Virus genome (UHGV): UHGV-1375320
Strand: one strand, 5' to 3'
DNA length: 37,336 nucleotides
DNA from: a virus
Part shown: piece by piece, positions 1 to 37,336 of the stretch
How the letters are laid out: the number at the start of each line of letters is the position of its first letter
Position numbering within the stretch: position 1 is the first letter of the stretch
Notes under the pieces: generated by a model
Databases searched by the model: none
Told to the model about the DNA's origin: nothing
The model's input: only the letters and a program-made list of their open reading frames with translations
Made by a program: the position numbers and the translations under genes

Positions 1-882
1 AGTTATTCCAGATATGATAACAATGACAATTACAAGCTAGTAACAAATCAAAAAGTTATTGCTCAAGTACATCAAGAATTAATCTTAATACTTAGAAGCA
101 TAACAGGGGAACTTGTAAATGGAGAAGATATTAGAGTAGTCAGTCTGGACTTATCAAACCAATTAGAAGTTGAGAACATTAGAAATTATTATCAAGTTTT
201 AAATTTGATATATAGAGCATATAAAAATATCTTTCCAACTTCAAGAATGTATTTTGATACAGATAATAAAAAAAGATTAGAACTTGATGGAGTAGACTTT
301 AAAGAGAGAGGGAAAAAGTCCAGAGAAACAACTAGCTATTTTAAAATCTATTCCAAAAGAAAAGAGATGGAAGATACAGGAAAAGAGGTAGCTAAAAAAA
401 GACAAGCATTAAGAGGAGAGTTGACGCTAAGACCTCCACACCTCAAGACCTATAACTTAAATCATTTAGGTGGAATAACTAAAGATAATCTAGCTGCAGC
501 ACTTAGAAAAACAATAGGAGCAATACTTACAGAGCAGATAGTCAAAGAGTTAAACTATGACATCGCAGAATTAAAAAAGATAGTTGTTCCAGGAACTAAG
601 GGGTTAGCAGAAAGACTTATGATGAAAGAGTATTTAATATTCGATACTAGATTATTAGATATTACAGTAACAGACAAGTTATTAGGAGCAACACAAAGAA
701 CTGCAAGAAGACAGAAAAAGAAAGTTATTGAAAAGCTGGAAGAGTTAGAAAAACTTGGAGAGATTAAAAAGTCTTATTCCAAGAACTTTGAAAGATTGGA
801 AAAACTACTCAAAAAAATAGCTAAAGTTAGTATAAAAATAAGACTAGGAGAAGAGGGGGCAGAGTTAGAATGGCAGGAATAA
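1..882 (+). CDS. Putative replication initiation protein, Rep_trans-like (5'-truncated; frame open from window edge)
   Basis: Frame 1 has no stop from nt 1 to TAA at 880-882; the ORF track only begins at the first Met (205). The block TSYFKIYSKRKEM...RGELTLR resembles the conserved Rep_trans 'Y.RIYDK..E....R.E.ELR' region. The C-terminal LGATQRTARRQKKKVIEKL resembles a sigma region-4-type HTH. It overlaps the terS start by 13 nt. Confidence 0.3.
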   Translation, partial: SYSRYDNNDNYKLVTNQKVIAQVHQELILILRSITGELVNGEDIRVVSLDLSNQLEVENIRNYYQVLNLIYRAYKNIFPTSRMYFDTDNKKRLELDGVDFKERGKKSRETTSYFKIYSKRKEMEDTGKEVAKKRQALRGELTLRPPHLKTYNLNHLGGITKDNLAAALRKTIGAILTEQIVKELNYDIAELKKIVVPGTKGLAERLMMKEYLIFDTRLLDITVTDKLLGATQRTARRQKKKVIEKLEELEKLGEIKKSYSKNFERLEKLLKKIAKVSIKIRLGEEGAELEWQE

Positions 883-1358
883 CCAAAGAGCAAGAAGAGA
901 AGTTCATATCATCATTTCTAGTTTGCAAAAATGGACTTAAAGCCATGCAAGCTGCTGGAATCCCATTCGACCTAAAGCTAATGCACAAGCTAATGAGTAG
1001 CAAGAAGATTAACAAGCAAATAGAGGAACACTTGGAAATGGTGGACTTTATGCTTGGAAGAGATAAAATGGGACACTTAGCAATAATGCAAGGGCTATTT
1101 GAACAGGCAGCAGGACTAGAAGATACAAAGATTATAAGACTTACAGACAAAGGACTACTAGAAAAAACAGGGAAATTTGTAGATTTTAAAGCAGCAGTTC
1201 AACTGTCGCAAAGAATAGAAACTCTGGCAGGCTGGGACAAGCAAGGTGGAACTAATAACATTGAGGTTTCATTAGAGCTGGGAGAAAAGACAGAGGACAA
1301 GCAAGAGCAAAGAGATGACAAGACTAAGAAATTCTTACAAGTTGAGGGGGTTGTGTAA
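870..1358 (+). CDS. Terminase small subunit (Terminase_2/P27-like)
   Basis: 162 aa. The N-terminus MAGITKEQEEKFISSFLVCKNGLKAMQAAGIP fits the TerS pattern 'LT.KQ..F...Y....N.T.AA..AGYS'. Size and position at the head of the morphogenesis block support the call. Confidence 0.5.
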   Translation: MAGITKEQEEKFISSFLVCKNGLKAMQAAGIPFDLKLMHKLMSSKKINKQIEEHLEMVDFMLGRDKMGHLAIMQGLFEQAAGLEDTKIIRLTDKGLLEKTGKFVDFKAAVQLSQRIETLAGWDKQGGTNNIEVSLELGEKTEDKQEQRDDKTKKFLQVEGVV

Positions 1359-1838
1359 ATGCTTGAGGGAGTATCAAGAGAAGATAAAGCTTTTCTAGTG
1401 CTAAAAGAAATACTAGAAGAGGAGCAACAAGCAAACATTGAAAAATATAAGTTTTTCACAGGTTCATTAGATGACCTAAATATAAAAGTGCTAGATGAAC
1501 TGATGATGTTATCTATCCATGATGGACACATAGTAGGTTATATGGGCTGTATCTATAACATACCACATGACAAAATAATATCATTAGACTTTATTTTTCT
1601 AGGAGATAACCTCACAGAGAGAAAAGAGTTCTTAGATGATTTCGCTAAATTTTGTAGTATGCTTGATAAACTCTATAAAAAAATAGAATTAAATATAGTT
1701 CCAGAAAGTCCAGCATATAAACTGGCTATGAAATTTTTCAAAAGATATAACTTTAGAAAAGTTGGGACTTTTAGAAAAGCAAGAAAAATCCTTGATAAAT
1801 TCTATGATGTAGAAGCATGGGAAAAGGAGGAGAGATAA
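1359..1838 (+). CDS. Hypothetical protein (weak GNAT-fold resemblance)
   Basis: 159 aa. The ATG immediately follows the terS stop and is preceded by a GAGGGGG RBS. IHDGHIVGYMGC...ISLDFIFL and KLAMKFFKRYNFRKVG loosely resemble GNAT beta-strands and the C-terminal helix, but no Q/RxxGxG/A motif is present. Confidence 0.3.
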   Translation: MLEGVSREDKAFLVLKEILEEEQQANIEKYKFFTGSLDDLNIKVLDELMMLSIHDGHIVGYMGCIYNIPHDKIISLDFIFLGDNLTERKEFLDDFAKFCSMLDKLYKKIELNIVPESPAYKLAMKFFKRYNFRKVGTFRKARKILDKFYDVEAWEKEER

Positions 1839-1839
1839 T

Positions 1840-2115
1840 ATAAAATTTAAACCAAATATCCAATTGTTTGGTGGTGGTGGAAATGTATTAGGAGGACTTG
1901 TTGATACCATTACGCTTGGAGCTACTGACTTTAGTGGTACTAAAAAGCAGCAAAAGAGAATGGAAGAGGAACTAAAAAAACAAAGAGAGGCAGAGGCTAA
2001 AAAGCAGCAAGCCGAAAAAGATAAGCAAAGAAACACTGCGATACAATTCCAAGAAAGCCTAAGACAAGGTAATCTAGGACTACTAAAGAAAAGTAGCACC
2101 CAGACAATAGGATAA
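1840..2115 (+). CDS. Small Gly-rich, highly charged protein with an L27-like (Prp-cleavage) N-terminal motif; probable non-canonical start
   Basis: The ORF track starts it at TTG 1864 (MFGGGG...). The same frame upstream encodes I-KFKPNIQLF-GGGG, which matches the N-termini of the scaffold (KFKFNIQLFGG) and capsid protein (GFNIQLFAG). The only in-frame initiation candidate with an RBS (GGAGGAG at 1826-1832, 9-nt spacer) is ATA at 1840. The stop is at 2113-2115. Confidence 0.35.
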   Translation: MKFKPNIQLFGGGGNVLGGLVDTITLGATDFSGTKKQQKRMEEELKKQREAEAKKQQAEKDKQRNTAIQFQESLRQGNLGLLKKSSTQTIG

Positions 2116-2124
2116 GGAGATACT

Positions 2125-3636
2125 ATGGAAGATAGAATTAAAAATCTATTTCGTAGTAGATTCCAGGAGGCACAACAGGAAAGAAATGTAATACTAGCTT
2201 GGTATTTGAAAGCTAGAGCACATTTTCTACCAAGAGAAATTAATTTAAATGGTGTAGACAGTACAGGACTAGCATATGCTACTAAGTTAGCTAACAAGTT
2301 ATCAGCTATGATACTTAATAGTAATCATATCTGGGCTTGGATAGAAACACCAAGGTTTGAAGATATATCAAGAGATGACAAGATTATCTTTAGACACATA
2401 ACAGAAATAGTATTTGATGAGATTCAAGAAAATTCGAACTTTGAAACAGAGAAAGCTGTAATTCTTATGGACTACCTAATAGGAACGGCAGTATTCAAAG
2501 TTAGATTTACTGGTAAAATTGCAAATCCTGTGGAATTTCAACCAGTACCCAATATAAATGTTTATCTTACTAAAAGAAGAGGTAAACAACCTGGAGATAC
2601 ATTCTACAATGCAGGTAAAGTGAGAAAACATCAGATTCTTAATCTTTTTGGAGAAAATGCTTATAACTCTGAAAAGGTTCAAAGAATGTCACAAGATGAT
2701 GAGATAGAGTTGTGGGAAGGCACAATATACGACCAAGAAACTAAAATGTTTCACTATGTAGTATCTACTTCAAATGAGTTTGCAGACGTTTTAGATTATA
2801 GGATAGACACTTACAATCCGTGGATAGTTGCAAGATATGAAAGTATTGGAGATAGTCCATATGGTATAGGACCTTGTGTTAAAGCGATAATGGAGATTGA
2901 GGGGCTAAAAGAAGTTAAAGCTAACATCAGACGTATTGCTAAGAAACAAGCTAGACCAAGTTATCTGGGGTATGGAGAGGCTAAATATATTCAGAACTCA
3001 AGAATAGATGAGCCAGGAGCTATATCTATGATGGGAATGTCGCCAAATCAAAATCAGATAATACCTTTCAACAGGGGAGAGAATGCTAACATGGAGTTCT
3101 TTAATCTTGATATGTACAAAGAACTTTTGAGAGATATATTCTATATCAACATATTTGAAACGGCTCAAAACTTAGACCAGCTAAAGAATGTTACTGCTAC
3201 AACAACACAGCTAGTAACAACAGAGTTCGCTAAGCAAATAGAGCCAACCTATGCACTAATGCAAAGGGAACTTTTAAGAGAGATAGTTATAAAAGTTTTC
3301 CAATGTCTACAAAAGATTAGCATTATAGATATATCTAAAATTAAAGCTTTACAGGAAAACCCAAGATTAAAGATAAGATTCTACAATGCACTAACAATAG
3401 CACAAGACCAAGACGACCTTGAAAGAAATATGTTGTATTTTCAAAATATAGCAAGCACTCTAGGACCTGAAGTTGCAGCAGCTAATATGAACCAAGCAGA
3501 ATACATAAATGCTCAACAAAAAAGGTTTAGAATCAATAACAAAGAGTGGAAATCTGGAGAGGAAACAGAAAAGCAAGTTGAGGAAATGAACGTTATGATA
3601 GCTGCACAACAACAAGGGGGAATGATAGGACAATGA
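2125..3636 (+). CDS. Putative portal protein
   Basis: 503 aa. It has an AAGGAG RBS and sits between terS and scaffold/MCP, which is the canonical portal position. The size matches podoviral/T7-type portals (~500-540 aa). No direct motif confirmation. Confidence 0.45.
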   Translation: MEDRIKNLFRSRFQEAQQERNVILAWYLKARAHFLPREINLNGVDSTGLAYATKLANKLSAMILNSNHIWAWIETPRFEDISRDDKIIFRHITEIVFDEIQENSNFETEKAVILMDYLIGTAVFKVRFTGKIANPVEFQPVPNINVYLTKRRGKQPGDTFYNAGKVRKHQILNLFGENAYNSEKVQRMSQDDEIELWEGTIYDQETKMFHYVVSTSNEFADVLDYRIDTYNPWIVARYESIGDSPYGIGPCVKAIMEIEGLKEVKANIRRIAKKQARPSYLGYGEAKYIQNSRIDEPGAISMMGMSPNQNQIIPFNRGENANMEFFNLDMYKELLRDIFYINIFETAQNLDQLKNVTATTTQLVTTEFAKQIEPTYALMQRELLREIVIKVFQCLQKISIIDISKIKALQENPRLKIRFYNALTIAQDQDDLERNMLYFQNIASTLGPEVAAANMNQAEYINAQQKRFRINNKEWKSGEETEKQVEEMNVMIAAQQQGGMIGQ

Positions 3637-3854
3637 CAGAAGAGAGAAAAGAGTACGAAGAGTTAAAAAGAAGATACAGAGATGATAGAGCTTTAAAAAG
3701 ACTAATCGAACTATACTTAATGCTCGAACTCAATAGAGTTTCTATCATGAACGACAAAGGAGTTGATACAGTAGGAAAAGTGAAGGAAATAACTGGAGTA
3801 AACAGTTTATACATGGAGATATTCACGAAGGAGGTAAAAGAAGAAAATGACTGA
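3633..3854 (+). CDS. Hypothetical small protein
   Basis: 73 aa, charged. It overlaps the portal stop (4 nt) and the scaffold start (8 nt), as expected for translational coupling. Confidence 0.3.
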   Translation: MTEERKEYEELKRRYRDDRALKRLIELYLMLELNRVSIMNDKGVDTVGKVKEITGVNSLYMEIFTKEVKEEND

Positions 3855-4506
3855 TAAAGAAAGATTTAAATTTAATATCCAATTATTTGGGGGAGCAGAG
3901 GGAGGAGATACAGGAGGAGAACCTACACCAAATCCAGAGCCAACAGTAAATACAGGAGCTGGGGGAGAACCACCACAACCAAGTGGAGATAATGGAGCAG
4001 GGGCAGAACCTAAAGTAGAGCCATTAACTTGGGAAGGAATAAAAGCAGAAGATTACCAAGAGATTGGAGATATAGCACCATATATCGCAGAGGCTCAAGA
4101 AAAAGGTTACACTCCAGAGTACATTAAATCAAGACTAGATGATAGAAAAGCTTATCTAGCAGAACAAAAAGCAGCTTTCACTCCAGAACTTAATGCAAGT
4201 ATGGAAGCAATAAACAATTTCATAGGAGCAGAGAAAGACACAGATAGACAGATAGTATATAGAGCTATGGCAGAAAATGCAATAGGAGCTCAAATCCTAA
4301 AGGAATACATAGAAATGAAAGCAGGAAGTACAGGAAGTGTAGTAGGAGTTGGAGCACCAACAGGACAAATGTATACTAGAAAGGAATTTATAGAGGCTTA
4401 CAATAAAGCTAAAGACACAAATGATAATAGATTAATGGATTCATTGAAAACTTATGCAAGAAGCAAAAAAGAAACAGACCCATACTTTTGGGATTTTATA
4501 AACTAA
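3847..4506 (+). CDS. Putative scaffolding protein with Prp-cleavage motif
   Basis: 219 aa. N-terminus MTDKERFKFNIQLF|GGAEGG. A low-complexity Gly/Pro/Glu-rich linker is followed by a helical acidic domain. It lies immediately upstream of the major capsid gene. Composition and size are like the Staphylococcus phage 80alpha scaffold. Confidence 0.55.
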   Translation: MTDKERFKFNIQLFGGAEGGDTGGEPTPNPEPTVNTGAGGEPPQPSGDNGAGAEPKVEPLTWEGIKAEDYQEIGDIAPYIAEAQEKGYTPEYIKSRLDDRKAYLAEQKAAFTPELNASMEAINNFIGAEKDTDRQIVYRAMAENAIGAQILKEYIEMKAGSTGSVVGVGAPTGQMYTRKEFIEAYNKAKDTNDNRLMDSLKTYARSKKETDPYFWDFIN

Positions 4507-4525
4507 GATTTTTAAGGAGGAATAC

Positions 4526-5560
4526 TTGAGAAATGAAAAAACTTTACTAGGAAGCACAGGATTTAATATCCAACTATTTGCTGGAACACCTAACGTAAAT
4601 TTAACAGAGGGAGAACAAGCAAAATATGTCAACAATGTTATAAGAGCAGTAGGAAAACCAGACGCAAAACCATCAGTAGAAAGATATTTTGCTAAATCTG
4701 TATCTACTAATGCTGCTTATTCTTTATTCTATGTTGGAGGAAGATTAACGGCTCGTGATAGAGTTAGCACTGAAAATCAAACAAACAAAAATTTTGATGA
4801 TGTAAAAGGAGTTACTGCAGGAAAACTTATTAAATCTGTAATGGTAATACCAACAGGTATGGAAGTTCCTTTATGGATAGAGAATACAGAGTTCGACAAA
4901 TCTCAATTAAATGAAGAATCTGCTATTCAAGAAATGCAAGTAGACGCAATTTATAATGGTAAAGATAAAAGAATATCTCAACTGTTATATAAAATTGCAA
5001 CTGAAGGAAAAAGAACTGTAAAAAATAGTGCTGGAGTAGAAACAGATTTAACAATTCCAGAAGCTAATAAATTTGGAGATGAAACAAAACTTTTCTCTGA
5101 CCCATATAACTTAAAAGAGTTTAGAAGAGCAGCAAAGAAATTAAAGAAACTTTCTAAAAATGGTAAGCGTTTAAGATGTATGATTATCGGAGAAGATGCA
5201 AGTGTTGAGCTAGATGATGAAGAAAAGTTTACAAATAAAGATTGGGTAACTATAAACGGAAGCACTCCTAATCAAACAGGAGAAACAATAGACATTTTAT
5301 TAGGAGCTAATGTTGAAGAGTTATTTACATTTGATGAAGTATTCTATCCAACAGGTTCAGAAACAACAGGTTATATTATTATGATGGTTGAACAATGTAT
5401 AGGACTAGATGATAAAAAAGCTAGTGTAAACCCAATAATAGAACACGTTTCTTGGAAAAAAGCTTGGTATTTAGACGTTGAAATTTCAAACGCAACAGAA
5501 TTATTAGACCCAGAGGGAATATTAATATTTAAATACAAGAGAGATATTCCAGCGGAATGA
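4526..5560 (+). CDS. Putative major capsid protein with Prp-cleavage motif
   Basis: 344 aa. TTG start 5 nt after AAGGAGG. N-terminus MRNEKTLLGSTGFNIQLF|AGTPN. A strong intrinsic terminator follows the gene, as is typical for a highly expressed MCP. Confidence 0.55.
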   Translation: MRNEKTLLGSTGFNIQLFAGTPNVNLTEGEQAKYVNNVIRAVGKPDAKPSVERYFAKSVSTNAAYSLFYVGGRLTARDRVSTENQTNKNFDDVKGVTAGKLIKSVMVIPTGMEVPLWIENTEFDKSQLNEESAIQEMQVDAIYNGKDKRISQLLYKIATEGKRTVKNSAGVETDLTIPEANKFGDETKLFSDPYNLKEFRRAAKKLKKLSKNGKRLRCMIIGEDASVELDDEEKFTNKDWVTINGSTPNQTGETIDILLGANVEELFTFDEVFYPTGSETTGYIIMMVEQCIGLDDKKASVNPIIEHVSWKKAWYLDVEISNATELLDPEGILIFKYKRDIPAE

Positions 5561-5654
5561 ACAGATAAACCAACATTATTAGCAGCGACAACAACAGTTA
5601 AAAGAGGACGTAAAAAAAAGGAAGCAACAATTTAATTTAACCATTACAACTGAA

Positions 5655-5686
5655 TAGAGGGATACTGCATTTTCCCTCTATTTTTT
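5655..5686 (+). terminator. Rho-independent terminator after the capsid gene
   Basis: TAGAGGG (5655-5661) / CCCTCTA (5674-5680) stem, 12-nt loop, then TTTTTT. Confidence 0.55.
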
Positions 5687-5702
5687 ATAAGGAGGAGATA
5701 AT

Positions 5703-5807
5703 ATGTCAAGATTAATAATTGAATTATTTGGAGCAGCCATTGCAGTAGCTGGTGGTTTTGTATGGGGATATAGAAAATGTAAAAGAGATTATAAGATAAA
5801 AGGATAA
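5703..5807 (+). CDS. Small hydrophobic peptide (34 aa)
   Basis: An AGGAGG RBS 7 nt upstream of the ATG. MSRLIIELFGAAIAVAGGFVWGYRKCKRDYKIKG has a single predicted TM helix. Confidence 0.3.
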   Translation: MSRLIIELFGAAIAVAGGFVWGYRKCKRDYKIKG

Positions 5808-5810
5808 AAA

Positions 5811-5930
5811 ATGGCAGTAATAACATTGATAATATCATTGGTGGTAGCTGGAATAATAGGATATTTTTTAGGATATAAAAAAGGTAAAGAAGTTCCTACT
5901 TGGATAGAAAAAGAATGGATAGCTAAATAG
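5811..5930 (+). CDS. Small hydrophobic peptide (39 aa)
   Basis: MAVITLIISLVVAGIIGYFLGYKKGKEVPTWIEKEWIAK has a single TM helix. It sits directly after the previous peptide. Confidence 0.3.
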   Translation: MAVITLIISLVVAGIIGYFLGYKKGKEVPTWIEKEWIAK

Positions 5931-5956
5931 GTAGGAACTGGTAGGAGGTAGTAGGA

Positions 5957-6385
5957 ATGAGTGGTAAATATGAAAAAATGAAAAAACTTATCCAAGATAT
6001 AGAGGGGGTAGGATTTGAATGTGAAGCTGGATATTTAAGTGGTCTTGTTGCTTGGCAAGAATTAAAAAAAGAGATTGAAGAGCTTGGGGCTATGGAAAGA
6101 CTAGAACCTCGTTGTGTAGATATAAGACTAAAAAATCATATAGAAAGAATGGAGGTGGAATTACAAGAACTAGGAGATAAAATTGAAAGATTAGCTATTT
6201 TCATAGAAAGAGAAAAAATAGAGCCTAAGTTTACAGATGAAGAGCAAAGAATTAAATTAGTATTGCAAAAAGAATATATGATTAATTATGCTGGTATTTT
6301 AAAACAAAGAATATATTGCGATACTTTAAAACTTAATAAAGACCCAGAAGTGGAAAATCATATAGAATTATTACAAAGAAAGTAA
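5957..6385 (+). CDS. Hypothetical protein (coiled-coil rich)
   Basis: 142 aa ORF with a GGAGG RBS. Followed by a CTAGAGC/GCTCTAG hairpin at 6410-6428. Confidence 0.4.
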   Translation: MSGKYEKMKKLIQDIEGVGFECEAGYLSGLVAWQELKKEIEELGAMERLEPRCVDIRLKNHIERMEVELQELGDKIERLAIFIEREKIEPKFTDEEQRIKLVLQKEYMINYAGILKQRIYCDTLKLNKDPEVENHIELLQRK

Positions 6386-6487
6386 CTTTTCTAAATAACT
6401 TACACACAAAGCTAGAGCTTATGCTCTAGTTAAAGCATTTAAAGGCTTGAATGTTTTAATTAGATTATAAGCAAAAAGGGGGTAACA

Positions 6488-6778
6488 ATGATAAATTTAG
6501 AAAGCTATAACTACATAGTAGAATCAATCAAAGAAATAGTAGTTATAAATGGAGAAGAGTATAAAAGAATGGAATTTAAAGAACCTTTTATAACTATGTA
6601 TGAGGCAGCTAGATATTTTTTTAGAATGAAACCTAAAGCTAAAAATCCTATAAAAATATTAGAAAGAGGAGCAGAGGACTGGAAAGAAATTAGTATTGAA
6701 AATTTATTAAAAAAGATAAAGAAAAATAAAACAGAAAAAGCTAGAAGAGCTTTAAAAGGAGTTGATGAAAAATGGTAG
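6488..6778 (+). CDS. Hypothetical protein
   Basis: 96 aa ORF with a GGGGG RBS, packed in a co-directional array. Confidence 0.4.
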   Translation: MINLESYNYIVESIKEIVVINGEEYKRMEFKEPFITMYEAARYFFRMKPKAKNPIKILERGAEDWKEISIENLLKKIKKNKTEKARRALKGVDEKW

Positions 6779-7107
6779 ATATTAAAGTTATGGAGGTTGT
6801 AGATACATCATTTAGAAAAAAATATAAACCTACAACTAAGTTAGTTCCTTCTGGACATCAAGTAAGTAATGCTAATGTTATCTTAAAATACAAAGATGGA
6901 GATTTAGAAATATCTATAAAACTATCTAAGAAACAAGCATTACAAGTATATTTTGATAGTGAAAAATCTCAAGGAAAATACAAAAATGTAGATTATGATA
7001 AATTCCTTGAAAAATTTGAAGCAGGACTAAGTCCGGAAGAGATAGAGGAAGCTATAAAAAAAGAACAATTACCATTTGATAAAGATAAAAAAGGAGAAAA
7101 GAAATAA
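6772..7107 (+). CDS. Hypothetical protein
   Basis: 111 aa ORF overlapping the previous stop. Confidence 0.4.
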   Translation: MVDIKVMEVVDTSFRKKYKPTTKLVPSGHQVSNANVILKYKDGDLEISIKLSKKQALQVYFDSEKSQGKYKNVDYDKFLEKFEAGLSPEEIEEAIKKEQLPFDKDKKGEKK

Positions 7108-7370
7108 TGAGTGGAATGATATATAGAAATATTGAAAGTAATTTCAGAGTAAAAGCAGTATTTTTTAATGGTAAAAACCATAAGGAAGTAGCAGAGGTAT
7201 TATCAGACCATCAAGTCAGAAAAGTTGAGGACTGTATAATGATAGATTATGAGAAAGTAGAACCTAACAACTATATCTATACAGGCTTTGACAGTGTAGA
7301 GTGGTTTGTAAATCCACCTAAAATATTTAATAAGAAGTTTCAGAAAGACAAGTGGGAACAGGAGGCGTAA
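7107..7370 (+). CDS. Hypothetical protein
   Basis: 87 aa ORF with ATGA start/stop overlap. Confidence 0.4.
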   Translation: MSGMIYRNIESNFRVKAVFFNGKNHKEVAEVLSDHQVRKVEDCIMIDYEKVEPNNYIYTGFDSVEWFVNPPKIFNKKFQKDKWEQEA

Positions 7371-7371
7371 T

Positions 7372-7686
7372 ATGGTAAAAGTAAAATTTAAAAGCGACCC
7401 ACATTTTTACATAAAAGAAAAGAGTGGAATAAAAAATAATACAGTAAGAATATATGAGAAATTTTCAGAAGTAGATGAGAAAGATGAGGGATTTGCTATA
7501 TTAAAGCAAATGTATAAGAAACAATTAGAGAATGAAAATAAGTTACCAGATGATGAGGAATTATACATTGAAATAGTAAAAGCAAGTTCTGGAGAAAGTT
7601 TTATCAGAAAAATAAGAGATATAACAATTTTTGAAAATAATTTTGAAATGATTTTTATAATAACTTGGGAACATGAAGAGGTGTAA
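7372..7686 (+). CDS. Hypothetical protein
   Basis: 104 aa ORF, tightly packed. Confidence 0.4.
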   Translation: MVKVKFKSDPHFYIKEKSGIKNNTVRIYEKFSEVDEKDEGFAILKQMYKKQLENENKLPDDEELYIEIVKASSGESFIRKIRDITIFENNFEMIFIITWEHEEV

Positions 7687-7688
7687 TT

Positions 7689-8195
7689 ATGACATTAGAT
7701 GAAAAATACTTAAATGAACAGGCAGATAGCGTAATAATTGAAGAGAGCGGTTGTTATACAGGAGTTATAACAAAGGCAGAGTTATTTGAGGCAGGAGATA
7801 GCAAGGCAGTAGCATTAAATCTTACAATAAAGGTAAATGAAGATATATTGCCTCTAAGTCTTTTCTTTAAAGCTAAAGATGGAAAAGATATAGCATTTAA
7901 TTTAAGACACATAGCACATCTTATGTATTTAACTAAGCACAAACCAGAACTAAATCCAGTAGTTAGAGGAGAGAAATTGGTTATTGAAGAACTTGAAGGT
8001 GCAGGTATTGGAGTTATAGTTGAATGTAAACAAAATGATGGAAGAGTAGAAAGAAGAATCCAAACTTTTGTAGATATGAAATATAAAAGAACTGCAAAGG
8101 AAAATAAAGATGGTGTTGATATTCCAGTAACTTGGAATAAATATCGTGAAAAGTATGGAAAGGTAGTAGAACATGATGATGAGTTTCCATTCTAG
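7689..8195 (+). CDS. Hypothetical protein
   Basis: 168 aa ORF with a GAGGTG RBS. Confidence 0.4.
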   Translation: MTLDEKYLNEQADSVIIEESGCYTGVITKAELFEAGDSKAVALNLTIKVNEDILPLSLFFKAKDGKDIAFNLRHIAHLMYLTKHKPELNPVVRGEKLVIEELEGAGIGVIVECKQNDGRVERRIQTFVDMKYKRTAKENKDGVDIPVTWNKYREKYGKVVEHDDEFPF

Positions 8196-8216
8196 GAGAG
8201 GAGGAAAGAAATTAAA

Positions 8217-8642
8217 ATGTTACACGGTATTACTGGCTTATCTCATGGCTTATTCAAAAATAATAAAGAAAAAATGGAAGAAGCAAGAAGAAAAGATTTT
8301 GAAAAATACACTGGAGCAAAACAAGTAAATACTAAAGTAAAAAATGATAAATTAATAAAATCGAATCCAGATATAAAACTCTTATTAGAAAACCAAAGTG
8401 TTGACGTCAACAAAATGATAGCAGTAGAGGAATTATCAGAGTTGCAAAAAGAAATCTGTAAGGATTTAAGAGGTTTTGATAGGAGAGGAGAGATAAAAGA
8501 AGAGATGGCAGACGTTTATATCTGCCTCCAACTTTTAAAAGAAATTTATAACTTTGATGATGAAGAGTTAGAAGAAGAGTATAAAAGAAAAATGGATAGG
8601 AATATAAAAAGAATCAAAGTCAAAAACAAGGAGATGAAATGA
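8217..8642 (+). CDS. MazG-like nucleoside triphosphate pyrophosphohydrolase domain protein
   Basis: 141 aa. AVEELSELQKE...EEMADVYICLQLLKEIYNFDDEELEEEYKRKMDRN matches the MazG 'EE.GEL....E..D.L..L..LA...G.D' helical metal-binding pattern. Confidence 0.4.
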   Translation: MLHGITGLSHGLFKNNKEKMEEARRKDFEKYTGAKQVNTKVKNDKLIKSNPDIKLLLENQSVDVNKMIAVEELSELQKEICKDLRGFDRRGEIKEEMADVYICLQLLKEIYNFDDEELEEEYKRKMDRNIKRIKVKNKEMK

Positions 8643-8718
8643 CAAGATCTAAAATTATATTAATGTTAGTAGTAGCAGTAATAGTAATTGATGTATTACA
8701 AAAGATAAGGGGGTAGAG

Positions 8719-8949
8719 TTGGAAAAAGTAAAAAATAAAGATTTAATCAATTACAACCCTAAATATCATTTTAATCATAATAAACCTTGGACAAGTAAAG
8801 ACTTAGAGTATGCACTAGATTATAGAAATGATTTAAAAGATATTAGTTTGAAACTGGGTAGAACTATAAGTTCTATATTGCAAAAAAGAAAATTACAAAG
8901 ATTTTGGAAAGAAGCAGATAAATACTCAAGAGTTAAAATTATACCTTGA
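8719..8949 (+). CDS. Hypothetical protein
   Basis: 76 aa. TTG start with an AAGGGGG RBS. Confidence 0.3.
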   Translation: MEKVKNKDLINYNPKYHFNHNKPWTSKDLEYALDYRNDLKDISLKLGRTISSILQKRKLQRFWKEADKYSRVKIIP

Positions 8950-8967
8950 GGTATAAAAGGTGGATAA

Positions 8968-9180
8968 ATGGAAAGAAAACAATGTCCTTGGGGAGTTGCA
9001 CCTATTGTTTTAGAAAAAATACAAGAAATAGAAAGAATTAAAAAAATTTCTAAAAGGTGTGATGAGTTGATAGCTAAAAACTTAGAAAAAAACAGAAGAT
9101 ATTATGAAGGATTGACTACACCAGCACCAAAAGGAGAAACAAAGGTAAGATTTTATAGAATGGGAGAAGATAAGAAATGA
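8968..9180 (+). CDS. Hypothetical protein
   Basis: 70 aa ORF with an AAAGGTGG RBS. Confidence 0.35.
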   Translation: MERKQCPWGVAPIVLEKIQEIERIKKISKRCDELIAKNLEKNRRYYEGLTTPAPKGETKVRFYRMGEDKK

Positions 9181-9371
9181 CATTAAAAGAGTTAGAGGAG
9201 AAAATAAAAGAGATAAAAGAAGATGGAGCAAAGTATAACATTGAAGATTTTGAGGTAGAAATCTTTGGATATACTAGGAATGGAATTGTTAAACTAAAAA
9301 TTGAGAATAGATATGGAAATCCAAGTTTTGATATAGGAGAGAGAAAAGTATGGATAGCTGCACAAGATTAG
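9177..9371 (+). CDS. Hypothetical protein
   Basis: 64 aa with ATGA overlap to the previous gene. Confidence 0.35.
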   Translation: MTLKELEEKIKEIKEDGAKYNIEDFEVEIFGYTRNGIVKLKIENRYGNPSFDIGERKVWIAAQD

Positions 9372-9428
9372 AAACAAAGAGACAGCAGTTAAAGACTAAA
9401 AAAAATAACTAAAAGGAGAATAGGGGAA

Positions 9429-10010
9429 ATGAAAAAGATAGTGATAGAATTTGCAAGAGATGTTTTGGAGCTAAAAGGTTATGAAGATGAAAAAATAAAA
9501 ATAATTGATGTAACTGGAATTAGTAAAGTAAAAAAAGAAGTAAAAAAACCAGGAATTTTTCAAATTAAAAAAGCGTACGAGGAAGTCGTATATGTTGATA
9601 AAATCACTTACGTTAAAACTTTAATCAAATCAACTGGGGAAACTATAACATTTTCATTTCGTGGTATTGACTCTTTAGTTTATCACATGAGAGAATTGTT
9701 TGAAAAATTATATTCTGATGAAGTTATTGGATTTACTGGTAGAAATGTTGCTAACTTCATAAGAAAAAATTTAGATAATGAATTTATAATTCTAACTTCT
9801 TTAGAAGAGTTTACTAGAATTGGGGGAGCTTTATGTGGTAATGGTTCTGATAAAATTAAAACAGGAATAATTATTCCTAAAGAACATTTAAAAGAAGTGG
9901 CAAACGGATTTGAAAAAATTAACTTTTGGTTTACAAATATAATAGGTATGGAAAGCACAGATGGAGAATCAATTTGCCTAGAAAGTGTATTTTCGGATTG
10001 GCCGTGGTAA
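9429..10010 (+). CDS. Hypothetical protein
   Basis: 193 aa with an AGGAGAATAGGGG RBS. No recognisable motif. Confidence 0.4.
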   Translation: MKKIVIEFARDVLELKGYEDEKIKIIDVTGISKVKKEVKKPGIFQIKKAYEEVVYVDKITYVKTLIKSTGETITFSFRGIDSLVYHMRELFEKLYSDEVIGFTGRNVANFIRKNLDNEFIILTSLEEFTRIGGALCGNGSDKIKTGIIIPKEHLKEVANGFEKINFWFTNIIGMESTDGESICLESVFSDWPW

Positions 10011-10247
10011 AATGAAAACCTGGAATAAAAAGAAAAAACCAAAACATCATAGCAAAGTAAAATATAAAGTTTATCCAAAAAGAAAAGGAATAGTAAGTAC
10101 AGTTAGAGAGTGCAGATGTAAAAAATTTAAAAATTGTTATCTTGTACCAAAACAATTTTTTCTAATTATTTTAACTACTAATAGGAAATCTAAAAAATAT
10201 AAAAAAGTATCAAAACAAACCTGTAAAAAAAAGTATTAAAAGTACAT

Positions 10248-10277
10248 TGTTTTTTATCTCTAAAAATAGTATAATTA
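10248..10277 (+). promoter_or_regulatory. Putative sigma70 promoter for the serine recombinase gene
   Basis: TTGTTT (10248-10253), 17 bp, TATAAT (10271-10276), about 50 nt upstream of the recombinase ATG. It lies inside a 320-bp AT-rich non-coding leader. Confidence 0.4.
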
Positions 10278-10329
10278 TGGTATTAAGTGAAACGAACGAC
10301 AGAATAAATACTAAAAGGAGAGATAAAAG

Positions 10330-11025
10330 ATGATATATGGTTATTGCAGAGTATCTACAAAAAAACAAAATATTTTAAGACAGGTGGAAAATATCATAAA
10401 GATATATTCAACTGCTAAAGTATTTCAAGAAGCATATACAGGAACTACAACAGATAGAAAAGAATGGAGTAAGCTAAAAAAAATGGTTAAACCCGGAGAT
10501 ACAATTATATTTGATTCTGTTAGTAGAATGAGTAGAAATGCAGAAGAGGGAATAAAAGAATATTTTAATTTTGTAGAAAGAGATATTGAACTTATATTTT
10601 TAAAAGAGGGATATATCAATACAGCCCTTTATAAAAAAGCTTTAGAGAATAAAATAGATTCAACAGGAAATAAAATAGCTGATATATACATAGACGCAAC
10701 CAATGAAGTATTGAAGATATTAGCTCAAGAACAAATTAAAATAGCATTTGACCAGGCTGAAAAGGAAGTATTAGACCTTAGAGAAAGAACAAAAGAGGGA
10801 CTAAGAGTTACCAAAGCTAAAGGAACTGTATTAGGTAGAAAACAAGGAGATACTTATACTACCAAGAAAGAAAAGGAGATGAGAGAGAAAATAAAAAAAC
10901 TAGCTAAAGATTTTGGAGGAAATCTTAAAGATATAGAAGTCTTTACACTGCTAGGAATAACTAAGAATACATATTACAAGTATAAGAAAAATATTATATT
11001 AGAGGAGGCACAAAATGAGAAATAA
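10330..11025 (+). CDS. Small serine recombinase (resolvase/invertase family)
   Basis: 231 aa. MIYGYCRVSTKKQ carries the catalytic Ser in the canonical G(Y)xRVST context. The size is typical (~185-230 aa). The C-terminal LLGITKNTYYKYKK is an HTH. It has its own promoter and a long upstream leader. Confidence 0.8.
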   Translation: MIYGYCRVSTKKQNILRQVENIIKIYSTAKVFQEAYTGTTTDRKEWSKLKKMVKPGDTIIFDSVSRMSRNAEEGIKEYFNFVERDIELIFLKEGYINTALYKKALENKIDSTGNKIADIYIDATNEVLKILAQEQIKIAFDQAEKEVLDLRERTKEGLRVTKAKGTVLGRKQGDTYTTKKEKEMREKIKKLAKDFGGNLKDIEVFTLLGITKNTYYKYKKNIILEEAQNEK

Positions 11026-11171
11026 ATTATTTTTAATATTTTATAAATTAATGAGGTATCTATTAAAAAAGAAATATATTAAAACTAGAACTTTCTTTTT
11101 AGTTGTTGGAAGAGTAGGGATTGAAGCAGCGACTACTCTTGAACAATTATCTGTCATAGAAAAACTTATAG

Positions 11172-11690
11172 ATGGAGGTATTAATATTGAAAAAGCACGA
11201 AGTGATTAGAGCAGCTATGCTAGAGCTTGGCTTTCCTTATGATGAGGCAGACCAGGAAACGGCATCAGCTTATAAGACAGGAAATAATTATTATATGATG
11301 ATGATAAATGATATGTTACAAAATGAAAATTATGGAATTAATATAGATAAAGTGGTACTAAGAAAAGCTGATGTACAAAATATGCCTGGGAAGATAATTT
11401 ACTTAAAACCAGATGGGTATATAAAATCACTAACAAGTGGTGTAGAGGCTTATAGGGATAAATTAATCAGTTCAAAAAATAATTTTTTATTTAAATACTT
11501 GAAAAAGATAGACCCAGAAGAAATAGAGGAGAAATATACAAGACTTGCTAGTATATCTTTAGCCATTATGATGGCAGCTCCACTTTCTAAAGCTGGAGAA
11601 TTAAGTAGATTGTATGAACTTTTCTTAGCAGAGCAAAATAAATTTATACATGACAATCCTCCAATAATTAATATAGAGGATTTAAGATAG
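11172..11690 (+). CDS. Hypothetical virion protein (position/size parallels T7 gp11 tail tubular protein A)
   Basis: 172 aa. It is the first gene of the large-protein array, directly preceding the 598-aa gene. No motif; the call rests on synteny alone. Confidence 0.3.
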   Translation: MEVLILKKHEVIRAAMLELGFPYDEADQETASAYKTGNNYYMMMINDMLQNENYGINIDKVVLRKADVQNMPGKIIYLKPDGYIKSLTSGVEAYRDKLISSKNNFLFKYLKKIDPEEIEEKYTRLASISLAIMMAAPLSKAGELSRLYELFLAEQNKFIHDNPPIINIEDLR

Positions 11691-11699
11691 GAGGCAACA

Positions 11700-13496
11700 A
11701 TGAAATATTATGAAAAAAAGGGGAGGTTCTCTTTAGGGGAGATAGACCCACCACTATGTTTTAGGGTAGATACAGATATACCAAACAGAGGATTAGCCTA
11801 TTTAGAAAATGGACTTATAACCTCTTCAGCAGGAATAACTAATTTCCCAGCATTAAAAAAAGTTGCTACTATTCAAGCAGTTACAACTAAAACTATTATA
11901 AATGCTTTCAAGATTTTTAAATATAAAATTCAAAAGAAAGATACCTCGCTTAGTGGGTATCTTTTTTTATTTACTGAATTAAAAGTAATTATATTAAGAG
12001 AAGATAACTTTGAAGTTATAAAGGAAATAGAGGTAAATTACACAGATGAAGAGATTGAGAATCTAAGTATAGCACAATTCCAAAATAGTGTTATAACTTG
12101 TGTAGCTAATAAAAAACCAGAGATGATAAGAGTTACAGAAGATAGTCAAGAGTTTGATGTAGTAGAGTATTGGGAAAATATAGTAAATCCTCCAGTAAAA
12201 AGAGTGGAAACTCAATATCAATATACAGATGAAGAAAAACAAGTATTTCAATGGTATCAATCTGGAGCAAGTGTTGTCTTTGAATCTACTATCTCAAGTC
12301 CTGTATTTAAACCTACATTCCTGGACAAATTAAAAGAGGGAACTATTTCCTATATGGCTGGAGAATTTAGAATCAATAAAATAGAGAATAGAGATGGAAA
12401 ACAAAAGATAACTACTACACAAGTTACAGCACCAGCAGCTGGAATAGATATTCCTACCTCATCAACTCCAGAAGCTGAAAGAAAAATAAATATCCTGGAT
12501 ATAACTTTCTCTGAATCTTTATTCAATGGTGGTTATCCAGCAGTAGTGGCAGAGTATAAAGGTAGAGTAATCTTTGGAAATGTTGCAGGTAACCCATCAG
12601 CTATAGTGTCAAGTAGGGTATATGACTCTACTAACTTTAGACAATCAACAGATGATAATGATGGATTTACTACCTTTGTTACTGGTAATGAAGTTAATAC
12701 TGTTAAAGAGTTTATAGCTTATAAATCCTTGATAGTAATAACAGATAGAGGAATTTATTCCACACAATTAAATGAGGGACTAACTACTGAAACATCAGCA
12801 CTGTACGACCAAAAACTACCAAGACCTAAAGGGCTTGGGTATTGGACAGAGGCAGACGACGCAATATACTATGTTGATAGCTCAAATAGAATATATCAAA
12901 TCCAAGACGTAGGGGCAGATAGTGCTTATGTAGTGCAGGAAGTAACACTATATTCTGGACACTTAATGGATAACATCAATGATATTTACTTTCATAAATT
13001 GGGTAAAAACAACATTATAGGAGTAGATACAGTAAGTGGTGGAAGAGCATTAAGCTACAATTATTCAGAAAATATATTATGTTGGACTAGAGTACCTAAA
13101 TTGCCTGGAATAAATGAATATCTTAATATAGATGATAAACTCTATATCTTCAATGTTAATAATGAAAATATAGATATATATACTTATTCAGAAACAGAAG
13201 TAGAGCCTTTAAAGTTAAAACTACCAAAAACAACTATGTCACAAAACTACCAAATGCCAATTCCAGAATTTTTAATGAAAGCAAGATTTAAAAATTGTAA
13301 AATTTTGTGTTATGGAAATTATAACTTAAAAATAAATAATCAAACTAAAACAGTAGGCTTTGGAGAAAATACAGATAATTTTTATGAAAAAATTCACTAC
13401 ATAGACATGGCCAACATTGGAAAAGAGGAATTAGTTATAGAGCAACTCAATAATGAGAAAATTGAAATAGTAGGAATATTTGCAGAAATAGGATAA
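11700..13496 (+). CDS. Hypothetical virion structural protein (position parallels T7 gp12 tail tubular protein B)
   Basis: 598 aa with an AGGAGG RBS. It has a beta-rich composition typical of tail/baseplate proteins. The call rests on synteny alone. Confidence 0.35.
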   Translation: MKYYEKKGRFSLGEIDPPLCFRVDTDIPNRGLAYLENGLITSSAGITNFPALKKVATIQAVTTKTIINAFKIFKYKIQKKDTSLSGYLFLFTELKVIILREDNFEVIKEIEVNYTDEEIENLSIAQFQNSVITCVANKKPEMIRVTEDSQEFDVVEYWENIVNPPVKRVETQYQYTDEEKQVFQWYQSGASVVFESTISSPVFKPTFLDKLKEGTISYMAGEFRINKIENRDGKQKITTTQVTAPAAGIDIPTSSTPEAERKINILDITFSESLFNGGYPAVVAEYKGRVIFGNVAGNPSAIVSSRVYDSTNFRQSTDDNDGFTTFVTGNEVNTVKEFIAYKSLIVITDRGIYSTQLNEGLTTETSALYDQKLPRPKGLGYWTEADDAIYYVDSSNRIYQIQDVGADSAYVVQEVTLYSGHLMDNINDIYFHKLGKNNIIGVDTVSGGRALSYNYSENILCWTRVPKLPGINEYLNIDDKLYIFNVNNENIDIYTYSETEVEPLKLKLPKTTMSQNYQMPIPEFLMKARFKNCKILCYGNYNLKINNQTKTVGFGENTDNFYEKIHYIDMANIGKEELVIEQLNNEKIEIVGIFAEIG

Positions 13497-13511
13497 TAGG
13501 AGTGTGAGAAT

Positions 13512-14048
13512 ATGAATCCATTAATGATAATGCAATTAGCAAGCACTGGACTAAGTCTATTCGGTTCAGTGGCAGACGCTGGAAGAGCAAATAATCAAAC
13601 AAAATTAAATAATATGGTAGCTGATGTAAATGCAGCTAAAGAAACTACCAATACTATGAGGAGCTATACATCAGCTATGGAAGAGATGACTACTAGAATG
13701 AAATCTCAAAAAGCAGCTTTTGCTAATGCTGGAATAGATACAGCTAGCACATTATTTAGCAAAGGAATGACAGCACATGAAAAATCATTCCTAGAAGCTA
13801 AGACAGGACAGAGTGAAGCACTGACAGATATACAAGGAGGGCTTAAACTAACTAAAGCTCAAAATAATTATAATTTAGGAGTAACTTATAAGCAACTTGG
13901 ATTGAGTGCAGGGTTAAGTGTAGCTAATGCCTTTATGGACTACACACATATGAAAAAAATGGACGAAATAACAAGTATAAATAAAAATAAAGGTATTCAA
14001 AGTGGAGGATATGGAAGTATGATAGGAAGTTTATGGGGTGGTAAATAA
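13512..14048 (+). CDS. Hypothetical virion protein (size/position parallel T7 gp14 internal core protein)
   Basis: 178 aa. N-terminal hydrophobic segment MNPLMIMQLASTGLSLFGSV and a Gly-rich C-terminus. ATGA-type overlap with the next gene. Confidence 0.35.
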   Translation: MNPLMIMQLASTGLSLFGSVADAGRANNQTKLNNMVADVNAAKETTNTMRSYTSAMEEMTTRMKSQKAAFANAGIDTASTLFSKGMTAHEKSFLEAKTGQSEALTDIQGGLKLTKAQNNYNLGVTYKQLGLSAGLSVANAFMDYTHMKKMDEITSINKNKGIQSGGYGSMIGSLWGGK

Positions 14049-16174
14049 TGGCAGGAACATTAATACAACCTTTAAAAATAAATAGACCAAGTGGTAGAGC
14101 AGTACCACAATTAAATATAGCTGCAGATTTTGGAGTAGAGAGAAATGCAGCTACTAAAATAGAGGAACTTTTCCAGAAAAAACAAAAGCAAGACTTAATA
14201 CAAGCAGAAACATTCGGGCAGCAATTTGCTGCCTCTATGTCTAAAATGATATTAGATAGAGATAACCAGGGAAAAATAAATAAAAAATTATTCCATAATT
14301 TTGATTCTTATAACTCTTTAGAAAGTGAAATAAAAGCTAATATAGAGCAATTTAAAAAAGATGGAAAAGAATTAGGAATAGATGATTCTATATTAGAAAA
14401 ATATAGTTCTATGGTAACAGGAGAGCTTGAAAAATCAAATGTAAATTATTTAGTTGAATATAATGACTATAATGAGAAAATTCAAAAAGATGAAGCTAAC
14501 AGAATTATAAGAATGAAAGGAGATAATCTTTCATCAGTTGCTATGCTTGGAGATTATCAAGGAGCAGTACAAGGTTTTTACAATGTAGCTCAAGATTTAG
14601 ATAGAGCAATAGAAGCAGGATATATAGATGGGACAAAAGCTATTGAACTTGCTAGCAAGCAAAGACAAGATATTATAGTAAGTTATGTGTCATCTTTTGT
14701 AAATCAACCAAATGGTAAATCAATTCTTGAAAATATGTCTACTTGGAATACTTCTCAATTTATGGAAAAGTTTTCAGAACTTAACTTTAAAAATGATACA
14801 GGAGAATTTTATTTGACAGTAGATGACTATAACAAATTTCAATCTACTATAACAAGTGGAATTACAAGAATAAATAATAAAGAAAAATTAAATAAGCAAA
14901 ATACTATGGTTGAGAGATTAAAGTATGAACAAAAGAAAAAAACAAACTCTTTAGAAATTGCTTTAACAGAAGACCAAGTGTCAGCAGATGGGTATATTCC
15001 AGAAAGCACACATGTAAAAGCTACATATTACGCACATGGATTGGAGGGTATACCAAATATACCTACCACAATAAATGGACTAATAGAGGCTGGATATAAC
15101 CCACCTTGGAAAGAAAAAGGTTTAAATGATACCACAGAAGTATATAAAAATCCTAATTTAACAGGAGAAGGAATAATGAACTTTAGACAACAAGAAGCTG
15201 AAAGATTAGCTAATGGTTATGGATATGGAGCAGTAAAAAACTTCTATGATACCACAGATGAGAATATAATAGGTGGAAGTATGCTTATGGAAACATACCA
15301 GATGAATACTACCTTTAAAGATGAGTTTGACAAAGTATATAGTTCTGATAACAGAAAAATACTTGCTAATTTTGATAAAGTTCAAATAACTGATTTTTCT
15401 ACTTTAAAAGAATATAATACAGAATTTCAAGGAGTAGATGACCCATATTATGCTACTCCTACAAGTTTTATGTCTGGCCAGGTTAGTAGAAAACCACAAA
15501 AGACAATGTCAATAGCTGCAGGTGGTAAAATAGCTGGACTACAAGTAGCAGCCAATAATGGAAGTTTAGCAGCTACAAGAGCAACTAAAGATATAACTCA
15601 AATAGCAACTGACACACTAATATTAGAGTTGTATTCTAAATATGGTGGTGTAATAACAGATGATTTAGCTGATAAAGGAGGACTAAAAGAAAAATATGTA
15701 GGTCAACCTATAGCTAGTTTAACCCCAGAGCAACAAAGGACTTTCCTTAAAGGAGTTTTAGAAAATGATAAATCAATAAGAGAAACTGTAAATTCCAGGG
15801 TAGAAAATGTAGTTAATGCTATGACAGAGGGGCTAGATACTATTAATTTAGGGAATAATAGAGTTATATTTGCACCTAAAATAATAAAAGAAGAGGAGAG
15901 AACTAACTTTATAACAGGTCAAATAGATAGAGGTTTTGTTGTTAAAGAAAGAGATATAGAAAAAACTCAAAAAGCTATAAATGAAATGATAGCTAAAAAT
16001 ACATATAAAGTTAATTTGAATGGAACTATTAAAGAAATAGGAGATAAGAAAAATATAACTTTTGTACAAGATATAGGGAGCACAAAGGTAAGACTTTTCT
16101 ATGGTATACAACCAGTCTTTACTGATAGTGGATATGCAGTATTTGATATAGAAGAGTTTATTAAGGAGGAATAA
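14048..16174 (+). CDS. Hypothetical large virion protein (size/position parallel T7 gp15 internal core protein)
   Basis: 708 aa, translationally coupled (ATAATGG) to both neighbours. Confidence 0.35.
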   Translation: MAGTLIQPLKINRPSGRAVPQLNIAADFGVERNAATKIEELFQKKQKQDLIQAETFGQQFAASMSKMILDRDNQGKINKKLFHNFDSYNSLESEIKANIEQFKKDGKELGIDDSILEKYSSMVTGELEKSNVNYLVEYNDYNEKIQKDEANRIIRMKGDNLSSVAMLGDYQGAVQGFYNVAQDLDRAIEAGYIDGTKAIELASKQRQDIIVSYVSSFVNQPNGKSILENMSTWNTSQFMEKFSELNFKNDTGEFYLTVDDYNKFQSTITSGITRINNKEKLNKQNTMVERLKYEQKKKTNSLEIALTEDQVSADGYIPESTHVKATYYAHGLEGIPNIPTTINGLIEAGYNPPWKEKGLNDTTEVYKNPNLTGEGIMNFRQQEAERLANGYGYGAVKNFYDTTDENIIGGSMLMETYQMNTTFKDEFDKVYSSDNRKILANFDKVQITDFSTLKEYNTEFQGVDDPYYATPTSFMSGQVSRKPQKTMSIAAGGKIAGLQVAANNGSLAATRATKDITQIATDTLILELYSKYGGVITDDLADKGGLKEKYVGQPIASLTPEQQRTFLKGVLENDKSIRETVNSRVENVVNAMTEGLDTINLGNNRVIFAPKIIKEEERTNFITGQIDRGFVVKERDIEKTQKAINEMIAKNTYKVNLNGTIKEIGDKKNITFVQDIGSTKVRLFYGIQPVFTDSGYAVFDIEEFIKEE

Positions 16175-19100
16175 TGGCAGGACTTGTAACTTATGGTAAT
16201 AAATTATCTTTAGAGGGTAATGATAATGTAATTAAAATAAATAAAGAATATTATGAGGCTAACAAAGAAAATATAGAAAAATTCAACGTTGTAGGTAATA
16301 AAGTATCTTATGATATACCACAATTAGAAATTATAGGAGATATATTATCTAGTTCTAAAAATATTGCAAAATCAACTTACTATAGTTGGTTAGGAGCTGC
16401 ATATAAAAGTGCAACAGGAGAAACAAAACCTATAGATTTTTTAAAAACAGCAGAGGAAAACCATATAAAATATAAAGATTTTGCAAGTAACTTTAAAGAT
16501 AGCTTTAGAAAAAAAATAGAATTAGAACCCAATATAACTCAAAAGTGGGCTATGAGTGCAGGAGCAGAGAGTTTAAGAGTTGCTACTGATGTAAGACAAC
16601 TCCCTGTATTACTTGGGACCACTCTTTTAACTCCGTATGTTGCAGGATATATAGGAGCTACTTCTGTAGCTGGTAGACTTGGAACAACGGCAGTTTTAAA
16701 TGGTATAGAAAATATGGTGCAAGAAAGTGCAGATATTTATATATCAGAGGGTAGAACTCCAGAACTTGATGAGATTATTTATTCTGGAGTTGGTGGAGCT
16801 GGTGCAGGACTTTTATTTGCTGGTCTAGGAATGGGAATAGGTAAGGTAGCTAATAAAATAGAAACTAAGTTTGATAATATAGCAAGAAAAAAGAAATCCC
16901 AAGAAATAATAATAAATCTATTTTCAGAGGCTGATAAAAAAATACAAGAAAGCTCTATATTAAATAATGGAGATATGACTATAAAAGATTTAGAAAATAC
17001 AGTAGGAATAAAAGATAATCTAGGTATTATAAACGAATATAAAGGTTCTCAAGGTAGTGAAAAATTTTTATTTAAGCATTTATATATAAATGATGTTAAT
17101 AAATTTCAAGCTGACTTATATGCTAGGTCTATTGTCTTAAAAATGATAGATGACCCAGATATAGACTTTATCAAAAATGGAGCTGACTTCAACAAAATTT
17201 TAAATGAAAATCCAATTCTTATAAGAAATTTAGCAAAAGAATATATTGATAGTGGAAAACTTGGAGAGGGAGAAAAGAAAGCTTTTGAGTTCTTTTTAGA
17301 CTTAACTAACCCAGACAAGATAACTGATGTAAGAGTTGATGTCCCAGGAATGATGGAAGAGGTTGATAAAAATCTTAATGGCAACGATAGTGGGTATGAA
17401 CCTTTATTTGAAGATATGAAAGTACAACATCATATAGTTGATAGTGAAACTTTTGAAAGAAAAAAAAGAAAAATAAAGCATAATTATAAAGACTTTCCCA
17501 AAGGGACATTACAAGCAAACCTTGAAAAAGATGGAATTATTCCACCAGGTGCAAATGTTAAGTATGTAAGAGGAGCTATTGAGAAAACACCATATCAAGA
17601 CTTGGTACATATTACAGAACATGGAACTCCAATTACTAGAAAAAAATGGTTAAAGGGAGATGCCCATATCAACTTTGAATATGAAATAGATGGTAAGAAA
17701 TATTATGGAGATTATAGACTTACAGAGCAATATGGATATTTAGGAGATACATATGAGCTTGATATTAACGCAGCACCAGGAACACAAAAAAATATAACAC
17801 CCCAAAGAAAAGTAACTAATATAGTAGATGATATGAATGGAACTCCAGAACCAATAAAACCTATTAGTGTTGAAGAGATGAGGAGCATAGTATATAAAGA
17901 ATTAGGACTAGATAAAACTTTTGGAGAACTAGGACAGAAACAACTTACAGAAGAGTTGGTTTATAGTTACAGTAAAAAAGTAGGGGAAGTTATAAGAAAA
18001 AAATATAATATAAATTCCCTGGAAGAAATGGCAGATTTTTATAAAAAAAGATATGGAATATACTTTAAATTTAAAGGATTTGCAGACTTAAAAGGAGCTA
18101 AAGGGGAAACTATAATAAGAAAAGCTAGAGGAACAAACGAACTTATAGGAGATATAGAAATATTTATTAGTAACAATATTCCAGATTTAGAAACACAATT
18201 AGGAGTGATGAGGCACGAATTACAACATGTATTTGACTTTTACAAAAACCCAGAATTTAAAAGTCAGCCATTTTTCACACCTGTTATATTTGCTAATAGT
18301 GAAGTAGGGGATAGATTAAATAGACTTGGTCGTGGACACTTTGCAGATTTTCCAGAGGAATATTTTGAACTATCGTATCTTATAAAAAATAAGTTAGATA
18401 ACTTAATAAATGGAGAAAAACTTGATAACGAAATAGTAGAAGTATTAAAACTTGAATTACCAAAAACAGTAGGTAAAGAAGATATAGAAGTATATAAAAG
18501 TATGCTAAAGGCAGCTCAAACAGAAAGCGACCCAGCAAAAGCAGTAGCAGAGCTTAGAAAAAGTTTTAGTAAGTATGCTAAGTGGAAAAATGATATACCA
18601 GAGATATTTTGGAAAGCTAAAGACGTTGGACAAGCTTCATCACTTATGAGTGAATATCTTGAAACAAATTTATTTATTCCATACGAGAAAACTAAGCAAC
18701 AAATGGAAGGCATGCTAACTAATGCTTTCAATATAACTTATAAAGGCGAGAAATTAAATCCAGATAAATTAATAAGTTTATTTGAAGAGAATGGAGAAAA
18801 TCTAACTCATTATCTATTTAGATGGAATTATAAAAGTTTACCAGATAGCTTAAAAGAGCTTGAACCAGAGATACTAAAATTAAGAGAAGAGTTTTATAGC
18901 ACTATGAAAGAATTGACAAATGGTTATGAGATAACAGTAGATGACATTGTCAATAATTTTATGTTTGACCATAACCTAAGTGCAGAAAAATATATAAGAC
19001 AAGAAGATATATTGAAATATTTAGGAGATGATAAAAAGGTTGATTTAGATAAATTTATAAGAGGAGATTTGAGTTATGATAATTTAGTAGAACTTAATAT

Positions 19101-21087
19101 CCCAGAAAGATTGCTTACTATAAGAAATGCTTTTGCAGAAGATAATTTAGAGTTCTTTGAATCAGCACCAGAAACTTTAATTAATAATCTTAAAGGAAAG
19201 AATAAAGCTCCTAAAGAAAAAATTATAAAATTAATGGCTAAAGCTAATGAGTGTATGAGTTCATCAGATAAGAAAACACTTGTTAAAAAATATAAACTTG
19301 AGGGAATACCACAAATAAAAGAATTTATTGAAAAATCAGACTTTTACAAAGAGGTAGATACTAACCTTATAGCTCAAAATATACTAGAAAGTAGAAAAAA
19401 TAATGCAAAATATTTTTATACTATGGATATGATGAGTAAGAAAGGAAGTTATAAAAATAAATTTCTTGGAGGGCATCTTCATAGATTTGGTAGATTTGAT
19501 GACTTTATTAATGGAGAAAAAATTATAAAAAGAAAAAATCTAACAAGACTTGTAAATAAAAACAAGACTTCTGATAGAACAGCTATCAGAAGATTTATAA
19601 GAGAAATTTCAGTAGCTAAAGCCATTAAAGATAATTTACCAGGACATGGAATGAAGGGTATAGAAAGAATCTTGAATGAAACTCAAAGAAAAACTGCAAA
19701 TGATACTTATAAAACTTTAGTTAGAGCCATTGAGAAAAAAATAGATGATAGGATAGGAATGGATTTAGGAAGAATTACAAAACCTCCAAAAACAATAGCA
19801 GACAAAGCTATCACTAACCTTTTAAGTTATAGTAATAAAGTTAGTTTAACAGGGCTTAAATTTACAAAGGACTTTATATTTGAAGCACCAACAATGGCAA
19901 GGGCTAGCACTATGTTATATAATTCAGCAGGTATTACTGAAACTTATAAAAATTTTTTAAAGGCTGCACAAGTACTATATTTAAGCAAAGAAATGTTTGA
20001 TAAATATGATAAAGCTTTAGGAAGCAGATTTGAATATTCAGTACCTTTAAAATTTTTCAATTCTATTATGGATAAGGCAGATGATGTAACAGGAGAGATA
20101 GCAGAAAGGATAAATAAGTATGGTAGTAAATGGGAAAAGATAATTAGTGGAATAGACACAGGACTTAATAAATTAAATTTTTATGGAGAGAGCCAAAAGG
20201 TTATGAAACTTGCAGCTTTTTTTGAGGGTGCAGAGATTTTAAGAAATATGAGTAAATTTCAAGACTTAGATGATTTATTTAAAAACAATACTGCCTATAT
20301 GAAAAATTTATTTAAAAATGTAGGTATAGATGATTTAGACTTTTATTTCATAAAAAAATTAAAAGATATTCCAGAATTTAATGAGTTAGGTGTATTTAAT
20401 GAAGTTGACTTATTTGATTTTATAAATAAATCAGAAGTAGAAAAACAATTAGGAAGAGTTCTATACAATGAAGAATTTGACTTAATAAGAAAAAATATTA
20501 CTGAAAAAATAACTAAGTTACATGACAAAATAGTTACTGATATTTCACCTACTGAAACCAACGCTTCTATGAGAGCTGTCATTGAAAATATTGAAAATCC
20601 TATCCACAGAAATTTTATGAGGTTGATGGGAAACTTCAAAACTTCTATACAAGAACAGTGGAGAAGATTGGGAAGAGATTTATACACCTCTAATATAGTA
20701 GATGGGCATTTCGATTGGGGTAATAAGATATGGCAAAAAAGATTATTCAAACATATCTTAGGAGTAACAGGACTATATGGAGGACTAGCACTTGTAACCG
20801 ACTTAGATTTTTACACTGACCCAATAGCAACTATCAATGAAAAAATAGATGATTTAATAGATAGTCCAGGTAGTGCATTTTGGGAAGTACTAGATTCTCA
20901 AATAAACTCTTGGGCTTTAGTTAATGGTTCAGCAGTAGCAAGAAGACCTATACAGATAGCTCAAAATTTATCTAAAGGAGATTTTGAAAAAGCTGGAGCA
21001 AATATTTTAAAACTAGGACTAGGTACCTCAAATGTTAATATGGCTAAAACAGGATATGGTTTAGCAGAAAAAATAGTAGGAGAATAA
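16174..21087 (+). CDS. Giant virion protein (1637 aa) with an HExxH zincin-like motif and a Gly-rich hydrophobic segment; candidate ejection/internal-core protein or tape-measure analogue
   Basis: Uninterrupted 4.9-kb ORF. MRHELQHVFDF is an HExxH motif, with downstream Glu candidates in NSEVGDR/FPEEYFEL. GVGGAGAGLLFAGLGMGIGKV is a membrane-active Gly-zipper-like stretch. It is the last gene before a strong terminator and parallels T7 gp16 by position and size. Confidence 0.45.
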   Translation: MAGLVTYGNKLSLEGNDNVIKINKEYYEANKENIEKFNVVGNKVSYDIPQLEIIGDILSSSKNIAKSTYYSWLGAAYKSATGETKPIDFLKTAEENHIKYKDFASNFKDSFRKKIELEPNITQKWAMSAGAESLRVATDVRQLPVLLGTTLLTPYVAGYIGATSVAGRLGTTAVLNGIENMVQESADIYISEGRTPELDEIIYSGVGGAGAGLLFAGLGMGIGKVANKIETKFDNIARKKKSQEIIINLFSEADKKIQESSILNNGDMTIKDLENTVGIKDNLGIINEYKGSQGSEKFLFKHLYINDVNKFQADLYARSIVLKMIDDPDIDFIKNGADFNKILNENPILIRNLAKEYIDSGKLGEGEKKAFEFFLDLTNPDKITDVRVDVPGMMEEVDKNLNGNDSGYEPLFEDMKVQHHIVDSETFERKKRKIKHNYKDFPKGTLQANLEKDGIIPPGANVKYVRGAIEKTPYQDLVHITEHGTPITRKKWLKGDAHINFEYEIDGKKYYGDYRLTEQYGYLGDTYELDINAAPGTQKNITPQRKVTNIVDDMNGTPEPIKPISVEEMRSIVYKELGLDKTFGELGQKQLTEELVYSYSKKVGEVIRKKYNINSLEEMADFYKKRYGIYFKFKGFADLKGAKGETIIRKARGTNELIGDIEIFISNNIPDLETQLGVMRHELQHVFDFYKNPEFKSQPFFTPVIFANSEVGDRLNRLGRGHFADFPEEYFELSYLIKNKLDNLINGEKLDNEIVEVLKLELPKTVGKEDIEVYKSMLKAAQTESDPAKAVAELRKSFSKYAKWKNDIPEIFWKAKDVGQASSLMSEYLETNLFIPYEKTKQQMEGMLTNAFNITYKGEKLNPDKLISLFEENGENLTHYLFRWNYKSLPDSLKELEPEILKLREEFYSTMKELTNGYEITVDDIVNNFMFDHNLSAEKYIRQEDILKYLGDDKKVDLDKFIRGDLSYDNLVELNIPERLLTIRNAFAEDNLEFFESAPETLINNLKGKNKAPKEKIIKLMAKANECMSSSDKKTLVKKYKLEGIPQIKEFIEKSDFYKEVDTNLIAQNILESRKNNAKYFYTMDMMSKKGSYKNKFLGGHLHRFGRFDDFINGEKIIKRKNLTRLVNKNKTSDRTAIRRFIREISVAKAIKDNLPGHGMKGIERILNETQRKTANDTYKTLVRAIEKKIDDRIGMDLGRITKPPKTIADKAITNLLSYSNKVSLTGLKFTKDFIFEAPTMARASTMLYNSAGITETYKNFLKAAQVLYLSKEMFDKYDKALGSRFEYSVPLKFFNSIMDKADDVTGEIAERINKYGSKWEKIISGIDTGLNKLNFYGESQKVMKLAAFFEGAEILRNMSKFQDLDDLFKNNTAYMKNLFKNVGIDDLDFYFIKKLKDIPEFNELGVFNEVDLFDFINKSEVEKQLGRVLYNEEFDLIRKNITEKITKLHDKIVTDISPTETNASMRAVIENIENPIHRNFMRLMGNFKTSIQEQWRRLGRDLYTSNIVDGHFDWGNKIWQKRLFKHILGVTGLYGGLALVTDLDFYTDPIATINEKIDDLIDSPGSAFWEVLDSQINSWALVNGSAVARRPIQIAQNLSKGDFEKAGANILKLGLGTSNVNMAKTGYGLAEKIVGE

Positions 21088-21094
21088 AAAAGGA

Positions 21095-21120
21095 GGAGTG
21101 CTGCAACACTCCCCTTTTTT
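21095..21120 (+). terminator. Rho-independent terminator (T1) ending the virion operon
   Basis: GGAGTG / CACTCC stem with loop CTGCAA, followed by CCTTTTTT, 8 nt after the stop. Confidence 0.65.
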
Positions 21121-21248
21121 GACTAATTATAATGCAACTCTGTTTACTAAGAAAAACAGAATAACCAGTATTATTAGTCTTAGAACGAAAGACTTAATGA
21201 TGTTCACCCCCTTTCTTGGTGGGCTAGACTTATTATAACAAAAATATC

Positions 21249-21277
21249 TTGAACTTTCTAGTTATTTTTGTTATAAT
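21249..21277 (+). promoter_or_regulatory. Near-consensus sigma70 promoter with extended -10
   Basis: TTGAAC (21249-21254), 17 bp, TGT-TATAAT (21269-21277). Confidence 0.5.
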
Positions 21278-21283
21278 TTAATT

Positions 21284-21352
21284 ACTAAGAAGAACGGAAG
21301 ACTTAGTATGTTCATCGCTGGTATAGCTGCAACTATACCAGCCTTTTTCTTT
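21284..21352 (+). ncRNA. Candidate small RNA (promoter-to-terminator unit, ~70 nt)
   Basis: Driven by the 21249-21277 promoter. It contains the conserved motif B (AGAACGGAAGACTTAGTATGTTCAT, 21291-21315) inside an ACTAAG/CTTAGT hairpin. It ends in a 9-bp-stem terminator (CTGGTATAG/CTATACCAG, 21318-21341) plus a T-run. There is no ORF with an RBS in the interval. Confidence 0.3.
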
Positions 21353-21400
21353 TTATAGACTTTTTTAGTATTTAATGATATAATAATTTTAAGAAAATCA

Positions 21401-21425
21401 GGCAACCTTTTAGAGTTGCCTTTTT
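21401..21425 (+). terminator. Rho-independent terminator (T3)
   Basis: GGCAAC / GTTGCC stem, 8-nt loop, TTTTT. Confidence 0.55.
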
Positions 21426-21445
21426 CCATTTACAGAAAAATCAAA

Positions 21446-21474
21446 GGACAACCTAAAAGGGTTGTCCTTTTTTT
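21446..21474 (+). terminator. Rho-independent terminator (T4) immediately upstream of terL
   Basis: GGACAACC / GGTTGTCC 8-bp stem, loop TAAAAG, TTTTTTT. It ends about 20 nt before the terL RBS. Confidence 0.65.
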
Positions 21475-21504
21475 ATTTTATCAAACAGGCAAGGAGGTGG
21501 AGTT

Positions 21505-23016
21505 TTGAATTTTTTAGGAAGAGCAGCAAAAAGAAGAGTAACTATCAGTTATAAAAAAGTTATTAAATATCTACACAAAGGACAGAAAGAACTTCTGGAC
21601 AATGTCCTGGAAAATAAGAAAAAGTATTTTGCACTAATGGCTCATAGAAGATATGGTAAGGACTTTATTTCATTACTCATTATGATACTAGCTGCAATAC
21701 AACACCCAGGAAACTACTATATCTATGCACCATACTTTAGACAGGTAAAAGAAATAGTTGTAGATGGGAAAACGTTAAACGGTTTACCTTTACTTGAAAA
21801 TCTTATACCAGATGAAATACTAGCAAATCCAAGAGGACCTAAAGTTAATAAATCAGATTGGAGTGTAACTTTATTTAATGGAGCTAAAATCTTCTTTCGT
21901 GGAGGAGATAACCCAGACGCAAGTGTAGGAGTAGGAGCTAGAGGAGTTATTTACACAGAGGCAGCACTTATAAAAGAAAAGTTCTATCAATATATGAAAC
22001 CTGCAGTTGATATGGTTATCAATAACACAGACTTTGGTTTTGTAATATTTATCTCTACACCAAGGGGTAGATATAATTGGTTTACTAAACTTTTTATAGA
22101 TTACTTCACTATCCTAAGTAAACCAGAAAATAAAGAAATTAAAGATATGTGGTATGTAGATATTCAATCTGGAAAAGATTCTTTGAACTACAAAGGGGAG
22201 AGGGTAATAAATGATAAAGAACTTAGAAAACAAGCTCTTACTATGGACCCAGATTCATACGCTCAAGAGTGGGAATGTAAAATCAATACTCATCTAGTTG
22301 GTGCTTGGTATGGAGAACAACTAAAAAAAGCTTATGAAGATGAAAGGATAAAGTTTTATGGTAGGTATGAAGAGTTATTAGATAGTGTAAGTAGAAGATA
22401 TACTCAAATATACACAGGGCATTTCTGGACACAACAACCTTTATATGTTGCTTGGGATATAGGAAAAAGGGACCATACAGTATTGTGGTTTTTTCAAAAG
22501 AACCCTCACAATAATAGAATTAGATTTATAAAACATTATAGAGTTATTGGGCAAGGACCAGACCACTGCTGCCAATATATAAAAAAATGGTGCAAAGATA
22601 ATGGGTACTATATGCAGCCTACTATGGTACTACCACATGATGGAGATGTCGAGGAATGGAGTGCAACTTCAAAAAGAAGTGACTACATAAGATTAAATTA
22701 TTTTAGTGATGTAAGAACTCTATCTAAGACAGAGCTAGCTAAAAATGATATGACTACATTAATAAATCAAATCAACTATATAAGAAAGGAGTTTGAAAAT
22801 GTAGAGATAGATAATAACGAGTGTAACATAGGGGTTATACAATTAGGAGGCTACGTCAAAAAATATAACAAGTCCATGAACTGTTACTTAGATATACCAG
22901 ACCACGACGCAAATGATAAAGCTTCTGATGACGCAGATTCATTTAGAACTGCTATGATATTTGCTAGCATATATCTAAAAGATAGTTTTGATGGACCACT
23001 AACAACTTATTATTAA
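21505..23016 (+). CDS. terL: Terminase large subunit
   Basis: 503 aa. TTG start 7 nt after GGAGG. A degenerate Walker [11 protein letters not shown], of the G/A-R-R-x-GK-S/T/D type common in phage TerL. The C-terminal half has acidic nuclease-like residues ([22 protein letters not shown]). The size is typical. Confidence 0.6.
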
Positions 23017-23024
23017 GAAAAGAG

Positions 23025-24404
23025 GTGTTTAAGCAAATGTTAAATTTTAAAAAAGAGTATTTTAAGTTAGAAGAGAATAGACAACAATATACTACTAGCT
23101 TTTCAGACTTAATGACAAGTTGTGAAGTTTACGGAAAAAAACAAAATCCTATAACTAGCACAGCTTTTATATTCCTTATACCTAAAGATTATTACACATA
23201 CAATGCTGGAAACATTGATTTTACTAACTACCCAGATGGCATATGGAATGATTACACAGATATTAAGATAGTTAAGTCTGAACCTTATTTTGATTTAGAT
23301 TTTACTTTTAGTAGTACAGGAGATATTACACCAGAAAATCTAAATAATATGTTTACTAAAATAAAAGCTGCAATACTTGGAACAGAAAAAGAAATTATAA
23401 AATCTCAATTATTTGTAGATAGTGGAATACCAAAACAATTAGGTTTACCAGATTTACCAAAAGGTTCTATCTGGTATATGTCAGATGATGGGATAGCTAC
23501 TTATCCTGTAACTACACTATTTGAGAAATATCAAGAGTTGCTCAATAAGATTTATGAAGATACAAAAAAAATATTACTTGAAGATTTGGATAATAGAGTA
23601 AAAGAGCTAGTTATTCAATTAGAAAAAGATTTAAAAGAAATTATTGATAATTATCTTAAAACAGATAGTTATTTAAAATTAGATAAATATACACAAGAAA
23701 AAATAGAAGAAGCAGAAAAAGAAATCCAAGATTATATAGACTATCATATGCAAGATTTAAAAGGAGAAAGAGGGTACTCAATAGCAAGTGTTGGTTTTAA
23801 TAAAGAATTACCAGAAGGAAACGTCTATACAGTCTACCGTGAAGACGGAGAAATTATAGGAGAATTATTAGCACGAAGAGGTCCTCAAGGTATTCAAGGC
23901 AATGATGGACCAGAAGGACCGAAAGGAGAAAGAGGAGAAAGAGGATTCAAAGGAGATAAAGGGGACCAAGGAGAAAGAGGGGAAAATGGACCTCAAGGTA
24001 TTCAAGGAGAGCAAGGAATACAAGGAGAAGTTGGACCTCAAGGTCCTCAAGGAATAACAGGTCCTCAAGGTATTCAAGGAATACAAGGAGAACAAGGTAT
24101 TCAAGGAGAAAGAGGACTTCAAGGACTAAAAGGCGAACAAGGCGTTCAAGGAATACAAGGAGAACAAGGACCTAAGGGAGAGCAGGGAGATATCGGACCT
24201 CAAGGTCCTCAAGGAATACAAGGTCCTAAAGGAGATAAGGGAGATAAAGGAGATAATGGAACTGCTGTAATTACTCCTATAAATAGTCAGTACATATTCC
24301 AAATAGAAGATGGAAACTTAGTTGTGTATTATAACGAGAATGATACTCAACCAAATTTTTCAATAGATGAAGATGGAAATTTAGTATTAGAAATTTTAGA
24401 ATAA
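23025..24404 (+). CDS. Collagen-like repeat protein, putative tail fibre
   Basis: 459 aa. About 125 residues of perfect G-X-Y triplets ([19 protein letters not shown]...[10 protein letters not shown]). It lies downstream of terL and next to a second collagen-like fibre gene. Confidence 0.65.
23878..24262 (+). repeat. Collagen G-X-Y coding repeat tract (fibre gene 1)
   Basis: Iterated 9-nt-periodic units ggtcctcaaggtattcaagga and ggagaacaaggaatacaagga. Several 20-40 nt stretches are shared verbatim with fibre gene 2. Confidence 0.85.
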
Positions 24405-24417
24405 GGAGGTTTTAATT

Positions 24418-25530
24418 ATGCCAAAATTAATTATAGGTAATGTTGTAGGTCCTCAAGGTCCTAAAGGAGAACAAGGAGATATCGGACCTCAAGGTCCTAA
24501 AGGAGAACAAGGAATACAAGGGGAACAAGGTATTCAAGGTTTACCTGGTGCAAAAGGAGAACAAGGAATACAAGGTCCTCAAGGTCCTAAAGGAGATACT
24601 GGAGAGCAGGGTATTCAAGGTCCTAAAGGAGATAAGGGAGATACTGGACCACAAGGTCCTCGAGGTCCTCAAGGTATTCAAGGACCTAAGGGAGACAAAG
24701 GGGAACAAGGTATAACTGGAAATACTGGTCCTAAAGGTCCTAAAGGAGATACTGGAGAGCAGGGTATTCAAGGTCCTAAAGGAGCTGATGGAGTAGGAGT
24801 AAAAAGTATAACATTTAAGAATACTAATGAAGATGGTGGAAATGTTTATACTGTGACTTTAACTAATGGTAGCACATATGATTTTACTGCCCCTAGAGGT
24901 CAACAAGGGATACCAGGACAAAGCGGTCAACCTGGGACTACCGATTATGAAAAATTAATAAACAAACCAGATGTATATACTAAAACTGAAACTAATAATT
25001 TATTAGATGGTAAATTAGGTAAAGAAGATAAAGCGAAGAGTGCTACAACTGCTGATAGTGCTGGTGCTTGTACAGGGAACTCTGCTACTGCTACAAAATT
25101 ACAAACTGCTAGAACTATCAACGGAGTTAGTTATGATGGTAGTGCCGATATTACAATAGCTGATAATACAAAACTTCCAAAATCCGGTGGTACTATTAAT
25201 GGAAACTTAACAGTAATAGGAGCTATTGTTTCAAACGGAGAAGTTACGGCTTATTCAGATAGAAGATTAAAAACTGATATAACAAAGATAACTAATGCTC
25301 TTAAAAAAGTAAATCAAATCAATGGGTACACATTCACTATGTTAGGTACAGGGCAAAGACAAGCTGGAGTTATAGCTCAAGAAATCGAGAAAGTATTACC
25401 AGAAGTTGTAGTTCAAAATGAGGATAACGGGTATCTAACAGTAGCATATGGAAATATAGTAGCTTTATTAATAGAAGCTATTAAAGAGTTGAGTAATGAA
25501 GTTAAAGAATTAAAAGGGGGTAGGGTATAA
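24418..25530 (+). CDS. Collagen-like tail fibre with C-terminal intramolecular chaperone (peptidase S74) domain
   Basis: 370 aa. G-X-Y tract at residues ~10-125. C-terminal [12 protein letters not shown]...[20 protein letters not shown] matches the S74 auto-cleaving chaperone signature (SD.RLK.NI ... G.IAQE....PE) found on phage fibres and endosialidases. Confidence 0.7.
24448..24795 (+). repeat. Collagen G-X-Y coding repeat tract (fibre gene 2)
   Basis: Same repeat family as 23878-24262. For example, ggagaacaaggagatatcggacctcaaggtcct occurs in both genes. Confidence 0.85.
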
Positions 25531-25931
25531 TGGCTATCACTATGAAAAATTTAAATGATAGGACATCAGCACTGGAAGGAAAATCTTCTACTACTCCAAT
25601 AACTATGAAAGGGTTAGATGATAGGTTATCTAACTTAGAGAAAACCGCTAAGAAATGGGCAGTAGTTACTTTAACATCAAGTAATACTGGAAAAAGTTTT
25701 TTGATACCAGAAGAATATAGAGGGTGGAATTATTGTATTTTAAATGCAGGATATAAAACTATAGCAGGTTATGAAGCTACTATTACTAATGGAAGAGTAT
25801 TTAAAATGATAATGACTGGCTCTGCTAAATTAGCAGAACTTAATACAACTATATCTGGAAATTACATAAATGTTAACTTTGGAGAAAGAAATTACAGAGA
25901 TTATTCGTTGCAAGTTTTGTTTTACAAATAG
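25530..25931 (+). CDS. Hypothetical protein (fibre-associated)
   Basis: 133 aa with ATAATGG overlap to the fibre gene stop. Confidence 0.4.
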   Translation: MAITMKNLNDRTSALEGKSSTTPITMKGLDDRLSNLEKTAKKWAVVTLTSSNTGKSFLIPEEYRGWNYCILNAGYKTIAGYEATITNGRVFKMIMTGSAKLAELNTTISGNYINVNFGERNYRDYSLQVLFYK

Positions 25932-25941
25932 GGAGGTATAA

Positions 25942-26793
25942 ATGACAGTATTTTATTATGATAAAGAAAAAGCAGAACAAGGAATACTATTTTGTTTAGG
26001 GCAAGAAGATAAAGTTCTTACTCAAGAAGAAATACAAGAACAAGGAAAATCAGAACTATATGAAAATGTAGTTACTTATACAGGAAATACAGTTCTAATA
26101 GGACACCCTATTGTTGAGGGAGATACAGTTAGAAAAGCTACTGAAAAAGAACTTATAGATTTAGGACTTTTAACTCTAACAGATGGGGAAATATTAGAGG
26201 GGGATAACATCAAAAAAATACCTCAACCAAGTTGGCAATACAAATGGGAAAGTCCTAATTGGGTAGTTGACAGAAGTAAACTCCAAGAGGGAGAAAAAAT
26301 CGAAGATAACAAAATAGTTAAGGTTGAAAAACCAAAAGGAGTAAGAATTGAGTGGAACTATGATACTTGGATATATGAAGATAAAGCAACTCCAGAAGAA
26401 AGAAAAGACTATATAGGTAAATACATAGGAGATGAACTCTTAATGCAAGTCCTTGCTAAAGGTTGTGAAGTAACTATAAGAGAAGAATCTCACATACAAA
26501 CCTTAGATAGTAGAAAGTTACTTATGTTATCTTCAACTGGGTCTGGAATTATGATAGCTAATAATGTTAGACAGGCTATAACAAATGTTCCTTGGTCATT
26601 TAATGATGATGGCTCTGATAGTCTATTATTAACTATAGAAGAGTTTAATTCTTTAGCATTACAATGCTTAGACTTTGTTGTTAAATGCTATGTTGTTGCT
26701 GACAAGTTAAAAACTAAAGATAGAATAGACTTAACTATAGATGATTTTATTGAAGAATTAAAAAAACTTGAAACATCACAAGTATCTATTTAG
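25942..26793 (+). CDS. Hypothetical protein
   Basis: 283 aa with a GGGAGG RBS, between the fibre genes and the lysis cassette. Confidence 0.4.
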   Translation: MTVFYYDKEKAEQGILFCLGQEDKVLTQEEIQEQGKSELYENVVTYTGNTVLIGHPIVEGDTVRKATEKELIDLGLLTLTDGEILEGDNIKKIPQPSWQYKWESPNWVVDRSKLQEGEKIEDNKIVKVEKPKGVRIEWNYDTWIYEDKATPEERKDYIGKYIGDELLMQVLAKGCEVTIREESHIQTLDSRKLLMLSSTGSGIMIANNVRQAITNVPWSFNDDGSDSLLLTIEEFNSLALQCLDFVVKCYVVADKLKTKDRIDLTIDDFIEELKKLETSQVSI

Positions 26794-26812
26794 AAAATAA
26801 GGGGTTGATAGT

Positions 26813-27217
26813 ATGTATAAATTTAGTGAAAGAAGTTTAAAACACTTAGAAGAGTGTGATGATAGATTAATATTAATAGCAAGCCAAGCTATAAAAAGAA
26901 TAGACTTCTCTATAATAGATGGAGCTAGAACAGAGGAAGAGGCAAAGGAAAATCAAGCTAAGGGAACTAGCTGGACAAACAAAAGTAAGCATTGTAAAAA
27001 ACCTAAATCATATGCTTTTGATTTTATTCCATACCCATTTAAAGATTGGAACGACTTAGAGGGATTTAAAAAAGTTGCTGATGTCTTAAAAGAAGAGGCT
27101 GAAAAACTTGGTATTAAAGTTAGATGGGGTGGAGATTGGAATATGAATGGCAAGTATGATGATGAGATAGCTAGAGGGTCATATGATGGAGGACATTTTG
27201 AGTTAATGGAAGATTAA
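26813..27217 (+). CDS. Endolysin, peptidase M15 family (L-alanyl-D-glutamate peptidase type)
   Basis: 134 aa. Zn ligand triad context SKHCKK (His), AFDF (Asp) and GGHFEL (His). The hallmark WGGDW...DxxHFEL motif of phage M15 endolysins such as T5 Lys is present. No signal peptide. Confidence 0.7.
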   Translation: MYKFSERSLKHLEECDDRLILIASQAIKRIDFSIIDGARTEEEAKENQAKGTSWTNKSKHCKKPKSYAFDFIPYPFKDWNDLEGFKKVADVLKEEAEKLGIKVRWGGDWNMNGKYDDEIARGSYDGGHFELMED

Positions 27218-27230
27218 GGGAAGTGATAAC

Positions 27231-27482
27231 TTGAATATTATAGGTTCAGTAATAGAAGTTATAAAAGATACTCTAGGTATAATCTTTAAAAGGACTAGAA
27301 ATGCCGAGGTAGACCAAGAGATAGAAAAGCAAAAACTAACAAGTTTTAACTATTACCTTGGTACTGCCTTTATGATAATACTTTTATTGCTTATATTAGA
27401 TAATATCTTAAATTTACAAATAACACCTTGGTTTTACAACATTTTCGAAAAGATACTAGACTATATGATAGGAGGAAATTAA
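27231..27482 (+). CDS. Small membrane protein (lysis-cassette associated)
   Basis: 83 aa with one strong TM helix, LGTAFMIILLLLILDNILNL. Sandwiched between the endolysin and the holin. Confidence 0.35.
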   Translation: MNIIGSVIEVIKDTLGIIFKRTRNAEVDQEIEKQKLTSFNYYLGTAFMIILLLLILDNILNLQITPWFYNIFEKILDYMIGGN

Positions 27483-27937
27483 TGGGAGATTTTACTAGAA
27501 TAGTAACAGATTTCTTTTGGTTGTTGGTTGATGTAATAAAAATTTTAAGTAATTGTGTAGCAATAGGAATAGGAAGTTTAGTAGCCTTTATCTTTATGAT
27601 TACAGGTGGGCAAGATGAAGCTTTAAGAATATTACTTATACTTATGGCAGTTGATTATATATCTGGAGTTATCAAAGCTTATATTACTTGTACTGCTAAT
27701 AGTAAACTAGGTATAATAGGAATGTTAAAAAAGGTTATGATAATTCTAGTTATAGTATTAGCTTATCATCTGGACATACTACTTGGTAGTAAATTAGGAA
27801 TAAAGACTTTAACAATAGGAGTTTTTATTTCAAATGAGGGACTTTCTATATTAGAAAATGCAAGTATCTGTGGAGTGCCTATTCCAGAGAAAATAAAAAA
27901 AGTATTAGTTCAATATCAAGAGTATAAGAAAAAATAA
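27482..27937 (+). CDS. Holin, TcdE/phage_holin_4_1 family
   Basis: The start was moved to the ATG at 27482 (GGAGG RBS 5 nt upstream); the ORF track start at 27428 lacks an RBS. 151 aa with 3 TM segments. ...AVDYISGVIKAY...SKLGIIGMLKKV...FISNEGLSILENASICGVPIPEKI matches the TcdE-type holin signature. Confidence 0.6.
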   Translation: MGDFTRIVTDFFWLLVDVIKILSNCVAIGIGSLVAFIFMITGGQDEALRILLILMAVDYISGVIKAYITCTANSKLGIIGMLKKVMIILVIVLAYHLDILLGSKLGIKTLTIGVFISNEGLSILENASICGVPIPEKIKKVLVQYQEYKKK

Positions 27938-27981
27938 AATGTGAGCTTATGAGCCTTAGAATAGGGTAGGTCAAAACAAAA

Positions 27982-28010
27982 AGAGAGGTAAATATATACC
28001 TCTCTTTTTT
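27982..28010. terminator. Bidirectional intrinsic terminator between convergent holin and partition operons
   Basis: AGAGAGGTA / TACCTCTCT 9-bp stem, loop AATATA, with a T-run on the + side and an A-run on the other side. Confidence 0.6.
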
Positions 28011-28038
28011 AAACCTCTTAAAAACGATTTTAAAGGCT

Positions 28039-28296
28039 CTATTTTAATTTTAAATCAACCTTAAAATCAATTAAGTCAAAATAAAATATTTTATCTGTAC
28101 TGTAATAACTTTCTGTATTTGCTTGGAACTCATCTAATTTTAAAGTAATATCTCCAACAATAATTTTATATCCATCTTGTATGTCTATAATATCTAAAAC
28201 TTCTACATCATTTTTAAAATATGTTATCAACCCATTTGTTATAGTTATACTTTGAATGTTTTCTCTATTTCCTTTTAATAAATCCTTTAATTTCAT
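28039..28296 (-). CDS. Hypothetical protein (last gene of rep-par operon)
   Basis: 85 aa with ATGA overlap to the upstream gene. Confidence 0.4.
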   Translation of the reverse strand: MKLKDLLKGNRENIQSITITNGLITYFKNDVEVLDIIDIQDGYKIIVGDITLKLDEFQANTESYYSTDKIFYFDLIDFKVDLKLK

Positions 28297-28970
28297 TAGC
28301 TCAACCCCTTTATCTTTTCTTTTAGTTCAGCCTTAACAGTTTTCAATTCTTTCAACTCTTCCTCTAATTTTCTAATTTTCGCCTCTACCTCCGACAGTCT
28401 GGATACCAGCTTATCTTTTTCAGATTCCTCTACTATCTCGGCATCTTCTATTTCGAGAGCTCTCGAAATAGCTTTTTTTATCCCTTGAGCTGTTCTTATT
28501 TCACCATTTACCACTCTTGCTATAACATCACTTGGTGCTTTTTTGTTTGTTATTTGCTTAATCTCTGCGTCTGATAAAGTCTGTATAATTTTACTTTCTG
28601 GATATTCTAAAGATAGTTTATATCTTCCTCTTAGTAATGACACTTGGTCTTTATTGAATCCTAAAGCTTGGTACCATTCCATATAACTTTGAGAATTTTC
28701 AGAGTATCTATCAAAAAGCCCTCTAGCTTCATCTAACATTCTACCTGTTTCTATTGCTAATTTCCCAACTTCTTTTTTATTTGTAATTATTTTTTTCTCT
28801 ATATTTATCAGTTCTCTTACATCATCTTGGGAAAAGTTTTCCAATACTGAATAATCAAATAAGAGTTCAGTTGTTACTAATTCTTTAGTGGTTTGTGTTT
28901 CTTGTAGTGTTGCTGGTTTAGTTATATTTCTAATACCTAAACTACTTCTTTTTATTGTTGGTTTTCCCAT
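28296..28970 (-). CDS. Putative partition adaptor/centromere-binding protein (ParB analogue, non-canonical)
   Basis: 224 aa, immediately downstream of parA and overlapping it by 19 nt. Helical N-terminal half plus a C-terminal coiled coil (KLVSRLSEVEAKIRKLEEELKELK). No ParB GERRxRA motif, so the family is unassigned. Confidence 0.3.
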   Translation of the reverse strand: MGKPTIKRSSLGIRNITKPATLQETQTTKELVTTELLFDYSVLENFSQDDVRELINIEKKIITNKKEVGKLAIETGRMLDEARGLFDRYSENSQSYMEWYQALGFNKDQVSLLRGRYKLSLEYPESKIIQTLSDAEIKQITNKKAPSDVIARVVNGEIRTAQGIKKAISRALEIEDAEIVEESEKDKLVSRLSEVEAKIRKLEEELKELKTVKAELKEKIKGLS

Positions 28971-29761
28971 ATCTCTAACAACTCCTTAGTAAGATTTTTA
29001 AAGTCTTTAGCTCCATTACTTGTAGGGCTATATTGTCCTATAAAATATCCATCTCTAGCACAATATTTTAATTTTCCATTATCTCTAATTTGAGTTTTTA
29101 AAATATTAGGATATCCCTCTCTAATTTCTTCTATGTCTTTTAAAATATCTTTATCAAGTGGCACCTGGTTAAAATATCCAAGGTGTATAAATGGAGTGCT
29201 TAAATTTTCTTTTAAAGCTTCTATAAATTGCAACATTATATTTAACCCTTGAACACTATATATATGTGGTATTATTGGAGTTAAAACATAATTGCTAAGA
29301 GATAACACAGCTCTTTCTAAAGAATCTATACTAGGTCTACAATCAAATATTACATAGTCATAATCTAATTTTTCAAGCTCTGATTTTAGATTGAAATATA
29401 TCATTTCTTGGTCCCATTTATCCATTGTTAAATCTAGGTTTCTTAGGTCATAACTACCTTTGATAAAATCTAAAATATATCTTCCTTTTTCTACTTCATT
29501 AATACCTGTATCTTTATTTTCTACTATTTTTAGTTCATGTATTTGTATTATATTATTTGCTAAAGACTTTTCTTTTAAAGCTTTGAATAAGTCTTTTTCT
29601 TCATCATCAAATATAAAACTTTGTGTTAAGTTCTGCTGATAGTCACAATCTACCAGCAATATTTTTTTATTAAAATTAAGTGCTAACATTCCAGCGACTT
29701 CCCTTGCCCCTGTTGTTTTTCCTGTTCCACCCTTTTGATTTATAAATGATACTACTTTCAT
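28952..29761 (-). CDS. parA: ParA/Soj-family partition ATPase
   Basis: 269 aa. The deviant Walker A KGGTGKTT is at the N-terminus (MKVVSFINQKGGTGKTTGA). Walker A' (LLVDCDYQ) and Walker B (VIFDCRP) contexts are present. Strong AAGGGGG RBS. Confidence 0.8.
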   Translation of the reverse strand: MKVVSFINQKGGTGKTTGAREVAGMLALNFNKKILLVDCDYQQNLTQSFIFDDEEKDLFKALKEKSLANNIIQIHELKIVENKDTGINEVEKGRYILDFIKGSYDLRNLDLTMDKWDQEMIYFNLKSELEKLDYDYVIFDCRPSIDSLERAVLSLSNYVLTPIIPHIYSVQGLNIMLQFIEALKENLSTPFIHLGYFNQVPLDKDILKDIEEIREGYPNILKTQIRDNGKLKYCARDGYFIGQYSPTSNGAKDFKNLTKELLEIWENQQ

Positions 29762-30717
29762 TTTACCCCCTTAATATGATTAAATATGTAACTAAAACTT
29801 CTAATCTCAATATTGATATTTTTGTAACATGAAATCAAGCCTTTTTTCAATTGCTCATATGGAAAGTTCTCCATAAGTTTTCCAACATTTTCAAGTGTTA
29901 AATAAGGTTCTATAAACCTATTTTTTCTAGCTTTTTCTAAAGCTTTTTCCAAATCTTCTAACTGTTCAAATGTTAATGATTCAACTTTTTCAGCCTCTTT
30001 TATTTCTGTTTCAGTTCCATCTTTATCTAGCACTTCCATTTGCTCTATATCCCAACTCAAAATTATTTTAGTAATAAATTTTCCTGTTCTTACTCTTTCC
30101 ATTTTTAGATTTTTTATATTAGTTTTCTCTGCTAGTTCTTCTGCAGCTTTTTTTATTATCTTAGTTTCTACATCTACCCATCTATATTGAGTATTTAAAA
30201 TTTTTAAAAATTCATCTGGTGCAAATTCCCAAGACTTTAAATTTTTATAACTCATAACTATTTGATAGAGCCTCTTGGAATGTCTACCCTTTAAACCTGT
30301 AAATTCTAGTAATTCATGTCTTGTAAAATTATTGCTTAAATTAAAAAAAAGTGGGATAAAATCTTTTTTTAATTCAAATATAATTTCTGTTTTATCTTCT
30401 GTATACATCAAAGTTTCAAATATGTGTTTATGCAGCTTGTACCCATCTTTTTTTATTTGAACACTTGTATTAAAAATGTTTTTCAAAGCCTCTTCTATTC
30501 TTTTGGTACTTACATTTCCTTGAACCATTTTTTTTATGACTTTAGGGTCTAAAAACAAATTTACATTCTCATTTGTATTTACATTCATATGGTCTTTAAT
30601 TTTTTTTCTAGCAGCATAAGCTAAAGTTACAATTAAATCAAGTTCATAACTTCCAAACTCATTGAAGCTGGTAGCAAAATCTTTTGAGTATTCTACAACT
30701 TCATTTTTAATTTCCAT
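29758..30717 (-). CDS. Rep_3-family (iteron-binding) plasmid replication initiator
   Basis: 319 aa. LKGRHSKRLYQIVMSYKN and FLKILNTQYRWVDVETKIIKKAAEELAEKTNI match the winged-helix Rep_3 signatures (S.Y..RLYELL ; F...L.......+..+.A..EIN..T.I). Iterons lie directly upstream, and its stop overlaps parA. Confidence 0.6.
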   Translation of the reverse strand: MEIKNEVVEYSKDFATSFNEFGSYELDLIVTLAYAARKKIKDHMNVNTNENVNLFLDPKVIKKMVQGNVSTKRIEEALKNIFNTSVQIKKDGYKLHKHIFETLMYTEDKTEIIFELKKDFIPLFFNLSNNFTRHELLEFTGLKGRHSKRLYQIVMSYKNLKSWEFAPDEFLKILNTQYRWVDVETKIIKKAAEELAEKTNIKNLKMERVRTGKFITKIILSWDIEQMEVLDKDGTETEIKEAEKVESLTFEQLEDLEKALEKARKNRFIEPYLTLENVGKLMENFPYEQLKKGLISCYKNINIEIRSFSYIFNHIKGVK

Positions 30718-30806
30718 GTCTTACCCCCTTTTCACTCTGATATAATTTTAACTTATATTTTCTTTTTATACAACATTTTTTTATTTTTTTTCACACTATT
30801 AATAAA

Positions 30807-30943
30807 CTGACAAAACTTCACACTATTGACAAAACTTCACACTATTCTGACAAAACTTCACAGTATAGTCTGACAAAACTTCACACTATACCCCTCTATT
30901 TCTGACAAAACTTCACACTATTCTGACAAAACTTCACAGTATC
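30807..30943. repeat. Iteron array (six direct repeats of ~21 bp), putative oriV/Rep binding sites
   Basis: CTGACAAAACTTCACACTATT at 30807, 30828, 30848 (ACAGTAT variant), 30871, 30903 and 30924, spaced 20-23 bp with one 32-bp gap. A seventh diverged copy lies at 31056-31075 (TGACAAAACTTCGTGGTATT). The array is flanked by an AT-rich TAAACT-repeat stretch at 30975-31045. Confidence 0.7.
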
Positions 30944-31198
30944 TTGTTTCTAGCTCTCTAAAATTAAGAGCTGGAGAGGACTGTAAACTCTATAAACTAT
31001 TATAAACTATATTATATATAAACTCTCTAAACTATTTTAGAGATTTTTTTATTTTTGACAAAACTTCGTGGTATTATAATTTTAAAAAGATATTGACTTA
31101 TACCCAAAAGTATATTATACTACTGTATCCAAATTTTTAACCCCATATAAGATGCTTTTTTTAATCGTCATATGTTATTCGAGATTCTTTAATAAAAG

Positions 31199-31224
31199 TG
31201 GCAGGAATAAACCTGCCATTTTTA
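31199..31224. terminator. Intrinsic terminator at the end of the recombination operon
   Basis: TGGCAGG / CCTGCCA stem, loop AATAAA, T-run on the + side. It overlaps the SSAP stop codon. Confidence 0.5.
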
Positions 31225-32181
31225 TTTACTTGTTAGTAACTCTTTTAACTCTTCATATTCTTTATTATTCAATCTTTCAAGTAATACTTTATTATATTTT
31301 CTTTTACACTCCATAAGTAAAATACCTTGTTTATCTAATTTTAATAACTCTTGGATTTGCTCTTCTGTAATATCACTTACTGGAGTAACTTCTTTTAAAT
31401 CAGATATTTTTAATTGCCCCTCTTTAATACCATTATAAGCTAATTTTAAATTAACTAGATGGCTAGAAGTCCAGCTCTCATATGGACAGTTTAAAAAATT
31501 TTCTAGTTCTTGCTTAGAAAGATTTAATTTATTTTCCAAGAAAATTAATATCTGTTCTTTAGCTTGTGAAATATCCTCTATGCTTTCAATCTCTCTTTCC
31601 ATAGTTGTTTTTATCTCTTCTATGCAGGAATCTAAAATATAATTAGGTATTAAATTCAAGATACAACCTCTTAAAAATCTAGCTCCATAACTTGCTTTCA
31701 TCTCGTATTGGTCCCTCATATCTGTTAAAACATAAGCACCTTTTTTTGTATATCTTTTCATAGATACATCAAATTGCTTTGTAGTTTTGATATTGTTTTC
31801 AACGTCCCAGGCATAAGCTAACATTGTAGATTTTCCATCATCTGTATCTAATTCTATTACCGAGTATTGAATATTACCCCAAGCTCTTGCAACTGCTTCA
31901 GCAAATCTTATAGTTAAACCTTGCACAACTTCTCCACCTCTAGGAAATGAATATAAGGCAGTATCAGCAAAATTCTTTCTTTTACATAGCTCTAGTATTT
32001 TATTTTCTGCTTTTATTTCATCTCTAGGAAATTGTTTTGCTAAAAATACTGCTGCCTTTACTTCCTCAAGTAATCTACTTTCAATCCCCATTTCCATTTG
32101 TTCTGCCTTTATCTCTTTAACAGGCTTCATCTCTGAAACCTGTTTCTTTCCCATCATATTGTTTTTAGCTATTACTTCCAT
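31222..32181 (-). CDS. RecT/Red-beta-family single-strand annealing protein
   Basis: 319 aa, immediately downstream of a YqaJ exonuclease, which is the classic exo+SSAP pair. The core LYSFPRGGEVVQGLTIRFAEAVARAWGNIQYSVIELDTDDGKSTMLAYAWDVENN fits the RecT-family annealing domain. Confidence 0.55.
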   Translation of the reverse strand: MEVIAKNNMMGKKQVSEMKPVKEIKAEQMEMGIESRLLEEVKAAVFLAKQFPRDEIKAENKILELCKRKNFADTALYSFPRGGEVVQGLTIRFAEAVARAWGNIQYSVIELDTDDGKSTMLAYAWDVENNIKTTKQFDVSMKRYTKKGAYVLTDMRDQYEMKASYGARFLRGCILNLIPNYILDSCIEEIKTTMEREIESIEDISQAKEQILIFLENKLNLSKQELENFLNCPYESWTSSHLVNLKLAYNGIKEGQLKISDLKEVTPVSDITEEQIQELLKLDKQGILLMECKRKYNKVLLERLNNKEYEELKELLTSK

Positions 32182-32182
32182 A

Positions 32183-33142
32183 TTATCCTCCTATTGTTAA
32201 AGCTCCACGTTTATTTAATTTTGCTATAAGTCCGTTTCCAAGTTCCATAAGTGTAACACCTTTTTCTAGCATTTCTTTTTTTATCATAAGTTTTATACTA
32301 TCAGCTTTTGGTTTTGCTTTCTCTTCAATTTCTTTTAATTCTAGCATTGAGTTAAGTAGCTCATCAGCTAGGTTAAGTGCTAGTTCTGACTTTATTTTTT
32401 CAGTAGTTTCTTTTGGAATCTCATAAGCCATTCCAAGTGCTTCAGCTTCTGCTTTATTTCCTATCAATTCTGGTTCTATATTATTTTGGAATTTCTTCCA
32501 AAACTCTTTAGCTAAAGAAAACATATAGTCTATGAACTCTTGGTCTTTAACTACTGTAAAAACTTTGGTAAATCTGTTGTTTATCCAACCAAGTATATAC
32601 ATTTTTTCTTTTCCTGTAACTTCTAAAATCCATTGGCATTGACTATAATATTCATCTGGTACAGTGTCCCCACTCCATTTATCCCATTGGAAACTATCTC
32701 CAGTTTTACACTCCATAGGGAACCAACCCTCATCAGTTGAAACCCAGCCATCTGGGGTACAAGTTGCGAAATCATATTCTTTATGCTTTATAACTTCATC
32801 TCCTGGAATAACTTCATAAACTTTAAATTTTGCTTTTTCTGGAAATTTAGCTCTTATAAAATCTTCTGCAAAATGTCCAAACTCTAATTTATCTTGAGTT
32901 ATTTCACTGAATTGAGGTTCGTATTCTCCTTTTAAACTTTTATACAATAACCAAGGACTTGAATATTCTGGTTTTTTATCTATCCAACCTTTTCTATATC
33001 TGTCAACTTCTACAAGATTATGGATAGAAGAGGCACCGATTACACGGTGCTTTAACCATTCCCCTCTATTTGTAGTATCTCCCTTGAATACTGTTATTCC
33101 ATTATGCTTTGGTATGTCATAAATACTCATTTGATTTACCAT
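32183..33142 (-). CDS. YqaJ-type (lambda Exo-like, PD-(D/E)xK) recombination exonuclease
   Basis: 319 aa. GEWLKHRVIGASSIHNLV matches the YqaJ N-terminal 'EW...R.G.ITAS' motif. Conserved acidic/Lys residues are spaced downstream (FGHFAEDFI, CTPDGW, ECKTGD). Confidence 0.65.
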   Translation of the reverse strand: MVNQMSIYDIPKHNGITVFKGDTTNRGEWLKHRVIGASSIHNLVEVDRYRKGWIDKKPEYSSPWLLYKSLKGEYEPQFSEITQDKLEFGHFAEDFIRAKFPEKAKFKVYEVIPGDEVIKHKEYDFATCTPDGWVSTDEGWFPMECKTGDSFQWDKWSGDTVPDEYYSQCQWILEVTGKEKMYILGWINNRFTKVFTVVKDQEFIDYMFSLAKEFWKKFQNNIEPELIGNKAEAEALGMAYEIPKETTEKIKSELALNLADELLNSMLELKEIEEKAKPKADSIKLMIKKEMLEKGVTLMELGNGLIAKLNKRGALTIGG

Positions 33143-33231
33143 ACTAGAACCCCCTCTTCAATAAGATTTTCAATAAAAATTTGTTCTGCTAGTGCTTCTA
33201 GCTCCTCATCTGTCATTAAATATTCTGGCAT
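33136..33231 (-). CDS. Possible 31-aa leader peptide coupled to the exonuclease gene
   Basis: ATG at 33231 with an AAAGGGAG RBS, placed 18 nt after the 46-bp palindromic element. MPEYLMTDEELEALAEQIFIENLIEEGVLVW ends inside the exonuclease start. The longer ORF-track version (33321) would read through the conserved non-coding element. Confidence 0.25.
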   Translation of the reverse strand: MPEYLMTDEELEALAEQIFIENLIEEGVLVW

Positions 33232-33249
33232 AATACCAACTCCCTTTTT

Positions 33250-33295
33250 AGTTTTTAACAAGTCCCCCAAGGCTCTTGGGGAACCTATAAAAACT
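33250..33295 (-). promoter_or_regulatory. 46-bp GC-cored palindromic intercistronic element, copy 2
   Basis: 43/46 identical to copy 1; only the central 3 nt differ (GCT vs TTC). It sits 4 nt after the upstream stop and 18 nt before the next ATG. Confidence 0.5.
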
Positions 33296-33298
33296 AAA

Positions 33299-33547
33299 TT
33301 ATTTATTAACAATGTTCTCAAGCATTTTGAAAAATTTTTCTAACTCCTGCTCTATATCTTCATTCATTATTCTAATTTCATTAAATTTTAAATTAATATC
33401 CCAAGTTATAGCTTTCTCTCCTACATATCCAGCAACTCTAGTTTTTCTAAATATTCCACTAAAGAAAACTATATTGTTTTTTATCTCCCAAGCTAAATTT
33501 TTAATACTGTATTTTTCTTTTAAATTCTCCATCATTACTGCTAACAT
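33299..33547 (-). CDS. Hypothetical protein
   Basis: 82 aa early-operon ORF. Its stop lies 4 nt before palindromic element copy 2. Confidence 0.35.
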   Translation of the reverse strand: MLAVMMENLKEKYSIKNLAWEIKNNIVFFSGIFRKTRVAGYVGEKAITWDINLKFNEIRIMNEDIEQELEKFFKMLENIVNK

Positions 33548-33614
33548 TCTAATTCCCCCTACATTTTGCTATATTTAATTTTGAATTTTAATATATGTTT
33601 TATCCAAGCTATCA

Positions 33615-33890
33615 TTAATATCTAACCCCTTGGACTGCCCAGTAAGCTGCTTCTCTGTCTTGCTCTTCTCTTTTTTTATCTTGGAAAGCTTCTTCAACTT
33701 CTTTTTCCCATTCTTCTAAAAACTCCATCATACTATCCATATCCACCTGGAACTTAACTTCTTTTTTACCAAGTCCAGAAAATACCATAAAATCTCCTGT
33801 CTTTGAGTTATAATTGTAAGAATCAATTAGTCCATCATCTTGTAATTGTTGCATTGTTTCAAATCCTTCTAATAATTCTTTATCTAACAT
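33615..33890 (-). CDS. Hypothetical acidic protein
   Basis: 91 aa, with ATGTTAG start/stop overlap with the upstream small gene. Confidence 0.35.
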   Translation of the reverse strand: MLDKELLEGFETMQQLQDDGLIDSYNYNSKTGDFMVFSGLGKKEVKFQVDMDSMMEFLEEWEKEVEEAFQDKKREEQDREAAYWAVQGVRY

Positions 33891-34063
33891 AGTTTTCCCT
33901 CCTCTTGATTATTAAGTGCTAAATTTGCTATCGCTTCAGATACTGTTAAACCATATCCATGAAACTCTCCAGCATTTACTATATAAAATTTTTTAAATCT
34001 TCTTACTGTAAGAACTCCCCATTTCTCATTGATATATTTTAAGAACATCACATCTTGTGACAT
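33884..34063 (-). CDS. Hypothetical small protein (59 aa), not in supplied ORF track
   Basis: ATG at 34063 preceded by an AAAGGGGGGTGG RBS. Translates MSQDVMFLKYINEKWGVLTVRRFKKFYIVNAGEFHGYGLTVSEAIANLALNNQEEGKLC. It sits 17 nt downstream of palindromic element copy 1. Confidence 0.3.
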   Translation of the reverse strand: MSQDVMFLKYINEKWGVLTVRRFKKFYIVNAGEFHGYGLTVSEAIANLALNNQEEGKLC

Positions 34064-34080
34064 ATTGCCACCCCCCTTTA

Positions 34081-34126
34081 AGTTTTTAACAAGTCCCCCA
34101 AGTTCCTTGGGGAACCTATAAAAACT
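34081..34126 (-). promoter_or_regulatory. 46-bp GC-cored palindromic intercistronic element, copy 1
   Basis: AGTTTTTAACAAGTCCCCCAAG-TTC-CTTGGGGAACCTATAAAAACT, with an 8-bp outer stem (AGTTTTTA/TAAAAACT) and a 7-bp inner stem (CCCCAAG/CTTGGGG). It sits 4 nt after the J-domain gene stop and 17 nt before the next ATG. Confidence 0.5.
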
Positions 34127-34129
34127 TAA

Positions 34130-34576
34130 CTATGCTATCGCTTGTAGGTTGCTTCCTTGTACTCTTTGCCAACCATATTTTTGTTTTAACTCTTCATAAT
34201 CTCCCTTGAATGTTCCTTTTCCTTTTTTCTCTCCAAAGTACCATTTTTTTCTTTTAGCACTCCATCTAAAACCAAGTTCTTTTAACTGTTCCTTGTATAA
34301 GAAAGTATTACCAGATACCCATATCCAAGAGCCTACAACATCAATCTCTAAACCATGGAAATGTATTATTTTCTTTAGTATCTCCATAACCTCTGGGGCT
34401 ATCTCTTCCCCTGCTTCCCTTGCTTGTTGTTTAAATCCCTCAAGTTGTATTCTTTCATACTCTGCCATCATCTCTTTGAAGTTCTCTTCGTTTCCACCAT
34501 GGTCTGGGTGTAATCTCTTACATAATTCTCTATATTGTTTTTTTAAATCCTCGTTACTGTTAAAGTATTTATACAT
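34130..34576 (-). CDS. J-domain (DnaJ N-terminal domain) protein
   Basis: 148 aa. KQYRELCKRLHPDHGGNEENFKEMMAEYERI contains the invariant HPD tripeptide in the canonical helix II-III context of J domains. It is the first gene of the leftward early operon. Confidence 0.6.
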   Translation of the reverse strand: MYKYFNSNEDLKKQYRELCKRLHPDHGGNEENFKEMMAEYERIQLEGFKQQAREAGEEIAPEVMEILKKIIHFHGLEIDVVGSWIWVSGNTFLYKEQLKELGFRWSAKRKKWYFGEKKGKGTFKGDYEELKQKYGWQRVQGSNLQAIA

Positions 34577-34631
34577 ATTACCAACTCCTTATATTTTCTA
34601 CTTGCTTTTATGTTTTTTGTGGTTTATAATG

Positions 34632-34732
34632 CAAGTAAATAACTTGTATATTTGACTATATAATACAAGTGATTTACTTGCTTGTCAAGTAAAAATTTTT
34701 ATTTTATAATAAAATTACAAGTTAATTAGTTG
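34632..34732. promoter_or_regulatory. Divergent early/repressor promoters with CAAGT-N5-ACTTG operator repeats (genetic switch)
   Basis: O1 CAAGTAAATAACTTG (34632-46), O2 CAAGTGATTTACTTG (34666-80), a half-site CAAGT at 34686-90, and O4 CAAGTTAATTAGTTG (34718-32, one mismatch). Rightward promoter: TTGTCA (34682-87), 17 bp, TATAAT (34705-10). Leftward promoter: TTGACA (revcomp of 34683-88), 17 bp, TATTAT (revcomp of 34660-65), with O2 in its spacer. Confidence 0.5.
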
Positions 34733-34759
34733 CAAAACTAGAAAGGACAAGGTTTTTAT

Positions 34760-35416
34760 ATGGAAAAAAAGACAGGAGAAACTTTAAAAAATATTAGAAA
34801 AAAATATAACATTACAGGAGAAAAGATGGCAGAAATTTTAGGGTGTAGCACTCAATTTATTTATGCAATAGAAAAAAATAAAAATAAATTTCCTGTAAAA
34901 AAATTAGAATTGATAAAAAATATTGTATCTGAAATCGATTATTTCGATTTAATAGAAGCAATAAAATTTGATACTGAACCTGCAAGCCTTAAAAACGAAG
35001 TTTTAAAAATCCAAAGTATAGAAGAGATAAAACAAAAGAAGATACCTTTTTATCCAGATATTGAAGCTTCAGCAGGGTATGGAAGATTTAATGATAGTGA
35101 AATTGTAGAGTTCTTAGAAGTTCCAGAAGATTTAGCAAGACCAGGAAATATAGCTATAAGAGTTGCTGGAGATTCTATGGAACCAGAGATTAAAGACGGA
35201 GATACTATTGTAATAGATACAAATTGTATAGAATGTATTTTAAATAAAATAATAGTTGTTAATTATCAAGGGGCAGTATATTTAAAAAAATATGTTGAAG
35301 AAAATGGAAAAATATTTTTAAAAAGTATAAATCCATATTACCCTAAAATTAGAATAGGAAACAGAGAAGAACTTAGAGTTATTGGGAAGTTAAAAAGTGT
35401 TATGAGGTATTATTAG
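34760..35416 (+). CDS. CI/LexA-like phage repressor (XRE HTH + peptidase S24)
   Basis: 218 aa. N-terminal HTH LKNIRKKYNITGEKMAEILGCSTQFIYAIEKNK. The C-terminal S24 domain has Ser in AGDSMEP and Lys in GAVYLKKY. Confidence 0.8.
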   Translation: MEKKTGETLKNIRKKYNITGEKMAEILGCSTQFIYAIEKNKNKFPVKKLELIKNIVSEIDYFDLIEAIKFDTEPASLKNEVLKIQSIEEIKQKKIPFYPDIEASAGYGRFNDSEIVEFLEVPEDLARPGNIAIRVAGDSMEPEIKDGDTIVIDTNCIECILNKIIVVNYQGAVYLKKYVEENGKIFLKSINPYYPKIRIGNREELRVIGKLKSVMRYY

Positions 35417-35425
35417 GGGGATAAA

Positions 35426-36028
35426 ATGTATAGATTTTTAAATCATTTAATTTATACAATTGGAGAAACAATATTAGGATTTATTTTTATTTTAGGAATA
35501 ATTTTTATTTGGGTATCTATTCAAGAGGGGATAAAAAATAAAAGTTCTAAAAAAATTGAAAAAAGCAAAGTCGAAGTTATAGAAAAAGAAATAGAAAATC
35601 CAAATATAAACAAAGCTAAAAAATTACAAGATGAAAAAATTAATAGTTATTGTACATTTAATTTTTTTGAAAAACTAGATAAAACGTTTGAAAATATTAG
35701 TAAAATTTATCCAGATTCTATATTAATTGAATGGCAGAATAATAAAACAGAATATGTCAAAAGTATAGATATAGATAAAAAAAATTTTGATTCAATAACA
35801 ACTGCTATAAAAAGATTAAATTTTTATATAACAAATTTTCAAAATAGTATAAAAGATTTTGTAACAGACATAAAAGAATTTGATTTGGTTAGAGAGAAAC
35901 TTCAAAAAAATATATATATTTTTGATGAAGATATGGATATTTTATATAGAGTAATTTTTTTTATTAAAGAAGATGGTGTTTTTTATTCTTTAAAAGTTCA
36001 AGTAAAAGAGATAGAAGAATTAAATTAA
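35426..36028 (+). CDS. Membrane-anchored hypothetical protein (candidate superinfection-exclusion/lysogeny-expressed gene)
   Basis: 200 aa. N-terminal TM helix ILGFIFILGIIFIWV, remainder soluble. Co-transcribed downstream of the repressor and followed by a strong terminator. Confidence 0.4.
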   Translation: MYRFLNHLIYTIGETILGFIFILGIIFIWVSIQEGIKNKSSKKIEKSKVEVIEKEIENPNINKAKKLQDEKINSYCTFNFFEKLDKTFENISKIYPDSILIEWQNNKTEYVKSIDIDKKNFDSITTAIKRLNFYITNFQNSIKDFVTDIKEFDLVREKLQKNIYIFDEDMDILYRVIFFIKEDGVFYSLKVQVKEIEELN

Positions 36029-36047
36029 AAATGTAAAATACTTACCA

Positions 36048-36075
36048 AGAGGAGAAATTTTTTCTCCTCTTTTTT
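36048..36075 (+). terminator. Rho-independent terminator after the repressor operon
   Basis: AGAGGAGAAA / TTTCTCCTCT 10-bp stem with a 3-nt loop, followed by TTTTT. Confidence 0.65.
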
Positions 36076-36109
36076 ATTGCTTGAAACTTAGTAAAAATAG
36101 TACTTCACA

Positions 36110-36180
36110 AATACAACTAAATTAATTGTACAACTTATTTACTTTTTTAATCTTGACAAAACAATTAATTTAGTTGTATT
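36110..36180. promoter_or_regulatory. Perfect 20-bp inverted repeat flanking a TTGACA -35 box (operator/promoter of the HTH gene)
   Basis: AATACAACTAAATTAATTGT (36110-36129) and its exact reverse complement (36161-36180), 31 bp apart. TTGACA at 36153-36158 lies between the arms; TATTTT follows 18 bp downstream. Confidence 0.5.
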
Positions 36181-36214
36181 TTATATTATATAAAATATTG
36201 TGAGGTAAAATTTT

Positions 36215-36430
36215 ATGGATATAAATATAAGAATAGCAGAAAATATAAAAAAAAGAATAAATAAGAAGTACAAAACAACTAAAGAAGCTAGTATTGCTGG
36301 AGGTTGGGGAGAAAAATATTTAACTAATATGATAAGCGACTTAAAGAATAAAAATAATTTTCCTAGTATTCCCCAACTTATAAAAATAGCTAATCTTTGT
36401 AATTGTGATATAAAAGAATTTTTCAAATAA
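36215..36430 (+). CDS. XRE-family HTH transcriptional regulator (Cro/C1-like, 71 aa)
   Basis: IAENIKKRINKKYKTTKEASIAGGWGEKYLTNMIS plus PSIPQLIKIANLCNCDIKEFF is a typical HTH_3 fold. It lies downstream of the 20-bp inverted-repeat operator. Confidence 0.5.
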   Translation: MDINIRIAENIKKRINKKYKTTKEASIAGGWGEKYLTNMISDLKNKNNFPSIPQLIKIANLCNCDIKEFFK

Positions 36431-36476
36431 CAAATAACATTTTCCTAACACCAGGAAAACGAAAGGAGGTGCAGGA

Positions 36477-36620
36477 ATGGAGAAAAAAGAATATGATGAT
36501 AGATTCATTGAGGAAGTAGAGAAAATAACTTCAAAACTAAGAGAATTAAACTTTTCAGATGAACATGTAGTTAGAGTTTTGGAACTATATTTTTGTAAAA
36601 AACCAGTTGGGATATATTAA
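36477..36620 (+). CDS. Hypothetical small protein (47 aa), not in supplied ORF track
   Basis: AAAGGAGGTG RBS 7 nt before the ATG. MEKKEYDDRFIEEVEKITSKLRELNFSDEHVVRVLELYFCKKPVGIY. Confidence 0.25.
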   Translation: MEKKEYDDRFIEEVEKITSKLRELNFSDEHVVRVLELYFCKKPVGIY

Positions 36621-36644
36621 AAATAGGGCTTGAAGCCCCATTCG

Positions 36645-36824
36645 TTAGTTTTGTTTTTCTGTAATATCAATAACATAAGCTAAATTGATATAAGTTACAA
36701 TAGTTGATTCTAACTTAATAAAGTTATTATCAATTTCAAGTAATTTACCAGCAAGATATTTTTTGAACTCATCTTCTGTATCAACAGAAATAAAAACTTC
36801 TTTACCAATTAAGTCTTTTAACAT
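36645..36824 (-). CDS. Hypothetical small protein (59 aa), not in supplied ORF track
   Basis: AAGGAG RBS. MLKDLIGKEVFISVDTEDEFKKYLAGKLLEIDNNFIKLESTIVTYINLAYVIDITEKQN, checked codon by codon. It is convergent with the 36477 ORF across a GGGCTT-GA-AGCCC hairpin. Confidence 0.3.
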   Translation of the reverse strand: MLKDLIGKEVFISVDTEDEFKKYLAGKLLEIDNNFIKLESTIVTYINLAYVIDITEKQN

Positions 36825-36907
36825 ACTTTCAACTCCTTTCTTTGATGTGTGTTAATCAAATTATATAACAATTTTGAAAGTATGTTAATAAATATTTTTT
36901 TACTTCA

Positions 36908-36933
36908 AAACGGACATAAAAATGTCCGTTTTA
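36908..36933. terminator. Perfect 11-bp hairpin (AAAACGGACAT / ATGTCCGTTTT), probable bidirectional terminator
   Basis: AAAACGGACAT-aaaa-ATGTCCGTTTT, with an A-run on the 5' side and T's on the 3' side. Confidence 0.45.
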
Positions 36934-37129
36934 GAGGTATAAAAGTAAGAAAAAATCTTCTGAAACTAGCATAAATTCTATGTTTTAGAAAATTGAAACT
37001 CAGCTAAATATATAATAAAGCTCCCTTGTATATCCTGCAAGGGTTTAACTATAAAAAAATAAAATATACCTGATTTTCTTAGAGATAGTTTTAAATTATT
37101 AAAGCTATCTTTTAGAAAATTAAAAGGGG

Positions 37130-37336
37130 GTGGGTTGGATTGTAGATACTGCAAGTATAAGTTATCCAGCCAAGTTGAATGAACTAGACTTCATAATTCA
37201 ATCAACTAGCATACTACTGGAAGAAGAGGCACGAAATGAAAATAAAAAAATAATATTTAAAAATACCAGATTAAAAAAATATAACTGGTTAAACTACATC
37301 AGCATTGATGAGAAAAAAAATATATTAATCTCTTTC
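37130..37336 (+). CDS. Hypothetical protein, 3'-truncated at window edge
   Basis: GTG at 37130 directly after AAAAGGGGG. The frame stays open for 69 codons to the end of the window (VGWIVDTASISYPAKLNELDF...). Confidence 0.3.
   Translation, partial: MGWIVDTASISYPAKLNELDFIIQSTSILLEEEARNENKKIIFKNTRLKKYNWLNYISIDEKKNILISF

Follow-up and report, generated by a model that had tools for sequence, protein, structure and literature searches.

The closest described counterpart of the system reported here is that of phage 80alpha, a staphylococcal, HK97-like siphovirus and the precedent for processing of capsid and scaffold proteins by the host protease Prp (PMC5744158). Its capsid protein, gp47, and scaffold protein, gp46, carry short N-terminal leaders that mimic the leader of host L27, ...N-(L/I)-Q-(F/L)-F followed by a small residue. 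The literature also records Prp-type motifs for the phage 80 capsid protein and, beyond capsid and scaffold proteins, for the major tail protein of phi13 (PMC5744158). The bL27 precursor and Prp (MEROPS C108) occur in Fusobacterium, Firmicutes and related phyla. The L27 leader consensus is MLxx(D/N)LQ(F/L)F'A(S/H)KK, where the prime marks the cut, and Prp needs a small P1' residue (PMC9405229). In Fusobacterium the leader is MQFLFNIQLF'AHKK, and both F. nucleatum and F. animalis have Prp (PMC9405229; PMC12341114).

Translation initiation at AUA is the second theme of this study. Like AUU, at which infC and pcnB start, AUA belongs to the near-cognate codons (AUA, AUC, AUU, CUG) and has a third-position mismatch to the initiator tRNA; it makes up 0.004-0.024% of annotated starts. 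In E. coli it initiates poorly in vivo, at 1-2% of the level of AUG, and performs roughly like AUG in vitro on the infA mRNA (PMC5499595).

Here we analyse the head module of UHGV virus genome UHGV-1375320, whose whole 37,336-nucleotide stretch we call the window; the genes and sites described between 1359 and 5560 lie on its plus strand. Considered as a whole, the data are probably best explained by Prp-cut, L27-type leaders on three head-module proteins, one of which is translated from AUA 1840 and gained its leader by insertion. The locus would thus be a variant of the known 80alpha/Prp theme combined with a natural AUA start, and the comparative evidence for the latter makes it well supported.

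Results

The window is a phage-plasmid with a T7-type head and tail module

The window, ~37 kb long with a GC content of 30%, represents a temperate phage-plasmid in its entirety. A plasmid module co-occurs with a full virion module (Rep3_N, Rep3_C, ParA, a resolvase and a CI/S24 repressor were identified), and six to seven iteron copies lie at 30805-31074. The T7-type head and tail module has the canonical order of portal (PF12236/phrog_332), tail (phrog_394 and phrog_376) and internal virion (phrog_418) genes, and also includes a 1637-aa protein and TerL (phrog_2).

The region of interest begins with a gene for a 159-aa protein (1359-1838, from the ORF list), whose orthologs in three relatives (L008, L010 and L012) have a weak Pfam match to Acetyltransf_4 (GNAT-like) and whose stop codon, TAA 1836-1838, lies 1 nt before ATA 1840. 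It is followed by the gene for a small Gly-rich, Lys/Glu-rich protein (1840-2115; 91 aa counted from the ATA), directly 5' of the gene for the 503-aa T7-type portal protein (2125-3636; PF12236 Head-tail_con, E=8e-29; phrog_332, E=7e-39). The interval behind the portal gene holds a 73-aa ORF (3633-3854, from the ORF list) whose start overlaps the portal stop (ATGA), and relatives whose contig reaches beyond the portal gene likewise have an ORF there, 69-98 aa long. Next come a 219-aa scaffold-like protein (3847-4506) and the 344-aa major capsid protein (4526-5560), which matches PF19821 Phage_capsid_2 (E=1e-6) and the major head protein family phrog_3437. The identification of the 219-aa protein as a scaffold in the first-pass annotation agrees with its composition and with its place between the portal and capsid genes, where T7 gp9 is also encoded, but the protein has no family match in Pfam or PHROGs; we refer to it as scaffold-like herein.

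Three head-module proteins share a Prp-type leader

In the six-frame translation of the window the motif NIQLF[GA] occurs exactly three times, each time in a head-module gene, against ~0.007 copies expected per shuffle (300 mononucleotide shuffles, all six frames); a looser form of the pattern gave three copies against 0.07 expected. The scaffold-like protein reads MTDKERFKFNIQLF'GG, with its leader at 3847-3888 and the NIQLF codons at 3874-3888, and the capsid protein, starting at TTG 4526, reads MRNEKTLLGSTGFNIQLF'AG, with its leader at 4526-4579 and the NIQLF codons at 4565-4579; cleavage is predicted before GG and AG, respectively. The small protein is predicted to be cut likewise after F (1867-1869), giving the mature N-terminus GGGGNVLGGLVDT. 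This bears out the earlier proposal that the small, scaffold-like and capsid proteins share one motif near their N-termini. Its placement 8-20 residues in was correct as to the N-terminal position, and is replaced here by leader lengths of 10, 14 and 18 residues for the three proteins in that order, within the ~10-30 residues of Prp substrates. The cores and P1' residues, NIQLF'G, NIQLF'G and NIQLF'A, provide the small Gly or Ala at all three sites.

The motif is conserved in capsid and scaffold-like homologs and, within the window clade, in the small protein. N-[IV]-Q-[LIM]-F'[AG] is kept in 34/37 capsid homologs (43-99% identity), with leaders of 11-27 aa in which the residues ahead of the core vary freely in length and sequence. 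Orthologs of the scaffold-like protein retain NIQLF'A, NIQLF'G or NIQIF'A; the scaffold of relative L017, NIRLF'D, is off the rule at P3 and P1'. For the N-I-Q-L-F-G-G core of the small protein, seven alternative codons are synonymous and one is a conservative L-to-M change. The phage core FNIQLF'A/G is that of the published F. nucleatum and F. animalis L27 leaders. The L27/Prp-type leader proposed in the first-pass annotation is therefore genuine and conserved, although it is the Fusobacterium variant FNIQLF and not the generic NLQFF.

The window encodes no Prp but a relative does

Neither a prohead protease nor a Prp turned up when essentially all ORFs of the window were scanned against Pfam and PHROGs, and a tblastn search of the window with a relative's Prp as query gave no match, in agreement with the initial reading that a prohead protease gene is missing. 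One relative, L017 (portal 56% identical), has a genuine prp gene of its own (PF04327, E=1.9e-26), located 1.5 kb 3' of the capsid gene. The protein matches the S. aureus Prp structures 4PEO/7KLD (E=5.6e-10), and the His/Asp/Cys residues are conserved in GHA...DIxCAG. Dependence on host Prp, as suggested earlier, is thus plausible for the window genome, which has no prp, but fails as a rule for the group, since L017 has its own enzyme. The best reading is that the three leaders are probably cut by a Prp-family protease; because the window genome lacks a prp gene, the host would here most likely supply the enzyme, in the form of its essential ribosomal protease Prp.

ATA 1840 is the most likely start of the small gene

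The frame of the small protein is open from 1813, after TAG 1810-1812, and reads K H G K R R R D N I K F K P N I Q L F G G G G, where the first I is ATA 1840 and the L is TTG 1864. Between 1813 and 1864 this frame contains no ATG, GTG or TTG, and no canonical in-frame start serves the conserved N-terminal coding sequence. A Shine-Dalgarno (SD) sequence, GGAGGAG at 1826-1832 inside AAAAGGAGGAGAG, lies 7 nt from the putative initiation codon at 1840-1842, or 9 nt when counted from its GGAGG core. The SD-ATA spacer is 7, 9 or 10 nt wherever a literal GGAGG is present (the window clade and L017), and L020 and L022 have an SD-like AGGAG or GAGGTG 7-13 nt 5' of the ATA; these are functional spacings for an SD.

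The ATA itself is invariant in 11/11 distinct sequences, namely eight window-clade variants together with L017, L020 and L022, which represent four lineages with portal identities of 42-100%. ATT or ATC stands at this position in none of them, whereas the Ile codon within NIQLF does switch between ATC and ATT. The homologous start codon is ATG in L018, L019 and L029-L032 and TTG in L021, and the contexts can be compared directly in sister lineages, ATG GGA AGT versus ATA GGA AGT. The genome has no second near-cognate candidate of this kind besides ATA 1840. Across lineages the stop of the upstream gene lies at -4, +1 (ATAA/ATAG) or +8 relative to the ATA; the two abut or overlap as TAA-N-ATA, ATAA or ATAG, and indels in the SD-ATA spacer disrupt the frame 5' of the ATA, not 3' of it. 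On these comparisons translation of the small protein most likely begins at ATA 1840. The first-pass annotation had named this AUA as the only RBS-served initiation codon and rare AUA initiation as one of two options, and the invariance of the ATA, its SD spacing and the ATG and TTG of sister lineages uphold this. Its observation that the motif lies upstream of the first in-frame TTG also stands, and the codons 5' of TTG 1864 evolve as coding sequence.

The leader was inserted behind an older start codon

Compared with L015 and L017-L022, the leader of the small protein is a clean insertion (alignment A2), and in the same alignment residue 2 of these leaderless proteins falls opposite the predicted mature N-terminus. 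As aligned, the window clade has the nine-codon leader K-F-K-P-N-I-Q-L-F (1843-1869) inserted directly behind the start codon. Since the leaderless relatives L017, L020 and L022 also have ATA, and the others ATG or TTG, the ATA start is, by this comparison, independent of the motif and an older feature of the small gene.

The small gene lies 5' of the portal gene in every relative examined, and the C-terminus of its product is conserved as F(Q/Y)ESLRQGNLGLLK..QTIG. Weak PHROG matches were found to phrog_26964, phrog_3112 ('virion structural protein') and phrog_805 ('internal virion protein'). A role as a minor component of the virion or of its assembly is probable. T7-like phages encode small virion proteins, gp6.7 and gp7.3 in T7, upstream of the portal gene, and these are not known to have a cleaved leader. 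We presume a likeness by description, as the small protein too is low in complexity, charged and encoded 5' of a T7-type portal, and has the weak PHROG matches to virion proteins given above. Public gene calls shorten the small gene or leave it out altogether.

Alternative explanations for the start and the leader

Most database entries (P0001-3, P0006, P0009-11) follow the gene finders in starting the small protein at TTG 1864 (MFGGGG...), which would make KFKPNIQ an untranslated chance likeness or relic. TTG can legitimately initiate translation and does so in the capsid gene, but we consider this reading very unlikely: the TTG is not conserved (CTG in L013, ATG in L010) and no SD precedes it, the SD being placed 7-10 nt before the ATA instead; the eight preceding codons vary synonymously (AAT/AAC, ATC/ATT, CAA/CAG) with N-I-Q invariant; and the motif is repeated on two neighbouring proteins, where 0.007 copies per genome are expected. 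A leader-bearing product could also arise by a +1 frameshift out of the upstream GNAT-like gene near AGA-TAA, by readthrough of TAG 1810 or from an upstream ATG-ATG. An SD-like GGAGG just 5' of the upstream gene's in-frame stop recalls the prfB arrangement, and in five relatives (L008, L010, L012, L013 and L014) the frame is open back to an in-frame ATG, which may serve as the start in those genomes and from which gene callers gave 98-103-aa products (P0004, P0005, P0007, P0008). The stop-to-ATA offset, however, changes between lineages from -4 to +1 to +8, so no single frameshift could be conserved. A prfB-like programmed +1 frameshift was rejected as a candidate, given that the frame relation differs between lineages and no tRNA could re-pair at AGA-U (AGA to GAU). 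The ATG-ATG is a by-product of the Y-D-V codons conserved in the upstream gene and lacks an SD, and the route from it is shut by a TAG in the window and L011, depending on whether Val is encoded by GTA or GTG. In L022 an in-frame TGA stands two codons 5' of the ATA, and the SD-ATA indels indicate that there is no coding constraint in the small-protein frame there. We therefore reject the unannotated recoding event raised as an option in the earlier annotation, and regard recoding or an upstream start as highly improbable in general. That the ATA is a decayed ATG, in a gene silenced or being lost, is scarcely credible. Sister lineages do have ATG, and ATG-to-ATA mutations that lower expression are known, for example in rpoS, but the ATA has been kept in four lineages spanning 42-100% portal identity, and a decaying gene would gather stops and indels, whereas this ORF is intact, with a strongly conserved C-terminus and synonymous-biased substitutions.

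The motif could be translated and yet be no substrate of host Prp, either as an uncleaved assembly or targeting signal, which might act in co-assembly at the portal or procapsid, or as the site of an unrecognised phage protease. T7-type heads normally mature without proteolysis, and several ORFs of the window are without family assignment. In 80alpha, neither capsid nor scaffold cleavage is required for viability and the scaffold leader is needed for assembly (PMC5744158); with cleavage dispensable there, the phage leader may act uncut. We nevertheless hold this to be unlikely, because conservation covers exactly the P5-P1 recognition core with a small P1' and leaves the remainder of the leader free; the Fusobacterium L27 leader has an identical core; a relative carries prp beside its head genes; and the leaderless small-protein orthologs begin at the predicted mature end.

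The host is probably a member of the Fusobacteriota

The Fusobacterium variant of the motif, along with other clues, suggests that the host probably belongs to the Fusobacteriota; Fusobacterium has both Prp and a long L27, and the GC content of 30% points the same way. The best seven Rep3 matches listed are all to Fusobacteriota plasmids (Fusobacterium varium, Cetobacterium, Leptotrichia), at low identities of 23-29%, and the endolysin is a T5-type L-Ala-D-Glu peptidase, a kind found in phages of Gram-negative hosts. The sole match of the phage group in the genome collection is a 6.6-kb contig from a distant relative, binned into a Faecalimonas MAG; two scans of the collection's contigs gave no other host linkage. 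The L27 motif expected in the Faecalimonas family differs from the phage motif.

Discussion

Our data suggest that the small, scaffold-like and major capsid proteins would be made with leaders that end in (F/P)-N-I-Q-L-F, copying the L27 leader of Fusobacterium, and that a Prp-family cysteine protease, most likely that of the host as in 80alpha, would cut after the Phe to leave mature N-termini of GGGGN... (small), GGAEGG... (scaffold-like) and AGTPN... (capsid). Like 80alpha, the window phage has no prohead protease, and its predicted cleavage is likewise ascribed to the host ribosomal protease. The two differ in that 80alpha uses the Firmicute NLQFF and the window phage the Fusobacterium FNIQLF, and in that the head of the window phage is of T7 type (podovirus-like) and is encoded on a prophage with a plasmid replicon. 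Unlike 80alpha, the window phage also has a third candidate substrate, the small portal-adjacent protein with its inserted leader, and a close relative that encodes its own Prp. Compared with bL27 itself, P6-P1 is F-N-I-Q-L-F as in F. nucleatum and F. animalis, and the leaders of bL27 and of the small protein are both 10 aa long, whereas P1'-P2' is AH in bL27 and GG or AG at the phage sites, and the predicted phage substrates are structural rather than ribosomal proteins.

The small gene would be translated from AUA 1840 with the help of a strong SD, AAGGAGG, 9 nt upstream. With this SD and the preceding stop 1 nt away, initiator tRNA probably reads the AUA in SD-driven or termination-coupled (re)initiation. 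As in infC and pcnB with their AUU codons, the SD is good, the start codon is conserved rather than accidental and reduced or regulated output is to be expected; here, unlike in those genes, the near-cognate start belongs to a putative structural gene of a phage. That the AUA is consistently fused to or abuts the upstream stop suggests termination-coupled reinitiation, not IF3 autoregulation. The AUA would likely lower the yield, which fits a minor protein, and the nine-codon cassette would have entered the window clade behind this old start. A broader reading, which we offer tentatively and regard as doubtful, is that AUA was selected as a start through the stop-start fusion (AUAA, AUAG, UAA-N-AUA), together with a portable L27-mimic cassette and widespread use of Prp by Fusobacterium phages. 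Ribosomes ending the upstream gene would then reinitiate on the AUA and so hold a minor, portal-associated protein at a constant low dose, and new virion proteins could join the Prp pathway when the cassette is dropped behind their start codon.

On this reading, processing of head proteins by host Prp or a Prp-family enzyme, known from siphoviruses of staphylococci, would also take place in an uncultured group of T7-type phage-plasmids. These probably infect Fusobacterium, a genus of clinical importance from which few phages have been characterised. Host prediction could draw on phage leaders that mimic the host's own L27 variant, and the three cleavage sites and one start site are directly testable predictions that may also provide a model substrate set for Fusobacterium Prp, a proposed antibiotic target. 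For natural, conserved initiation at AUA in a bacterial virus, the small gene is one of the strongest cases that sequence comparison offers. If AUA starts are selected through stop-start fusion, gene finders would systematically overlook a whole class of such sites in low-GC phages, and if use of Prp by phages is widespread in Fusobacterium, it may contribute to the positive selection reported on the Prp of Fusobacterium animalis.

An L27-type leader motif is shared by three head-module proteins

The window (37,336 bp, 30% GC) carries a plus-strand head module in which a T7-type portal gene (2125–3636; PF12236, E = 8e-29) is followed by a 73-aa ORF (3633–3854), a 219-aa scaffold-like protein (3847–4506) that has no family match and is named by position, and the major capsid protein (4526–5560; PF19821, phrog_3437), which starts at TTG. 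Upstream of the portal lie a 159-aa gene (1359–1838, stop TAA 1836–1838; plus strand), with a weak GNAT-like match in relatives, and a small Gly-rich ORF (1840–2115). Exactly three copies of N-I-Q-L-F-[G/A] were found in the six-frame translation, at 1855–1869, 3874–3888 and 4565–4579, each near the N-terminus of one protein: the small, the scaffold-like and the capsid protein, respectively. With a chance mean of 0.007 copies (300 shuffles), the claim of the first-pass annotation that these three proteins have a motif in common was confirmed.

That annotation had also likened the motif to the N-terminal extension of ribosomal protein L27, which is cut by the cysteine protease Prp. The L27/Prp-type assignment stood, but the core is not that of Firmicute L27 N-termini, usually NLQ(F/L)F|A (PMC9405229); it is the Fusobacterium variant. 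The L27 N-terminus of Fusobacterium nucleatum is MQFLFNIQLF'AHKK (Table 2 of PMC9405229), and F. animalis, in which prp is treated as a core gene, has LFNIQLFAHKK (PMC12341114). F-N-I-Q-L-F closes both the scaffold-like and the capsid leader, is identical to Fusobacterium L27 over P6–P1, and is followed by Gly or Ala; a small residue after the cleaved Phe is required by the Prp structure (PMC9405229).

Among capsid homologs of 43–99% identity, 34 of 37 kept N-[IV]-Q-[LIM]-F|[AG], behind a leader of 11–27 residues that is variable in sequence. The motif is also retained in scaffold orthologs, and is under strong selection. The capsid and scaffold of three related phage contigs, L018, L020 and L021, are without the L27-type motif, and their capsid is of a different type (N-terminus M..QAIQDSYDS...). 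The leader travels with one capsid family, an indication of module exchange inside the phage group.

The small gene has a putative AUA start adjoining the upstream stop

Behind TAG 1810–1812, the small ORF has an open frame from 1813 onwards, with the sequence R R R D N I(ATA 1840) K F K P N I Q L(TTG 1864) F G G G G N and no ATG, GTG or TTG before 1864. A Shine-Dalgarno sequence (SD), GGAGGAG at 1826–1832, lies between the TAG and ATA 1840. No other near-cognate candidate of the genome has both an SD and a long ORF while lacking a canonical start close by. The ATA is kept in seven near-identical IMG/VR genomes, one of them with a synonymous ATC-to-ATT change inside the motif. Using more distant relatives, gathered via the small protein and the portal, we found the ATA to be invariant in eight distinct variants of the window clade, the relatives that share the leader-bearing small protein. 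Within the N-I-Q-L-F-G-G core of these variants, seven alternative codons were synonymous and one gave a conservative L-to-M change. From this substitution pattern in the core upstream of TTG 1864, it follows that the stretch, and with it the small-gene leader, is translated. TTG 1864 is not conserved: L013 has CTG in its place, and L010 has ATG. The SD–ATA spacer is 7, 9 or 10 nt, and since these indels shift the frame upstream of the ATA, there is no coding constraint there.

Leaderless small genes of other lineages also have ATA after an SD, in L017 (GGAGGTGGGAGA ATA GGA AGT), L020 (ATA GGA AGT) and L022 (ATA AGT TCA), the last with an in-frame TGA two codons upstream. The homologous codon is ATG in L018, L029–L032 (ATG GGA AGT) and L019, and TTG in L021; neither ATT nor ATC was seen among the compared lineages. 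Such persistence of ATA without drift to ATT or ATC is as expected of a candidate start codon, unlike an ordinary Ile codon.

An unannotated recoding event had been raised as the alternative to AUA initiation. The stop codon of the upstream gene is always adjacent to the ATA or overlaps it, as TAA/TAG-N-ATA (offset −4), as ATAA/ATAG (+1) or at +8 in L011, and this overlap parallels the ATGA at the portal/73-aa ORF junction (3633–3636). Because the frame relation between stop and ATA thus differs between lineages, a conserved frameshift from the upstream gene is ruled out and the recoding proposal fails; readthrough into the small ORF was likewise rejected on comparative grounds. An in-frame ATG-ATG further upstream, present in some relatives, was discarded as a start: it has no SD and belongs to the conserved Y-D-V codons of the preceding protein, and in the window and in L011 it is cut off by a TAG, which results simply from the choice of GTA versus GTG for Val. 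The SD-served AUA at 1840, the start first proposed, is favoured by the invariance of the ATA, the SD spacing and the ATG or TTG of sister lineages, and is well supported by comparison.

AUA and similar non-canonical triplets make up 0.004–0.024% of annotated bacterial starts; in E. coli, AUA is 1–2% as active as AUG in vivo, and on infA mRNA in vitro it can be as active as AUG (PMC5499595). AUA initiation is therefore feasible and context-dependent. In the window, the initiator tRNA would decode AUA, probably aided by termination-reinitiation and the strong SD, and the reduced yield of such initiation would match a minor protein.

Gene finders called no small gene in L017, L020 or L022, where public calls leave a gap of ~300 bp at the ATA-started gene (L017:4723–5001; L020:5659–6001; L022:2662–2966), and most calls in the window clade shorten the gene to MFGGGG... 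from TTG. The small gene is systematically mis-annotated. At the homologous start position in L015 (9536–9814) and L016, the codon reads ACG, with no ATA or ATG, and the upstream gene runs past the usual stop; the candidate starts of these small genes are this ACG and an upstream ATG without an SD. Elsewhere in the head module, ATGA joins the portal stop to the 73-aa ORF start, and the capsid TTG start (4526) is conserved in window-clade relatives, L015 and L022, with ATG in L017 and L019. These side observations suggest that the whole head module is tightly coupled in translation.

The leader of the small protein is an insertion

In an alignment of the small protein across lineages, a clean insertion of nine residues, K-F-K-P-N-I-Q-L-F, directly behind the start codon separates the window clade from every other lineage. 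After the predicted cut, the mature protein would begin with GGGGNVLGGLVDT..., in register with residue 2 of orthologs that lack the leader, such as MGSAGKVLGGLVDT... in L020. The leader thus came as an addition to an older AUA start, and its removal is expected. The small protein has weak PHROG matches (E = 1e-3 to 1e-5), which probably owe something to its biased composition. Solely from these matches and the position upstream of the portal, we infer a virion or assembly role.

The window represents a phage-plasmid

TerL is encoded at 21505–23016, and T7-like PHROG matches (phrog_394, phrog_376, phrog_418) occur among the tail and internal-virion genes. A 1637-aa protein without a family match, within 16174–21087, is possibly an internal virion protein akin to T7 gp16, and two collagen-repeat fibre proteins are encoded at 23025–25530, one with a Peptidase_S74 intramolecular chaperone domain. 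A plasmid maintenance module (28952–31074) comprises a Rep3 initiator (29758–30717) and ParA (28952–29761), both on the minus strand, and six to seven iteron copies of TGACAAAACTTCACACTAT (30805–31074); a resolvase and a CI/S24 repressor (regions 10330–11025 and 34760–35416) complete the set. Given these plasmid and lysogeny genes, the element is therefore taken to be a temperate phage-plasmid, and by its gene content looks like one rather than an integrating prophage. Related contigs span 37.0–37.8 kb, which indicates that the window covers the complete genome.

Neither DNA nor protein searches of cultured phages gave a match to the head region or the small protein, and a megablast search of plasmids (PLSDB) gave none for 25 kb of the window. 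The best portal matches, to marine podoviruses and one Legionella plasmid, are only ~23% identical, so there is no annotated close relative. Scans of the window for tRNA genes and Rfam families were negative.

A probable host in Fusobacteriota is indicated by four lines of evidence

The identity of the motif with the Fusobacterium L27 leader, the 30% GC content, the Rep3 initiator and the endolysin point to a probable host in Fusobacteriota. Each of the seven best Rep3 matches listed comes from a plasmid of Fusobacterium varium, Cetobacterium or Leptotrichia, at only 23–29% identity. The endolysin (26813–27217) is a T5-type L-Ala-D-Glu peptidase with best matches in phages of Gram-negative hosts, as would suit a diderm bacterium whose ribosome is Firmicute-like. 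The neighbouring holin (27428–27937) is of a type common in Firmicutes phages, and this mix of endolysin and holin fits a Fusobacteriota host. ParA carried no taxonomic signal. A search of species-representative genome contigs with a single portal sequence gave no match, and a search of these genomes with a portal alignment gave one, a 6.6-kb contig of a distant relative in a Faecalimonas MAG bin, to which we give little weight as host evidence. With these searches nearly empty, direct host identification failed.

A relative of the window encodes its own Prp

Pfam, PHROGs and tblastn searches of the window revealed neither a prohead protease nor Prp, which upholds the earlier claim that a prohead protease gene is missing. 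The relative L017 (portal 56% identical) carries a Prp gene at 9991–10386, 1.5 kb downstream of its capsid gene (PF04327, E = 1.9e-26; E = 5.6e-10 against the S. aureus Prp structures 4PEO/7KLD), with the catalytic His/Asp/Cys of GHA...DIxCAG conserved. This gene ties the phage group to Prp chemistry. Prp homologs are borne by known phages too (phrog_4478, Lactococcus phages TP712 and PLgT-1). The scaffold motif of L017, KLNIRLF|DG, is unusual, and may reflect altered specificity.

Capsid and scaffold leaders of the Prp type are already known: in Staphylococcus phage 80alpha, the established case, host Prp cuts both proteins, and such motifs have been noted on other virion proteins as well (PMC5744158). 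The three co-located, conserved L27-type leaders of the window follow the same theme, and host Prp would cut them after the Phe; the Prp-type reading was a reasonable guess that sequence comparison bears out. Unlike 80alpha, the window has a Fusobacterium-type motif, places it on the T7-type head module of a phage-plasmid, has a predicted third substrate made by leader insertion, and belongs to a phage group with a relative that encodes its own Prp. These four features are new, as is the putative AUA start, deeply conserved and joined to the stop of the preceding gene, which is the more unusual finding.

Substrate-pocket sites of Fusobacterium animalis Prp are reportedly under positive selection (PMC12341114). 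We speculate that exploitation of Prp by phages may be a driver of that selection.

Follow-up and report, generated by a model that had tools for sequence, protein, structure and literature searches.

A temperate phage genome with a T7-like short-tailed virion module and genes for a probable plasmid prophage

Results

A complete genome with a T7-like structural module

The window, that is, the whole analysed stretch of 37,336 nucleotides (UHGV virus genome UHGV-1375320), probably represents an uncultured temperate phage with a short-tailed virion on the plan of T7 and Legionella phage LME-1, whose prophage is most likely a low-copy plasmid. The 37,336-bp sequence is a complete circular genome: joining its ends restores an ORF of 362 aa, the first large one in the rightward operon, which starts at 37130-37336 on the plus strand and continues at 1-882, and sibling contigs of 37.2-37.6 kb with the same gene order carry this ORF uninterrupted. 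It is kept in distant relatives as well as in siblings, and its 3' part (205-882) has a weak match to phrog_36664, a family of unknown function; Pfam and PDB searches gave no match.

The preliminary description had compared nine genes at 2125-23016 with the structural genes of T7 by order and size. All nine ORFs are present with the expected products (503, 219, 344, 172, 598, 178, 708, 1637 and 503 aa), and the T7 sizes quoted for them (536, 307, 345, 196, 794, 196, 747, 1318 and 586 aa) agree with the T7 record. Because independent homology, beyond size, backs six of the nine assignments, the resemblance to T7 exceeds what would be expected by chance.

Head and pre-portal genes

The 503-aa product of 2125-3636 (plus strand, as are all genes described up to position 27937) is a portal of the T7 gp8 family, as had been suggested (PF12236, E 8e-29; phrog_332, E 7e-39). 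Both T7 gp8 and the LME-1 portal also match phrog_332, and the LME-1 portal was reached as PDB entry 9efk (E 6e-18) and by phmmer (E 1e-21). The only phage records that matched the portal were Vibrio phage PG9A-2, Pelagibacter phage HTVC034P and Methylophilales phage MEP301 (22-24% identity), and among 72,556 plasmid records LME-1 alone has a detectable homologue. Three conserved genes for products of 162, 159 and 83 aa (870-2115) are found 5' of the portal gene in all relatives, also where portal identity is 39-53%; none of them had a match in family searches, and judging from position one of them could encode the small terminase subunit.

The 219-aa product of 3847-4506 is a putative scaffolding protein by its position between portal and capsid. 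It is acidic, Ala-rich, devoid of hydrophobic segments and kept in relatives, and it matched no PHROG or Pfam family. The major capsid protein (344 aa, 4526-5560) matched PF19821 with 28.5 bits (cutoff 25) and phrog_3437 with E 5e-6; the LME-1 capsid protein belongs to the same PHROG family (E 3e-40) and was found by phmmer with E 7e-4 in a 30-sequence set. The capsid protein is taken to be of the HK97 type.

Accessory block, tail and ejection proteins

An accessory block that includes small ORFs lies between the capsid and tail genes (5957-11025). It encodes a Sequestin/crAss001_48-like protein (5957-6385), an SSB-like protein (7689-8195) and a MazG-like NTP pyrophosphohydrolase (8217-8642); its content differs among siblings, and family searches of the block matched no tail or connector family. 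It ends in a gene for a small serine recombinase of the resolvase/invertase type (231 aa, 10330-11025; PF00239, E 3e-20), which relatives with 39-45% portal identity have at the corresponding location and for which we propose a role in plasmid multimer resolution. A search for a res site identified none. With its 231 aa the protein falls short of the size of a large serine integrase.

The tail adaptor, equivalent to T7 gp11 (172 aa, 11172-11690), matched phrog_394 with E 2e-4. All four members of its family match phrog_394 (best E 4e-8), as does the LME-1 adaptor resolved by cryo-EM (1e-22); direct hhalign comparisons of the adaptor with LME-1 or T7 were not significant. For the tail nozzle, equivalent to T7 gp12 (598 aa, 11700-13496), the evidence comprises phrog_376 (E 5e-29), which the LME-1 nozzle matches at 7e-69, PDB entry 8ck1 'Tail Nozzle' (E 2.5e-4 with the single sequence and 5e-7 with a profile) and the LME-1 nozzle itself (phmmer, E 6e-7).

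Three internal virion (ejection) protein candidates follow. The 178-aa product of 13512-14048 matched phrog_418 with E 2e-3, and its homologue in a divergent relative (L016) matched both phrog_418 (E 1.4e-4) and phrog_805, to which T7 gp14 belongs (E 1.2e-4); hhalign comparisons with T7 gp14 and with the 167-aa protein of LME-1 were not significant, and the protein may tentatively be regarded as gp14-like. Sequence-level searches gave no match for the 708-aa product of 14048-16174. Its AlphaFold model (pLDDT 75), built from a shallow alignment of 10 sequences, had a single PDB match below 1e-3, chain 7k5c_A of the T7 DNA ejectosome (E 4e-4, probability 0.97, full-length), and 37 BFVD matches below 1e-3, among them 'internal virion protein C' of SRT7, VP3 and RPSC1. 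The TM-scores of these fold matches are low (0.17-0.26). The proposed correspondence to T7 gp15 is supported by the model, and the protein is probably a gp15-like internal virion protein.

The equivalence of the 1637-aa product of 16174-21087 to T7 gp16 found no such backing, and all sequence and fold tests failed: PHROG, Pfam and PDB searches were without match, a fold search with a poor AlphaFold model (pLDDT 52) returned nothing, and neither hhalign nor a 17-member family profile reached T7 gp16, the 1316-aa protein of LME-1 or the 1057-aa protein of PG9A-2. A hydrophobic segment rich in glycine lies at about residues 201-223 of the 1637-aa protein and an invariant HExxH region at 680-735, and its family has just 19 representatives among 1.84 billion proteins. 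From its position and size it is presumed to be the third ejection protein.

Terminase, fibres and lysis genes

The terminase large subunit (503 aa, 21505-23016) matched phrog_2 (E 3e-27) and the LME-1 terminase (phmmer, E 2e-22). It is preceded by a non-coding gap (21088-21504) that contains four sites with a hairpin and a T-run and two promoter-like sites of the extended -10 type; the final ~130 nt of the gap are kept in distant relatives. The claim that the terminase gene comes last holds within 2125-23016 but not beyond: at 23025-27937 the same strand carries two genes for tail fibres, two ORFs of unknown function and the lysis genes. The fibre genes (23025-25530) encode collagen-repeat proteins of 459 and 370 aa with matches to PF01391, PF13884 and many tail-fibre PHROGs, and the C-terminus of the 370-aa protein is an S74 intramolecular chaperone domain. 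Lysis genes encode a single-domain endolysin of the L-Ala-D-Glu peptidase type (26813-27217; phrog_465, E 6e-39), an 83-aa membrane protein with hydrophobic segments (27231-27482) and a holin (27428-27937; PF05105, E 7e-33). The order adaptor, nozzle, ~200 aa, ~690 aa, ~1630 aa, terminase, fibre is kept in the divergent relatives L015 and L016.

Plasmid, recombination and repressor genes

The plasmid and repressor context noted earlier was borne out, with a Rep3 initiator and iterons, ParA, a resolvase and an S24 repressor with operators. On the minus strand lie genes for the partition ATPase ParA (28952-29761; PF13614, E 7e-35), a 224-aa coiled-coil protein encoded downstream of it, which occupies the ParB position and gave no ParB match in family searches (28296-28970), and a Rep3-family plasmid replication initiator (29758-30717; PF01051 and PF21205). 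The nearest plasmid homologues of Rep3 are from Fusobacterium, Cetobacterium and Leptotrichia (23-29% identity). A Rep3 homologue is also present in a distant relative (L008). Directly 5' of rep are seven 22-nt iterons (TGACAAAACTTCACACTAT core) and an AT-rich repeat (30805-31074), a region that is the putative plasmid origin. No integrase family was matched among the ORFs scanned.

The RecT/Exo pair described earlier consists of a YqaJ-type exonuclease (32183-33142, minus strand; PF09588, E 3e-18), which agrees with that claim, and a 319-aa putative annealing protein (31222-32181, minus strand), which belongs to phrog_3657 (E 8e-75) and not to Pfam RecT. Phrog_3657 is named 'RecE-linked protein' in some phage records, and siblings have either Sak and Gp157 or RecT and YqaJ at this position.

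The CI/LexA-type repressor (34760-35416, plus strand) has an HTH domain and an S24 peptidase domain (PF00717, E 3e-24; PF12844, PF01381), with the motifs ASAG (Ala-Gly site), GDSMEP and LKKY (Ser/Lys dyad). Three 15-bp palindromic operators of the form CAAGT-N5-ACTTG, two perfect and one with one mismatch, cluster at 34632-34732, and the genome has 6 matches to the operator versus 1.3 expected. The operators overlap divergent sigma-70-like promoters that each score 11/12. A membrane protein is co-transcribed with the repressor.

In the collection, 44 blocks contain the exact portal sequence; the contigs that carry it do not exceed about 37.5 kb, and in none of the blocks is the longest above 50 kb. 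Relatives in IMG/VR are 37.0-37.8 kb or fragments. One relative with 45% portal identity sits within a 196-kb contig, which could reflect integration, carriage by a larger replicon or misassembly.

Discussion

The T7/LME-1 plan of the virion is shown mostly by homology. In the life cycle that we propose, the gp8-family portal, the scaffold and the HK97-type capsid would form the head, which the large terminase would fill with DNA, while the gp11-like adaptor and gp12-like nozzle would make up a stubby tail with collagen-like fibres. We presume that the three proteins in the gp14, gp15 and gp16 positions are ejected and make a channel across the cell envelope. As genes for a phage RNA polymerase, DNA polymerase and primase are absent, the phage depends on its host for replication and transcription. 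In the lysogen, the Rep3 initiator would act on the seven iterons and the prophage would most likely be a low-copy plasmid and not integrated, with ParA and its partner protein partitioning the copies and the small serine recombinase resolving multimers. We infer that the repressor, bound to its three operators, keeps the leftward early operon off, and that DNA damage would lift repression through RecA-stimulated self-cleavage of the repressor. Gene content and contig sizes point to plasmid lysogeny as the most likely state, although virion DNA of an actively replicating phage would give the same sizes.

An alternative, which we consider unlikely, is that a temperate phage with a T7-like virion integrates in the chromosome, as LME-1 and PG9A-2 do, and that Rep3 and ParA serve no more than lytic or transient episomal replication. 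LME-1 integrates and draws on its own replication initiator only once it has excised, PG9A-2 has an integrase beside a virion module of the same type, and the relative within the 196-kb contig and the conservation of the serine recombinase across the family would also fit. However, the ORFs scanned yielded no integrase of the tyrosine or large serine type, the recombinase has the size of a resolvase or invertase, and none of the contigs in the 44 blocks with the exact portal is longer than 50 kb. Moreover, ParA partition genes and iterons serve plasmid maintenance and have no role in lytic growth.

It is still less probable that the phage is essentially lytic or pseudolysogenic and that repressor, Rep3 and ParA are acquired modules without stable lysogeny. 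The evidence consists throughout of genome-length metagenome contigs, which are also expected from free virions, and near-identical siblings freely exchange regulatory and recombination modules; against this, the S24 repressor is intact in its cleavage site and catalytic residues, it has three clustered operators with divergent promoters and a co-transcribed membrane protein, and Rep3 is kept in a relative with only 39% portal identity, which suggests that the plasmid module is under selection. A long-tailed siphovirus, with the 1637-aa protein (tape-measure sized and largely helical) as tape measure and the ORFs at 6488-8642, part of a run of 87-168-aa ORFs after the capsid gene, as connector or tail-tube genes, is very improbable despite a marginal tape-measure PHROG match of one homologue of the 178-aa protein (E 7e-3), given that for portal, adaptor and nozzle the families are those of podoviruses and recur in a short-tailed phage verified by cryo-EM, that the 708-aa protein matches T7 gp15, and that the small ORFs, among them those for SSB-like and MazG-like proteins, gave no connector or tube match. 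In agreement with the preliminary description, tail tube, sheath, tape-measure and chaperone families were matched by no ORF in PHROG and Pfam searches. Baseplate families were likewise without a match, and a placement of any ORF with siphovirus tail, tape-measure or baseplate families, which would have contradicted the T7-like reading, was not found.

The reading as a short-tailed temperate phage with a plasmid prophage can be compared with several known systems. The gene order and approximate sizes of T7 gp8, 9, 10, 11, 12, 14, 15 and 16 recur here, the portals of both belong to PF12236 and phrog_332, and the model of the 708-aa protein matches the ejectosome chain 7k5c_A, although pairwise phmmer searches detected no direct similarity to T7. 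In contrast to this phage, T7 (Autographiviridae) is strictly lytic, has its own RNA polymerase, DNA polymerase and primase-helicase, all absent here, carries an N-terminal lytic transglycosylase in gp16 where the 1637-aa protein has an HExxH region, and has its terminase genes after the fibre and holin genes. Membership of the Autographiviridae was rejected, since this phage lacks the phage RNA polymerase by which the T7 family proper is defined.

The earlier view that T7-like architectures are strictly lytic is outdated, and temperate phages with T7-like virions are already known. LME-1 (KT271770) is temperate, with a T7-like particle seen by cryo-EM and with chromosomal integration and excision (Nicholson et al., Sci Adv 2025, PMC12407071). 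With a genome of about 30 kb, it resembles the present phage in being temperate and in lacking a phage RNA polymerase. Its virion genes have the same order (small ORF, portal, small ORF, scaffold, capsid, adaptor, nozzle, then proteins of ~170, ~800 and ~1300 aa), the two phages share PHROG families for portal, capsid, adaptor and nozzle (phrog_332, phrog_3437, phrog_394 and phrog_376), and homology can be detected between their portals (E 1e-21) and between their terminases (E 2e-22). LME-1 differs in that it integrates and excises, in a record without ParA or a Rep3-iteron module, in a head-decoration gene after the capsid gene where a 5-kb accessory block is found here, in a terminase gene 3' of the fibre gene, in its gammaproteobacterial host and in low identity (about 23% for the portal). 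PG9A-2 combines the same virion gene order with a lysogeny gene, but this is an integrase in place of plasmid genes, and its terminase gene is probably upstream of the portal gene. PG9A-2, HTVC034P and MEP301 are all phages of Proteobacteria from seawater.

Phage-plasmid groups include P1, N15 and SSU5 (Pfeifer et al. 2021, PMC7969092), which likewise lack an integrase and, besides a complete virion module, have a plasmid replication initiator, genes for partition and a site-specific recombinase. Catalogued phage-plasmids are mostly myo- or siphoviruses, and the few podoviruses are members of the F116 community. Each half of the combination predicted here is known, and we found no description of a T7-style short-tailed particle together with plasmid replication, partition and repressor genes and no integrase; what is new here is the probable plasmid lifestyle and a presumed low-GC host.

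Genome layout and completeness

Joining the two ends of the window restored a 362-aa open reading frame (ORF; 37130-37336 + 1-882), which is uninterrupted in nearly identical sibling contigs from metagenomes (37.2-37.6 kb); these share its gene order and differ from one another in circular permutation. The window makes up a full circle. Its G+C content is about 30% and the genes are laid out in a long rightward block and, at 28039-34576, a leftward one. Every ORF listed in the preliminary description was found in the window with the coordinates and size it had been given, and the T7 protein sizes used there for comparison agree with the T7 record. No Rfam family and no tRNA were found in the window, and a nucleotide search with the window gave no matches in the phage and plasmid collections.

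The restored 362-aa ORF is conserved, opens the core gene set and carries an invariant motif (Y-x-K-x-Y-S-K-x-x-E ... R-x-E-x-T) that resembles Rep_trans rolling-circle initiators. Neither Pfam nor a profile search of PDB gave any match, and a role as an initiator of this type is speculative.

Head, adaptor, nozzle and terminase

The preliminary description had proposed a T7-like order and sizes of virion genes in a repressor-controlled, plasmid-borne phage. The occurrence of such a module beside repressor and plasmid genes was supported by the PHROG families of the portal, capsid, adaptor and nozzle, by homology of the terminase and by the gp15-like fold of one internal protein. The portal (2125-3636, 503 aa) matched PF12236 (E = 8e-29, 100.8 bits against a cutoff of 27) and phrog_332 (E = 7e-39), a family also matched by T7 gp8 and by the portal of LME-1, a temperate Legionella phage (KT271770). 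Its best solved relative was PDB 9efk (E = 6e-18), which was traced via the literature to LME-1. Judged from these matches, membership of the T7 gp8 family is clear.

For comparison, the LME-1 and T7 proteins were scanned against PHROGs. The portal, capsid, adaptor and nozzle of LME-1 fell into phrog_332, phrog_3437, phrog_394 and phrog_376, and identical families were obtained for the 503-, 344-, 172- and 598-aa proteins of the window, the last two thereby grouping with the LME-1 adaptor and nozzle whose structures cryo-EM has resolved. For the adaptor, phrog_394 was matched by all four of the four members of the window's family (best E = 4e-8). The nozzle matched phrog_376 (E = 5e-29), PDB 8ck1 'Tail Nozzle' (2.5e-4 by sequence, 5e-7 by profile) and, directly, the LME-1 nozzle (E = 6e-7), and the terminase large subunit matched the LME-1 terminase (E = 2e-22). 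Because T7 gp11 and gp12 themselves fall into other PHROGs (446 and 457), the link of adaptor and nozzle to T7 goes via the structural similarity of LME-1. No direct link to T7 proteins was significant in pairwise phmmer searches, and neither was hhalign of the adaptor family against single T7 or LME-1 sequences. Searches of PDB gave no significant match for the adaptor (profile) or for the capsid and terminase (sequence). The order adaptor, nozzle, ~200 aa, ~690 aa, ~1630 aa, terminase and fibre is retained in two divergent relatives (metagenome loci L015 and L016).

The insert between capsid and tail genes

Tail tube, sheath and tape-measure families of Pfam and PHROG were matched by none of the window ORFs of at least 80 aa. 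A siphovirus reading, in which the ORFs of 87-168 aa that follow the capsid gene would be connectors and tail tube and the 1637-aa protein a tape measure, was rejected because these collections gave SSB-like, MazG-like and resolvase matches and no tail family. By its gene content, the 5-kb accessory insert is no hidden long-tail module. It encodes a Sequestin/crAss001_48-like protein, an SSB-like protein, a MazG-like pyrophosphohydrolase and a 231-aa serine recombinase, and its contents differ among siblings. The recombinase gene lies directly upstream of the adaptor and is kept even in relatives with 39-45% portal identity. The 142-aa protein at 5957-6385, just 3' of the capsid gene, has the PF21825 domain, which is given as 'crAss001_48 related' and, in the collection's precomputed table, as 'Sequestin'; the protein is present in many relatives, though not in all.

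Putative internal virion proteins

The 708-aa protein was modelled with AlphaFold (pLDDT 75), and the sole PDB match of this model below 1e-3 was chain A of 7k5c, the T7 DNA ejectosome, aligned from end to end (E = 4e-4, prob 0.97). Among viral models 37 proteins were matched below 1e-3, some of them annotated in phages of the Autographiviridae as 'internal virion protein C'. The TM-scores were low, as can be expected when long helical proteins are modelled in another conformation. These model comparisons give good but not conclusive support for the 708-aa protein as the gp15 equivalent, and hhalign of its family against single T7 or LME-1 sequences was not significant. The 178-aa protein matched phrog_418 'internal virion protein' weakly (2e-3), and its homologue in L016 matched both phrog_418 (1.4e-4) and phrog_805, the T7 gp14 family (1.2e-4). 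These matches weakly suggest a gp14-like protein; neither hhalign against single T7 and LME-1 sequences nor a profile search of PDB returned a significant match.

The 1637-aa protein is a putative gp16-like protein by position and size alone. It gave no family or PDB match, residues 1-1200, which were poorly modelled (AlphaFold pLDDT 52), found no match in a fold search, and neither hhalign nor a 17-member profile of its family gave a link to T7 gp16, to the 1316-aa protein of LME-1 or to the 1057-aa protein of the Vibrio phage PG9A-2. The family is tiny, with 19 representatives among 1.84 billion proteins. By the stoichiometry described for the ejectosome of phage ΦM1, the 708-aa protein would form an octamer and the 1637-aa protein a tetramer. 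A glycine-rich hydrophobic segment is located near residue 210, and residues 680-735 (window 18211-18378) contain the family-wide invariant R-H-E-x-x-H-x-x-D ... H-F ... F-E-x-S-Y. In the model this mid-protein region consists of beta strands followed by a helix and looks like a zincin metallopeptidase. It matched no Pfam family and had no meaningful PDB match; a match to 8vd6 was a 30-residue stretch of a repeat protein and was dismissed.

A 418-nt non-coding gap (21088-21504) separates the 1637-aa gene from the terminase gene. It contains two extended -10 promoter-like sites and, on the + strand, four hairpin-plus-T-run sites; the scan gave seven in total on both strands against 0.3 expected. 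Its last ~130 nt, with a promoter at 21356 and hairpins at 21400 and 21443, are kept even where identity of the flanking 1637-aa-type proteins between relatives has dropped to ~50%; the first hairpin is invariant, and the second varies with partial compensation. The gap could serve as a unit for late promotion and antitermination, as a site for packaging or as the source of a small RNA.

Repressor switch and probable plasmid maintenance

The repressor (34760-35416) matched helix-turn-helix (HTH) families and the S24 peptidase (PF00717, E = 3e-24), and it has the motifs ASAG (Ala-Gly site) and GDSMEP and LKKY (Ser/Lys dyad). The 180-nt gap that separates the leftward operon from the repressor gene contains a cluster of three CAAGT-N5-ACTTG palindromes (34632-34732), which overlap two divergent promoters, both with a score of 11/12. 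The repressor and palindromes fit a lambda CI/LexA-type SOS-cleavable switch, for which cleavage and operator binding are predicted.

Directly 3' of the repressor gene is a 200-aa ORF (35426-36028) with an N-terminal membrane segment, followed by a terminator (36047-36071). It had no family match, and its position suggests an exclusion or defence protein expressed by the prophage. At 36109-36181 a perfect 21-nt inverted repeat (AAATACAACTAAATTAATTGT / ACAATTAATTTAGTTGTATTT, 31 nt apart) flanks a promoter-like site (36153-36182), just ahead of the first ORF of the rightward operon, a 71-aa ORF with a weak HTH match (36215-36430). This repeat looks like a second regulatory site, separate from the repressor operators.

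The leftward block encodes a Rep3 initiator (PF01051/PF21205), with seven 22-nt iterons and an AT-rich repeat directly upstream of its gene, and a ParA (PF13614, E = 7e-35) beside which a coiled-coil protein is the putative ParB-position partner, by position only; no centromere site was identified. A complete virion module and Rep3 with a putative iteron origin are found on one genome, and a Rep3 homologue is retained in a relative with 39% portal identity. No window ORF matched an integrase family; the only recombinase is the 231-aa protein of resolvase type, and no res site was found for it. The exact portal sequence was present in 44 collection blocks, in which the longest contig never exceeded 50 kb, and the IMG/VR relatives were 37.0-37.8 kb or fragments. 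Samples that contain the element include ERZ27252997 and SRR17301532. One syntenic relative, 45% identical in its portal (L013, ena:ERZ27258110:k141_57172, 141528-162895 of 196,346), lies inside a 196-kb contig, and this copy could be integrated, on a larger replicon or misassembled. Given Rep3, iterons and ParA together with the lack of an integrase, the S24 switch, the contig sizes and the conservation of Rep3, a plasmid prophage is the best reading of these genomic data.

Module exchange among relatives

Modules were compared between the window (4526-5560, 14048-21087 and 31222-36430) and the metagenome loci L001-L006, L011 and L018-L028. Siblings with 97-100% portal identity exchange whole modules: Sak and Gp157 replaced YqaJ and a 319-aa protein, a 104-aa HTH protein and a 238-aa protein replaced the S24 repressor, a 421-aa capsid with an extra 102-aa gene replaced the 344-aa capsid, and a 665/1842-aa pair replaced the 708/1637-aa pair. 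The Rep3 allele also varied among siblings. This compact family, found in many metagenomes and trading repressor, recombination and ejection modules, is a tractable natural case of part exchange between phages and plasmids.

Fibres, lysis and host

Both of the tandem fibre genes (23025-25530) encode long collagen Gly-X-Y repeats. Distant relatives share the N-terminal part of the first fibre and not its remainder; the second ends in a C-terminal S74 self-cleaving chaperone domain.

The lysis cassette (26813-27937) is mixed, in that endolysin and holin point to different host types, and no spanin was recognisable in it. A monoderm (Gram-positive) host among the Clostridia is suggested weakly by the binning of distant relatives into Faecalimonas and Filifactoraceae MAGs, and further by the holin (PF05105), whose closest relatives come from Clostridium, Streptococcus and Staphylococcus phages, and by the annealing protein, which is closest to those of phages of Clostridium and other Gram-positive bacteria. 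These signals conflict with the endolysin, a single-domain T5-type L-Ala-D-Glu peptidase that has its nearest relatives, at 45% identity, in phages of Gram-negative bacteria and points to a diderm, and with Rep3, whose nearest relatives are on Fusobacterium, Cetobacterium and Leptotrichia plasmids. We consider a Clostridia host rather doubtful. A low-GC diderm host, e.g. a fusobacterium, would reconcile most of the signals. With a host in the Clostridia, the element would become the first podovirus on the T7 plan, gp14/15/16-type ejectosome included, to be shown for a Gram-positive bacterium and also the first T7-plan phage kept as an iteron plasmid, and the conserved HExxH (zincin-like) region would take the place of the T7 gp16 transglycosylase in the largest ejection protein.

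Comparison with known systems

The single-subunit RNA polymerase that marks the Autographiviridae gave no family match, and apart from the 708- and 1637-aa virion proteins no window ORF is longer than 600 aa. Genes for a T7-type DNA polymerase and primase-helicase are likewise lacking in the window, which has a repressor and plasmid-maintenance genes instead. The element would build a virion on the T7 plan and stands outside the T7 family proper, being without phage RNA polymerase, DNA polymerase and primase. In its sequence the portal is distant from phage records (closest ~24% identity), and among 72,556 plasmid records a portal homologue was detectable in LME-1 only.

Phages of the T7 plan are the textbook case of lytic growth, and the temperate nature of one of them, LME-1, was shown only recently. 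This phage integrates and excises and has a T7-like short-tailed particle by cryo-EM, with its virion genes in T7 order (PMC12407071). Together with PG9A-2, which has an integrase beside the same virion gene order, it undercuts the earlier premise that T7-like architectures are strictly lytic. A survey of phage-plasmids contained few podoviral members and named only the F116 community (PMC7969092). No T7-plan phage-plasmid was found in such surveys, which list very few short-tailed phages, or among the 72,556 sequenced plasmids, and no description of a T7-plan virion combined with iteron-plasmid maintenance was found in the literature.

The ejection proteins are nearly unrelated in sequence to those of T7 and could reveal which ejectosome features are indispensable, a lesson that would weigh most if the host envelope is unusual, as in Fusobacteriota and Gram-positive Clostridia. 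T7 gp16 has an N-terminal lytic transglycosylase, whereas the 1637-aa protein has its HExxH region in mid-protein. Phage-plasmids and temperate phages of the T7 plan are each already known, and what appears new is the joining of a T7-plan particle to an iteron-plasmid lifestyle.

Follow-up and report, generated by a model that had tools for sequence, protein, structure and literature searches.

A podovirus-like temperate phage of the human gut with a Rep_3/iteron replicon and a ParA partition cassette: a probable phage-plasmid

Introduction

A temperate phage genome that carries a plasmid-type replication initiator, an iteron array and a ParA ATPase raises the question of how its prophage is inherited, as a plasmid or by integration, or whether these genes serve lytic growth instead. 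Most known phage-plasmids come from cultured Proteobacteria, Bacillus, Clostridium and Mycobacterium, and short-tailed ones are few. Likewise, few tailed phage-plasmids belong to the Podoviridae and Fusobacterium is not mentioned in the main text of the account by Pfeifer et al. (2021), while a search of the literature for a phage-plasmid from Fusobacteriota turned up none. Here, the locus is analysed within virus genome UHGV-1375320 (the window, 37,336 nt). We propose that it belongs to a podovirus-like temperate phage, the prophage of which is quite probably kept as a low-copy circular plasmid rather than integrated.

Results

The window is a complete circular phage genome

The window represents the entire circular genome (~37.3 kb) of an uncultured temperate podovirus-like phage, since its ends join into one gene and the sequence runs unbroken across the junction in two independent assemblies, namely L004 (99.99% identity) and L034 (95%). 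The 5' part of the junction-spanning gene (37,130-37,336, plus strand) and its 3' part (1-882, plus strand) rebuild a 362-aa gene, the product of which is identical in 362/362 residues to that of a contiguous gene in L002 (PHROG 36664, no assigned function), so that the window is a circular genome cut within a gene. Circularization at the size of the element, which the original prediction had set as a test, is thereby established. Neither a terminal direct repeat nor tRNAs were found in the window. The source JGI contig measures 37,391 bp, 55 bp more than the window, a difference that may hint at a k-mer overlap trimmed from its ends.

The identical Rep protein is present in 161 assembly blocks, while 259 contain an allele of the partner from the same phage; overall, the phage occurs in more than 400 blocks. 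The longest contigs of these all measure ~36-38 kb, without any above 50 kb, and neither host flanks nor an integrase were found in those seen, an outcome in favour of the original prediction, which had asked for a search for an attachment site or integrase elsewhere on the contig. The cut points vary among ten contigs of 36.4-38.1 kb, and one long-read polished contig of the phage measures 36,880 bp. One contig assigned to the phage is 49.4 kb long. A relative with a Rep of 48% identity lies on a 73.8 kb contig, of which the viewed 31.5 kb (11.7-43.2 kb) are all phage, with one rep and one portal copy. Whole-window near-identity DNA searches of phage and plasmid collections gave no match, and no relative was found in GTDB species-representative genomes scanned with the Rep and with the partner alignment. 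Stand-alone contigs of ~37 kb are equally expected from free or replicating phage DNA.

Virion module and lysogeny switch

The full virion, packaging and lysis modules that had been predicted are present (portal, capsid, tail proteins, terminase, collagen-like fibres, endolysin and holin). The portal is of the T7 gp8 type (PF12236, 8.3e-29), with at most 24% identity to the portal of any cultured phage, and is followed by a 219-aa protein, the capsid, tail proteins (PHROG 394 and 376) and then proteins of 708 and 1637 aa, an order that agrees with the T7-like arrangement of portal, scaffold, capsid, tail tube and internal core and with the short-tailed module suggested earlier. A single-subunit RNA polymerase and a DNA polymerase, as in T7-like or Autographiviridae-type phages, were not found in any ORF; judged by gene content, the T7 likeness is confined to the virion module.

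A CI/LexA-like repressor with an HTH and an S24 autopeptidase domain is encoded at 34,760-35,416 on the plus strand (HTH_3; Peptidase_S24, 2.8e-24; PHROG 4 'transcriptional repressor', 2.4e-33), as had been noticed before, and a Cro-like HTH gene is also present. From its domains, the S24 repressor would be the lysogeny switch, which makes a prophage state expected; it would keep the lytic genes silent until it is cleaved in an SOS-type manner. Neither a tyrosine nor a large serine integrase was detected in any ORF scanned, in agreement with the original prediction, which had, however, overlooked a small serine recombinase (10,330-11,025, plus strand).

Rep initiator and origin region

The rep gene (29,758-30,717, minus strand) encodes a 319-aa initiator with two winged-helix domains (WH1 and WH2), both of which score above the Pfam gathering thresholds (Rep3_N, 5.2e-16, 59.7 bits against a cutoff of 22.4, profile positions 2-140 of 141; Rep3_C, 4.4e-07, 30.5 bits against 21.1), so that the profile check supports the predicted membership in the Rep_3 family (PF01051/PF21205). 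Further matches are PHROG 4402 'replication initiation protein' (7.8e-15) and, weakly, the NCBIfam repM and RepE models, whereas a search against the PDB returned nothing. The best plasmid matches are the Reps of F. varium, Cetobacterium and Leptotrichia, with 23-29% identity. Rep is the sole replication protein detectable in the genome, and no DNA polymerase, helicase or primase was found in profile scans of all ORFs.

Upstream of rep, six exact 19-bp direct repeats (30,808-30,942, minus strand) form the tandem iteron array that the original prediction had pointed out, and are the predicted Rep binding sites of the origin. All six copies have one orientation and read TGACAAAACTTCACA[C/G]TAT on the plus strand, or ATA[C/G]TGTGAAGTTTTGTCA in the direction of rep, with start-to-start spacings of 19, 21, 23, 32 and 21 bp; the number of matches expected by chance is 0 (100 shuffles). 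A seventh, isolated copy in the same orientation with three mismatches (31,056-31,074, minus strand) lies across the -35 hexamer of a promoter-like site on the minus strand (from 31,061 to 31,034, TTGTCA-16-TAAAAT) and is a candidate autoregulation site. Between the array and rep, the composition profile reveals an A+T-rich stretch with a GC content of 11.7% (30,740-30,799), which contains a half-iteron, TTCACACTAT, at 30,790-30,799 and may serve as a DNA-unwinding element and/or a proximal rep promoter. A second A+T-rich block (GC ~17%) harbors five TAAACT[A/C]T repeats with a period of 9-16 bp (30,984-31,035), so that 5 of the 16 copies in the window fall within 52 bp, all on one strand. This cluster follows the Rep allele and not the Par allele, being present in L006 and absent in L023, and is a candidate host-factor or centromere-like site, or a second unwinding element.

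The same initiator family, with WH1 and WH2, is found in iteron plasmids such as pPS10 (RepA), F (RepE), R6K (pi) and Acinetobacter plasmids (RepM), where direct repeats of ~19-22 bp likewise adjoin rep beside A+T-rich DNA; in contrast to these, the Rep described here, with at most 29% identity to any plasmid Rep, belongs to the sole replicon of a complete phage. In the proposed mechanism, Rep would bind the six iterons upstream of its own gene, open an adjacent A+T-rich stretch and recruit the host replisome for theta replication, and the copy number would be kept in check by the isolated iteron at the upstream promoter and by handcuffing of iterons.

ParA, its partner and the operon

The parA gene (28,952-29,761, minus strand) lies where the original prediction had placed it and encodes a short, type Ib-like Walker ATPase of 269 aa that lacks an N-terminal DNA-binding domain. 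The profile matches expected for it were obtained (Pfam AAA_31, 6.8e-35, 121 bits against a cutoff of 27; CbiA, 1.1e-10, 42 bits), as was PHROG 164 'ParA-like partition protein' (2.8e-44), and residues 10-16 form the deviant Walker A motif KGGTGKT (KGGxxK[ST]). The NCBIfam ParA_partition match (1.6e-23) reaches 83 bits, below the equivalog cutoff of 180, and the assignment is therefore one at the family level.

The gene downstream (28,296-28,970, minus strand) encodes a 224-aa protein of an unnamed family, presumed to be the centromere-binding partner of ParA. It had been called ParB-like; a downstream partner gene overlapping parA was indeed found, but it is not a ParB by sequence, as no ParB/Srx (CTPase) domain was matched in Pfam, NCBIfam or PDB profiles, nor was ParB/Spo0J (PF02195). 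In the structural model, residues 1-33 form a disordered basic N-terminal tail, residues 48-178 a helical core and residues 184-223 a C-terminal coiled coil. The core shows only faint fold matches to the DNA-binding domains of ParB, KorB and SopB, which are not significant in Foldseek against the PDB, and PDB searches with its sequence and with profiles returned nothing beyond coiled-coil noise. Members recognizable by sequence occur solely in plasmids and phages of Fusobacteriota, and a homologue with 45% identity overlaps parA on the complete circular Cetobacterium plasmid NZ_CP143325.1 of a cultured Fusobacteriaceae isolate; the pairing of parA and partner is kept on this plasmid and in every related locus inspected.

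Type Ib partition partners are ribbon-helix-helix proteins. The systems of TP228 (ParF/ParG) and pSM19035 (delta/omega) resemble the present one in pairing a short Walker ParA with a small dimeric DNA-binding protein encoded behind it, the basic N-terminal tail of which is flexible, as is predicted here, yet the partner is modelled as all-helical with a long coiled coil. Compared with the HTH proteins ParB and KorB, its core may be weakly similar in fold, and the ParB CTPase domain is lacking. The co-transcribed ParA and partner would segregate the plasmid copies, with the partner binding a putative centromere and stimulating ParA via its basic N-terminal tail.

A fourth, translationally coupled gene, orf85 (28,039-28,296, minus strand), completes the operon and has no match in Pfam, PHROG, NCBIfam or PADLOC scans. 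Its protein is identical in L023, the Rep, ParA and partner alleles of which differ, so by this comparison the conservation of orf85 follows the phage backbone and not the Rep/Par allele. The organization as one minus-strand operon was correctly foreseen: the genes overlap by 4 nt (rep/parA), 19 nt (parA/partner) and 1 nt (partner/orf85), and hairpins lie at both ends, namely a bidirectional terminator at the boundary with the recombination operon (31,191-31,226) and a hairpin with 16-nt arms of 94% complementarity where the lysis cassette and the rep-par operon converge (27,978-28,009), which is likely a bidirectional terminator as well. The location between lysis and early/recombination genes also holds, with holin and endolysin on one side and a YqaJ exonuclease and a PHROG 3657 gene on the other. 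No convincing centromere repeats were seen downstream of the operon, and no toxin-antitoxin or addiction module was found in the genome. A PADLOC scan for defence systems gave no match for the operon genes, and a defence-system reading of ParA and its partner was rejected on this basis.

The small serine recombinase

The recombinase is a 231-aa enzyme of the resolvase/invertase type (Pfam Resolvase, 2.9e-20), whose gene has its own conserved promoter and sits within the virion gene block. It is 60% identical to a resolvase located 2 kb from the Rep-ParA-partner module of a myovirus-type phage family, and by this association it is likely the multimer resolvase of the plasmid form, transcribed separately from the operon. 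Its top PHROG match is named 'DNA invertase' (PHROG 125, 5.5e-36) and its best NCBIfam match is the Mpi invertase family, as would suit a Cin/Gin-type host-range invertase, in which case multimers would be left to the host Xer system and the plasmid-prophage model would otherwise be unchanged. We consider this unlikely, as no inverted repeats flank the gene or nearby segments, no inverted gene order or orientation polymorphism occurs among eight genomes, and the fibre genes are 12 kb away.

Exchange of Rep/Par alleles and the host

Four Rep alleles were seen, namely that of the window, two that share ~52% and 48% identity with it, and one more at 27%. The three others, found in related genomes, have their own, differing iterons at the same place with a period of 21-22 bp, so that four alleles correspond to four distinct iteron sequences and the iterons co-vary with Rep. 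Rep/Par cassettes replace one another in this phage backbone and are shared with the myovirus-type family (43-49 kb), in which the set of Rep, ParA, partner and resolvase recurs. All of the nearest plasmid relatives are from Fusobacteriota, and the host is probably a gut Fusobacterium and not a low-GC Firmicute.

Discussion

Phage-plasmids in the sense of Pfeifer et al. (2021) combine complete phage functions with plasmid replication and partition genes on one replicon, and this is what the genome holds; tyrosine and large serine integrases as well as host flanks were not found, while a small serine recombinase is present. Its place as an added member of the known phage-plasmid class is well supported. 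Plasmid inheritance is the most likely state of the prophage because an integrase is lacking and a full plasmid kit is present; within this model, we infer copy control, the centromere, the role of the resolvase and the host.

As no other replication protein is encoded, lytic replication must start at the same Rep_3 origin. It could hence be argued that Rep and its iterons are the phage's own lytic or theta origin, comparable to lambda O and ori-lambda, that the phage is virulent or persists in a carrier or pseudolysogenic state, and that ParA and its partner position replicating DNA or exclude competitors, with no stably inherited plasmid prophage. The uniform genome length of the contigs, as virion or replicating DNA would give, and the lack of an addiction module would agree with this, whereas the CI/LexA-type S24 repressor and the Cro-like gene imply lysogeny, a genuine plasmid carries a homologue of the ParA-partner cassette, the conservation of this cassette with allele turnover in two unrelated virion types fits a maintenance role, and the phage is frequent in assemblies of bulk gut metagenomes. 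Such a life cycle without a plasmid prophage thus appears quite improbable.

Less probable still is an ordinary integrating prophage, in which the small serine recombinase would be the integrase and the Rep/Par functions would act transiently after induction or infection. A secondary match of the enzyme to PHROG 95 'integrase' (3.9e-11) points in this direction, as does a distant relative whose portal shares 45% identity; it occupies 141-163 kb of a contig of 196 kb, is possibly integrated and has a serine recombinase at the syntenic position. This enzyme is, however, just 30% identical to the one studied here, in none of the >400 blocks does the phage lie on a contig longer than 50 kb or next to host flanks, and serine integrases are large (at least 450 aa), whereas 231 aa and the far stronger PHROG 125 match indicate the resolvase/invertase type. 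Finally, a linear phage-plasmid of the N15 type was rejected, as no profile scan revealed a protelomerase and the genome assembles as a circle, and so was an SSU5-type label, for which there is no homology.

Of the P1/N15/SSU5 type named in the original prediction, it is therefore P1 that remains, and in its logic only. Like P1 with RepA and the incC/incA iterons, ParA-ParB-parS and Cre/lox, the plasmid prophage proposed here would be circular and non-integrating; its initiator would be controlled by iterons and its lytic switch by a repressor, and it would have a partition pair of the ParA type and a site-specific recombinase usable for resolving multimers. By sequence, no relationship between the two was detected, and P1 is a myovirus of 94 kb with a tyrosine recombinase, whereas the present phage is podovirus-like, of 37 kb, and has a small serine enzyme, a short ParA and a partner without the ParB N-terminal domain; moreover, neither a separate lytic replicon nor an addiction module was found in it.

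Extrachromosomal mycobacteriophages of Cluster A are reported to carry parABS together with origins of the RepA type (Wetzel et al., 2020; PMC7157519). They are similar in being temperate phages of ordinary size that have partition genes and a protein-dependent plasmid origin instead of an integrase, but differ as siphoviruses of Actinobacteria with canonical ParB/parS and replication modules unrelated to Rep_3. Among podovirus-type phage-plasmids are the prototypic crAssphage (PMC10983915) and, from Klebsiella, members of the F116 community (Pfeifer et al., 2021), in which virion genes of the short-tailed kind also stand beside genes for plasmid replication; crAssphage, too, is prevalent in the human gut and uncultured. 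Their replicons are of the IncFIB type or RepL, in Proteobacteria or Bacteroides, and differ from the one described here.

More tentatively, and in our view short of probable, the swapped cassettes could reflect a guild of gut Fusobacterium phage-plasmids with at least two unrelated virion types (~37 kb podovirus-like and 43-49 kb myovirus-like), which would draw on a common, exchangeable pool of Rep_3/iteron and ParA/partner cassettes and share a resolvase. Rep alleles with identities down to 27% would be swapped in backbones of ~97-99% identity, leaving iteron remnants behind, and the resulting diversification of incompatibility groups might allow co-residence. The partner might then represent a new class of ParA-activating centromere-binding protein, with a ParB-like HTH core and a coiled coil but without a CTPase domain.

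The finding would add a phage-plasmid lineage that is prevalent in the human gut, with hundreds of assemblies, in Fusobacteriota, and with it an unnamed family of ParA partners. The compact replication/partition module of 3.3 kb could seed much-needed Fusobacterium shuttle vectors, and the Rep/iteron allele swaps provide a natural series for incompatibility studies. Prophage finders that rely on integrases and host flanks will misjudge the lifestyle of such phages, as will virome pipelines that call circular contigs of genome length 'lytic'.

The replication and partition operon

The window phage is quite probably a plasmid prophage, a plasmid state that we infer from its sequence. The four minus-strand open reading frames (ORFs) on which the original prediction rested, namely rep (29758-30717), parA (28952-29761), a partner gene (28296-28970) and orf85 (28039-28296), are real and each overlaps its neighbour. 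The Rep_3 and ParA assignments are both backed by profile searches, as the rep product matches Pfam Rep3_N (5.2e-16) and Rep3_C (4.4e-07), exceeding the curated cutoff in each case, while the parA product, in which KGGTGKT is present, matches AAA_31 (6.8e-35), CbiA and PHROG 164 'ParA-like partition protein' (2.8e-44). One hairpin terminator (31191-31226) closes the upstream recombination operon and another (27978-28009) lies between the rep-par operon and the convergent lysis cassette. In some genomes of two related lineages, named by the 52% and 48% identity of their Rep to that of the window, an extra 168-aa ORF with an internal duplication is located between rep and parA (contigs L011, 10918-11424, and L017, 10951-11457); the related contigs L012-L014 are without this insert.

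The predicted tandem iteron array is present upstream of rep, as six exact copies of TGACAAAACTTCACA[C/G]TAT at 30808-30942, followed by a seventh copy with 3 mismatches at 31056-31074; all have the same orientation, and 0 are expected from shuffled sequence. Three further Rep alleles, about 52%, 48% and 27% identical to that of the window, occur in related genomes; each comes with a tandem array of its own in the corresponding place, repeating every 21-22 bp, the units being AAAAGGGAAGTCTTGTCAA (3 to about 10 copies), ATA[C/G]TACGACAnnnTGTAACAA and AAAGGTACAAAATCCA. This co-variation of Rep and iteron is the signature expected of initiator-iteron pairs, and it is much stronger evidence than a repeat array by itself. 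A stretch of 11.7% GC that separates the array from rep would presumably serve in unwinding, the isolated copy at 31056-31074, which covers the -35 of a minus-strand promoter-like site, may act in autoregulation, and a cluster of five TAAACT[A/C]T repeats (30984-31035) could have a role in host-factor or centromere binding.

The 224-aa partner has no sequence match in Pfam, NCBIfam or PDB, and its homologues (41-99% identity) are encoded directly after the parA gene in every locus inspected. An AlphaFold model built with 25 homologues (pLDDT 79) has an N-tail that is disordered (residues 1-33, of which 6 are basic and 2 acidic), a helical core and a C-terminal 40-residue helix with coiled-coil-type sequence matches. 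The plasmid collection contains only two records that match the partner, both from Fusobacteriota (Cetobacterium and Leptotrichia plasmids); in Cetobacterium somerae p6, a complete circular plasmid of 48 kb that was sequenced from a strain in pure culture, the gene for the homologue (45% identity) overlaps one for a ParA. From these comparisons we conclude that the protein is the putative ParA partner of a plasmid-type partition cassette. Of its original description as "ParB-like", the presumed partnership with ParA is retained; by sequence it does not belong to the ParB family, since the ParB N-terminal domain was looked for and not found.

Phage gene content

Profile scans that took in essentially every ORF of the window recovered the virion, packaging and lysis modules and the CI-like repressor that had been proposed. 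These include a T7-type portal (PF12236), capsid, tail proteins (PHROG 394 and 376), proteins of 708 and 1637 aa in the position of internal core proteins, large terminase, endolysin and holin, the recombination pair of a YqaJ exonuclease and a PHROG 3657 protein, a repressor with HTH and Peptidase_S24 domains, and a small Cro-like HTH protein (36215-36430). A short tail would be expected of the virion. Long Gly-X-Y repeats of the collagen type occur in two consecutive fibre genes (23025-25530; Pfam Collagen, 3e-22 and 2e-21), of which the second terminates in a Peptidase_S74 intramolecular chaperone domain. As predicted, no tyrosine or large serine integrase was found in these scans; nor was a DNA polymerase, helicase or primase, hence Rep_3 is the only recognisable replication protein.

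Just upstream of the Cro-like gene, a perfect 21-bp inverted repeat (AAATACAACTAAATTAATTGT / ACAATTAATTTAGTTGTATTT) with a 31-bp spacer containing TTGACA (36109-36181) is probably an immunity operator. The early gene at 34130-34576 on the minus strand encodes a J-domain (DnaJ) and DUF5710 protein, which gives a weak PADLOC match to ZorC 'EH signature' (3.5e-06). Just after the capsid gene, a plus-strand gene (5957-6385) encodes a protein with a crAss001_48/'Sequestin' domain (PF21825, 3.5e-13), a link to crAss-like phage virion proteins.

Circularity and assembly context

The window has no terminal repeat, and its ends are contiguous in three other contigs, so that the proposed check for circularisation comes out in favour of a circle. 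Placing the final 207 nt before the initial 882 nt gives one continuous reading frame, a 362-aa gene that has a good ribosome-binding site and whose product is identical (362/362) to that of a contiguous gene in the independent contig L002. L004, from a second assembly (37,815 bp), runs straight across the junction at 99.99% identity to the window, and an exact 40-nt junction probe matches the interior of ORVB01000388 (37,562 bp), a contig whose alignment with the window spans the junction at 95% identity. The JGI contig Ga0495776_016121 equals the window base for base at the same coordinates and is 55 bp longer.

Samples ERZ1744975 and JGI 3300045988 are among those rich in this phage. Exactly the same Rep is found in 161 indexed assembly blocks, none of which holds a contig of >50 kb with it; the ten longest such contigs measure 36.4-38.1 kb, each with a different cut point. 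An allelic partner protein of this phage is found in 259 blocks, likewise on no contig of >50 kb, and one of these contigs is a polished long-read contig of 36,880 bp. Host flanks with an integrase and attachment repeats, the arrangement that would speak against an extrachromosomal prophage, were not encountered, as no host gene adjoins the phage in the contigs inspected and none of the contigs in these blocks exceeds 50 kb. In a 73.8 kb contig of a relative from the Rep-48% lineage (ERZ27282659:k141_7269), the stretch at 11.7-43.2 kb consists entirely of phage sequence, in which rep and portal each occur once.

A small serine recombinase

A small serine recombinase of 231 aa (10330-11025, plus strand; Pfam Resolvase, 2.9e-20), which the original prediction had missed, is encoded midway through the block of late/virion genes. 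Our best guess is that it would act as a multimer resolvase, because the gene has its own, strongly conserved promoter region (10240-10330), no inverted repeats were found to flank it, and its surroundings keep one orientation across eight genomes. It is possible that the protein is instead an invertase, as suggested by the name of its PHROG 125 match ('DNA invertase', 5.5e-36), a role against which the constant orientation and the missing repeats both count. The putative resolvase is closest (60%) to the allele of an unrelated myovirus-type family. In L036, a syntenic distant relative (portal 45%, capsid 58% and tail protein 65% identical), the recombinase at the same position is only 30% identical. 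L036 lies at 141.5-162.9 kb of a 196,346-bp contig (ERZ27258110 k141_57172) and may be integrated, so that some members of the wider lineage may integrate.

Apparent exchange of replication cassettes

Several modules replace one another in phage backbones that are otherwise about 97-99% identical. These are the Rep, ParA and partner alleles, the recombination pair (YqaJ and PHROG 3657 at window 31222-33142 versus Gp157 and Sak at 8288-9491 in the related contigs L002, L005 and L007), the repressor (S24 type versus short HTH), DnaJ versus a RadC-domain gene carried by sister genomes, and the endolysin (M15-like peptidase versus lysozyme). Rep and Par alleles reassort independently, and in the related contig L006 the window's Rep is combined with another ParA and partner.

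Another relative, L023, has a Rep_3 allele of 374 aa that shares 27% identity with the Rep of the window and 65% with that of a 43-49 kb family of human-gut contigs from ENA (L019-L022), which has baseplate and sheath genes (Baseplate_J, sheath initiator). The ParA and partner of this myovirus-type family are about 50% identical to the window's, and its Resolvase is 60% identical to the window's serine recombinase. Two iterons of the window type persist in L023, upstream of the array that belongs to its Rep (7574-7666, compared with window 31056-31074), and the homology breakpoint follows directly after them, which looks like the scar of a replicon-cassette exchange. Besides Rep_3, ParA, partner and Resolvase, the myovirus-type family encodes a second, RepA_N protein. 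It also has a tyrosine recombinase set among Gp10_C tail-fibre fragments of opposite orientation. The order of these fragments varies from contig to contig, which hints at a shufflon-like switch of the fibre.

Probable host and relation to known phage-plasmids

The best plasmid matches of Rep are from Fusobacterium varium, Cetobacterium and Leptotrichia (23-29% identity), UniRef names Fusobacterium mortiferum for a partner homologue of the myovirus-type family, the window has a GC content of 30%, and samples, where labelled, are human gut metagenomes. Since neither Rep nor partner was found in GTDB species-representative genomes, the assignment of the host to Fusobacterium is no more than probable.

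The element qualifies as a phage-plasmid when judged by the operational criteria of Pfeifer et al. (2021; PMC7969092). According to that paper Podoviridae are few among the tailed phage-plasmids, and Fusobacterium is absent from its main text. Full-text literature searches yielded no description of a Fusobacterium phage-plasmid, phage and plasmid collections held no record of near-identical DNA, and the portal is <=24% identical to that of any cultured phage. In function, the element resembles P1 in its iteron-controlled initiator, ParA pair, recombinase and repressor, and also mirrors the integrase-less Cluster A mycobacteriophages (PMC7157519); it is homologous to neither. The kind of element is already known, whereas its lineage, host phylum and partner family are new, and replication and incompatibility cassettes look to be exchanged among co-resident elements.

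What the first reader, a model, noticed from the sequence alone, without database searches (positions are those of the whole stretch)
30780..31100. Iteron-type origin: six tandem 21-bp repeats, one distal copy, and a TAAACT-rich AT tract
CTGACAAAACTTCACACTATT recurs six times with helical-phase spacing (20-23 bp) and one 32-bp gap. A seventh diverged copy 110 bp away overlaps a TTGACA box. Between them lies a tract of TAAACT(A/C)T repeats that looks like a DNA-unwinding element. The rep promoter (TTGTAT-17-TAAAAT, minus strand at ~30745-30775) lies just downstream of the array, which suggests Rep autoregulation and handcuffing copy control.
Basis: seen in the sequence. Interest (0 to 1): 0.55.

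Follow-up and report, generated by a model that had tools for sequence, protein, structure and literature searches.

The report
Iteron replication origin of a phage-plasmid
This is the plasmid-type replication origin of an uncultured phage that probably persists as a plasmid: repeated binding sites for its own initiator protein sit beside an easily melted AT-rich tract, an ordinary and well-known design found here in an undescribed phage lineage.

Summary
Six same-orientation copies of (C)TGACAAAACTTCAC(A/G)... lie at 30807-30942 (spacings 19, 21, 23, 32, 21 bp). There is a half copy at 30790-30800, a distal variant at 31053-31074, and five TAAACT(A/C)T units at 30984-31035. The adjacent minus-strand gene (29758-30717) encodes a Rep_3 initiator with a WH1+WH2 fold. 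parA and an uncharacterised partner gene follow it, inside a ~37 kb phage genome with a CI/LexA-type repressor and no integrase.

Comparison across 13 related loci supports the origin reading:
- The repeat sequence changes with Rep, not with the partition proteins.
- Spacer, iterons, promoter and rep are swapped as one cassette.
- The AT tract is the most conserved intergenic block and ties for the least stable 40-bp duplex in the window.
- Its end lies exactly 52 bp from the first iteron core in all 13 loci.
- A Fusobacterium varium plasmid has the same layout.

The "diverged seventh copy" is a conserved separate site, identical in a relative with different iterons. This clade also lacks the half-iteron inverted-repeat operator seen in a sister clade, so autoregulation and handcuffing remain inference. 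No DnaA box was found. Verdict: a new member of a known kind, of modest interest.

The parts
29758..30717 (-). rep: 319-aa Rep_3-family initiator. WH1+WH2 occupy residues ~1-225, followed by a variable C-terminal tail.
   Evidence: Pfam Rep3_N 5.2e-16 and Rep3_C 4.4e-07, both above the curated cut-offs. The AlphaFold model (pLDDT 75.9) matches F RepE and R6K pi bound to iteron DNA by Foldseek, with probability 1.00 and TM up to 0.72 normalised to target length.
30745..30773 (-). Probable rep promoter TTGTAT-17-TAAAAT, followed by RBS AAAGGGGG and the ATG at 30717.
   Evidence: Read directly from the sequence. The same hexamers and 17-nt spacing occur in L011 and L005 with different spacers, and L014 has TTGCTT-17-TAAAAT. 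It is only an 8/12 consensus match and was not called by the scan.
30790..30800 (+). Half iteron (TTCACACTATT; ATAGTGTGAA on the rep strand), 17 bp upstream of the -35 box and followed by an A-rich tract.
   Evidence: The same half site occurs at the same place in L011, L014, L007 and L012.
30807..30942 (+). Iteron array of six direct repeats. On the rep strand each reads ATA(G/C)TGT-GAAGTTTTGTCA(G/A). Spacings are 19, 21, 23, 32, 21 bp.
   Evidence: six exact 14-mers, none expected by chance. The sequence co-varies with Rep across relatives.
30943..30983 (.). Spacer with higher GC content and a short inverted repeat (AGCTCT...AGAGCT). Its length is fixed.
   Evidence: The distance from the end of the AT tract to the first iteron core is exactly 52 bp in all 13 loci although the spacer sequence diverges.
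30984..31041 (.). AT-rich tract with five TAAACT(A/C)T units (AGTTTA on the rep strand). Candidate DNA-unwinding element.
   Evidence: Ties for the least stable 40-bp duplex of the window (z 2.92, rank 2) and ranks 2 at 60 bp. It is the most conserved intergenic block across loci. The clustering has P about 7e-12.
31053..31074 (+). Distal TACCAC-type site (ATACCACGAAGTTTTGTCAAAA on the rep strand), on the far side of the AT tract.
   Evidence: A 20-nt stretch is identical in L014/L015 while the flanks diverge. It equals the array iteron of L005. It overlaps a minus-strand TTGTCA-16-TAAAAT promoter-like site.
31093..31121 (+). Outward-facing promoter-like site TTGACT-17-TATACT.
   Evidence: 10/12 match. 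L005 has the same hexamers and spacing with a different spacer.
31191..31226 (.). Bidirectional intrinsic terminator. It ends the upstream recombination operon on the minus strand and a ~100-nt + strand transcript.
   Evidence: two terminator-like sites found, 0.0 expected. The fold of 31127-31232 has z -4.35.
28952..29761 (-). parA: 269-aa ParA/Soj-type partition ATPase, overlapping the rep stop codon.
   Evidence: Pfam AAA_31 6.8e-35, PHROG 164 ParA-like 2.8e-44, NCBIfam ParA_partition 1.6e-23.
28296..28970 (-). 224-aa ParA partner candidate ('ParB-like') of unknown family with a coiled-coil C-terminus.
   Evidence: It sits immediately after parA in all relatives. The only family match is phrog_32652, of unknown function, and nothing matches in the PDB. 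Its role is inferred from position alone.

Best explanation
The region 30745-31074 is the vegetative/plasmid origin (oriV) of the Rep_3 replicon carried by this ~37 kb temperate phage, which most likely persists as a low-copy plasmid prophage. The proposed mechanism is inferred from the Rep_3/iteron family, except where a step is marked as shown.

1. Rep monomers bind the six 19-20 bp iterons. The conserved half (GAAGTTTTGTCA) and the variable half (ATAGTGT) are each read by one winged-helix domain. Shown: Rep has the RepE/pi fold, and the iteron sequence co-varies with Rep.
2. The Rep-iteron complex sits at a fixed 52-bp distance from the AT tract and melts it. Shown: the tract is about the least stable duplex in the genome and the best conserved intergenic block.
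3. The sequence conservation of the AGTTTA units suggests sequence-specific contact with the melted strand, as described for RepE and TrfA. The host helicase would then be loaded there. No DnaA box is present, so host DnaA may not be needed.
4. rep, parA and the partner gene are transcribed from TTGTAT-17-TAAAAT just downstream of the array.
5. Copy-number control through iteron saturation or handcuffing, and through the distal TACCAC site, is plausible but untested.

The cassette of spacer, iterons, promoter and rep is exchanged as a unit between near-identical phage backbones, as expected for an incompatibility determinant.
For: The adjacent gene is a Rep_3 WH1+WH2 initiator. Its model matches RepE-iteron, RepE-operator, RepE-DUE ssDNA and pi-iteron structures.

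The array is unique to this locus: six exact 14-mers against none expected.

Eight distinct Rep types carry arrays of about 21-22 bp at the same place, with a shared TTTTGTCA-type half and a type-specific half.

A natural experiment separates Rep from Par. L007, L009 and L013 have 98-100% identical ParA and ParB-like proteins but Reps only 52-60% identical, and they have three different iteron types. The window and L011 have Rep WH domains 91% identical and the same iteron, but ParA 51% and ParB-like 48% identical.

blastn breakpoints bracket the spacer-iterons-promoter-rep cassette.

In the sister clade, inverted repeats over the rep promoter or leader are built from the variable half of the iteron and change with it: GTGAAAAA/TTTTTCAC versus AGGGAA/TTCCCT.

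For the AT tract: duplex stability z 2.92, rank 2 of about 37,000 windows; most conserved block; 52-bp spacing in 13 of 13 loci.

The Fusobacterium varium plasmid pFV113-g1-2 (Rep 28.7% identical) has the same order of AT repeats, spacer, six 22-bp iterons, half-iteron inverted repeat and rep, with 54 bp between tract and first iteron and no adjacent par genes.

The layout matches published descriptions of pCI305/pWV02-type origins (PMC4293149) and of repeated motifs in plasmid unwinding elements bound by Rep as ssDNA (PMC4980987).

For the plasmid-prophage context: ParA, an S24 CI/LexA-type repressor, portal, capsid, holin and tail-fibre genes are present, and no integrase was found among the ORFs of 180 aa or more, apart from the 1637-aa ORF, which was not scanned. 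Assemblies are circularly permuted relative to each other. No contig over 50 kb carries any of these Reps.
Against: Nothing here shows Rep binding, melting or autonomous replication; every functional step is inferred.

No DnaA box within one mismatch occurs in the window's intergenic region, unlike P1, F, RK2 and pSC101.

The window's clade lacks the inverted-repeat operator. The iterons lie upstream of the core promoter rather than over it, so autorepression has no anatomical support here.

The region as a whole is AT-rich, and one other site (11012-11052) is equally unstable.

The partition centromere was not located, so a second role for part of this region cannot be fully excluded.

GC skew follows gene orientation and does not mark the origin.
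Confidence: 0.88

Rival explanations
1. The repeats, or the TAAACT tract, are the partition centromere (a parC/parS-type repeat array upstream of a rep-parA-parB operon). They would be bound by the ParB-like protein and would not be origin elements.
For: rep, parA and the partner gene appear to form one operon directly downstream. Type Ib partition loci often place repeat-array centromeres upstream of parA (own knowledge). No other centromere-like array was found downstream of the partner gene.
Against: The 21-bp array tracks Rep and not the partition proteins: identical ParA and ParB-like proteins go with three different arrays, and diverged Par proteins go with the same array. L009 and L013 share an identical ParB-like protein but their AT-tract motifs differ. 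The F. varium plasmid has the same AT-repeat tract and iterons with no adjacent par genes. A fixed 52-bp distance to the first iteron is expected for an unwinding element and not for a centromere.
Confidence: 0.05
2. It is a lytic-phase phage origin only, like the lambda O protein with ori-lambda. Rep would fire it after induction, and the element would not be maintained as a plasmid.
For: Rep is the only recognisable replication initiator in the window, and it follows an early operon with YqaJ exonuclease and an SSAP-like protein. The same origin may therefore also serve lytic replication.
Against: A ParA partition ATPase and partner gene are translationally coupled to rep in all relatives. 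No integrase is present. rep has its own promoter downstream of a terminator that insulates it from the early operon. Its closest annotated homologues are plasmid Reps.
Confidence: 0.06
3. The array is mainly a transcriptional operator set for the rep-par operon or for phage immunity, and replication starts elsewhere.
For: The array lies just upstream of the rep promoter, and a half iteron abuts the -35 region.
Against: The CI-type repressor and its divergent promoter region lie 4 kb away, at about 34580-34760. The repeats co-vary with a RepE/pi-fold initiator. They are flanked at a fixed distance by a conserved, minimally stable AT tract, and a pure operator would not need one.
Confidence: 0.03

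Closest known systems
Iteron origins of Rep_3-type (WH1-WH2) initiators: F ori2/RepE, R6K gamma ori/pi, pPS10 oriV/RepA
   Same: The initiator fold is the same (Foldseek top hits). Both have same-orientation iterons of about 19-22 bp spaced about two helical turns apart, in the order AT-rich tract, iterons, rep promoter, rep. Repeated short motifs occur inside the AT tract, as in RK2 and F, where Rep binds one DUE strand (PMC4980987; PDB 8aan/8ac8 among the hits).
   Different: Sequence identity to RepE and pi is only 14-16% in the structural alignment. No DnaA box was found. There is no second control array such as incC, only one distal variant site. The window's clade has no inverted-repeat operator over the rep promoter. 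The replicon sits in a phage genome.
pCI305/pWV02-type theta replicons of lactococci (RepB; AT-rich region, 3.5 x 22-bp iterons, two inverted repeats, rep leader)
   Same: The described layout is nearly the same: an AT-rich region, then tandem iterons of about 22 bp ending in a half repeat next to the rep promoter (PMC4293149). Both use Rep_3-family initiators.
   Different: There are six and a half repeats instead of three and a half. The two inverted repeats are absent in this clade, though the sister clade has them. No close sequence relationship to lactococcal RepB was seen: the plasmid hits were Fusobacteriota, Bifidobacterium, Acinetobacter and Campylobacter.
Fusobacteriota plasmid replicons, for example Fusobacterium varium pFV113-g1-2 (AP017970.1)
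   Same: This is the closest annotated Rep (28.7% identity over 98% of the protein). The origin layout is the same: phased xTTTAx repeats, a GGCT-AAACT-type spacer, six 22-bp iterons ending in TGTAACA (like L013), a half-iteron inverted repeat over a TTGACA box, and 54 bp between the tract and the first iteron.
   Different: It is a 68 kb mobilisable plasmid, not a phage. Its Rep is longer (445 aa), no parA is coupled to rep, and the iteron sequence differs.
Plasmid prophage P1 (oriR/RepA, incA, parABS)
   Same: Both are temperate phages that appear to be maintained as plasmids by an iteron-binding initiator plus a ParA-type partition system. P1's oriR also has short repeated motifs in its AT-rich part (own knowledge).
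   Different: In P1 the repA promoter lies inside the iterons, a second array (incA) lies downstream of repA, DnaA boxes are needed, and there is a separate lytic replicon (own knowledge; DnaA boxes per PMC4980987). None of these was found here. The structural genes are unrelated: the best portal hits are 23-24% identical, to marine podoviruses.

Membership tests
Iteron-type theta replicon with a Rep_3 (WH1-WH2) initiator | Initiator with tandem winged-helix domains WH1 and WH2 encoded next to the repeats | tested here: met
   Pfam Rep3_N 59.7 bits (cut-off 22.4) and Rep3_C 30.5 bits (cut-off 21.1). Foldseek against the PDB gives RepE and pi complexes as top hits, probability 1.00.
Iteron-type theta replicon with a Rep_3 (WH1-WH2) initiator | Three or more direct repeats of about 17-22 bp, in the same orientation, spaced about two helical turns apart, adjacent to rep | tested here: met
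   Six copies plus a half copy, with spacing 19-23 bp and one 32-bp gap.
Iteron-type theta replicon with a Rep_3 (WH1-WH2) initiator | Repeat sequence is specific to the cognate Rep (co-variation across relatives) | tested here: met
   Iteron type changes with Rep and is independent of ParA and the ParB-like protein. The cassette is exchanged as a unit.
Iteron-type theta replicon with a Rep_3 (WH1-WH2) initiator | AT-rich DNA-unwinding element next to the iterons | tested here: met
   The tract is minimally stable, is the most conserved block, and sits at a fixed 52-bp distance. Actual melting cannot be tested with these tools.
Iteron-type theta replicon with a Rep_3 (WH1-WH2) initiator | Host DnaA boxes in the origin (present in P1, F, RK2 and pSC101; optional in the family) | tested here: not met
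   No TTATCCACA within one mismatch in the window's intergenic region.
Iteron-type theta replicon with a Rep_3 (WH1-WH2) initiator | Inverted repeat of half iterons overlapping the rep promoter (operator for dimer-mediated autorepression) | tested here: not met
   Absent in the window, L011 and L014. Present in L007, L009 and L012, where it co-varies with the iteron.
Iteron-type theta replicon with a Rep_3 (WH1-WH2) initiator | Rep binds the iterons, and the fragment supports autonomous replication | not testable with these tools
   Needs EMSA or footprinting and a replication assay.
Phage-plasmid (plasmid prophage) | Phage structural, lysis and immunity genes together with plasmid replication and partition genes on one element | tested here: met
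   Portal, capsid, holin, collagen-like fibres and an S24 repressor occur with Rep_3 and ParA.
Phage-plasmid (plasmid prophage) | No integrase | tested here: met
   No tyrosine or large serine integrase was found among the listed ORFs of 180 aa or more; the 1637-aa ORF at 16174-21087 was not scanned. The only recombinase is a 231-aa resolvase/invertase-type serine recombinase at 10330-11025.
Phage-plasmid (plasmid prophage) | Extrachromosomal circular maintenance in the lysogen | tested here: inconclusive
   Assemblies are circularly permuted, and no contig over 50 kb carries these Reps. Virion DNA would give the same picture.
Partition centromere (parC/parS repeat array) | Repeat sequence tracks the centromere-binding protein | tested here: not met
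   identical Par proteins go with three different arrays, and the same array goes with Par proteins only 48-51% identical.

The most novel reading that the evidence does not exclude
The origin may work without DnaA through a fixed-geometry 'iterons, 52-bp spacer, AGTTTA repeats' unwinding module, in which Rep or a host factor reads the conserved AGTTTA units as single-stranded DNA. The distal TACCAC site is better conserved than the array iterons and identical to the array iteron of a sister element. It may be a deliberately weak or cross-specific Rep site used for copy-number control or for interference between related phage-plasmids. The element's own J-domain protein (34130-34576, with an intact HPD motif) might recruit host DnaK to convert Rep dimers into active monomers. 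Exchange of the rep/iteron cassette among near-identical phages would then be driven by incompatibility, much as immunity regions are swapped among lambdoid phages.
Probability: 0.2. Interest if true: 0.55.

Novelty: new member of a known kind. Interest (0 to 1): 0.35.

Why it matters
The origin is of a textbook type, so the mechanism is not surprising. Its value lies in the context. It identifies an uncultured ~37 kb phage lineage, probably infecting Fusobacteriota such as Cetobacterium or Fusobacterium, as likely plasmid prophages with a Rep_3/ParA maintenance module. It also provides a natural series of eight Rep/iteron specificity variants on closely related backbones. That series could be used to map which Rep residues read which iteron positions, to study incompatibility-driven cassette exchange in phage-plasmids, and to build replicons and shuttle vectors for Fusobacteriota, where genetic tools are scarce.

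Tried and rejected
- Nucleotide searches of the locus against the GenBank phage and PLSDB plasmid collections found nothing, and Rep had no protein match in phage records.
- The first genome-contig scan with Rep alone found nothing. The profile scan gave only a partial Cetobacterium MAG hit.
- Rfam gave no family for the window or six related loci at gathering thresholds, and only chance-level hits for 30600-31400. The repeats are therefore not a known RNA or CRISPR element.
- The sequence-only PDB search with Rep was marginal (RepE, E 0.9); structure prediction plus Foldseek was needed.
- The DnaA-box search was negative for the window.
- GC skew follows gene orientation (extremes near 28 kb and 35 kb) and does not mark the origin.
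- The centromere hypothesis for the array and for the tract was tested and rejected.
- A search for a centromere array downstream of the partner gene found nothing convincing.
- The second half-iteron-like sequence downstream of the -10 (AGAGTGAAAAGG, 30723-30735) is not conserved in L011 or L014 and is treated as chance.
- The + strand TTGACA box in the distal site has a TATAAT only 14 nt away and was not accepted as a promoter.
- I did not try to assign specificity-determining Rep residues from the alignment, because eight types are too few.
- Literature searches found no description of this phage group or of Fusobacteriota phage-plasmids.

Full report
**Observation.** The sequence at 30780-31100 is as described.
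- The 14-mer TGACAAAACTTCAC occurs exactly six times, at 30808, 30827, 30848, 30871, 30903 and 30924. All copies are on the + strand and there are none elsewhere in the 37,336-bp window. None is expected in dinucleotide-preserving shuffles.
- Full repeat units are about 19-20 bp, and start-to-start spacings are 19, 21, 23, 32 and 21 bp.
- A 40-nt block covering two units (30827-30866) recurs exactly at 30903-30942, which indicates a recent internal duplication.
- A half unit, TTCACACTAT(T), lies at 30790-30800.
- The seventh copy (31053-31074, TTTTGACAAAACTTCGTGGTAT) starts 110 bp beyond the array.
- Five TAAACT(A/C)T units occupy 30984-31035. Only 11 more occur in the rest of the window on both strands, which gives a Poisson P of about 7e-12 for this cluster.

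**Gene context.**
- The minus-strand ORF 29758-30717, whose start codon lies 90 bp from the nearest iteron, has Pfam Rep3_N (WH1) and Rep3_C (WH2) domains above the curated thresholds.
- An AlphaFold model built from 19 homologues (mean pLDDT 75.9) finds F-plasmid RepE and R6K pi as its best PDB matches. These include the iteron, operator and DUE-ssDNA complexes.
- rep overlaps a 269-aa ParA ATPase gene (28952-29761). A 224-aa protein of unknown family follows (28296-28970).
- Upstream on the same strand are a YqaJ exonuclease, an SSAP-like protein (phrog_3657) and small early genes, ending in an intrinsic terminator at 31199-31218.
- Elsewhere the window carries a portal, capsid, collagen-like tail fibres, an endolysin-like gene, a holin and an S24 CI/LexA-type repressor.
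- No tyrosine or large serine integrase was found among the ORFs of 180 aa or more that were scanned; the 1637-aa ORF at 16174-21087 was not scanned. The only recombinase is a 231-aa resolvase/invertase-type enzyme.
- There is no near match in GenBank phages or PLSDB plasmids.
- The closest annotated Reps are plasmid Reps of Fusobacterium, Cetobacterium and Leptotrichia at 23-29% identity. A Cetobacterium MAG carries a partial 46% homologue.
- Near-identical IMG/VR contigs of 37.0 and 37.5 kb are circularly permuted relative to the window.
- None of the Rep homologues was seen on a contig over 50 kb.
- Together these points indicate a temperate phage maintained as a plasmid, probably in Fusobacteriota. 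The extrachromosomal state itself is not proven.

**Comparative test of the repeats.** The large protein database gave 19 Rep homologues at 42-100% identity. I retrieved DNA for eight distinct Rep types. All share the same gene order: SSAP, a gene-free gap, rep, parA, the partner gene, then the lysis genes. Every one has a same-orientation array of units of about 21-22 bp upstream of rep.

| Locus | Rep homologue | Array unit (rep strand) | Copies |
|---|---|---|---|
| window, L001, L002, L011 | P0001, P0003 | ATA(G/C)TGT-GAAGTTTTGTCAG | 6 |
| L005 | P0009 | ATACCAC-GAAGTTTTGTCA | 4 |
| L014 | P0010 | AAGGTGT-GAAGTTTTGTCAG | 5 |
| L007 / L008 | P0011 | AAAGTGT-GAAGTTTTGTCAG | 5 / 6 |
| L009 / L010 | P0015 (identical Rep) | AAAAGG-GAAGTCTTGTCAA | 3 / 8 |
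| L012 | P0012 | TAAGTGT-GACGTTTTGTCAA | 2 |
| L013 | P0017 | A(C/G)TACGACAnnnTGTAACA | about 8 |

- L007, L009 and L013 have 98-100% identical ParA and partner proteins, but their Reps are only 52-60% identical and they carry three different arrays.
- The window and L011 have Rep WH domains 91% identical and the same array, but ParA is 51% and the partner protein 48% identical.
- The repeats therefore belong to Rep and not to the partition system, which rules out the centromere rival for the array.
- blastn breakpoints between the near-identical backbones bracket the spacer, iterons, promoter and rep, so these move as one cassette.

**The AT tract.**
- In nearest-neighbour duplex-stability profiles, 30991-31031 ties for the least stable 40-bp stretch of the whole window (z 2.92, rank 2). 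It ranks 2 at 60 bp and 4 at 100 bp.
- In a MAFFT alignment of the core origin from eight loci, the block TTTATA(A/T)AGTTTATA...AGTTTA is the best conserved part of the intergenic region, more so than the iterons.
- The distance from the last TTTA of the tract to the first iteron 12-mer core is exactly 52 bp in all 13 loci examined. This holds even in L013, whose iterons and tract motif both differ, and despite divergence of the spacer sequence.
- The F. varium plasmid pFV113-g1-2 has the same order: AATCTTTAA repeats, a GGCTGAAACTCC-type spacer, six 22-bp iterons, a half-iteron inverted repeat over a TTGACA box, then rep. The corresponding distance is 54 bp and there are no par genes nearby.
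- These features fit a DNA-unwinding element held in fixed register with the Rep-iteron complex. The sequence conservation, beyond mere AT content, matches what is described for the repeated motifs of RK2 and F unwinding elements, which Rep binds as single strands (PMC4980987; PDB 8aan/8ac8 among the hits). Melting itself remains inferred.
- No DnaA box within one mismatch is present in the window's intergenic region.

**The distal site.** The seventh copy is not just a decayed iteron.
- On the rep strand it reads ATACCAC-GAAGTTTTGTCAAA.
- The same 20 nt occur at almost the same distance from rep (-340 versus -350) in L014/L015. Their array iterons differ from the window's and the flanks have diverged.
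- The same sequence is the array iteron of L005.
- Related TAC(T/G)ACGACATTTTGT(C/A)A sites occur singly and inverted near the rep promoter of L009, L012 and L020, and they form the array in L013.
- All loci except L005 have at least one TTTTGTCA-type site on the far side of the AT tract.
- The role of this site is not settled. Candidates are a weak Rep site for looping or copy control, a promoter operator, or a remnant of cassette exchange. It overlaps a minus-strand TTGTCA-16-TAAAAT promoter-like site that points through the tract toward rep, but that site is not clearly conserved in L014.

**Regulation.**
- TTGTAT-17-TAAAAT (30773-30745, minus strand) is a weak consensus match, but it recurs with the same spacing in L011 and L005.
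- In the sister clade (L007, L009, L012, L020), inverted repeats made of the variable half of the iteron overlap the rep promoter or leader and change with the iteron type. This is the arrangement used for dimer-mediated autorepression in F and pPS10 (own knowledge), and it matches the two inverted repeats of pCI305/pWV02 origins (PMC4293149).
- The window's own clade lacks this inverted repeat. It has only a direct half iteron 17 bp upstream of the -35 box, and the last full iteron ends about 34 bp upstream of it.
- Autoregulation and handcuffing are therefore reasonable inferences from the family, but the anatomy here does not demonstrate them.

**Verdict.**
- It is a new member of a well-known kind.
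- The points of some interest are the invariant 52-bp geometry, the absence of DnaA boxes, the conserved TACCAC-type distal site, exchange of the rep/iteron cassette between near-identical phages, and iteron copy-number variation with identical Rep proteins (3 versus 8 copies).
- Confidence that the region is the Rep-dependent origin is about 0.88. Confidence that the TAAACT tract is the unwinding element is about 0.7. Confidence in autoregulation or handcuffing as stated is about 0.4.

Noticed in passing
window 34130-34576 (-): A 148-aa early-operon protein has a J-domain (Pfam DnaJ E 8.6e-6, just below the gathering score) with an intact HPD motif, plus DUF5710. A homologue is present in L009. 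Rep_3 initiators of P1 and F need DnaK/DnaJ for monomerisation (own knowledge), so an element-encoded J protein could be linked to Rep activation.
   Followed up: no
window 31093-31226 (+): An outward-facing TTGACT-17-TATACT promoter-like site is followed about 100 nt later by a bidirectional terminator. The predicted transcript folds with z -4.35. L005 has the same hexamers and spacing. There is no Rfam match. It may be a small RNA next to the origin.
   Followed up: partly
L005 ~3190-3560; L009 ~2700-3090; L012 ~2370-2840: A conserved insert of about 450 nt with higher GC content lies between the SSAP gene and the origin in some relatives (GAGCCGATAGGCACTAATCGGTT...GGGCGGATAAGTACGGAC). It is absent from the window. 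It looks structured and is preceded on the opposite strand by a TTGAC-type box. No Rfam family matched at gathering thresholds.
   Followed up: partly
window 10330-11082: A 231-aa serine recombinase of resolvase/invertase type (the best NCBIfam hit is the Mpi invertase family, below cut-off) sits among the structural genes. It is followed immediately by the other least-stable AT stretch of the window (11012-11082). In L011 and L014 a resolvase lies beside the par genes, so it may be a multimer-resolution system.
   Followed up: no
L009 3672-3734 vs L010 3134-3300; L007 vs L008: Iteron copy number varies between contigs that encode the identical Rep protein: 3 versus 8 copies, and 5 versus 6. 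The window itself carries an exact 40-nt two-iteron duplication (30827-30866 = 30903-30942).
   Followed up: partly
window 28296-28970 (-) and 27937-28296: The ParA partner protein has no recognisable family (only phrog_32652; no PDB sequence match) and has a coiled-coil C-terminus. No centromere-like repeat array was found downstream of it in the window or in relatives, so the partition site is unidentified.
   Followed up: partly
L007 4918-5424, L009 4918-5424, L013 4951-5457: An extra 168-aa ORF with no Pfam hit is inserted between rep and parA in one clade. It is absent from the window and from L010, which encodes the same Rep as L009.
   Followed up: no
L014 ~2230-2300: A 21-codon, strongly hydrophobic ORF (MKCKIIIACIIIIIILNYLEK) with its own RBS and terminator lies just upstream of the distal site. 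It resembles a small membrane peptide or a type I toxin.
   Followed up: no
window 23025-25530 (+): Two consecutive tail-fibre-like proteins carry long collagen triple-helix repeats, and the second ends in a Peptidase_S74 intramolecular chaperone domain. These account for most of the tandem-repeat calls in the window.
   Followed up: no
window 30889-30901; L011, L005, L014 arrays: The single 32-bp (21+11) spacing within the array recurs in relatives, at different positions in the array. The extra DNA shares a GAAAT(A/T)nAGG-like motif, which could be a host-factor site or a phasing element.
   Followed up: no

Follow-up and report, generated by a model that had tools for sequence, protein, structure and literature searches.

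A repeated intercistronic RNA hairpin in the early operons of Fusobacterium phages, a putative site of mRNA processing or stabilisation

Intercistronic processing hairpins are classical in the phages T7 and SP82. The R0.3 to R1.3 sites of T7 and those of the SP82 and SPO1 early transcripts are RNase III sites, where processing yields mRNAs that are separately stable and translatable. In T4-type phages the PeSL (promoter-early stem-loop) cassettes, like the linker sequences of modular phage evolution, are intergenic motifs that flank small early genes. The ESAS/SAS elements of the Cluster K mycobacteriophages, whose function is unknown, comprise 17-bp repeats and a 13-bp SAS motif, with 11–19 SAS per genome in these high-GC phages (PMC3203893). 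The inverted-repeat hairpin of the CREE/NEMIS elements of Neisseria binds RNase III and affects the expression of the adjacent gene (PMC2649163). Intercistronic processing hairpins have apparently not been described in Fusobacterium phages, and the RNA biology of Fusobacterium is only recently being mapped.

The window analysed here is the whole stretch of 37,336 nt of the virus genome UHGV-1375320, the host of which is Fusobacterium according to a cluster look-up; tblastn with a prophage YqaJ protein gave no information on the host. Its early operon contains two hairpins, termed E1 and E2. They resemble the T7, SP82 and SPO1 sites as repeated, related hairpins between early cistrons that are sense-oriented and non-terminating, with a helix of about two turns. 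However, they have no similarity to those sites in sequence or in Rfam, they occur in a temperate phage-plasmid of Fusobacterium, and their cleavage by RNase III is putative; moreover the T7 sites typically have an internal loop, whereas the helix here is nearly perfect. As in the PeSLs, repeated intergenic regulatory motifs supply homology for the shuffling and deletion of cassettes, but PeSLs include an early promoter and none is evident in the Fusobacterium hairpin. The likeness to ESAS/SAS is that inverted repeats, imperfect and with a spacer that varies, lie shortly before the translation starts of some non-structural genes, in a single orientation, conserved beside unrelated genes and, to judge from the scans made here, absent from the host genome (PMC3203893); here, in contrast, there are 2–4 copies with a 23-bp covarying helix, and no SAS-like motif beyond the Shine–Dalgarno sequence. 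CREE are likewise short repeated inverted-repeat elements co-transcribed with their neighbours (PMC2649163), as the present hairpins presumably are, but they are mobile elements of 70–157 bp with >100 chromosomal copies that can carry promoters and IHF sites (PMC2649163), whereas the hairpin is 46–58 nt long, restricted to phages in the material analysed, and without signs of transposition.

The features of the early operon are as follows, in the predicted order of transcription.

34660–34688, minus strand: candidate early promoter TTGACA-17-TATTAT, a consensus match only, from which both hairpins would be read in the sense direction
34130–34576, minus strand: J-domain protein of 148 aa, the first early gene, with its stop 3 nt before E2
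34081–34126, minus strand: hairpin copy E2, 46 nt, with the stems of E1 and the apex GAA; the helix extends over 34078–34129
34061–34080, minus strand: A-rich linker, Shine–Dalgarno sequence (AAAGGGGGGUGG) and ATG of the 59-aa ORF after E2
33299–34063, minus strand: cassette of three small genes (59, 91 and 82 aa) between E2 and E1, without Pfam match
33250–33295, minus strand: hairpin copy E1, 46 nt; the helix extends over 33247–33298
33229–33249, minus strand: A-rich linker, Shine–Dalgarno sequence (AAAAAGGGAG) and ATG of the 31-aa ORF after E1
31222–33231, minus strand: recombination module after E1, with the 31-aa ORF, the YqaJ exonuclease and the 319-aa RecT-position protein
32183–33142, minus strand: YqaJ exonuclease (Pfam YqaJ)
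31222–32181, minus strand: 319-aa RecT-position protein
31199–31218, minus strand: canonical intrinsic terminator that closes the early operon and, unlike the hairpins, has a U-tract (terminator scan)

The J-domain protein matches Pfam DnaJ under the gathering score and DUF5710 weakly, and the candidate promoter diverges from the repressor gene at 34760–35416. The coding strand around both hairpins is the minus strand, on which E1 reads AGUUUUUAUAGGUUCCCCAAG-AGC-CUUGGGGGACUUGUUAAAAACU. E2 is identical at 43 of 46 positions, the differences being confined to the 3-nt apex (AGC in E1 and GAA in E2 in the mRNA sense, or GCT and TTC on the plus strand), and a longer repeat of 64 nt is 88% identical. 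The window contains exactly two copies of the core CCCCAAGNNNCTTGGGG, compared with an expectation of 0.01, and none of 100 shuffles contained at least two. The stop codons at 33299–33301 and 34130–34132 are each followed by a spacer of 3 nt, so that the elements start at stop+4, and the next ATG lies 18 nt after E1 (33231) and 17 nt after E2 (34063). The preliminary description had reported two near-identical 46-bp palindromes that differ only at the apex; exact coordinates were found for both, and the spacing it gave (stop+4, and 17–18 nt before an ATG) holds on reading the minus strand.

In the mRNA sense each copy folds as a continuous helix of 23–24 bp with three G·U pairs and one bulged U, and a helix of ~23 bp makes two turns of A-form RNA. 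The sense fold has an energy of about −27 kcal/mol, compared with −18.9 for the antisense fold, which contains an internal loop and no G·U pairs; the values range from −27 to −32 kcal/mol for E1 and from −27 to −36 kcal/mol for E2. These are the most stable 60-nt folds anywhere in the window (−28.5 kcal/mol). The hairpin described at the outset stands, but the conserved internal loop ascribed to it is present on the plus strand only; in the transcribed sense these positions pair as U·G, G·U and U·G. The covariance model built for the family (below) scores the minus strand at 75.6 bits for E1 and 76.1 bits for E2, compared with 46.3 and 47.8 bits respectively for the plus strand.

It had been proposed that relatives of the element be sought in other phages, and pattern scans for the outer frame together with the covariance model yielded 29 distinct members in Fusobacterium phage-plasmids and prophages, with 2–4 copies per phage; one member lies in a prophage of F. 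varium ATCC 27725. In every copy examined the order is stop codon, hairpin, A-rich linker, Shine–Dalgarno sequence and ATG, and the strand is that of the flanking ORFs. The helix is 19–25 bp long (median 23) despite inner stems and loops that vary, the loop ranging from 3 to 8 nt, and the sense strand is the stabler in 29 of 29 members. Because the outer frame was preset by the search pattern its conservation is partly by construction, and the evidence from covariation is drawn from the unfixed columns only. Double compensatory changes occur at 9 of 23 pairs (42 cells), 98.9% of the cells are paired, and no shuffle in 500 matched the observed covariation values; controls with the register slid gave only 63–66% pairing. 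There are 54 G·U cells and not one A·C cell; among the 21 distinct inner stems the corresponding numbers are 24 and zero. RNAalifold gives the same helix independently. A mid-helix motif is recurrent among the members, also in some that the covariance model found and the fixed pattern did not: AUAGGU pairs with ACUUAU, a G·U pair is included and a bulged U lies close by.

The structure is therefore formed in RNA, from the sense strand, and is not a DNA operator: the stems change in a compensatory manner, G·U pairs occur without A·C, and the sense strand is the stabler in all the members. Of the two readings in the preliminary description, that of a structured RNA is strongly supported by these data, and the same data argue against a palindrome that binds a dimeric protein. 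The true operator palindrome of the window (34622–34683) is strand-symmetric and lacks G·U pairs. Half-sites that are equivalent on both strands and conserved in sequence, as anticipated for a DNA operator, are not seen in E1 and E2, the inner stems of which are replaced by compensatory change.

Some other readings of the element were rejected. A 61-aa ORF (33136–33321, minus strand) and one gene call in the locus L024 cross E1, but a coding function is contradicted because differences of 1–5 nt in loop length would shift the frame and because the stem substitutions are compensatory. A promoter within the element is represented only by a weak 9/12 match, the −10 hexamer of which overlaps the next start codon, and promoter-like sites were fewer in the scan than in shuffled sequence. 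A switch between the Shine–Dalgarno sequence and an anti-Shine–Dalgarno sequence (UUCCCC versus GGGGGA) is not general, as on inspection the other members and the hairpins of the locus L066 (below) do not have inner stems of this kind.

Homology with related genomes breaks at the edges of the elements (33232, 33303 and 34061–34068) and at the terminator (31227). Genomes that carry Gp157 and Sak in place of the module of the 31-aa ORF, YqaJ and the RecT-position protein lose homology to the window at 33232; the terminator (31199–31218) forms the right-hand boundary of the mosaic, with homology to relatives resuming at 31227. The breakpoints with L001 and L003 fall at 34061–34068. The three-gene cassette between E2 and E1 is missing from L007, which corresponds to L002 minus a 1.03-kb cassette; the two alignments share the 63-nt element, and the copy of the hairpin present in L007 is a hybrid. 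To judge from these alignments, the repeated copies serve as crossover points for the swapping of cassettes. The locus thereby offers a clean natural case in which a conserved functional intergenic sequence becomes a crossover point in modular phage evolution, the evidence including recombinase modules that replace each other and a cassette deletion accompanied by a hybrid element. Neither this role nor the wider family in Fusobacterium phages had been seen in the preliminary description.

The function that we prefer for the hairpin is RNase III processing or mRNA stabilisation, since a helix of 19–25 bp (median 23) is of about the ideal length for an RNase III substrate, and by analogy with the sites of T7 and SP82. 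The idealised substrate of E. coli RNase III is a helix of 22 bp, comprising two helical turns (PMC3867540; for substrate rules see also PMC6212723), and the proteins pulled down with small RNAs of F. nucleatum included RNase III (PMC11039985). The rules of recognition may differ in Fusobacterium. As anticipated for a processing site, the hairpin has an intercistronic sense position, a helix of about two turns and selection at the RNA level; no likeness to a described family was found in Rfam by sequence or model. The reading is also in keeping with the sequence-unrelated hairpins that occupy the corresponding gaps of L066 and with the conservation of the element in L005 (both below), as well as with the contrast to the operon's own terminator, which has a U-tract, and to the strand-symmetric operator palindrome. 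We assign a probability of about 0.5 to the reading that the hairpin is a cis-acting punctuation of the early mRNA, in which RNase III cuts the helix or the helix bounds exonucleolytic decay. The leftward early promoter (candidate at ~34660–34688) would give rise to a polycistronic mRNA that runs through both copies, each of which would fold 3 nt after a stop codon and end a few nucleotides before a strong Shine–Dalgarno sequence. Host RNase III would then cut the helix, or the helix would at least limit exonucleolytic decay, so dividing the early transcript into segments whose stability and translation would be freed from the neighbouring cistron; each downstream piece would begin near its own ribosome-binding site. 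As a by-product, the near-identical copies (46–64 nt) provide places for homologous recombination by which cassettes are swapped or deleted. The family is a compact cis-element supported by covariation, open to direct tests for RNase III cleavage or a decay-barrier function in a medically relevant host, and might be reused as an inter-gene insulator in Fusobacterium constructs; current understanding is not overturned. Against cleavage, a double-strand cut would strip the protective 3′ hairpin from the upstream fragment, with no obvious benefit to the phage, and a helix of such stability could act purely as an uncleaved barrier to decay.

Intercistronic hairpins can stabilise segments of mRNA, as REP does in malEFG, and some 5–17 bp usually suffice for exonuclease barriers and terminators. 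It is possible, if tentative, that the hairpin remains uncleaved as a decay barrier and insulator against PNPase and RNase R (3′ to 5′) and RNase J (5′ to 3′), all three of which have been reported for F. nucleatum (PMC11039985). It would then also prevent base-pairing between the coding sequence before it and the ribosome-binding site that follows, giving each cistron its own stability and translation rate. The helix is very stable, sense-specific and placed exactly between stop codon and Shine–Dalgarno sequence, and hairpins of unrelated sequence show the same architecture in the late operon of the window (6417–6473) and in L066. In this locus (28% GC, with a J protein of 47% identity) hairpins of ~19–22 bp with sense-strand G·U pairs and no U-tract occupy the same inter-gene gaps, with a canonical terminator at the end of the operon only. 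Yet the family helix is held at 19–25 bp, a length that RNase III is expected to cut and an intact barrier should avoid (PMC3867540); the canonical terminators of the window and its relatives have 11–17 bp with U-tracts. The sequence-unrelated hairpins of L066 speak against another reading, which we regard as unlikely, in which a sequence-specific RNA-binding protein of phage or host would use the hairpin as an RNA operator that represses or activates translation of the next gene. The recurrent AUAGGU/ACUUAU motif (present too in the covariance-model members), the location a few nucleotides from the Shine–Dalgarno sequence and the conservation of the element above that of its surroundings (46/46 identical in L005, where the flanking genes are just 66–81% identical) are consistent with such an operator; but the early genes yielded no candidate RNA-binding protein, and the genes that follow the copies are mutually unrelated (YqaJ, Sak, a DnaD-like protein and small ORFs), so that a shared translational regulon is not obvious. 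The motif enters equally into a rather unlikely proposal, that of a dedicated portable cassette linker in which a translational stop context, a processing or stability hairpin recognised by a specific factor through this motif and a strong ribosome-binding site are combined, with a sequence co-selected for short-homology recombinases (RecT, Sak and Rad52-like). Such a linker would let phage recombinases plug promoterless early-gene cassettes in and out, and would be a functional analogue of integron attC sites or the T4 PeSLs acting through homologous recombination and RNA function.

Since the element is palindromic and present at every mosaic junction, and a cassette flanked by two copies has been lost precisely, it might act at the level of DNA, either as the palindrome of a dimeric regulator or as a dedicated recombination site (attC-like, MITE-like or that of a small serine recombinase) that builds cassette arrays; the window has a resolvase-family (small serine recombinase) gene at 10330–11025. 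We consider this very unlikely. Neither 54 G·U cells without A·C nor sense-specific stability is expected from recognition of double-stranded DNA, and the inner stems turn over in a compensatory manner around loops of 3 to 8 nt. Mismatch of the central nucleotides between sites blocks exchange by serine recombinases, and the central 3 nt of E1 and E2 differ. The overlap of the L007 alignments covers all 63 nt, as expected from homologous recombination. On inspection neither arm fits the R″/R′ consensus of an integron attC site (RYYYAAC/GTTRRRY), and no target-site duplication is seen, the flanks TTTAG...CTAAA and TTAAG...CTTAA prolonging the palindrome and not forming direct repeats; among the ORFs scanned no tyrosine integrase or recombinase and no Y1 transposase was seen, but only the small serine recombinase. 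A strong hairpin within an operon upstream of recombination genes could alternatively be a weak terminator or attenuator that reduces transcription of the distal early genes, a role we judge most improbable. The hairpin is followed by AAAAAGGGAG or AAAGGGGGG, with no U-tract in either direction for E1 or E2, in agreement with the preliminary description, and the terminator scan flagged neither strand; genuine terminators in the window and its relatives carry U-tracts, and a hairpin lacking one is not an intrinsic terminator.

For the punctuation of early mRNA that we favour, a hairpin is not required at every gene junction, since a 67-nt gap in the early operon (33548–33614) has no structure at all. 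Rfam gave no match to E1 or E2 at gathering scores, and by E-value the best was no better than E = 0.5, the matches being generic hairpins. Neither the element nor the 7.5-kb region had a real BLAST match in deposited phages or PLSDB plasmids; the only blastn match among the deposited phages, Clostridium phage phiCT453B, is distant and lacks a comparable element. A mimic of a CRISPR repeat (a solitary repeat unit or RNA anti-CRISPR) was also rejected, as the inner stems and lengths vary among the Fusobacterium phages sampled, no CRISPR-DR family occurs among Rfam matches at E up to 10, and the scan of genome contigs with the core pattern of the window gave eight chance matches, in unrelated organisms only, without an array-like multi-match locus. 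Relatives of the J-domain protein occur at 38 viral loci, mostly in phages of ~54% GC with unrelated intergenic structures, and L073 (J protein 40% identical, 42% GC, P22-type portal) has only short GC hairpins of another kind. The metagenome matches that fold all have the stop–hairpin–Shine–Dalgarno anatomy, and those checked sit in phage early operons.

The two hairpin copies E1 and E2 are located among the early genes, all of which are carried by the minus strand in this region. Starting at the J gene, the order along that strand is J-domain protein (34576–34130), E2, ORFs of 59, 91 and 82 aa, E1, a 31-aa ORF, a YqaJ exonuclease and a 319-aa protein in the RecT position (Pfam matches). The copies and the flanking control regions are as follows (+ strand coordinates for E1 and E2).

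34760–35416, divergent from the early promoter: CI-like repressor gene (HTH and S24 peptidase)
34688–34660, minus strand: candidate promoter upstream of the J gene, a match to the consensus TTGACA-17-TATTAT
34622–34683, between the divergent early and repressor promoters: strand-symmetric inverted repeat GCAAGTAAATCACTTGTAT...ATACAAGTTATTTACTTGC
34081–34126, sense strand minus: E2, 46-nt near-palindrome
33250–33295, sense strand minus: E1, 46-nt near-palindrome
31218–31199, minus strand: canonical U-tract terminator after the last early gene

With a promoter upstream of the J gene and a terminator after the last gene, both copies fall within one leftward early operon. The inverted repeat at 34622–34683 is probably a CI/Cro-type operator. 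The first early gene (34130–34576, minus strand) encodes a DnaJ-like J domain just under the Pfam threshold, with a weak match to DUF5710; its homologues, at 30–36% identity, are the first early gene in many unrelated phages of ∼54% GC from the same gut collection. Beyond the immunity genes, among small ORFs close to the right end of the window, two more strong hairpins occur on the plus strand (36889–36948 and 37069–37128; −25.0 and −23.1 kcal/mol), and that at 36889–36948 resembles a bidirectional terminator (AAAACGGACAT...ATGTCCGTTTT).

E1 and E2 are identical at 43 of 46 positions, with all three differences confined to the 3-nt apex, and the similarity detected by a repeat finder is 88% over 64 nt. 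Within the 37.3-kb window there are exactly two matches to the GC core CCCCAAGNNNCTTGGGG; 0.01 are expected by chance, and none of 100 shuffles contained two or more. On the minus strand, three bases separate each copy from the stop codon before it, so that the copy starts at stop +4, and the next ATG lies 17 or 18 nt past its end with the Shine–Dalgarno sequence in between. Both the near-identity of the pair and its placement between genes are thus as the preliminary description gave them.

The sense RNA of each copy is predicted to fold as a continuous helix of 23–24 bp, with three G·U pairs and one bulged U. The 53-nt sense core has a folding energy of −27 kcal/mol, longer segments reach −36 kcal/mol, and these are the most stable 60-nt folds anywhere in the window. 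On the plus strand the G·U pairs are replaced by A·C mismatches, and the fold has an internal loop and an energy of about −19 kcal/mol. The internal loop originally proposed is therefore a property of the plus strand; in the sense RNA the G·U pairs make the helix continuous.

When viral contigs were scanned with the core, the element turned up in related genomes. Its orientation there does not vary and it always falls between a stop codon and a Shine–Dalgarno sequence, but the neighbouring genes differ; at one locus, L072, one of the copies has a diverged inner stem with two compensatory pair changes. A second pattern, applied to metagenome and viral contigs, fixed only the outer frame (TTTTTATAGGTT, 14–24 free bases, ACTTNTTAAAAA). 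The matches that fold have the anatomy of E1 and E2 with quite different inner stems, and chance matches do not fold (about −5 kcal/mol, compared with −17 kcal/mol or better in real members). In 29 distinct members the helix is 19–25 bp long (median 23), and every one of them folds more stably in the sense than in the antisense orientation (mean −22.0 versus −12.5 kcal/mol). By exact protein look-up, some of the loci belong to Fusobacterium varium ATCC 27725 and F. ulcerans prophages. Where the context was checked the hairpins are in early recombination or replication operons, before YqaJ and RecT, after a Rad52-type gene or before a DnaD-like gene. Unrelated upstream proteins, the 148-aa J protein (34121–34132, minus strand) and a 79-aa protein of F. 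varium prophages, share an Ile-Ala-stop ending, encoded by ATAGC(A/T)TA(G/A) immediately upstream of the operon's first hairpin; the site is at 6001–6012 (minus strand) in L105 and at the equivalent position in L005 and L077. From these sequences, the conserved unit appears to include the final codons of whichever gene is upstream.

For analysis of covariation, 28 distinct sequences were aligned with MAFFT and the helix was written on the alignment columns. Pairing is found in 98.9% of cells. Double compensatory changes occur in 9 of 23 pairs (42 cells) and 22 further pair types are seen; columns fixed by the search pattern cannot vary and carry no information, so this signal comes from the free columns. 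None of 500 column shuffles matched the observed value on any of five measures, pairing falls to 63–66% when the 3′ partner is shifted by one column, and RNAalifold unaided gives the same helix. The alignment as a whole contains 54 G·U cells and no A·C cells; the 21 distinct inner stems comprise 148 Watson–Crick pairs, 24 G·U pairs, no A·C and eight other mismatches. A covariance model built from the alignment matches the window exactly twice, at E1 and E2 (76 bits on the minus strand versus 47 on the plus strand), and also recovers members whose outer frame departs from the search pattern. From the covariation, the one-sided wobble bias and the stability of the sense strand, selection acts on the RNA structure of the sense strand. 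Of the two readings offered at the outset, a structured RNA is thereby borne out, with a probability of about 0.9 for a cis-acting mRNA structure of the sense strand. The other, a palindrome bound by a dimeric protein, is very unlikely, since neither the wobble bias nor the wholesale replacement of inner stems is expected of a DNA-binding site. The probable operator at 34622–34683, used as a DNA-palindrome control for strand asymmetry, folds equally on its two strands (−20.5 and −20.1 kcal/mol) with no G·U pairs, unlike the strand-specific fold of the element, which does not fit an operator palindrome.

The hairpin niche between genes is conserved even where the sequence is not. In L066, a 44-kb contig of 28% GC with a J protein 47% identical to that of the window, early-gene gaps of 61–100 nt hold hairpins of roughly 19–22 bp unrelated in sequence to E1 and E2. 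None has a U-tract, all have sense-strand G·U pairs, and an A-rich linker and a Shine–Dalgarno sequence come after each; a canonical terminator is found only at the end of the operon. The late operon of the window also has such a hairpin (6417–6473, plus strand; 25 bp, four G·U pairs, −26.5 versus −13.2 kcal/mol antisense), again unrelated in sequence. It lies downstream of the capsid gene and after a crAss001_48-like gene, between ORFs 5957–6385 and 6488–6778, and is followed by AAAAAGGGGG and ATG. The hairpin is not at every gene junction, since the 67-nt gap between the 91- and 82-aa genes (33548–33614, minus strand) is unstructured (z = +0.5). This gap equals in length those that hold the hairpin, and could be a decayed copy or a coincidence.

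What is observed is a conserved, sense-specific helix inside the early operon, set 3 nt behind the stop codon of one gene and a few nucleotides ahead of the Shine–Dalgarno sequence of the next. It would punctuate the mRNA for processing and decay, and host RNase III would be the likeliest enzyme to cut it, a reading to which we give about even chances. RNase III sites between the early genes of T7 or SP82 are the closest functional precedent. Such sites match E1 and E2 in position, orientation, helix length and selection at the RNA level, with no similarity of sequence; cleavage here is predicted. The helix is held at about two turns while inner stems and loops change, and in an idealised RNase III substrate the helix has two A-form turns, or 22 bp (PMC3867540). 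The main rival is an uncleaved hairpin that stops exonucleases and insulates the next ribosome-binding site. It would account for a stable helix in this position, but barriers and terminators of the same loci need only 11–17 bp, which favours RNase III processing and makes the uncleaved barrier rather unlikely. An intrinsic terminator is ruled out by the absence of terminator features from E1 and E2, which have no U-tract, and the family was also rejected as an attC site and as a CRISPR repeat mimic. No similarity to the hairpin was found in Rfam. The ESAS/SAS repeats of Cluster K mycobacteriophages are alike in anatomy (PMC3203893); Correia elements are likewise repeated hairpins, and these bind RNase III (PMC2649163). 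The family is apparently undescribed, though the kind of element is known.

Homology between the window and its relatives breaks at the edges of the element. One break is at 33232, immediately ahead of the ATG that follows E1; from there Gp157 and Sak replace YqaJ and the RecT-position gene, and homology returns at 31227, at the terminator. Breakpoints in further genomes are at 33303 and 34061–34068. The cassettes vary combinatorially in order, with one to four hairpin copies per genome. Contig L007 is contig L002 less the 1.03-kb cassette that two copies enclose; identity is 99.8% in one flank and 99.98% in the other, and the two alignments have the 63-nt element in common. The copy that remains joins the 5′ flank of copy 1 to the 3′ arm of copy 2, and this hybrid accounts for the only A·A mismatch in the table of covariation. 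The copy in L005 is identical at 46 of 46 positions, next to genes that are only 66–81% identical. The conserved element so doubles as a homology patch for modular exchange, a role made plausible by the short-homology single-strand annealing recombinases that these phages encode directly downstream; these enzymes may take part in the exchange. T4 PeSLs share this cassette-shuffling side effect. Otherwise near-identical genomes carry one or other of two recombination modules in this slot: a 31-aa ORF, YqaJ and the 319-aa RecT-position protein in the window (31222–33231), and a 45-aa ORF, Gp157, an extra hairpin copy and Sak in contig L017 (7346–8684). Which of two Rep3 alleles (319 or 374 aa) a genome carries is independent of its recombination module.

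The genome looks complete at ∼37.3 kb, and contigs of it of 36.8–37.7 kb are present in many human-gut assemblies. It encodes a T7-type portal, together with the following.

30808–30942, immediately upstream of the Rep3 gene: four to five direct repeats of TGACAAAACTTCACAC(T/A)(A/G)T(A)TTC
29758–30717, minus strand: Rep3-family initiator gene
28952–29761, minus strand: ParA-type ATPase gene
10330–11025, plus strand, embedded in the late genes: small serine recombinase (Pfam Resolvase, 231 aa)

The repeats are, as judged by sequence, a plasmid-type iteron origin. This origin, Rep3, ParA, the lack of an integrase among the ORFs scanned and the many gut contigs of ∼37.3 kb together indicate the lifestyle of a phage-plasmid. 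The serine recombinase, preceded by an AT-rich non-coding stretch of about 320 nt (10011–10329), may be its dimer-resolution or inversion system. Nothing resembling the window was found among deposited phages or PLSDB plasmids; the portal cluster includes a Fusobacterium gonidiaformans protein, and the Rep3 protein has its nearest relatives on plasmids of Fusobacterium, Cetobacterium and Leptotrichia. Two adjacent late ORFs (23025–24404 and 24418–25530, plus strand) contain long 9-nt periodic repeats (23877–24793) that encode collagen-like Gly-X-Y tracts, and are presumably tail fibre genes.
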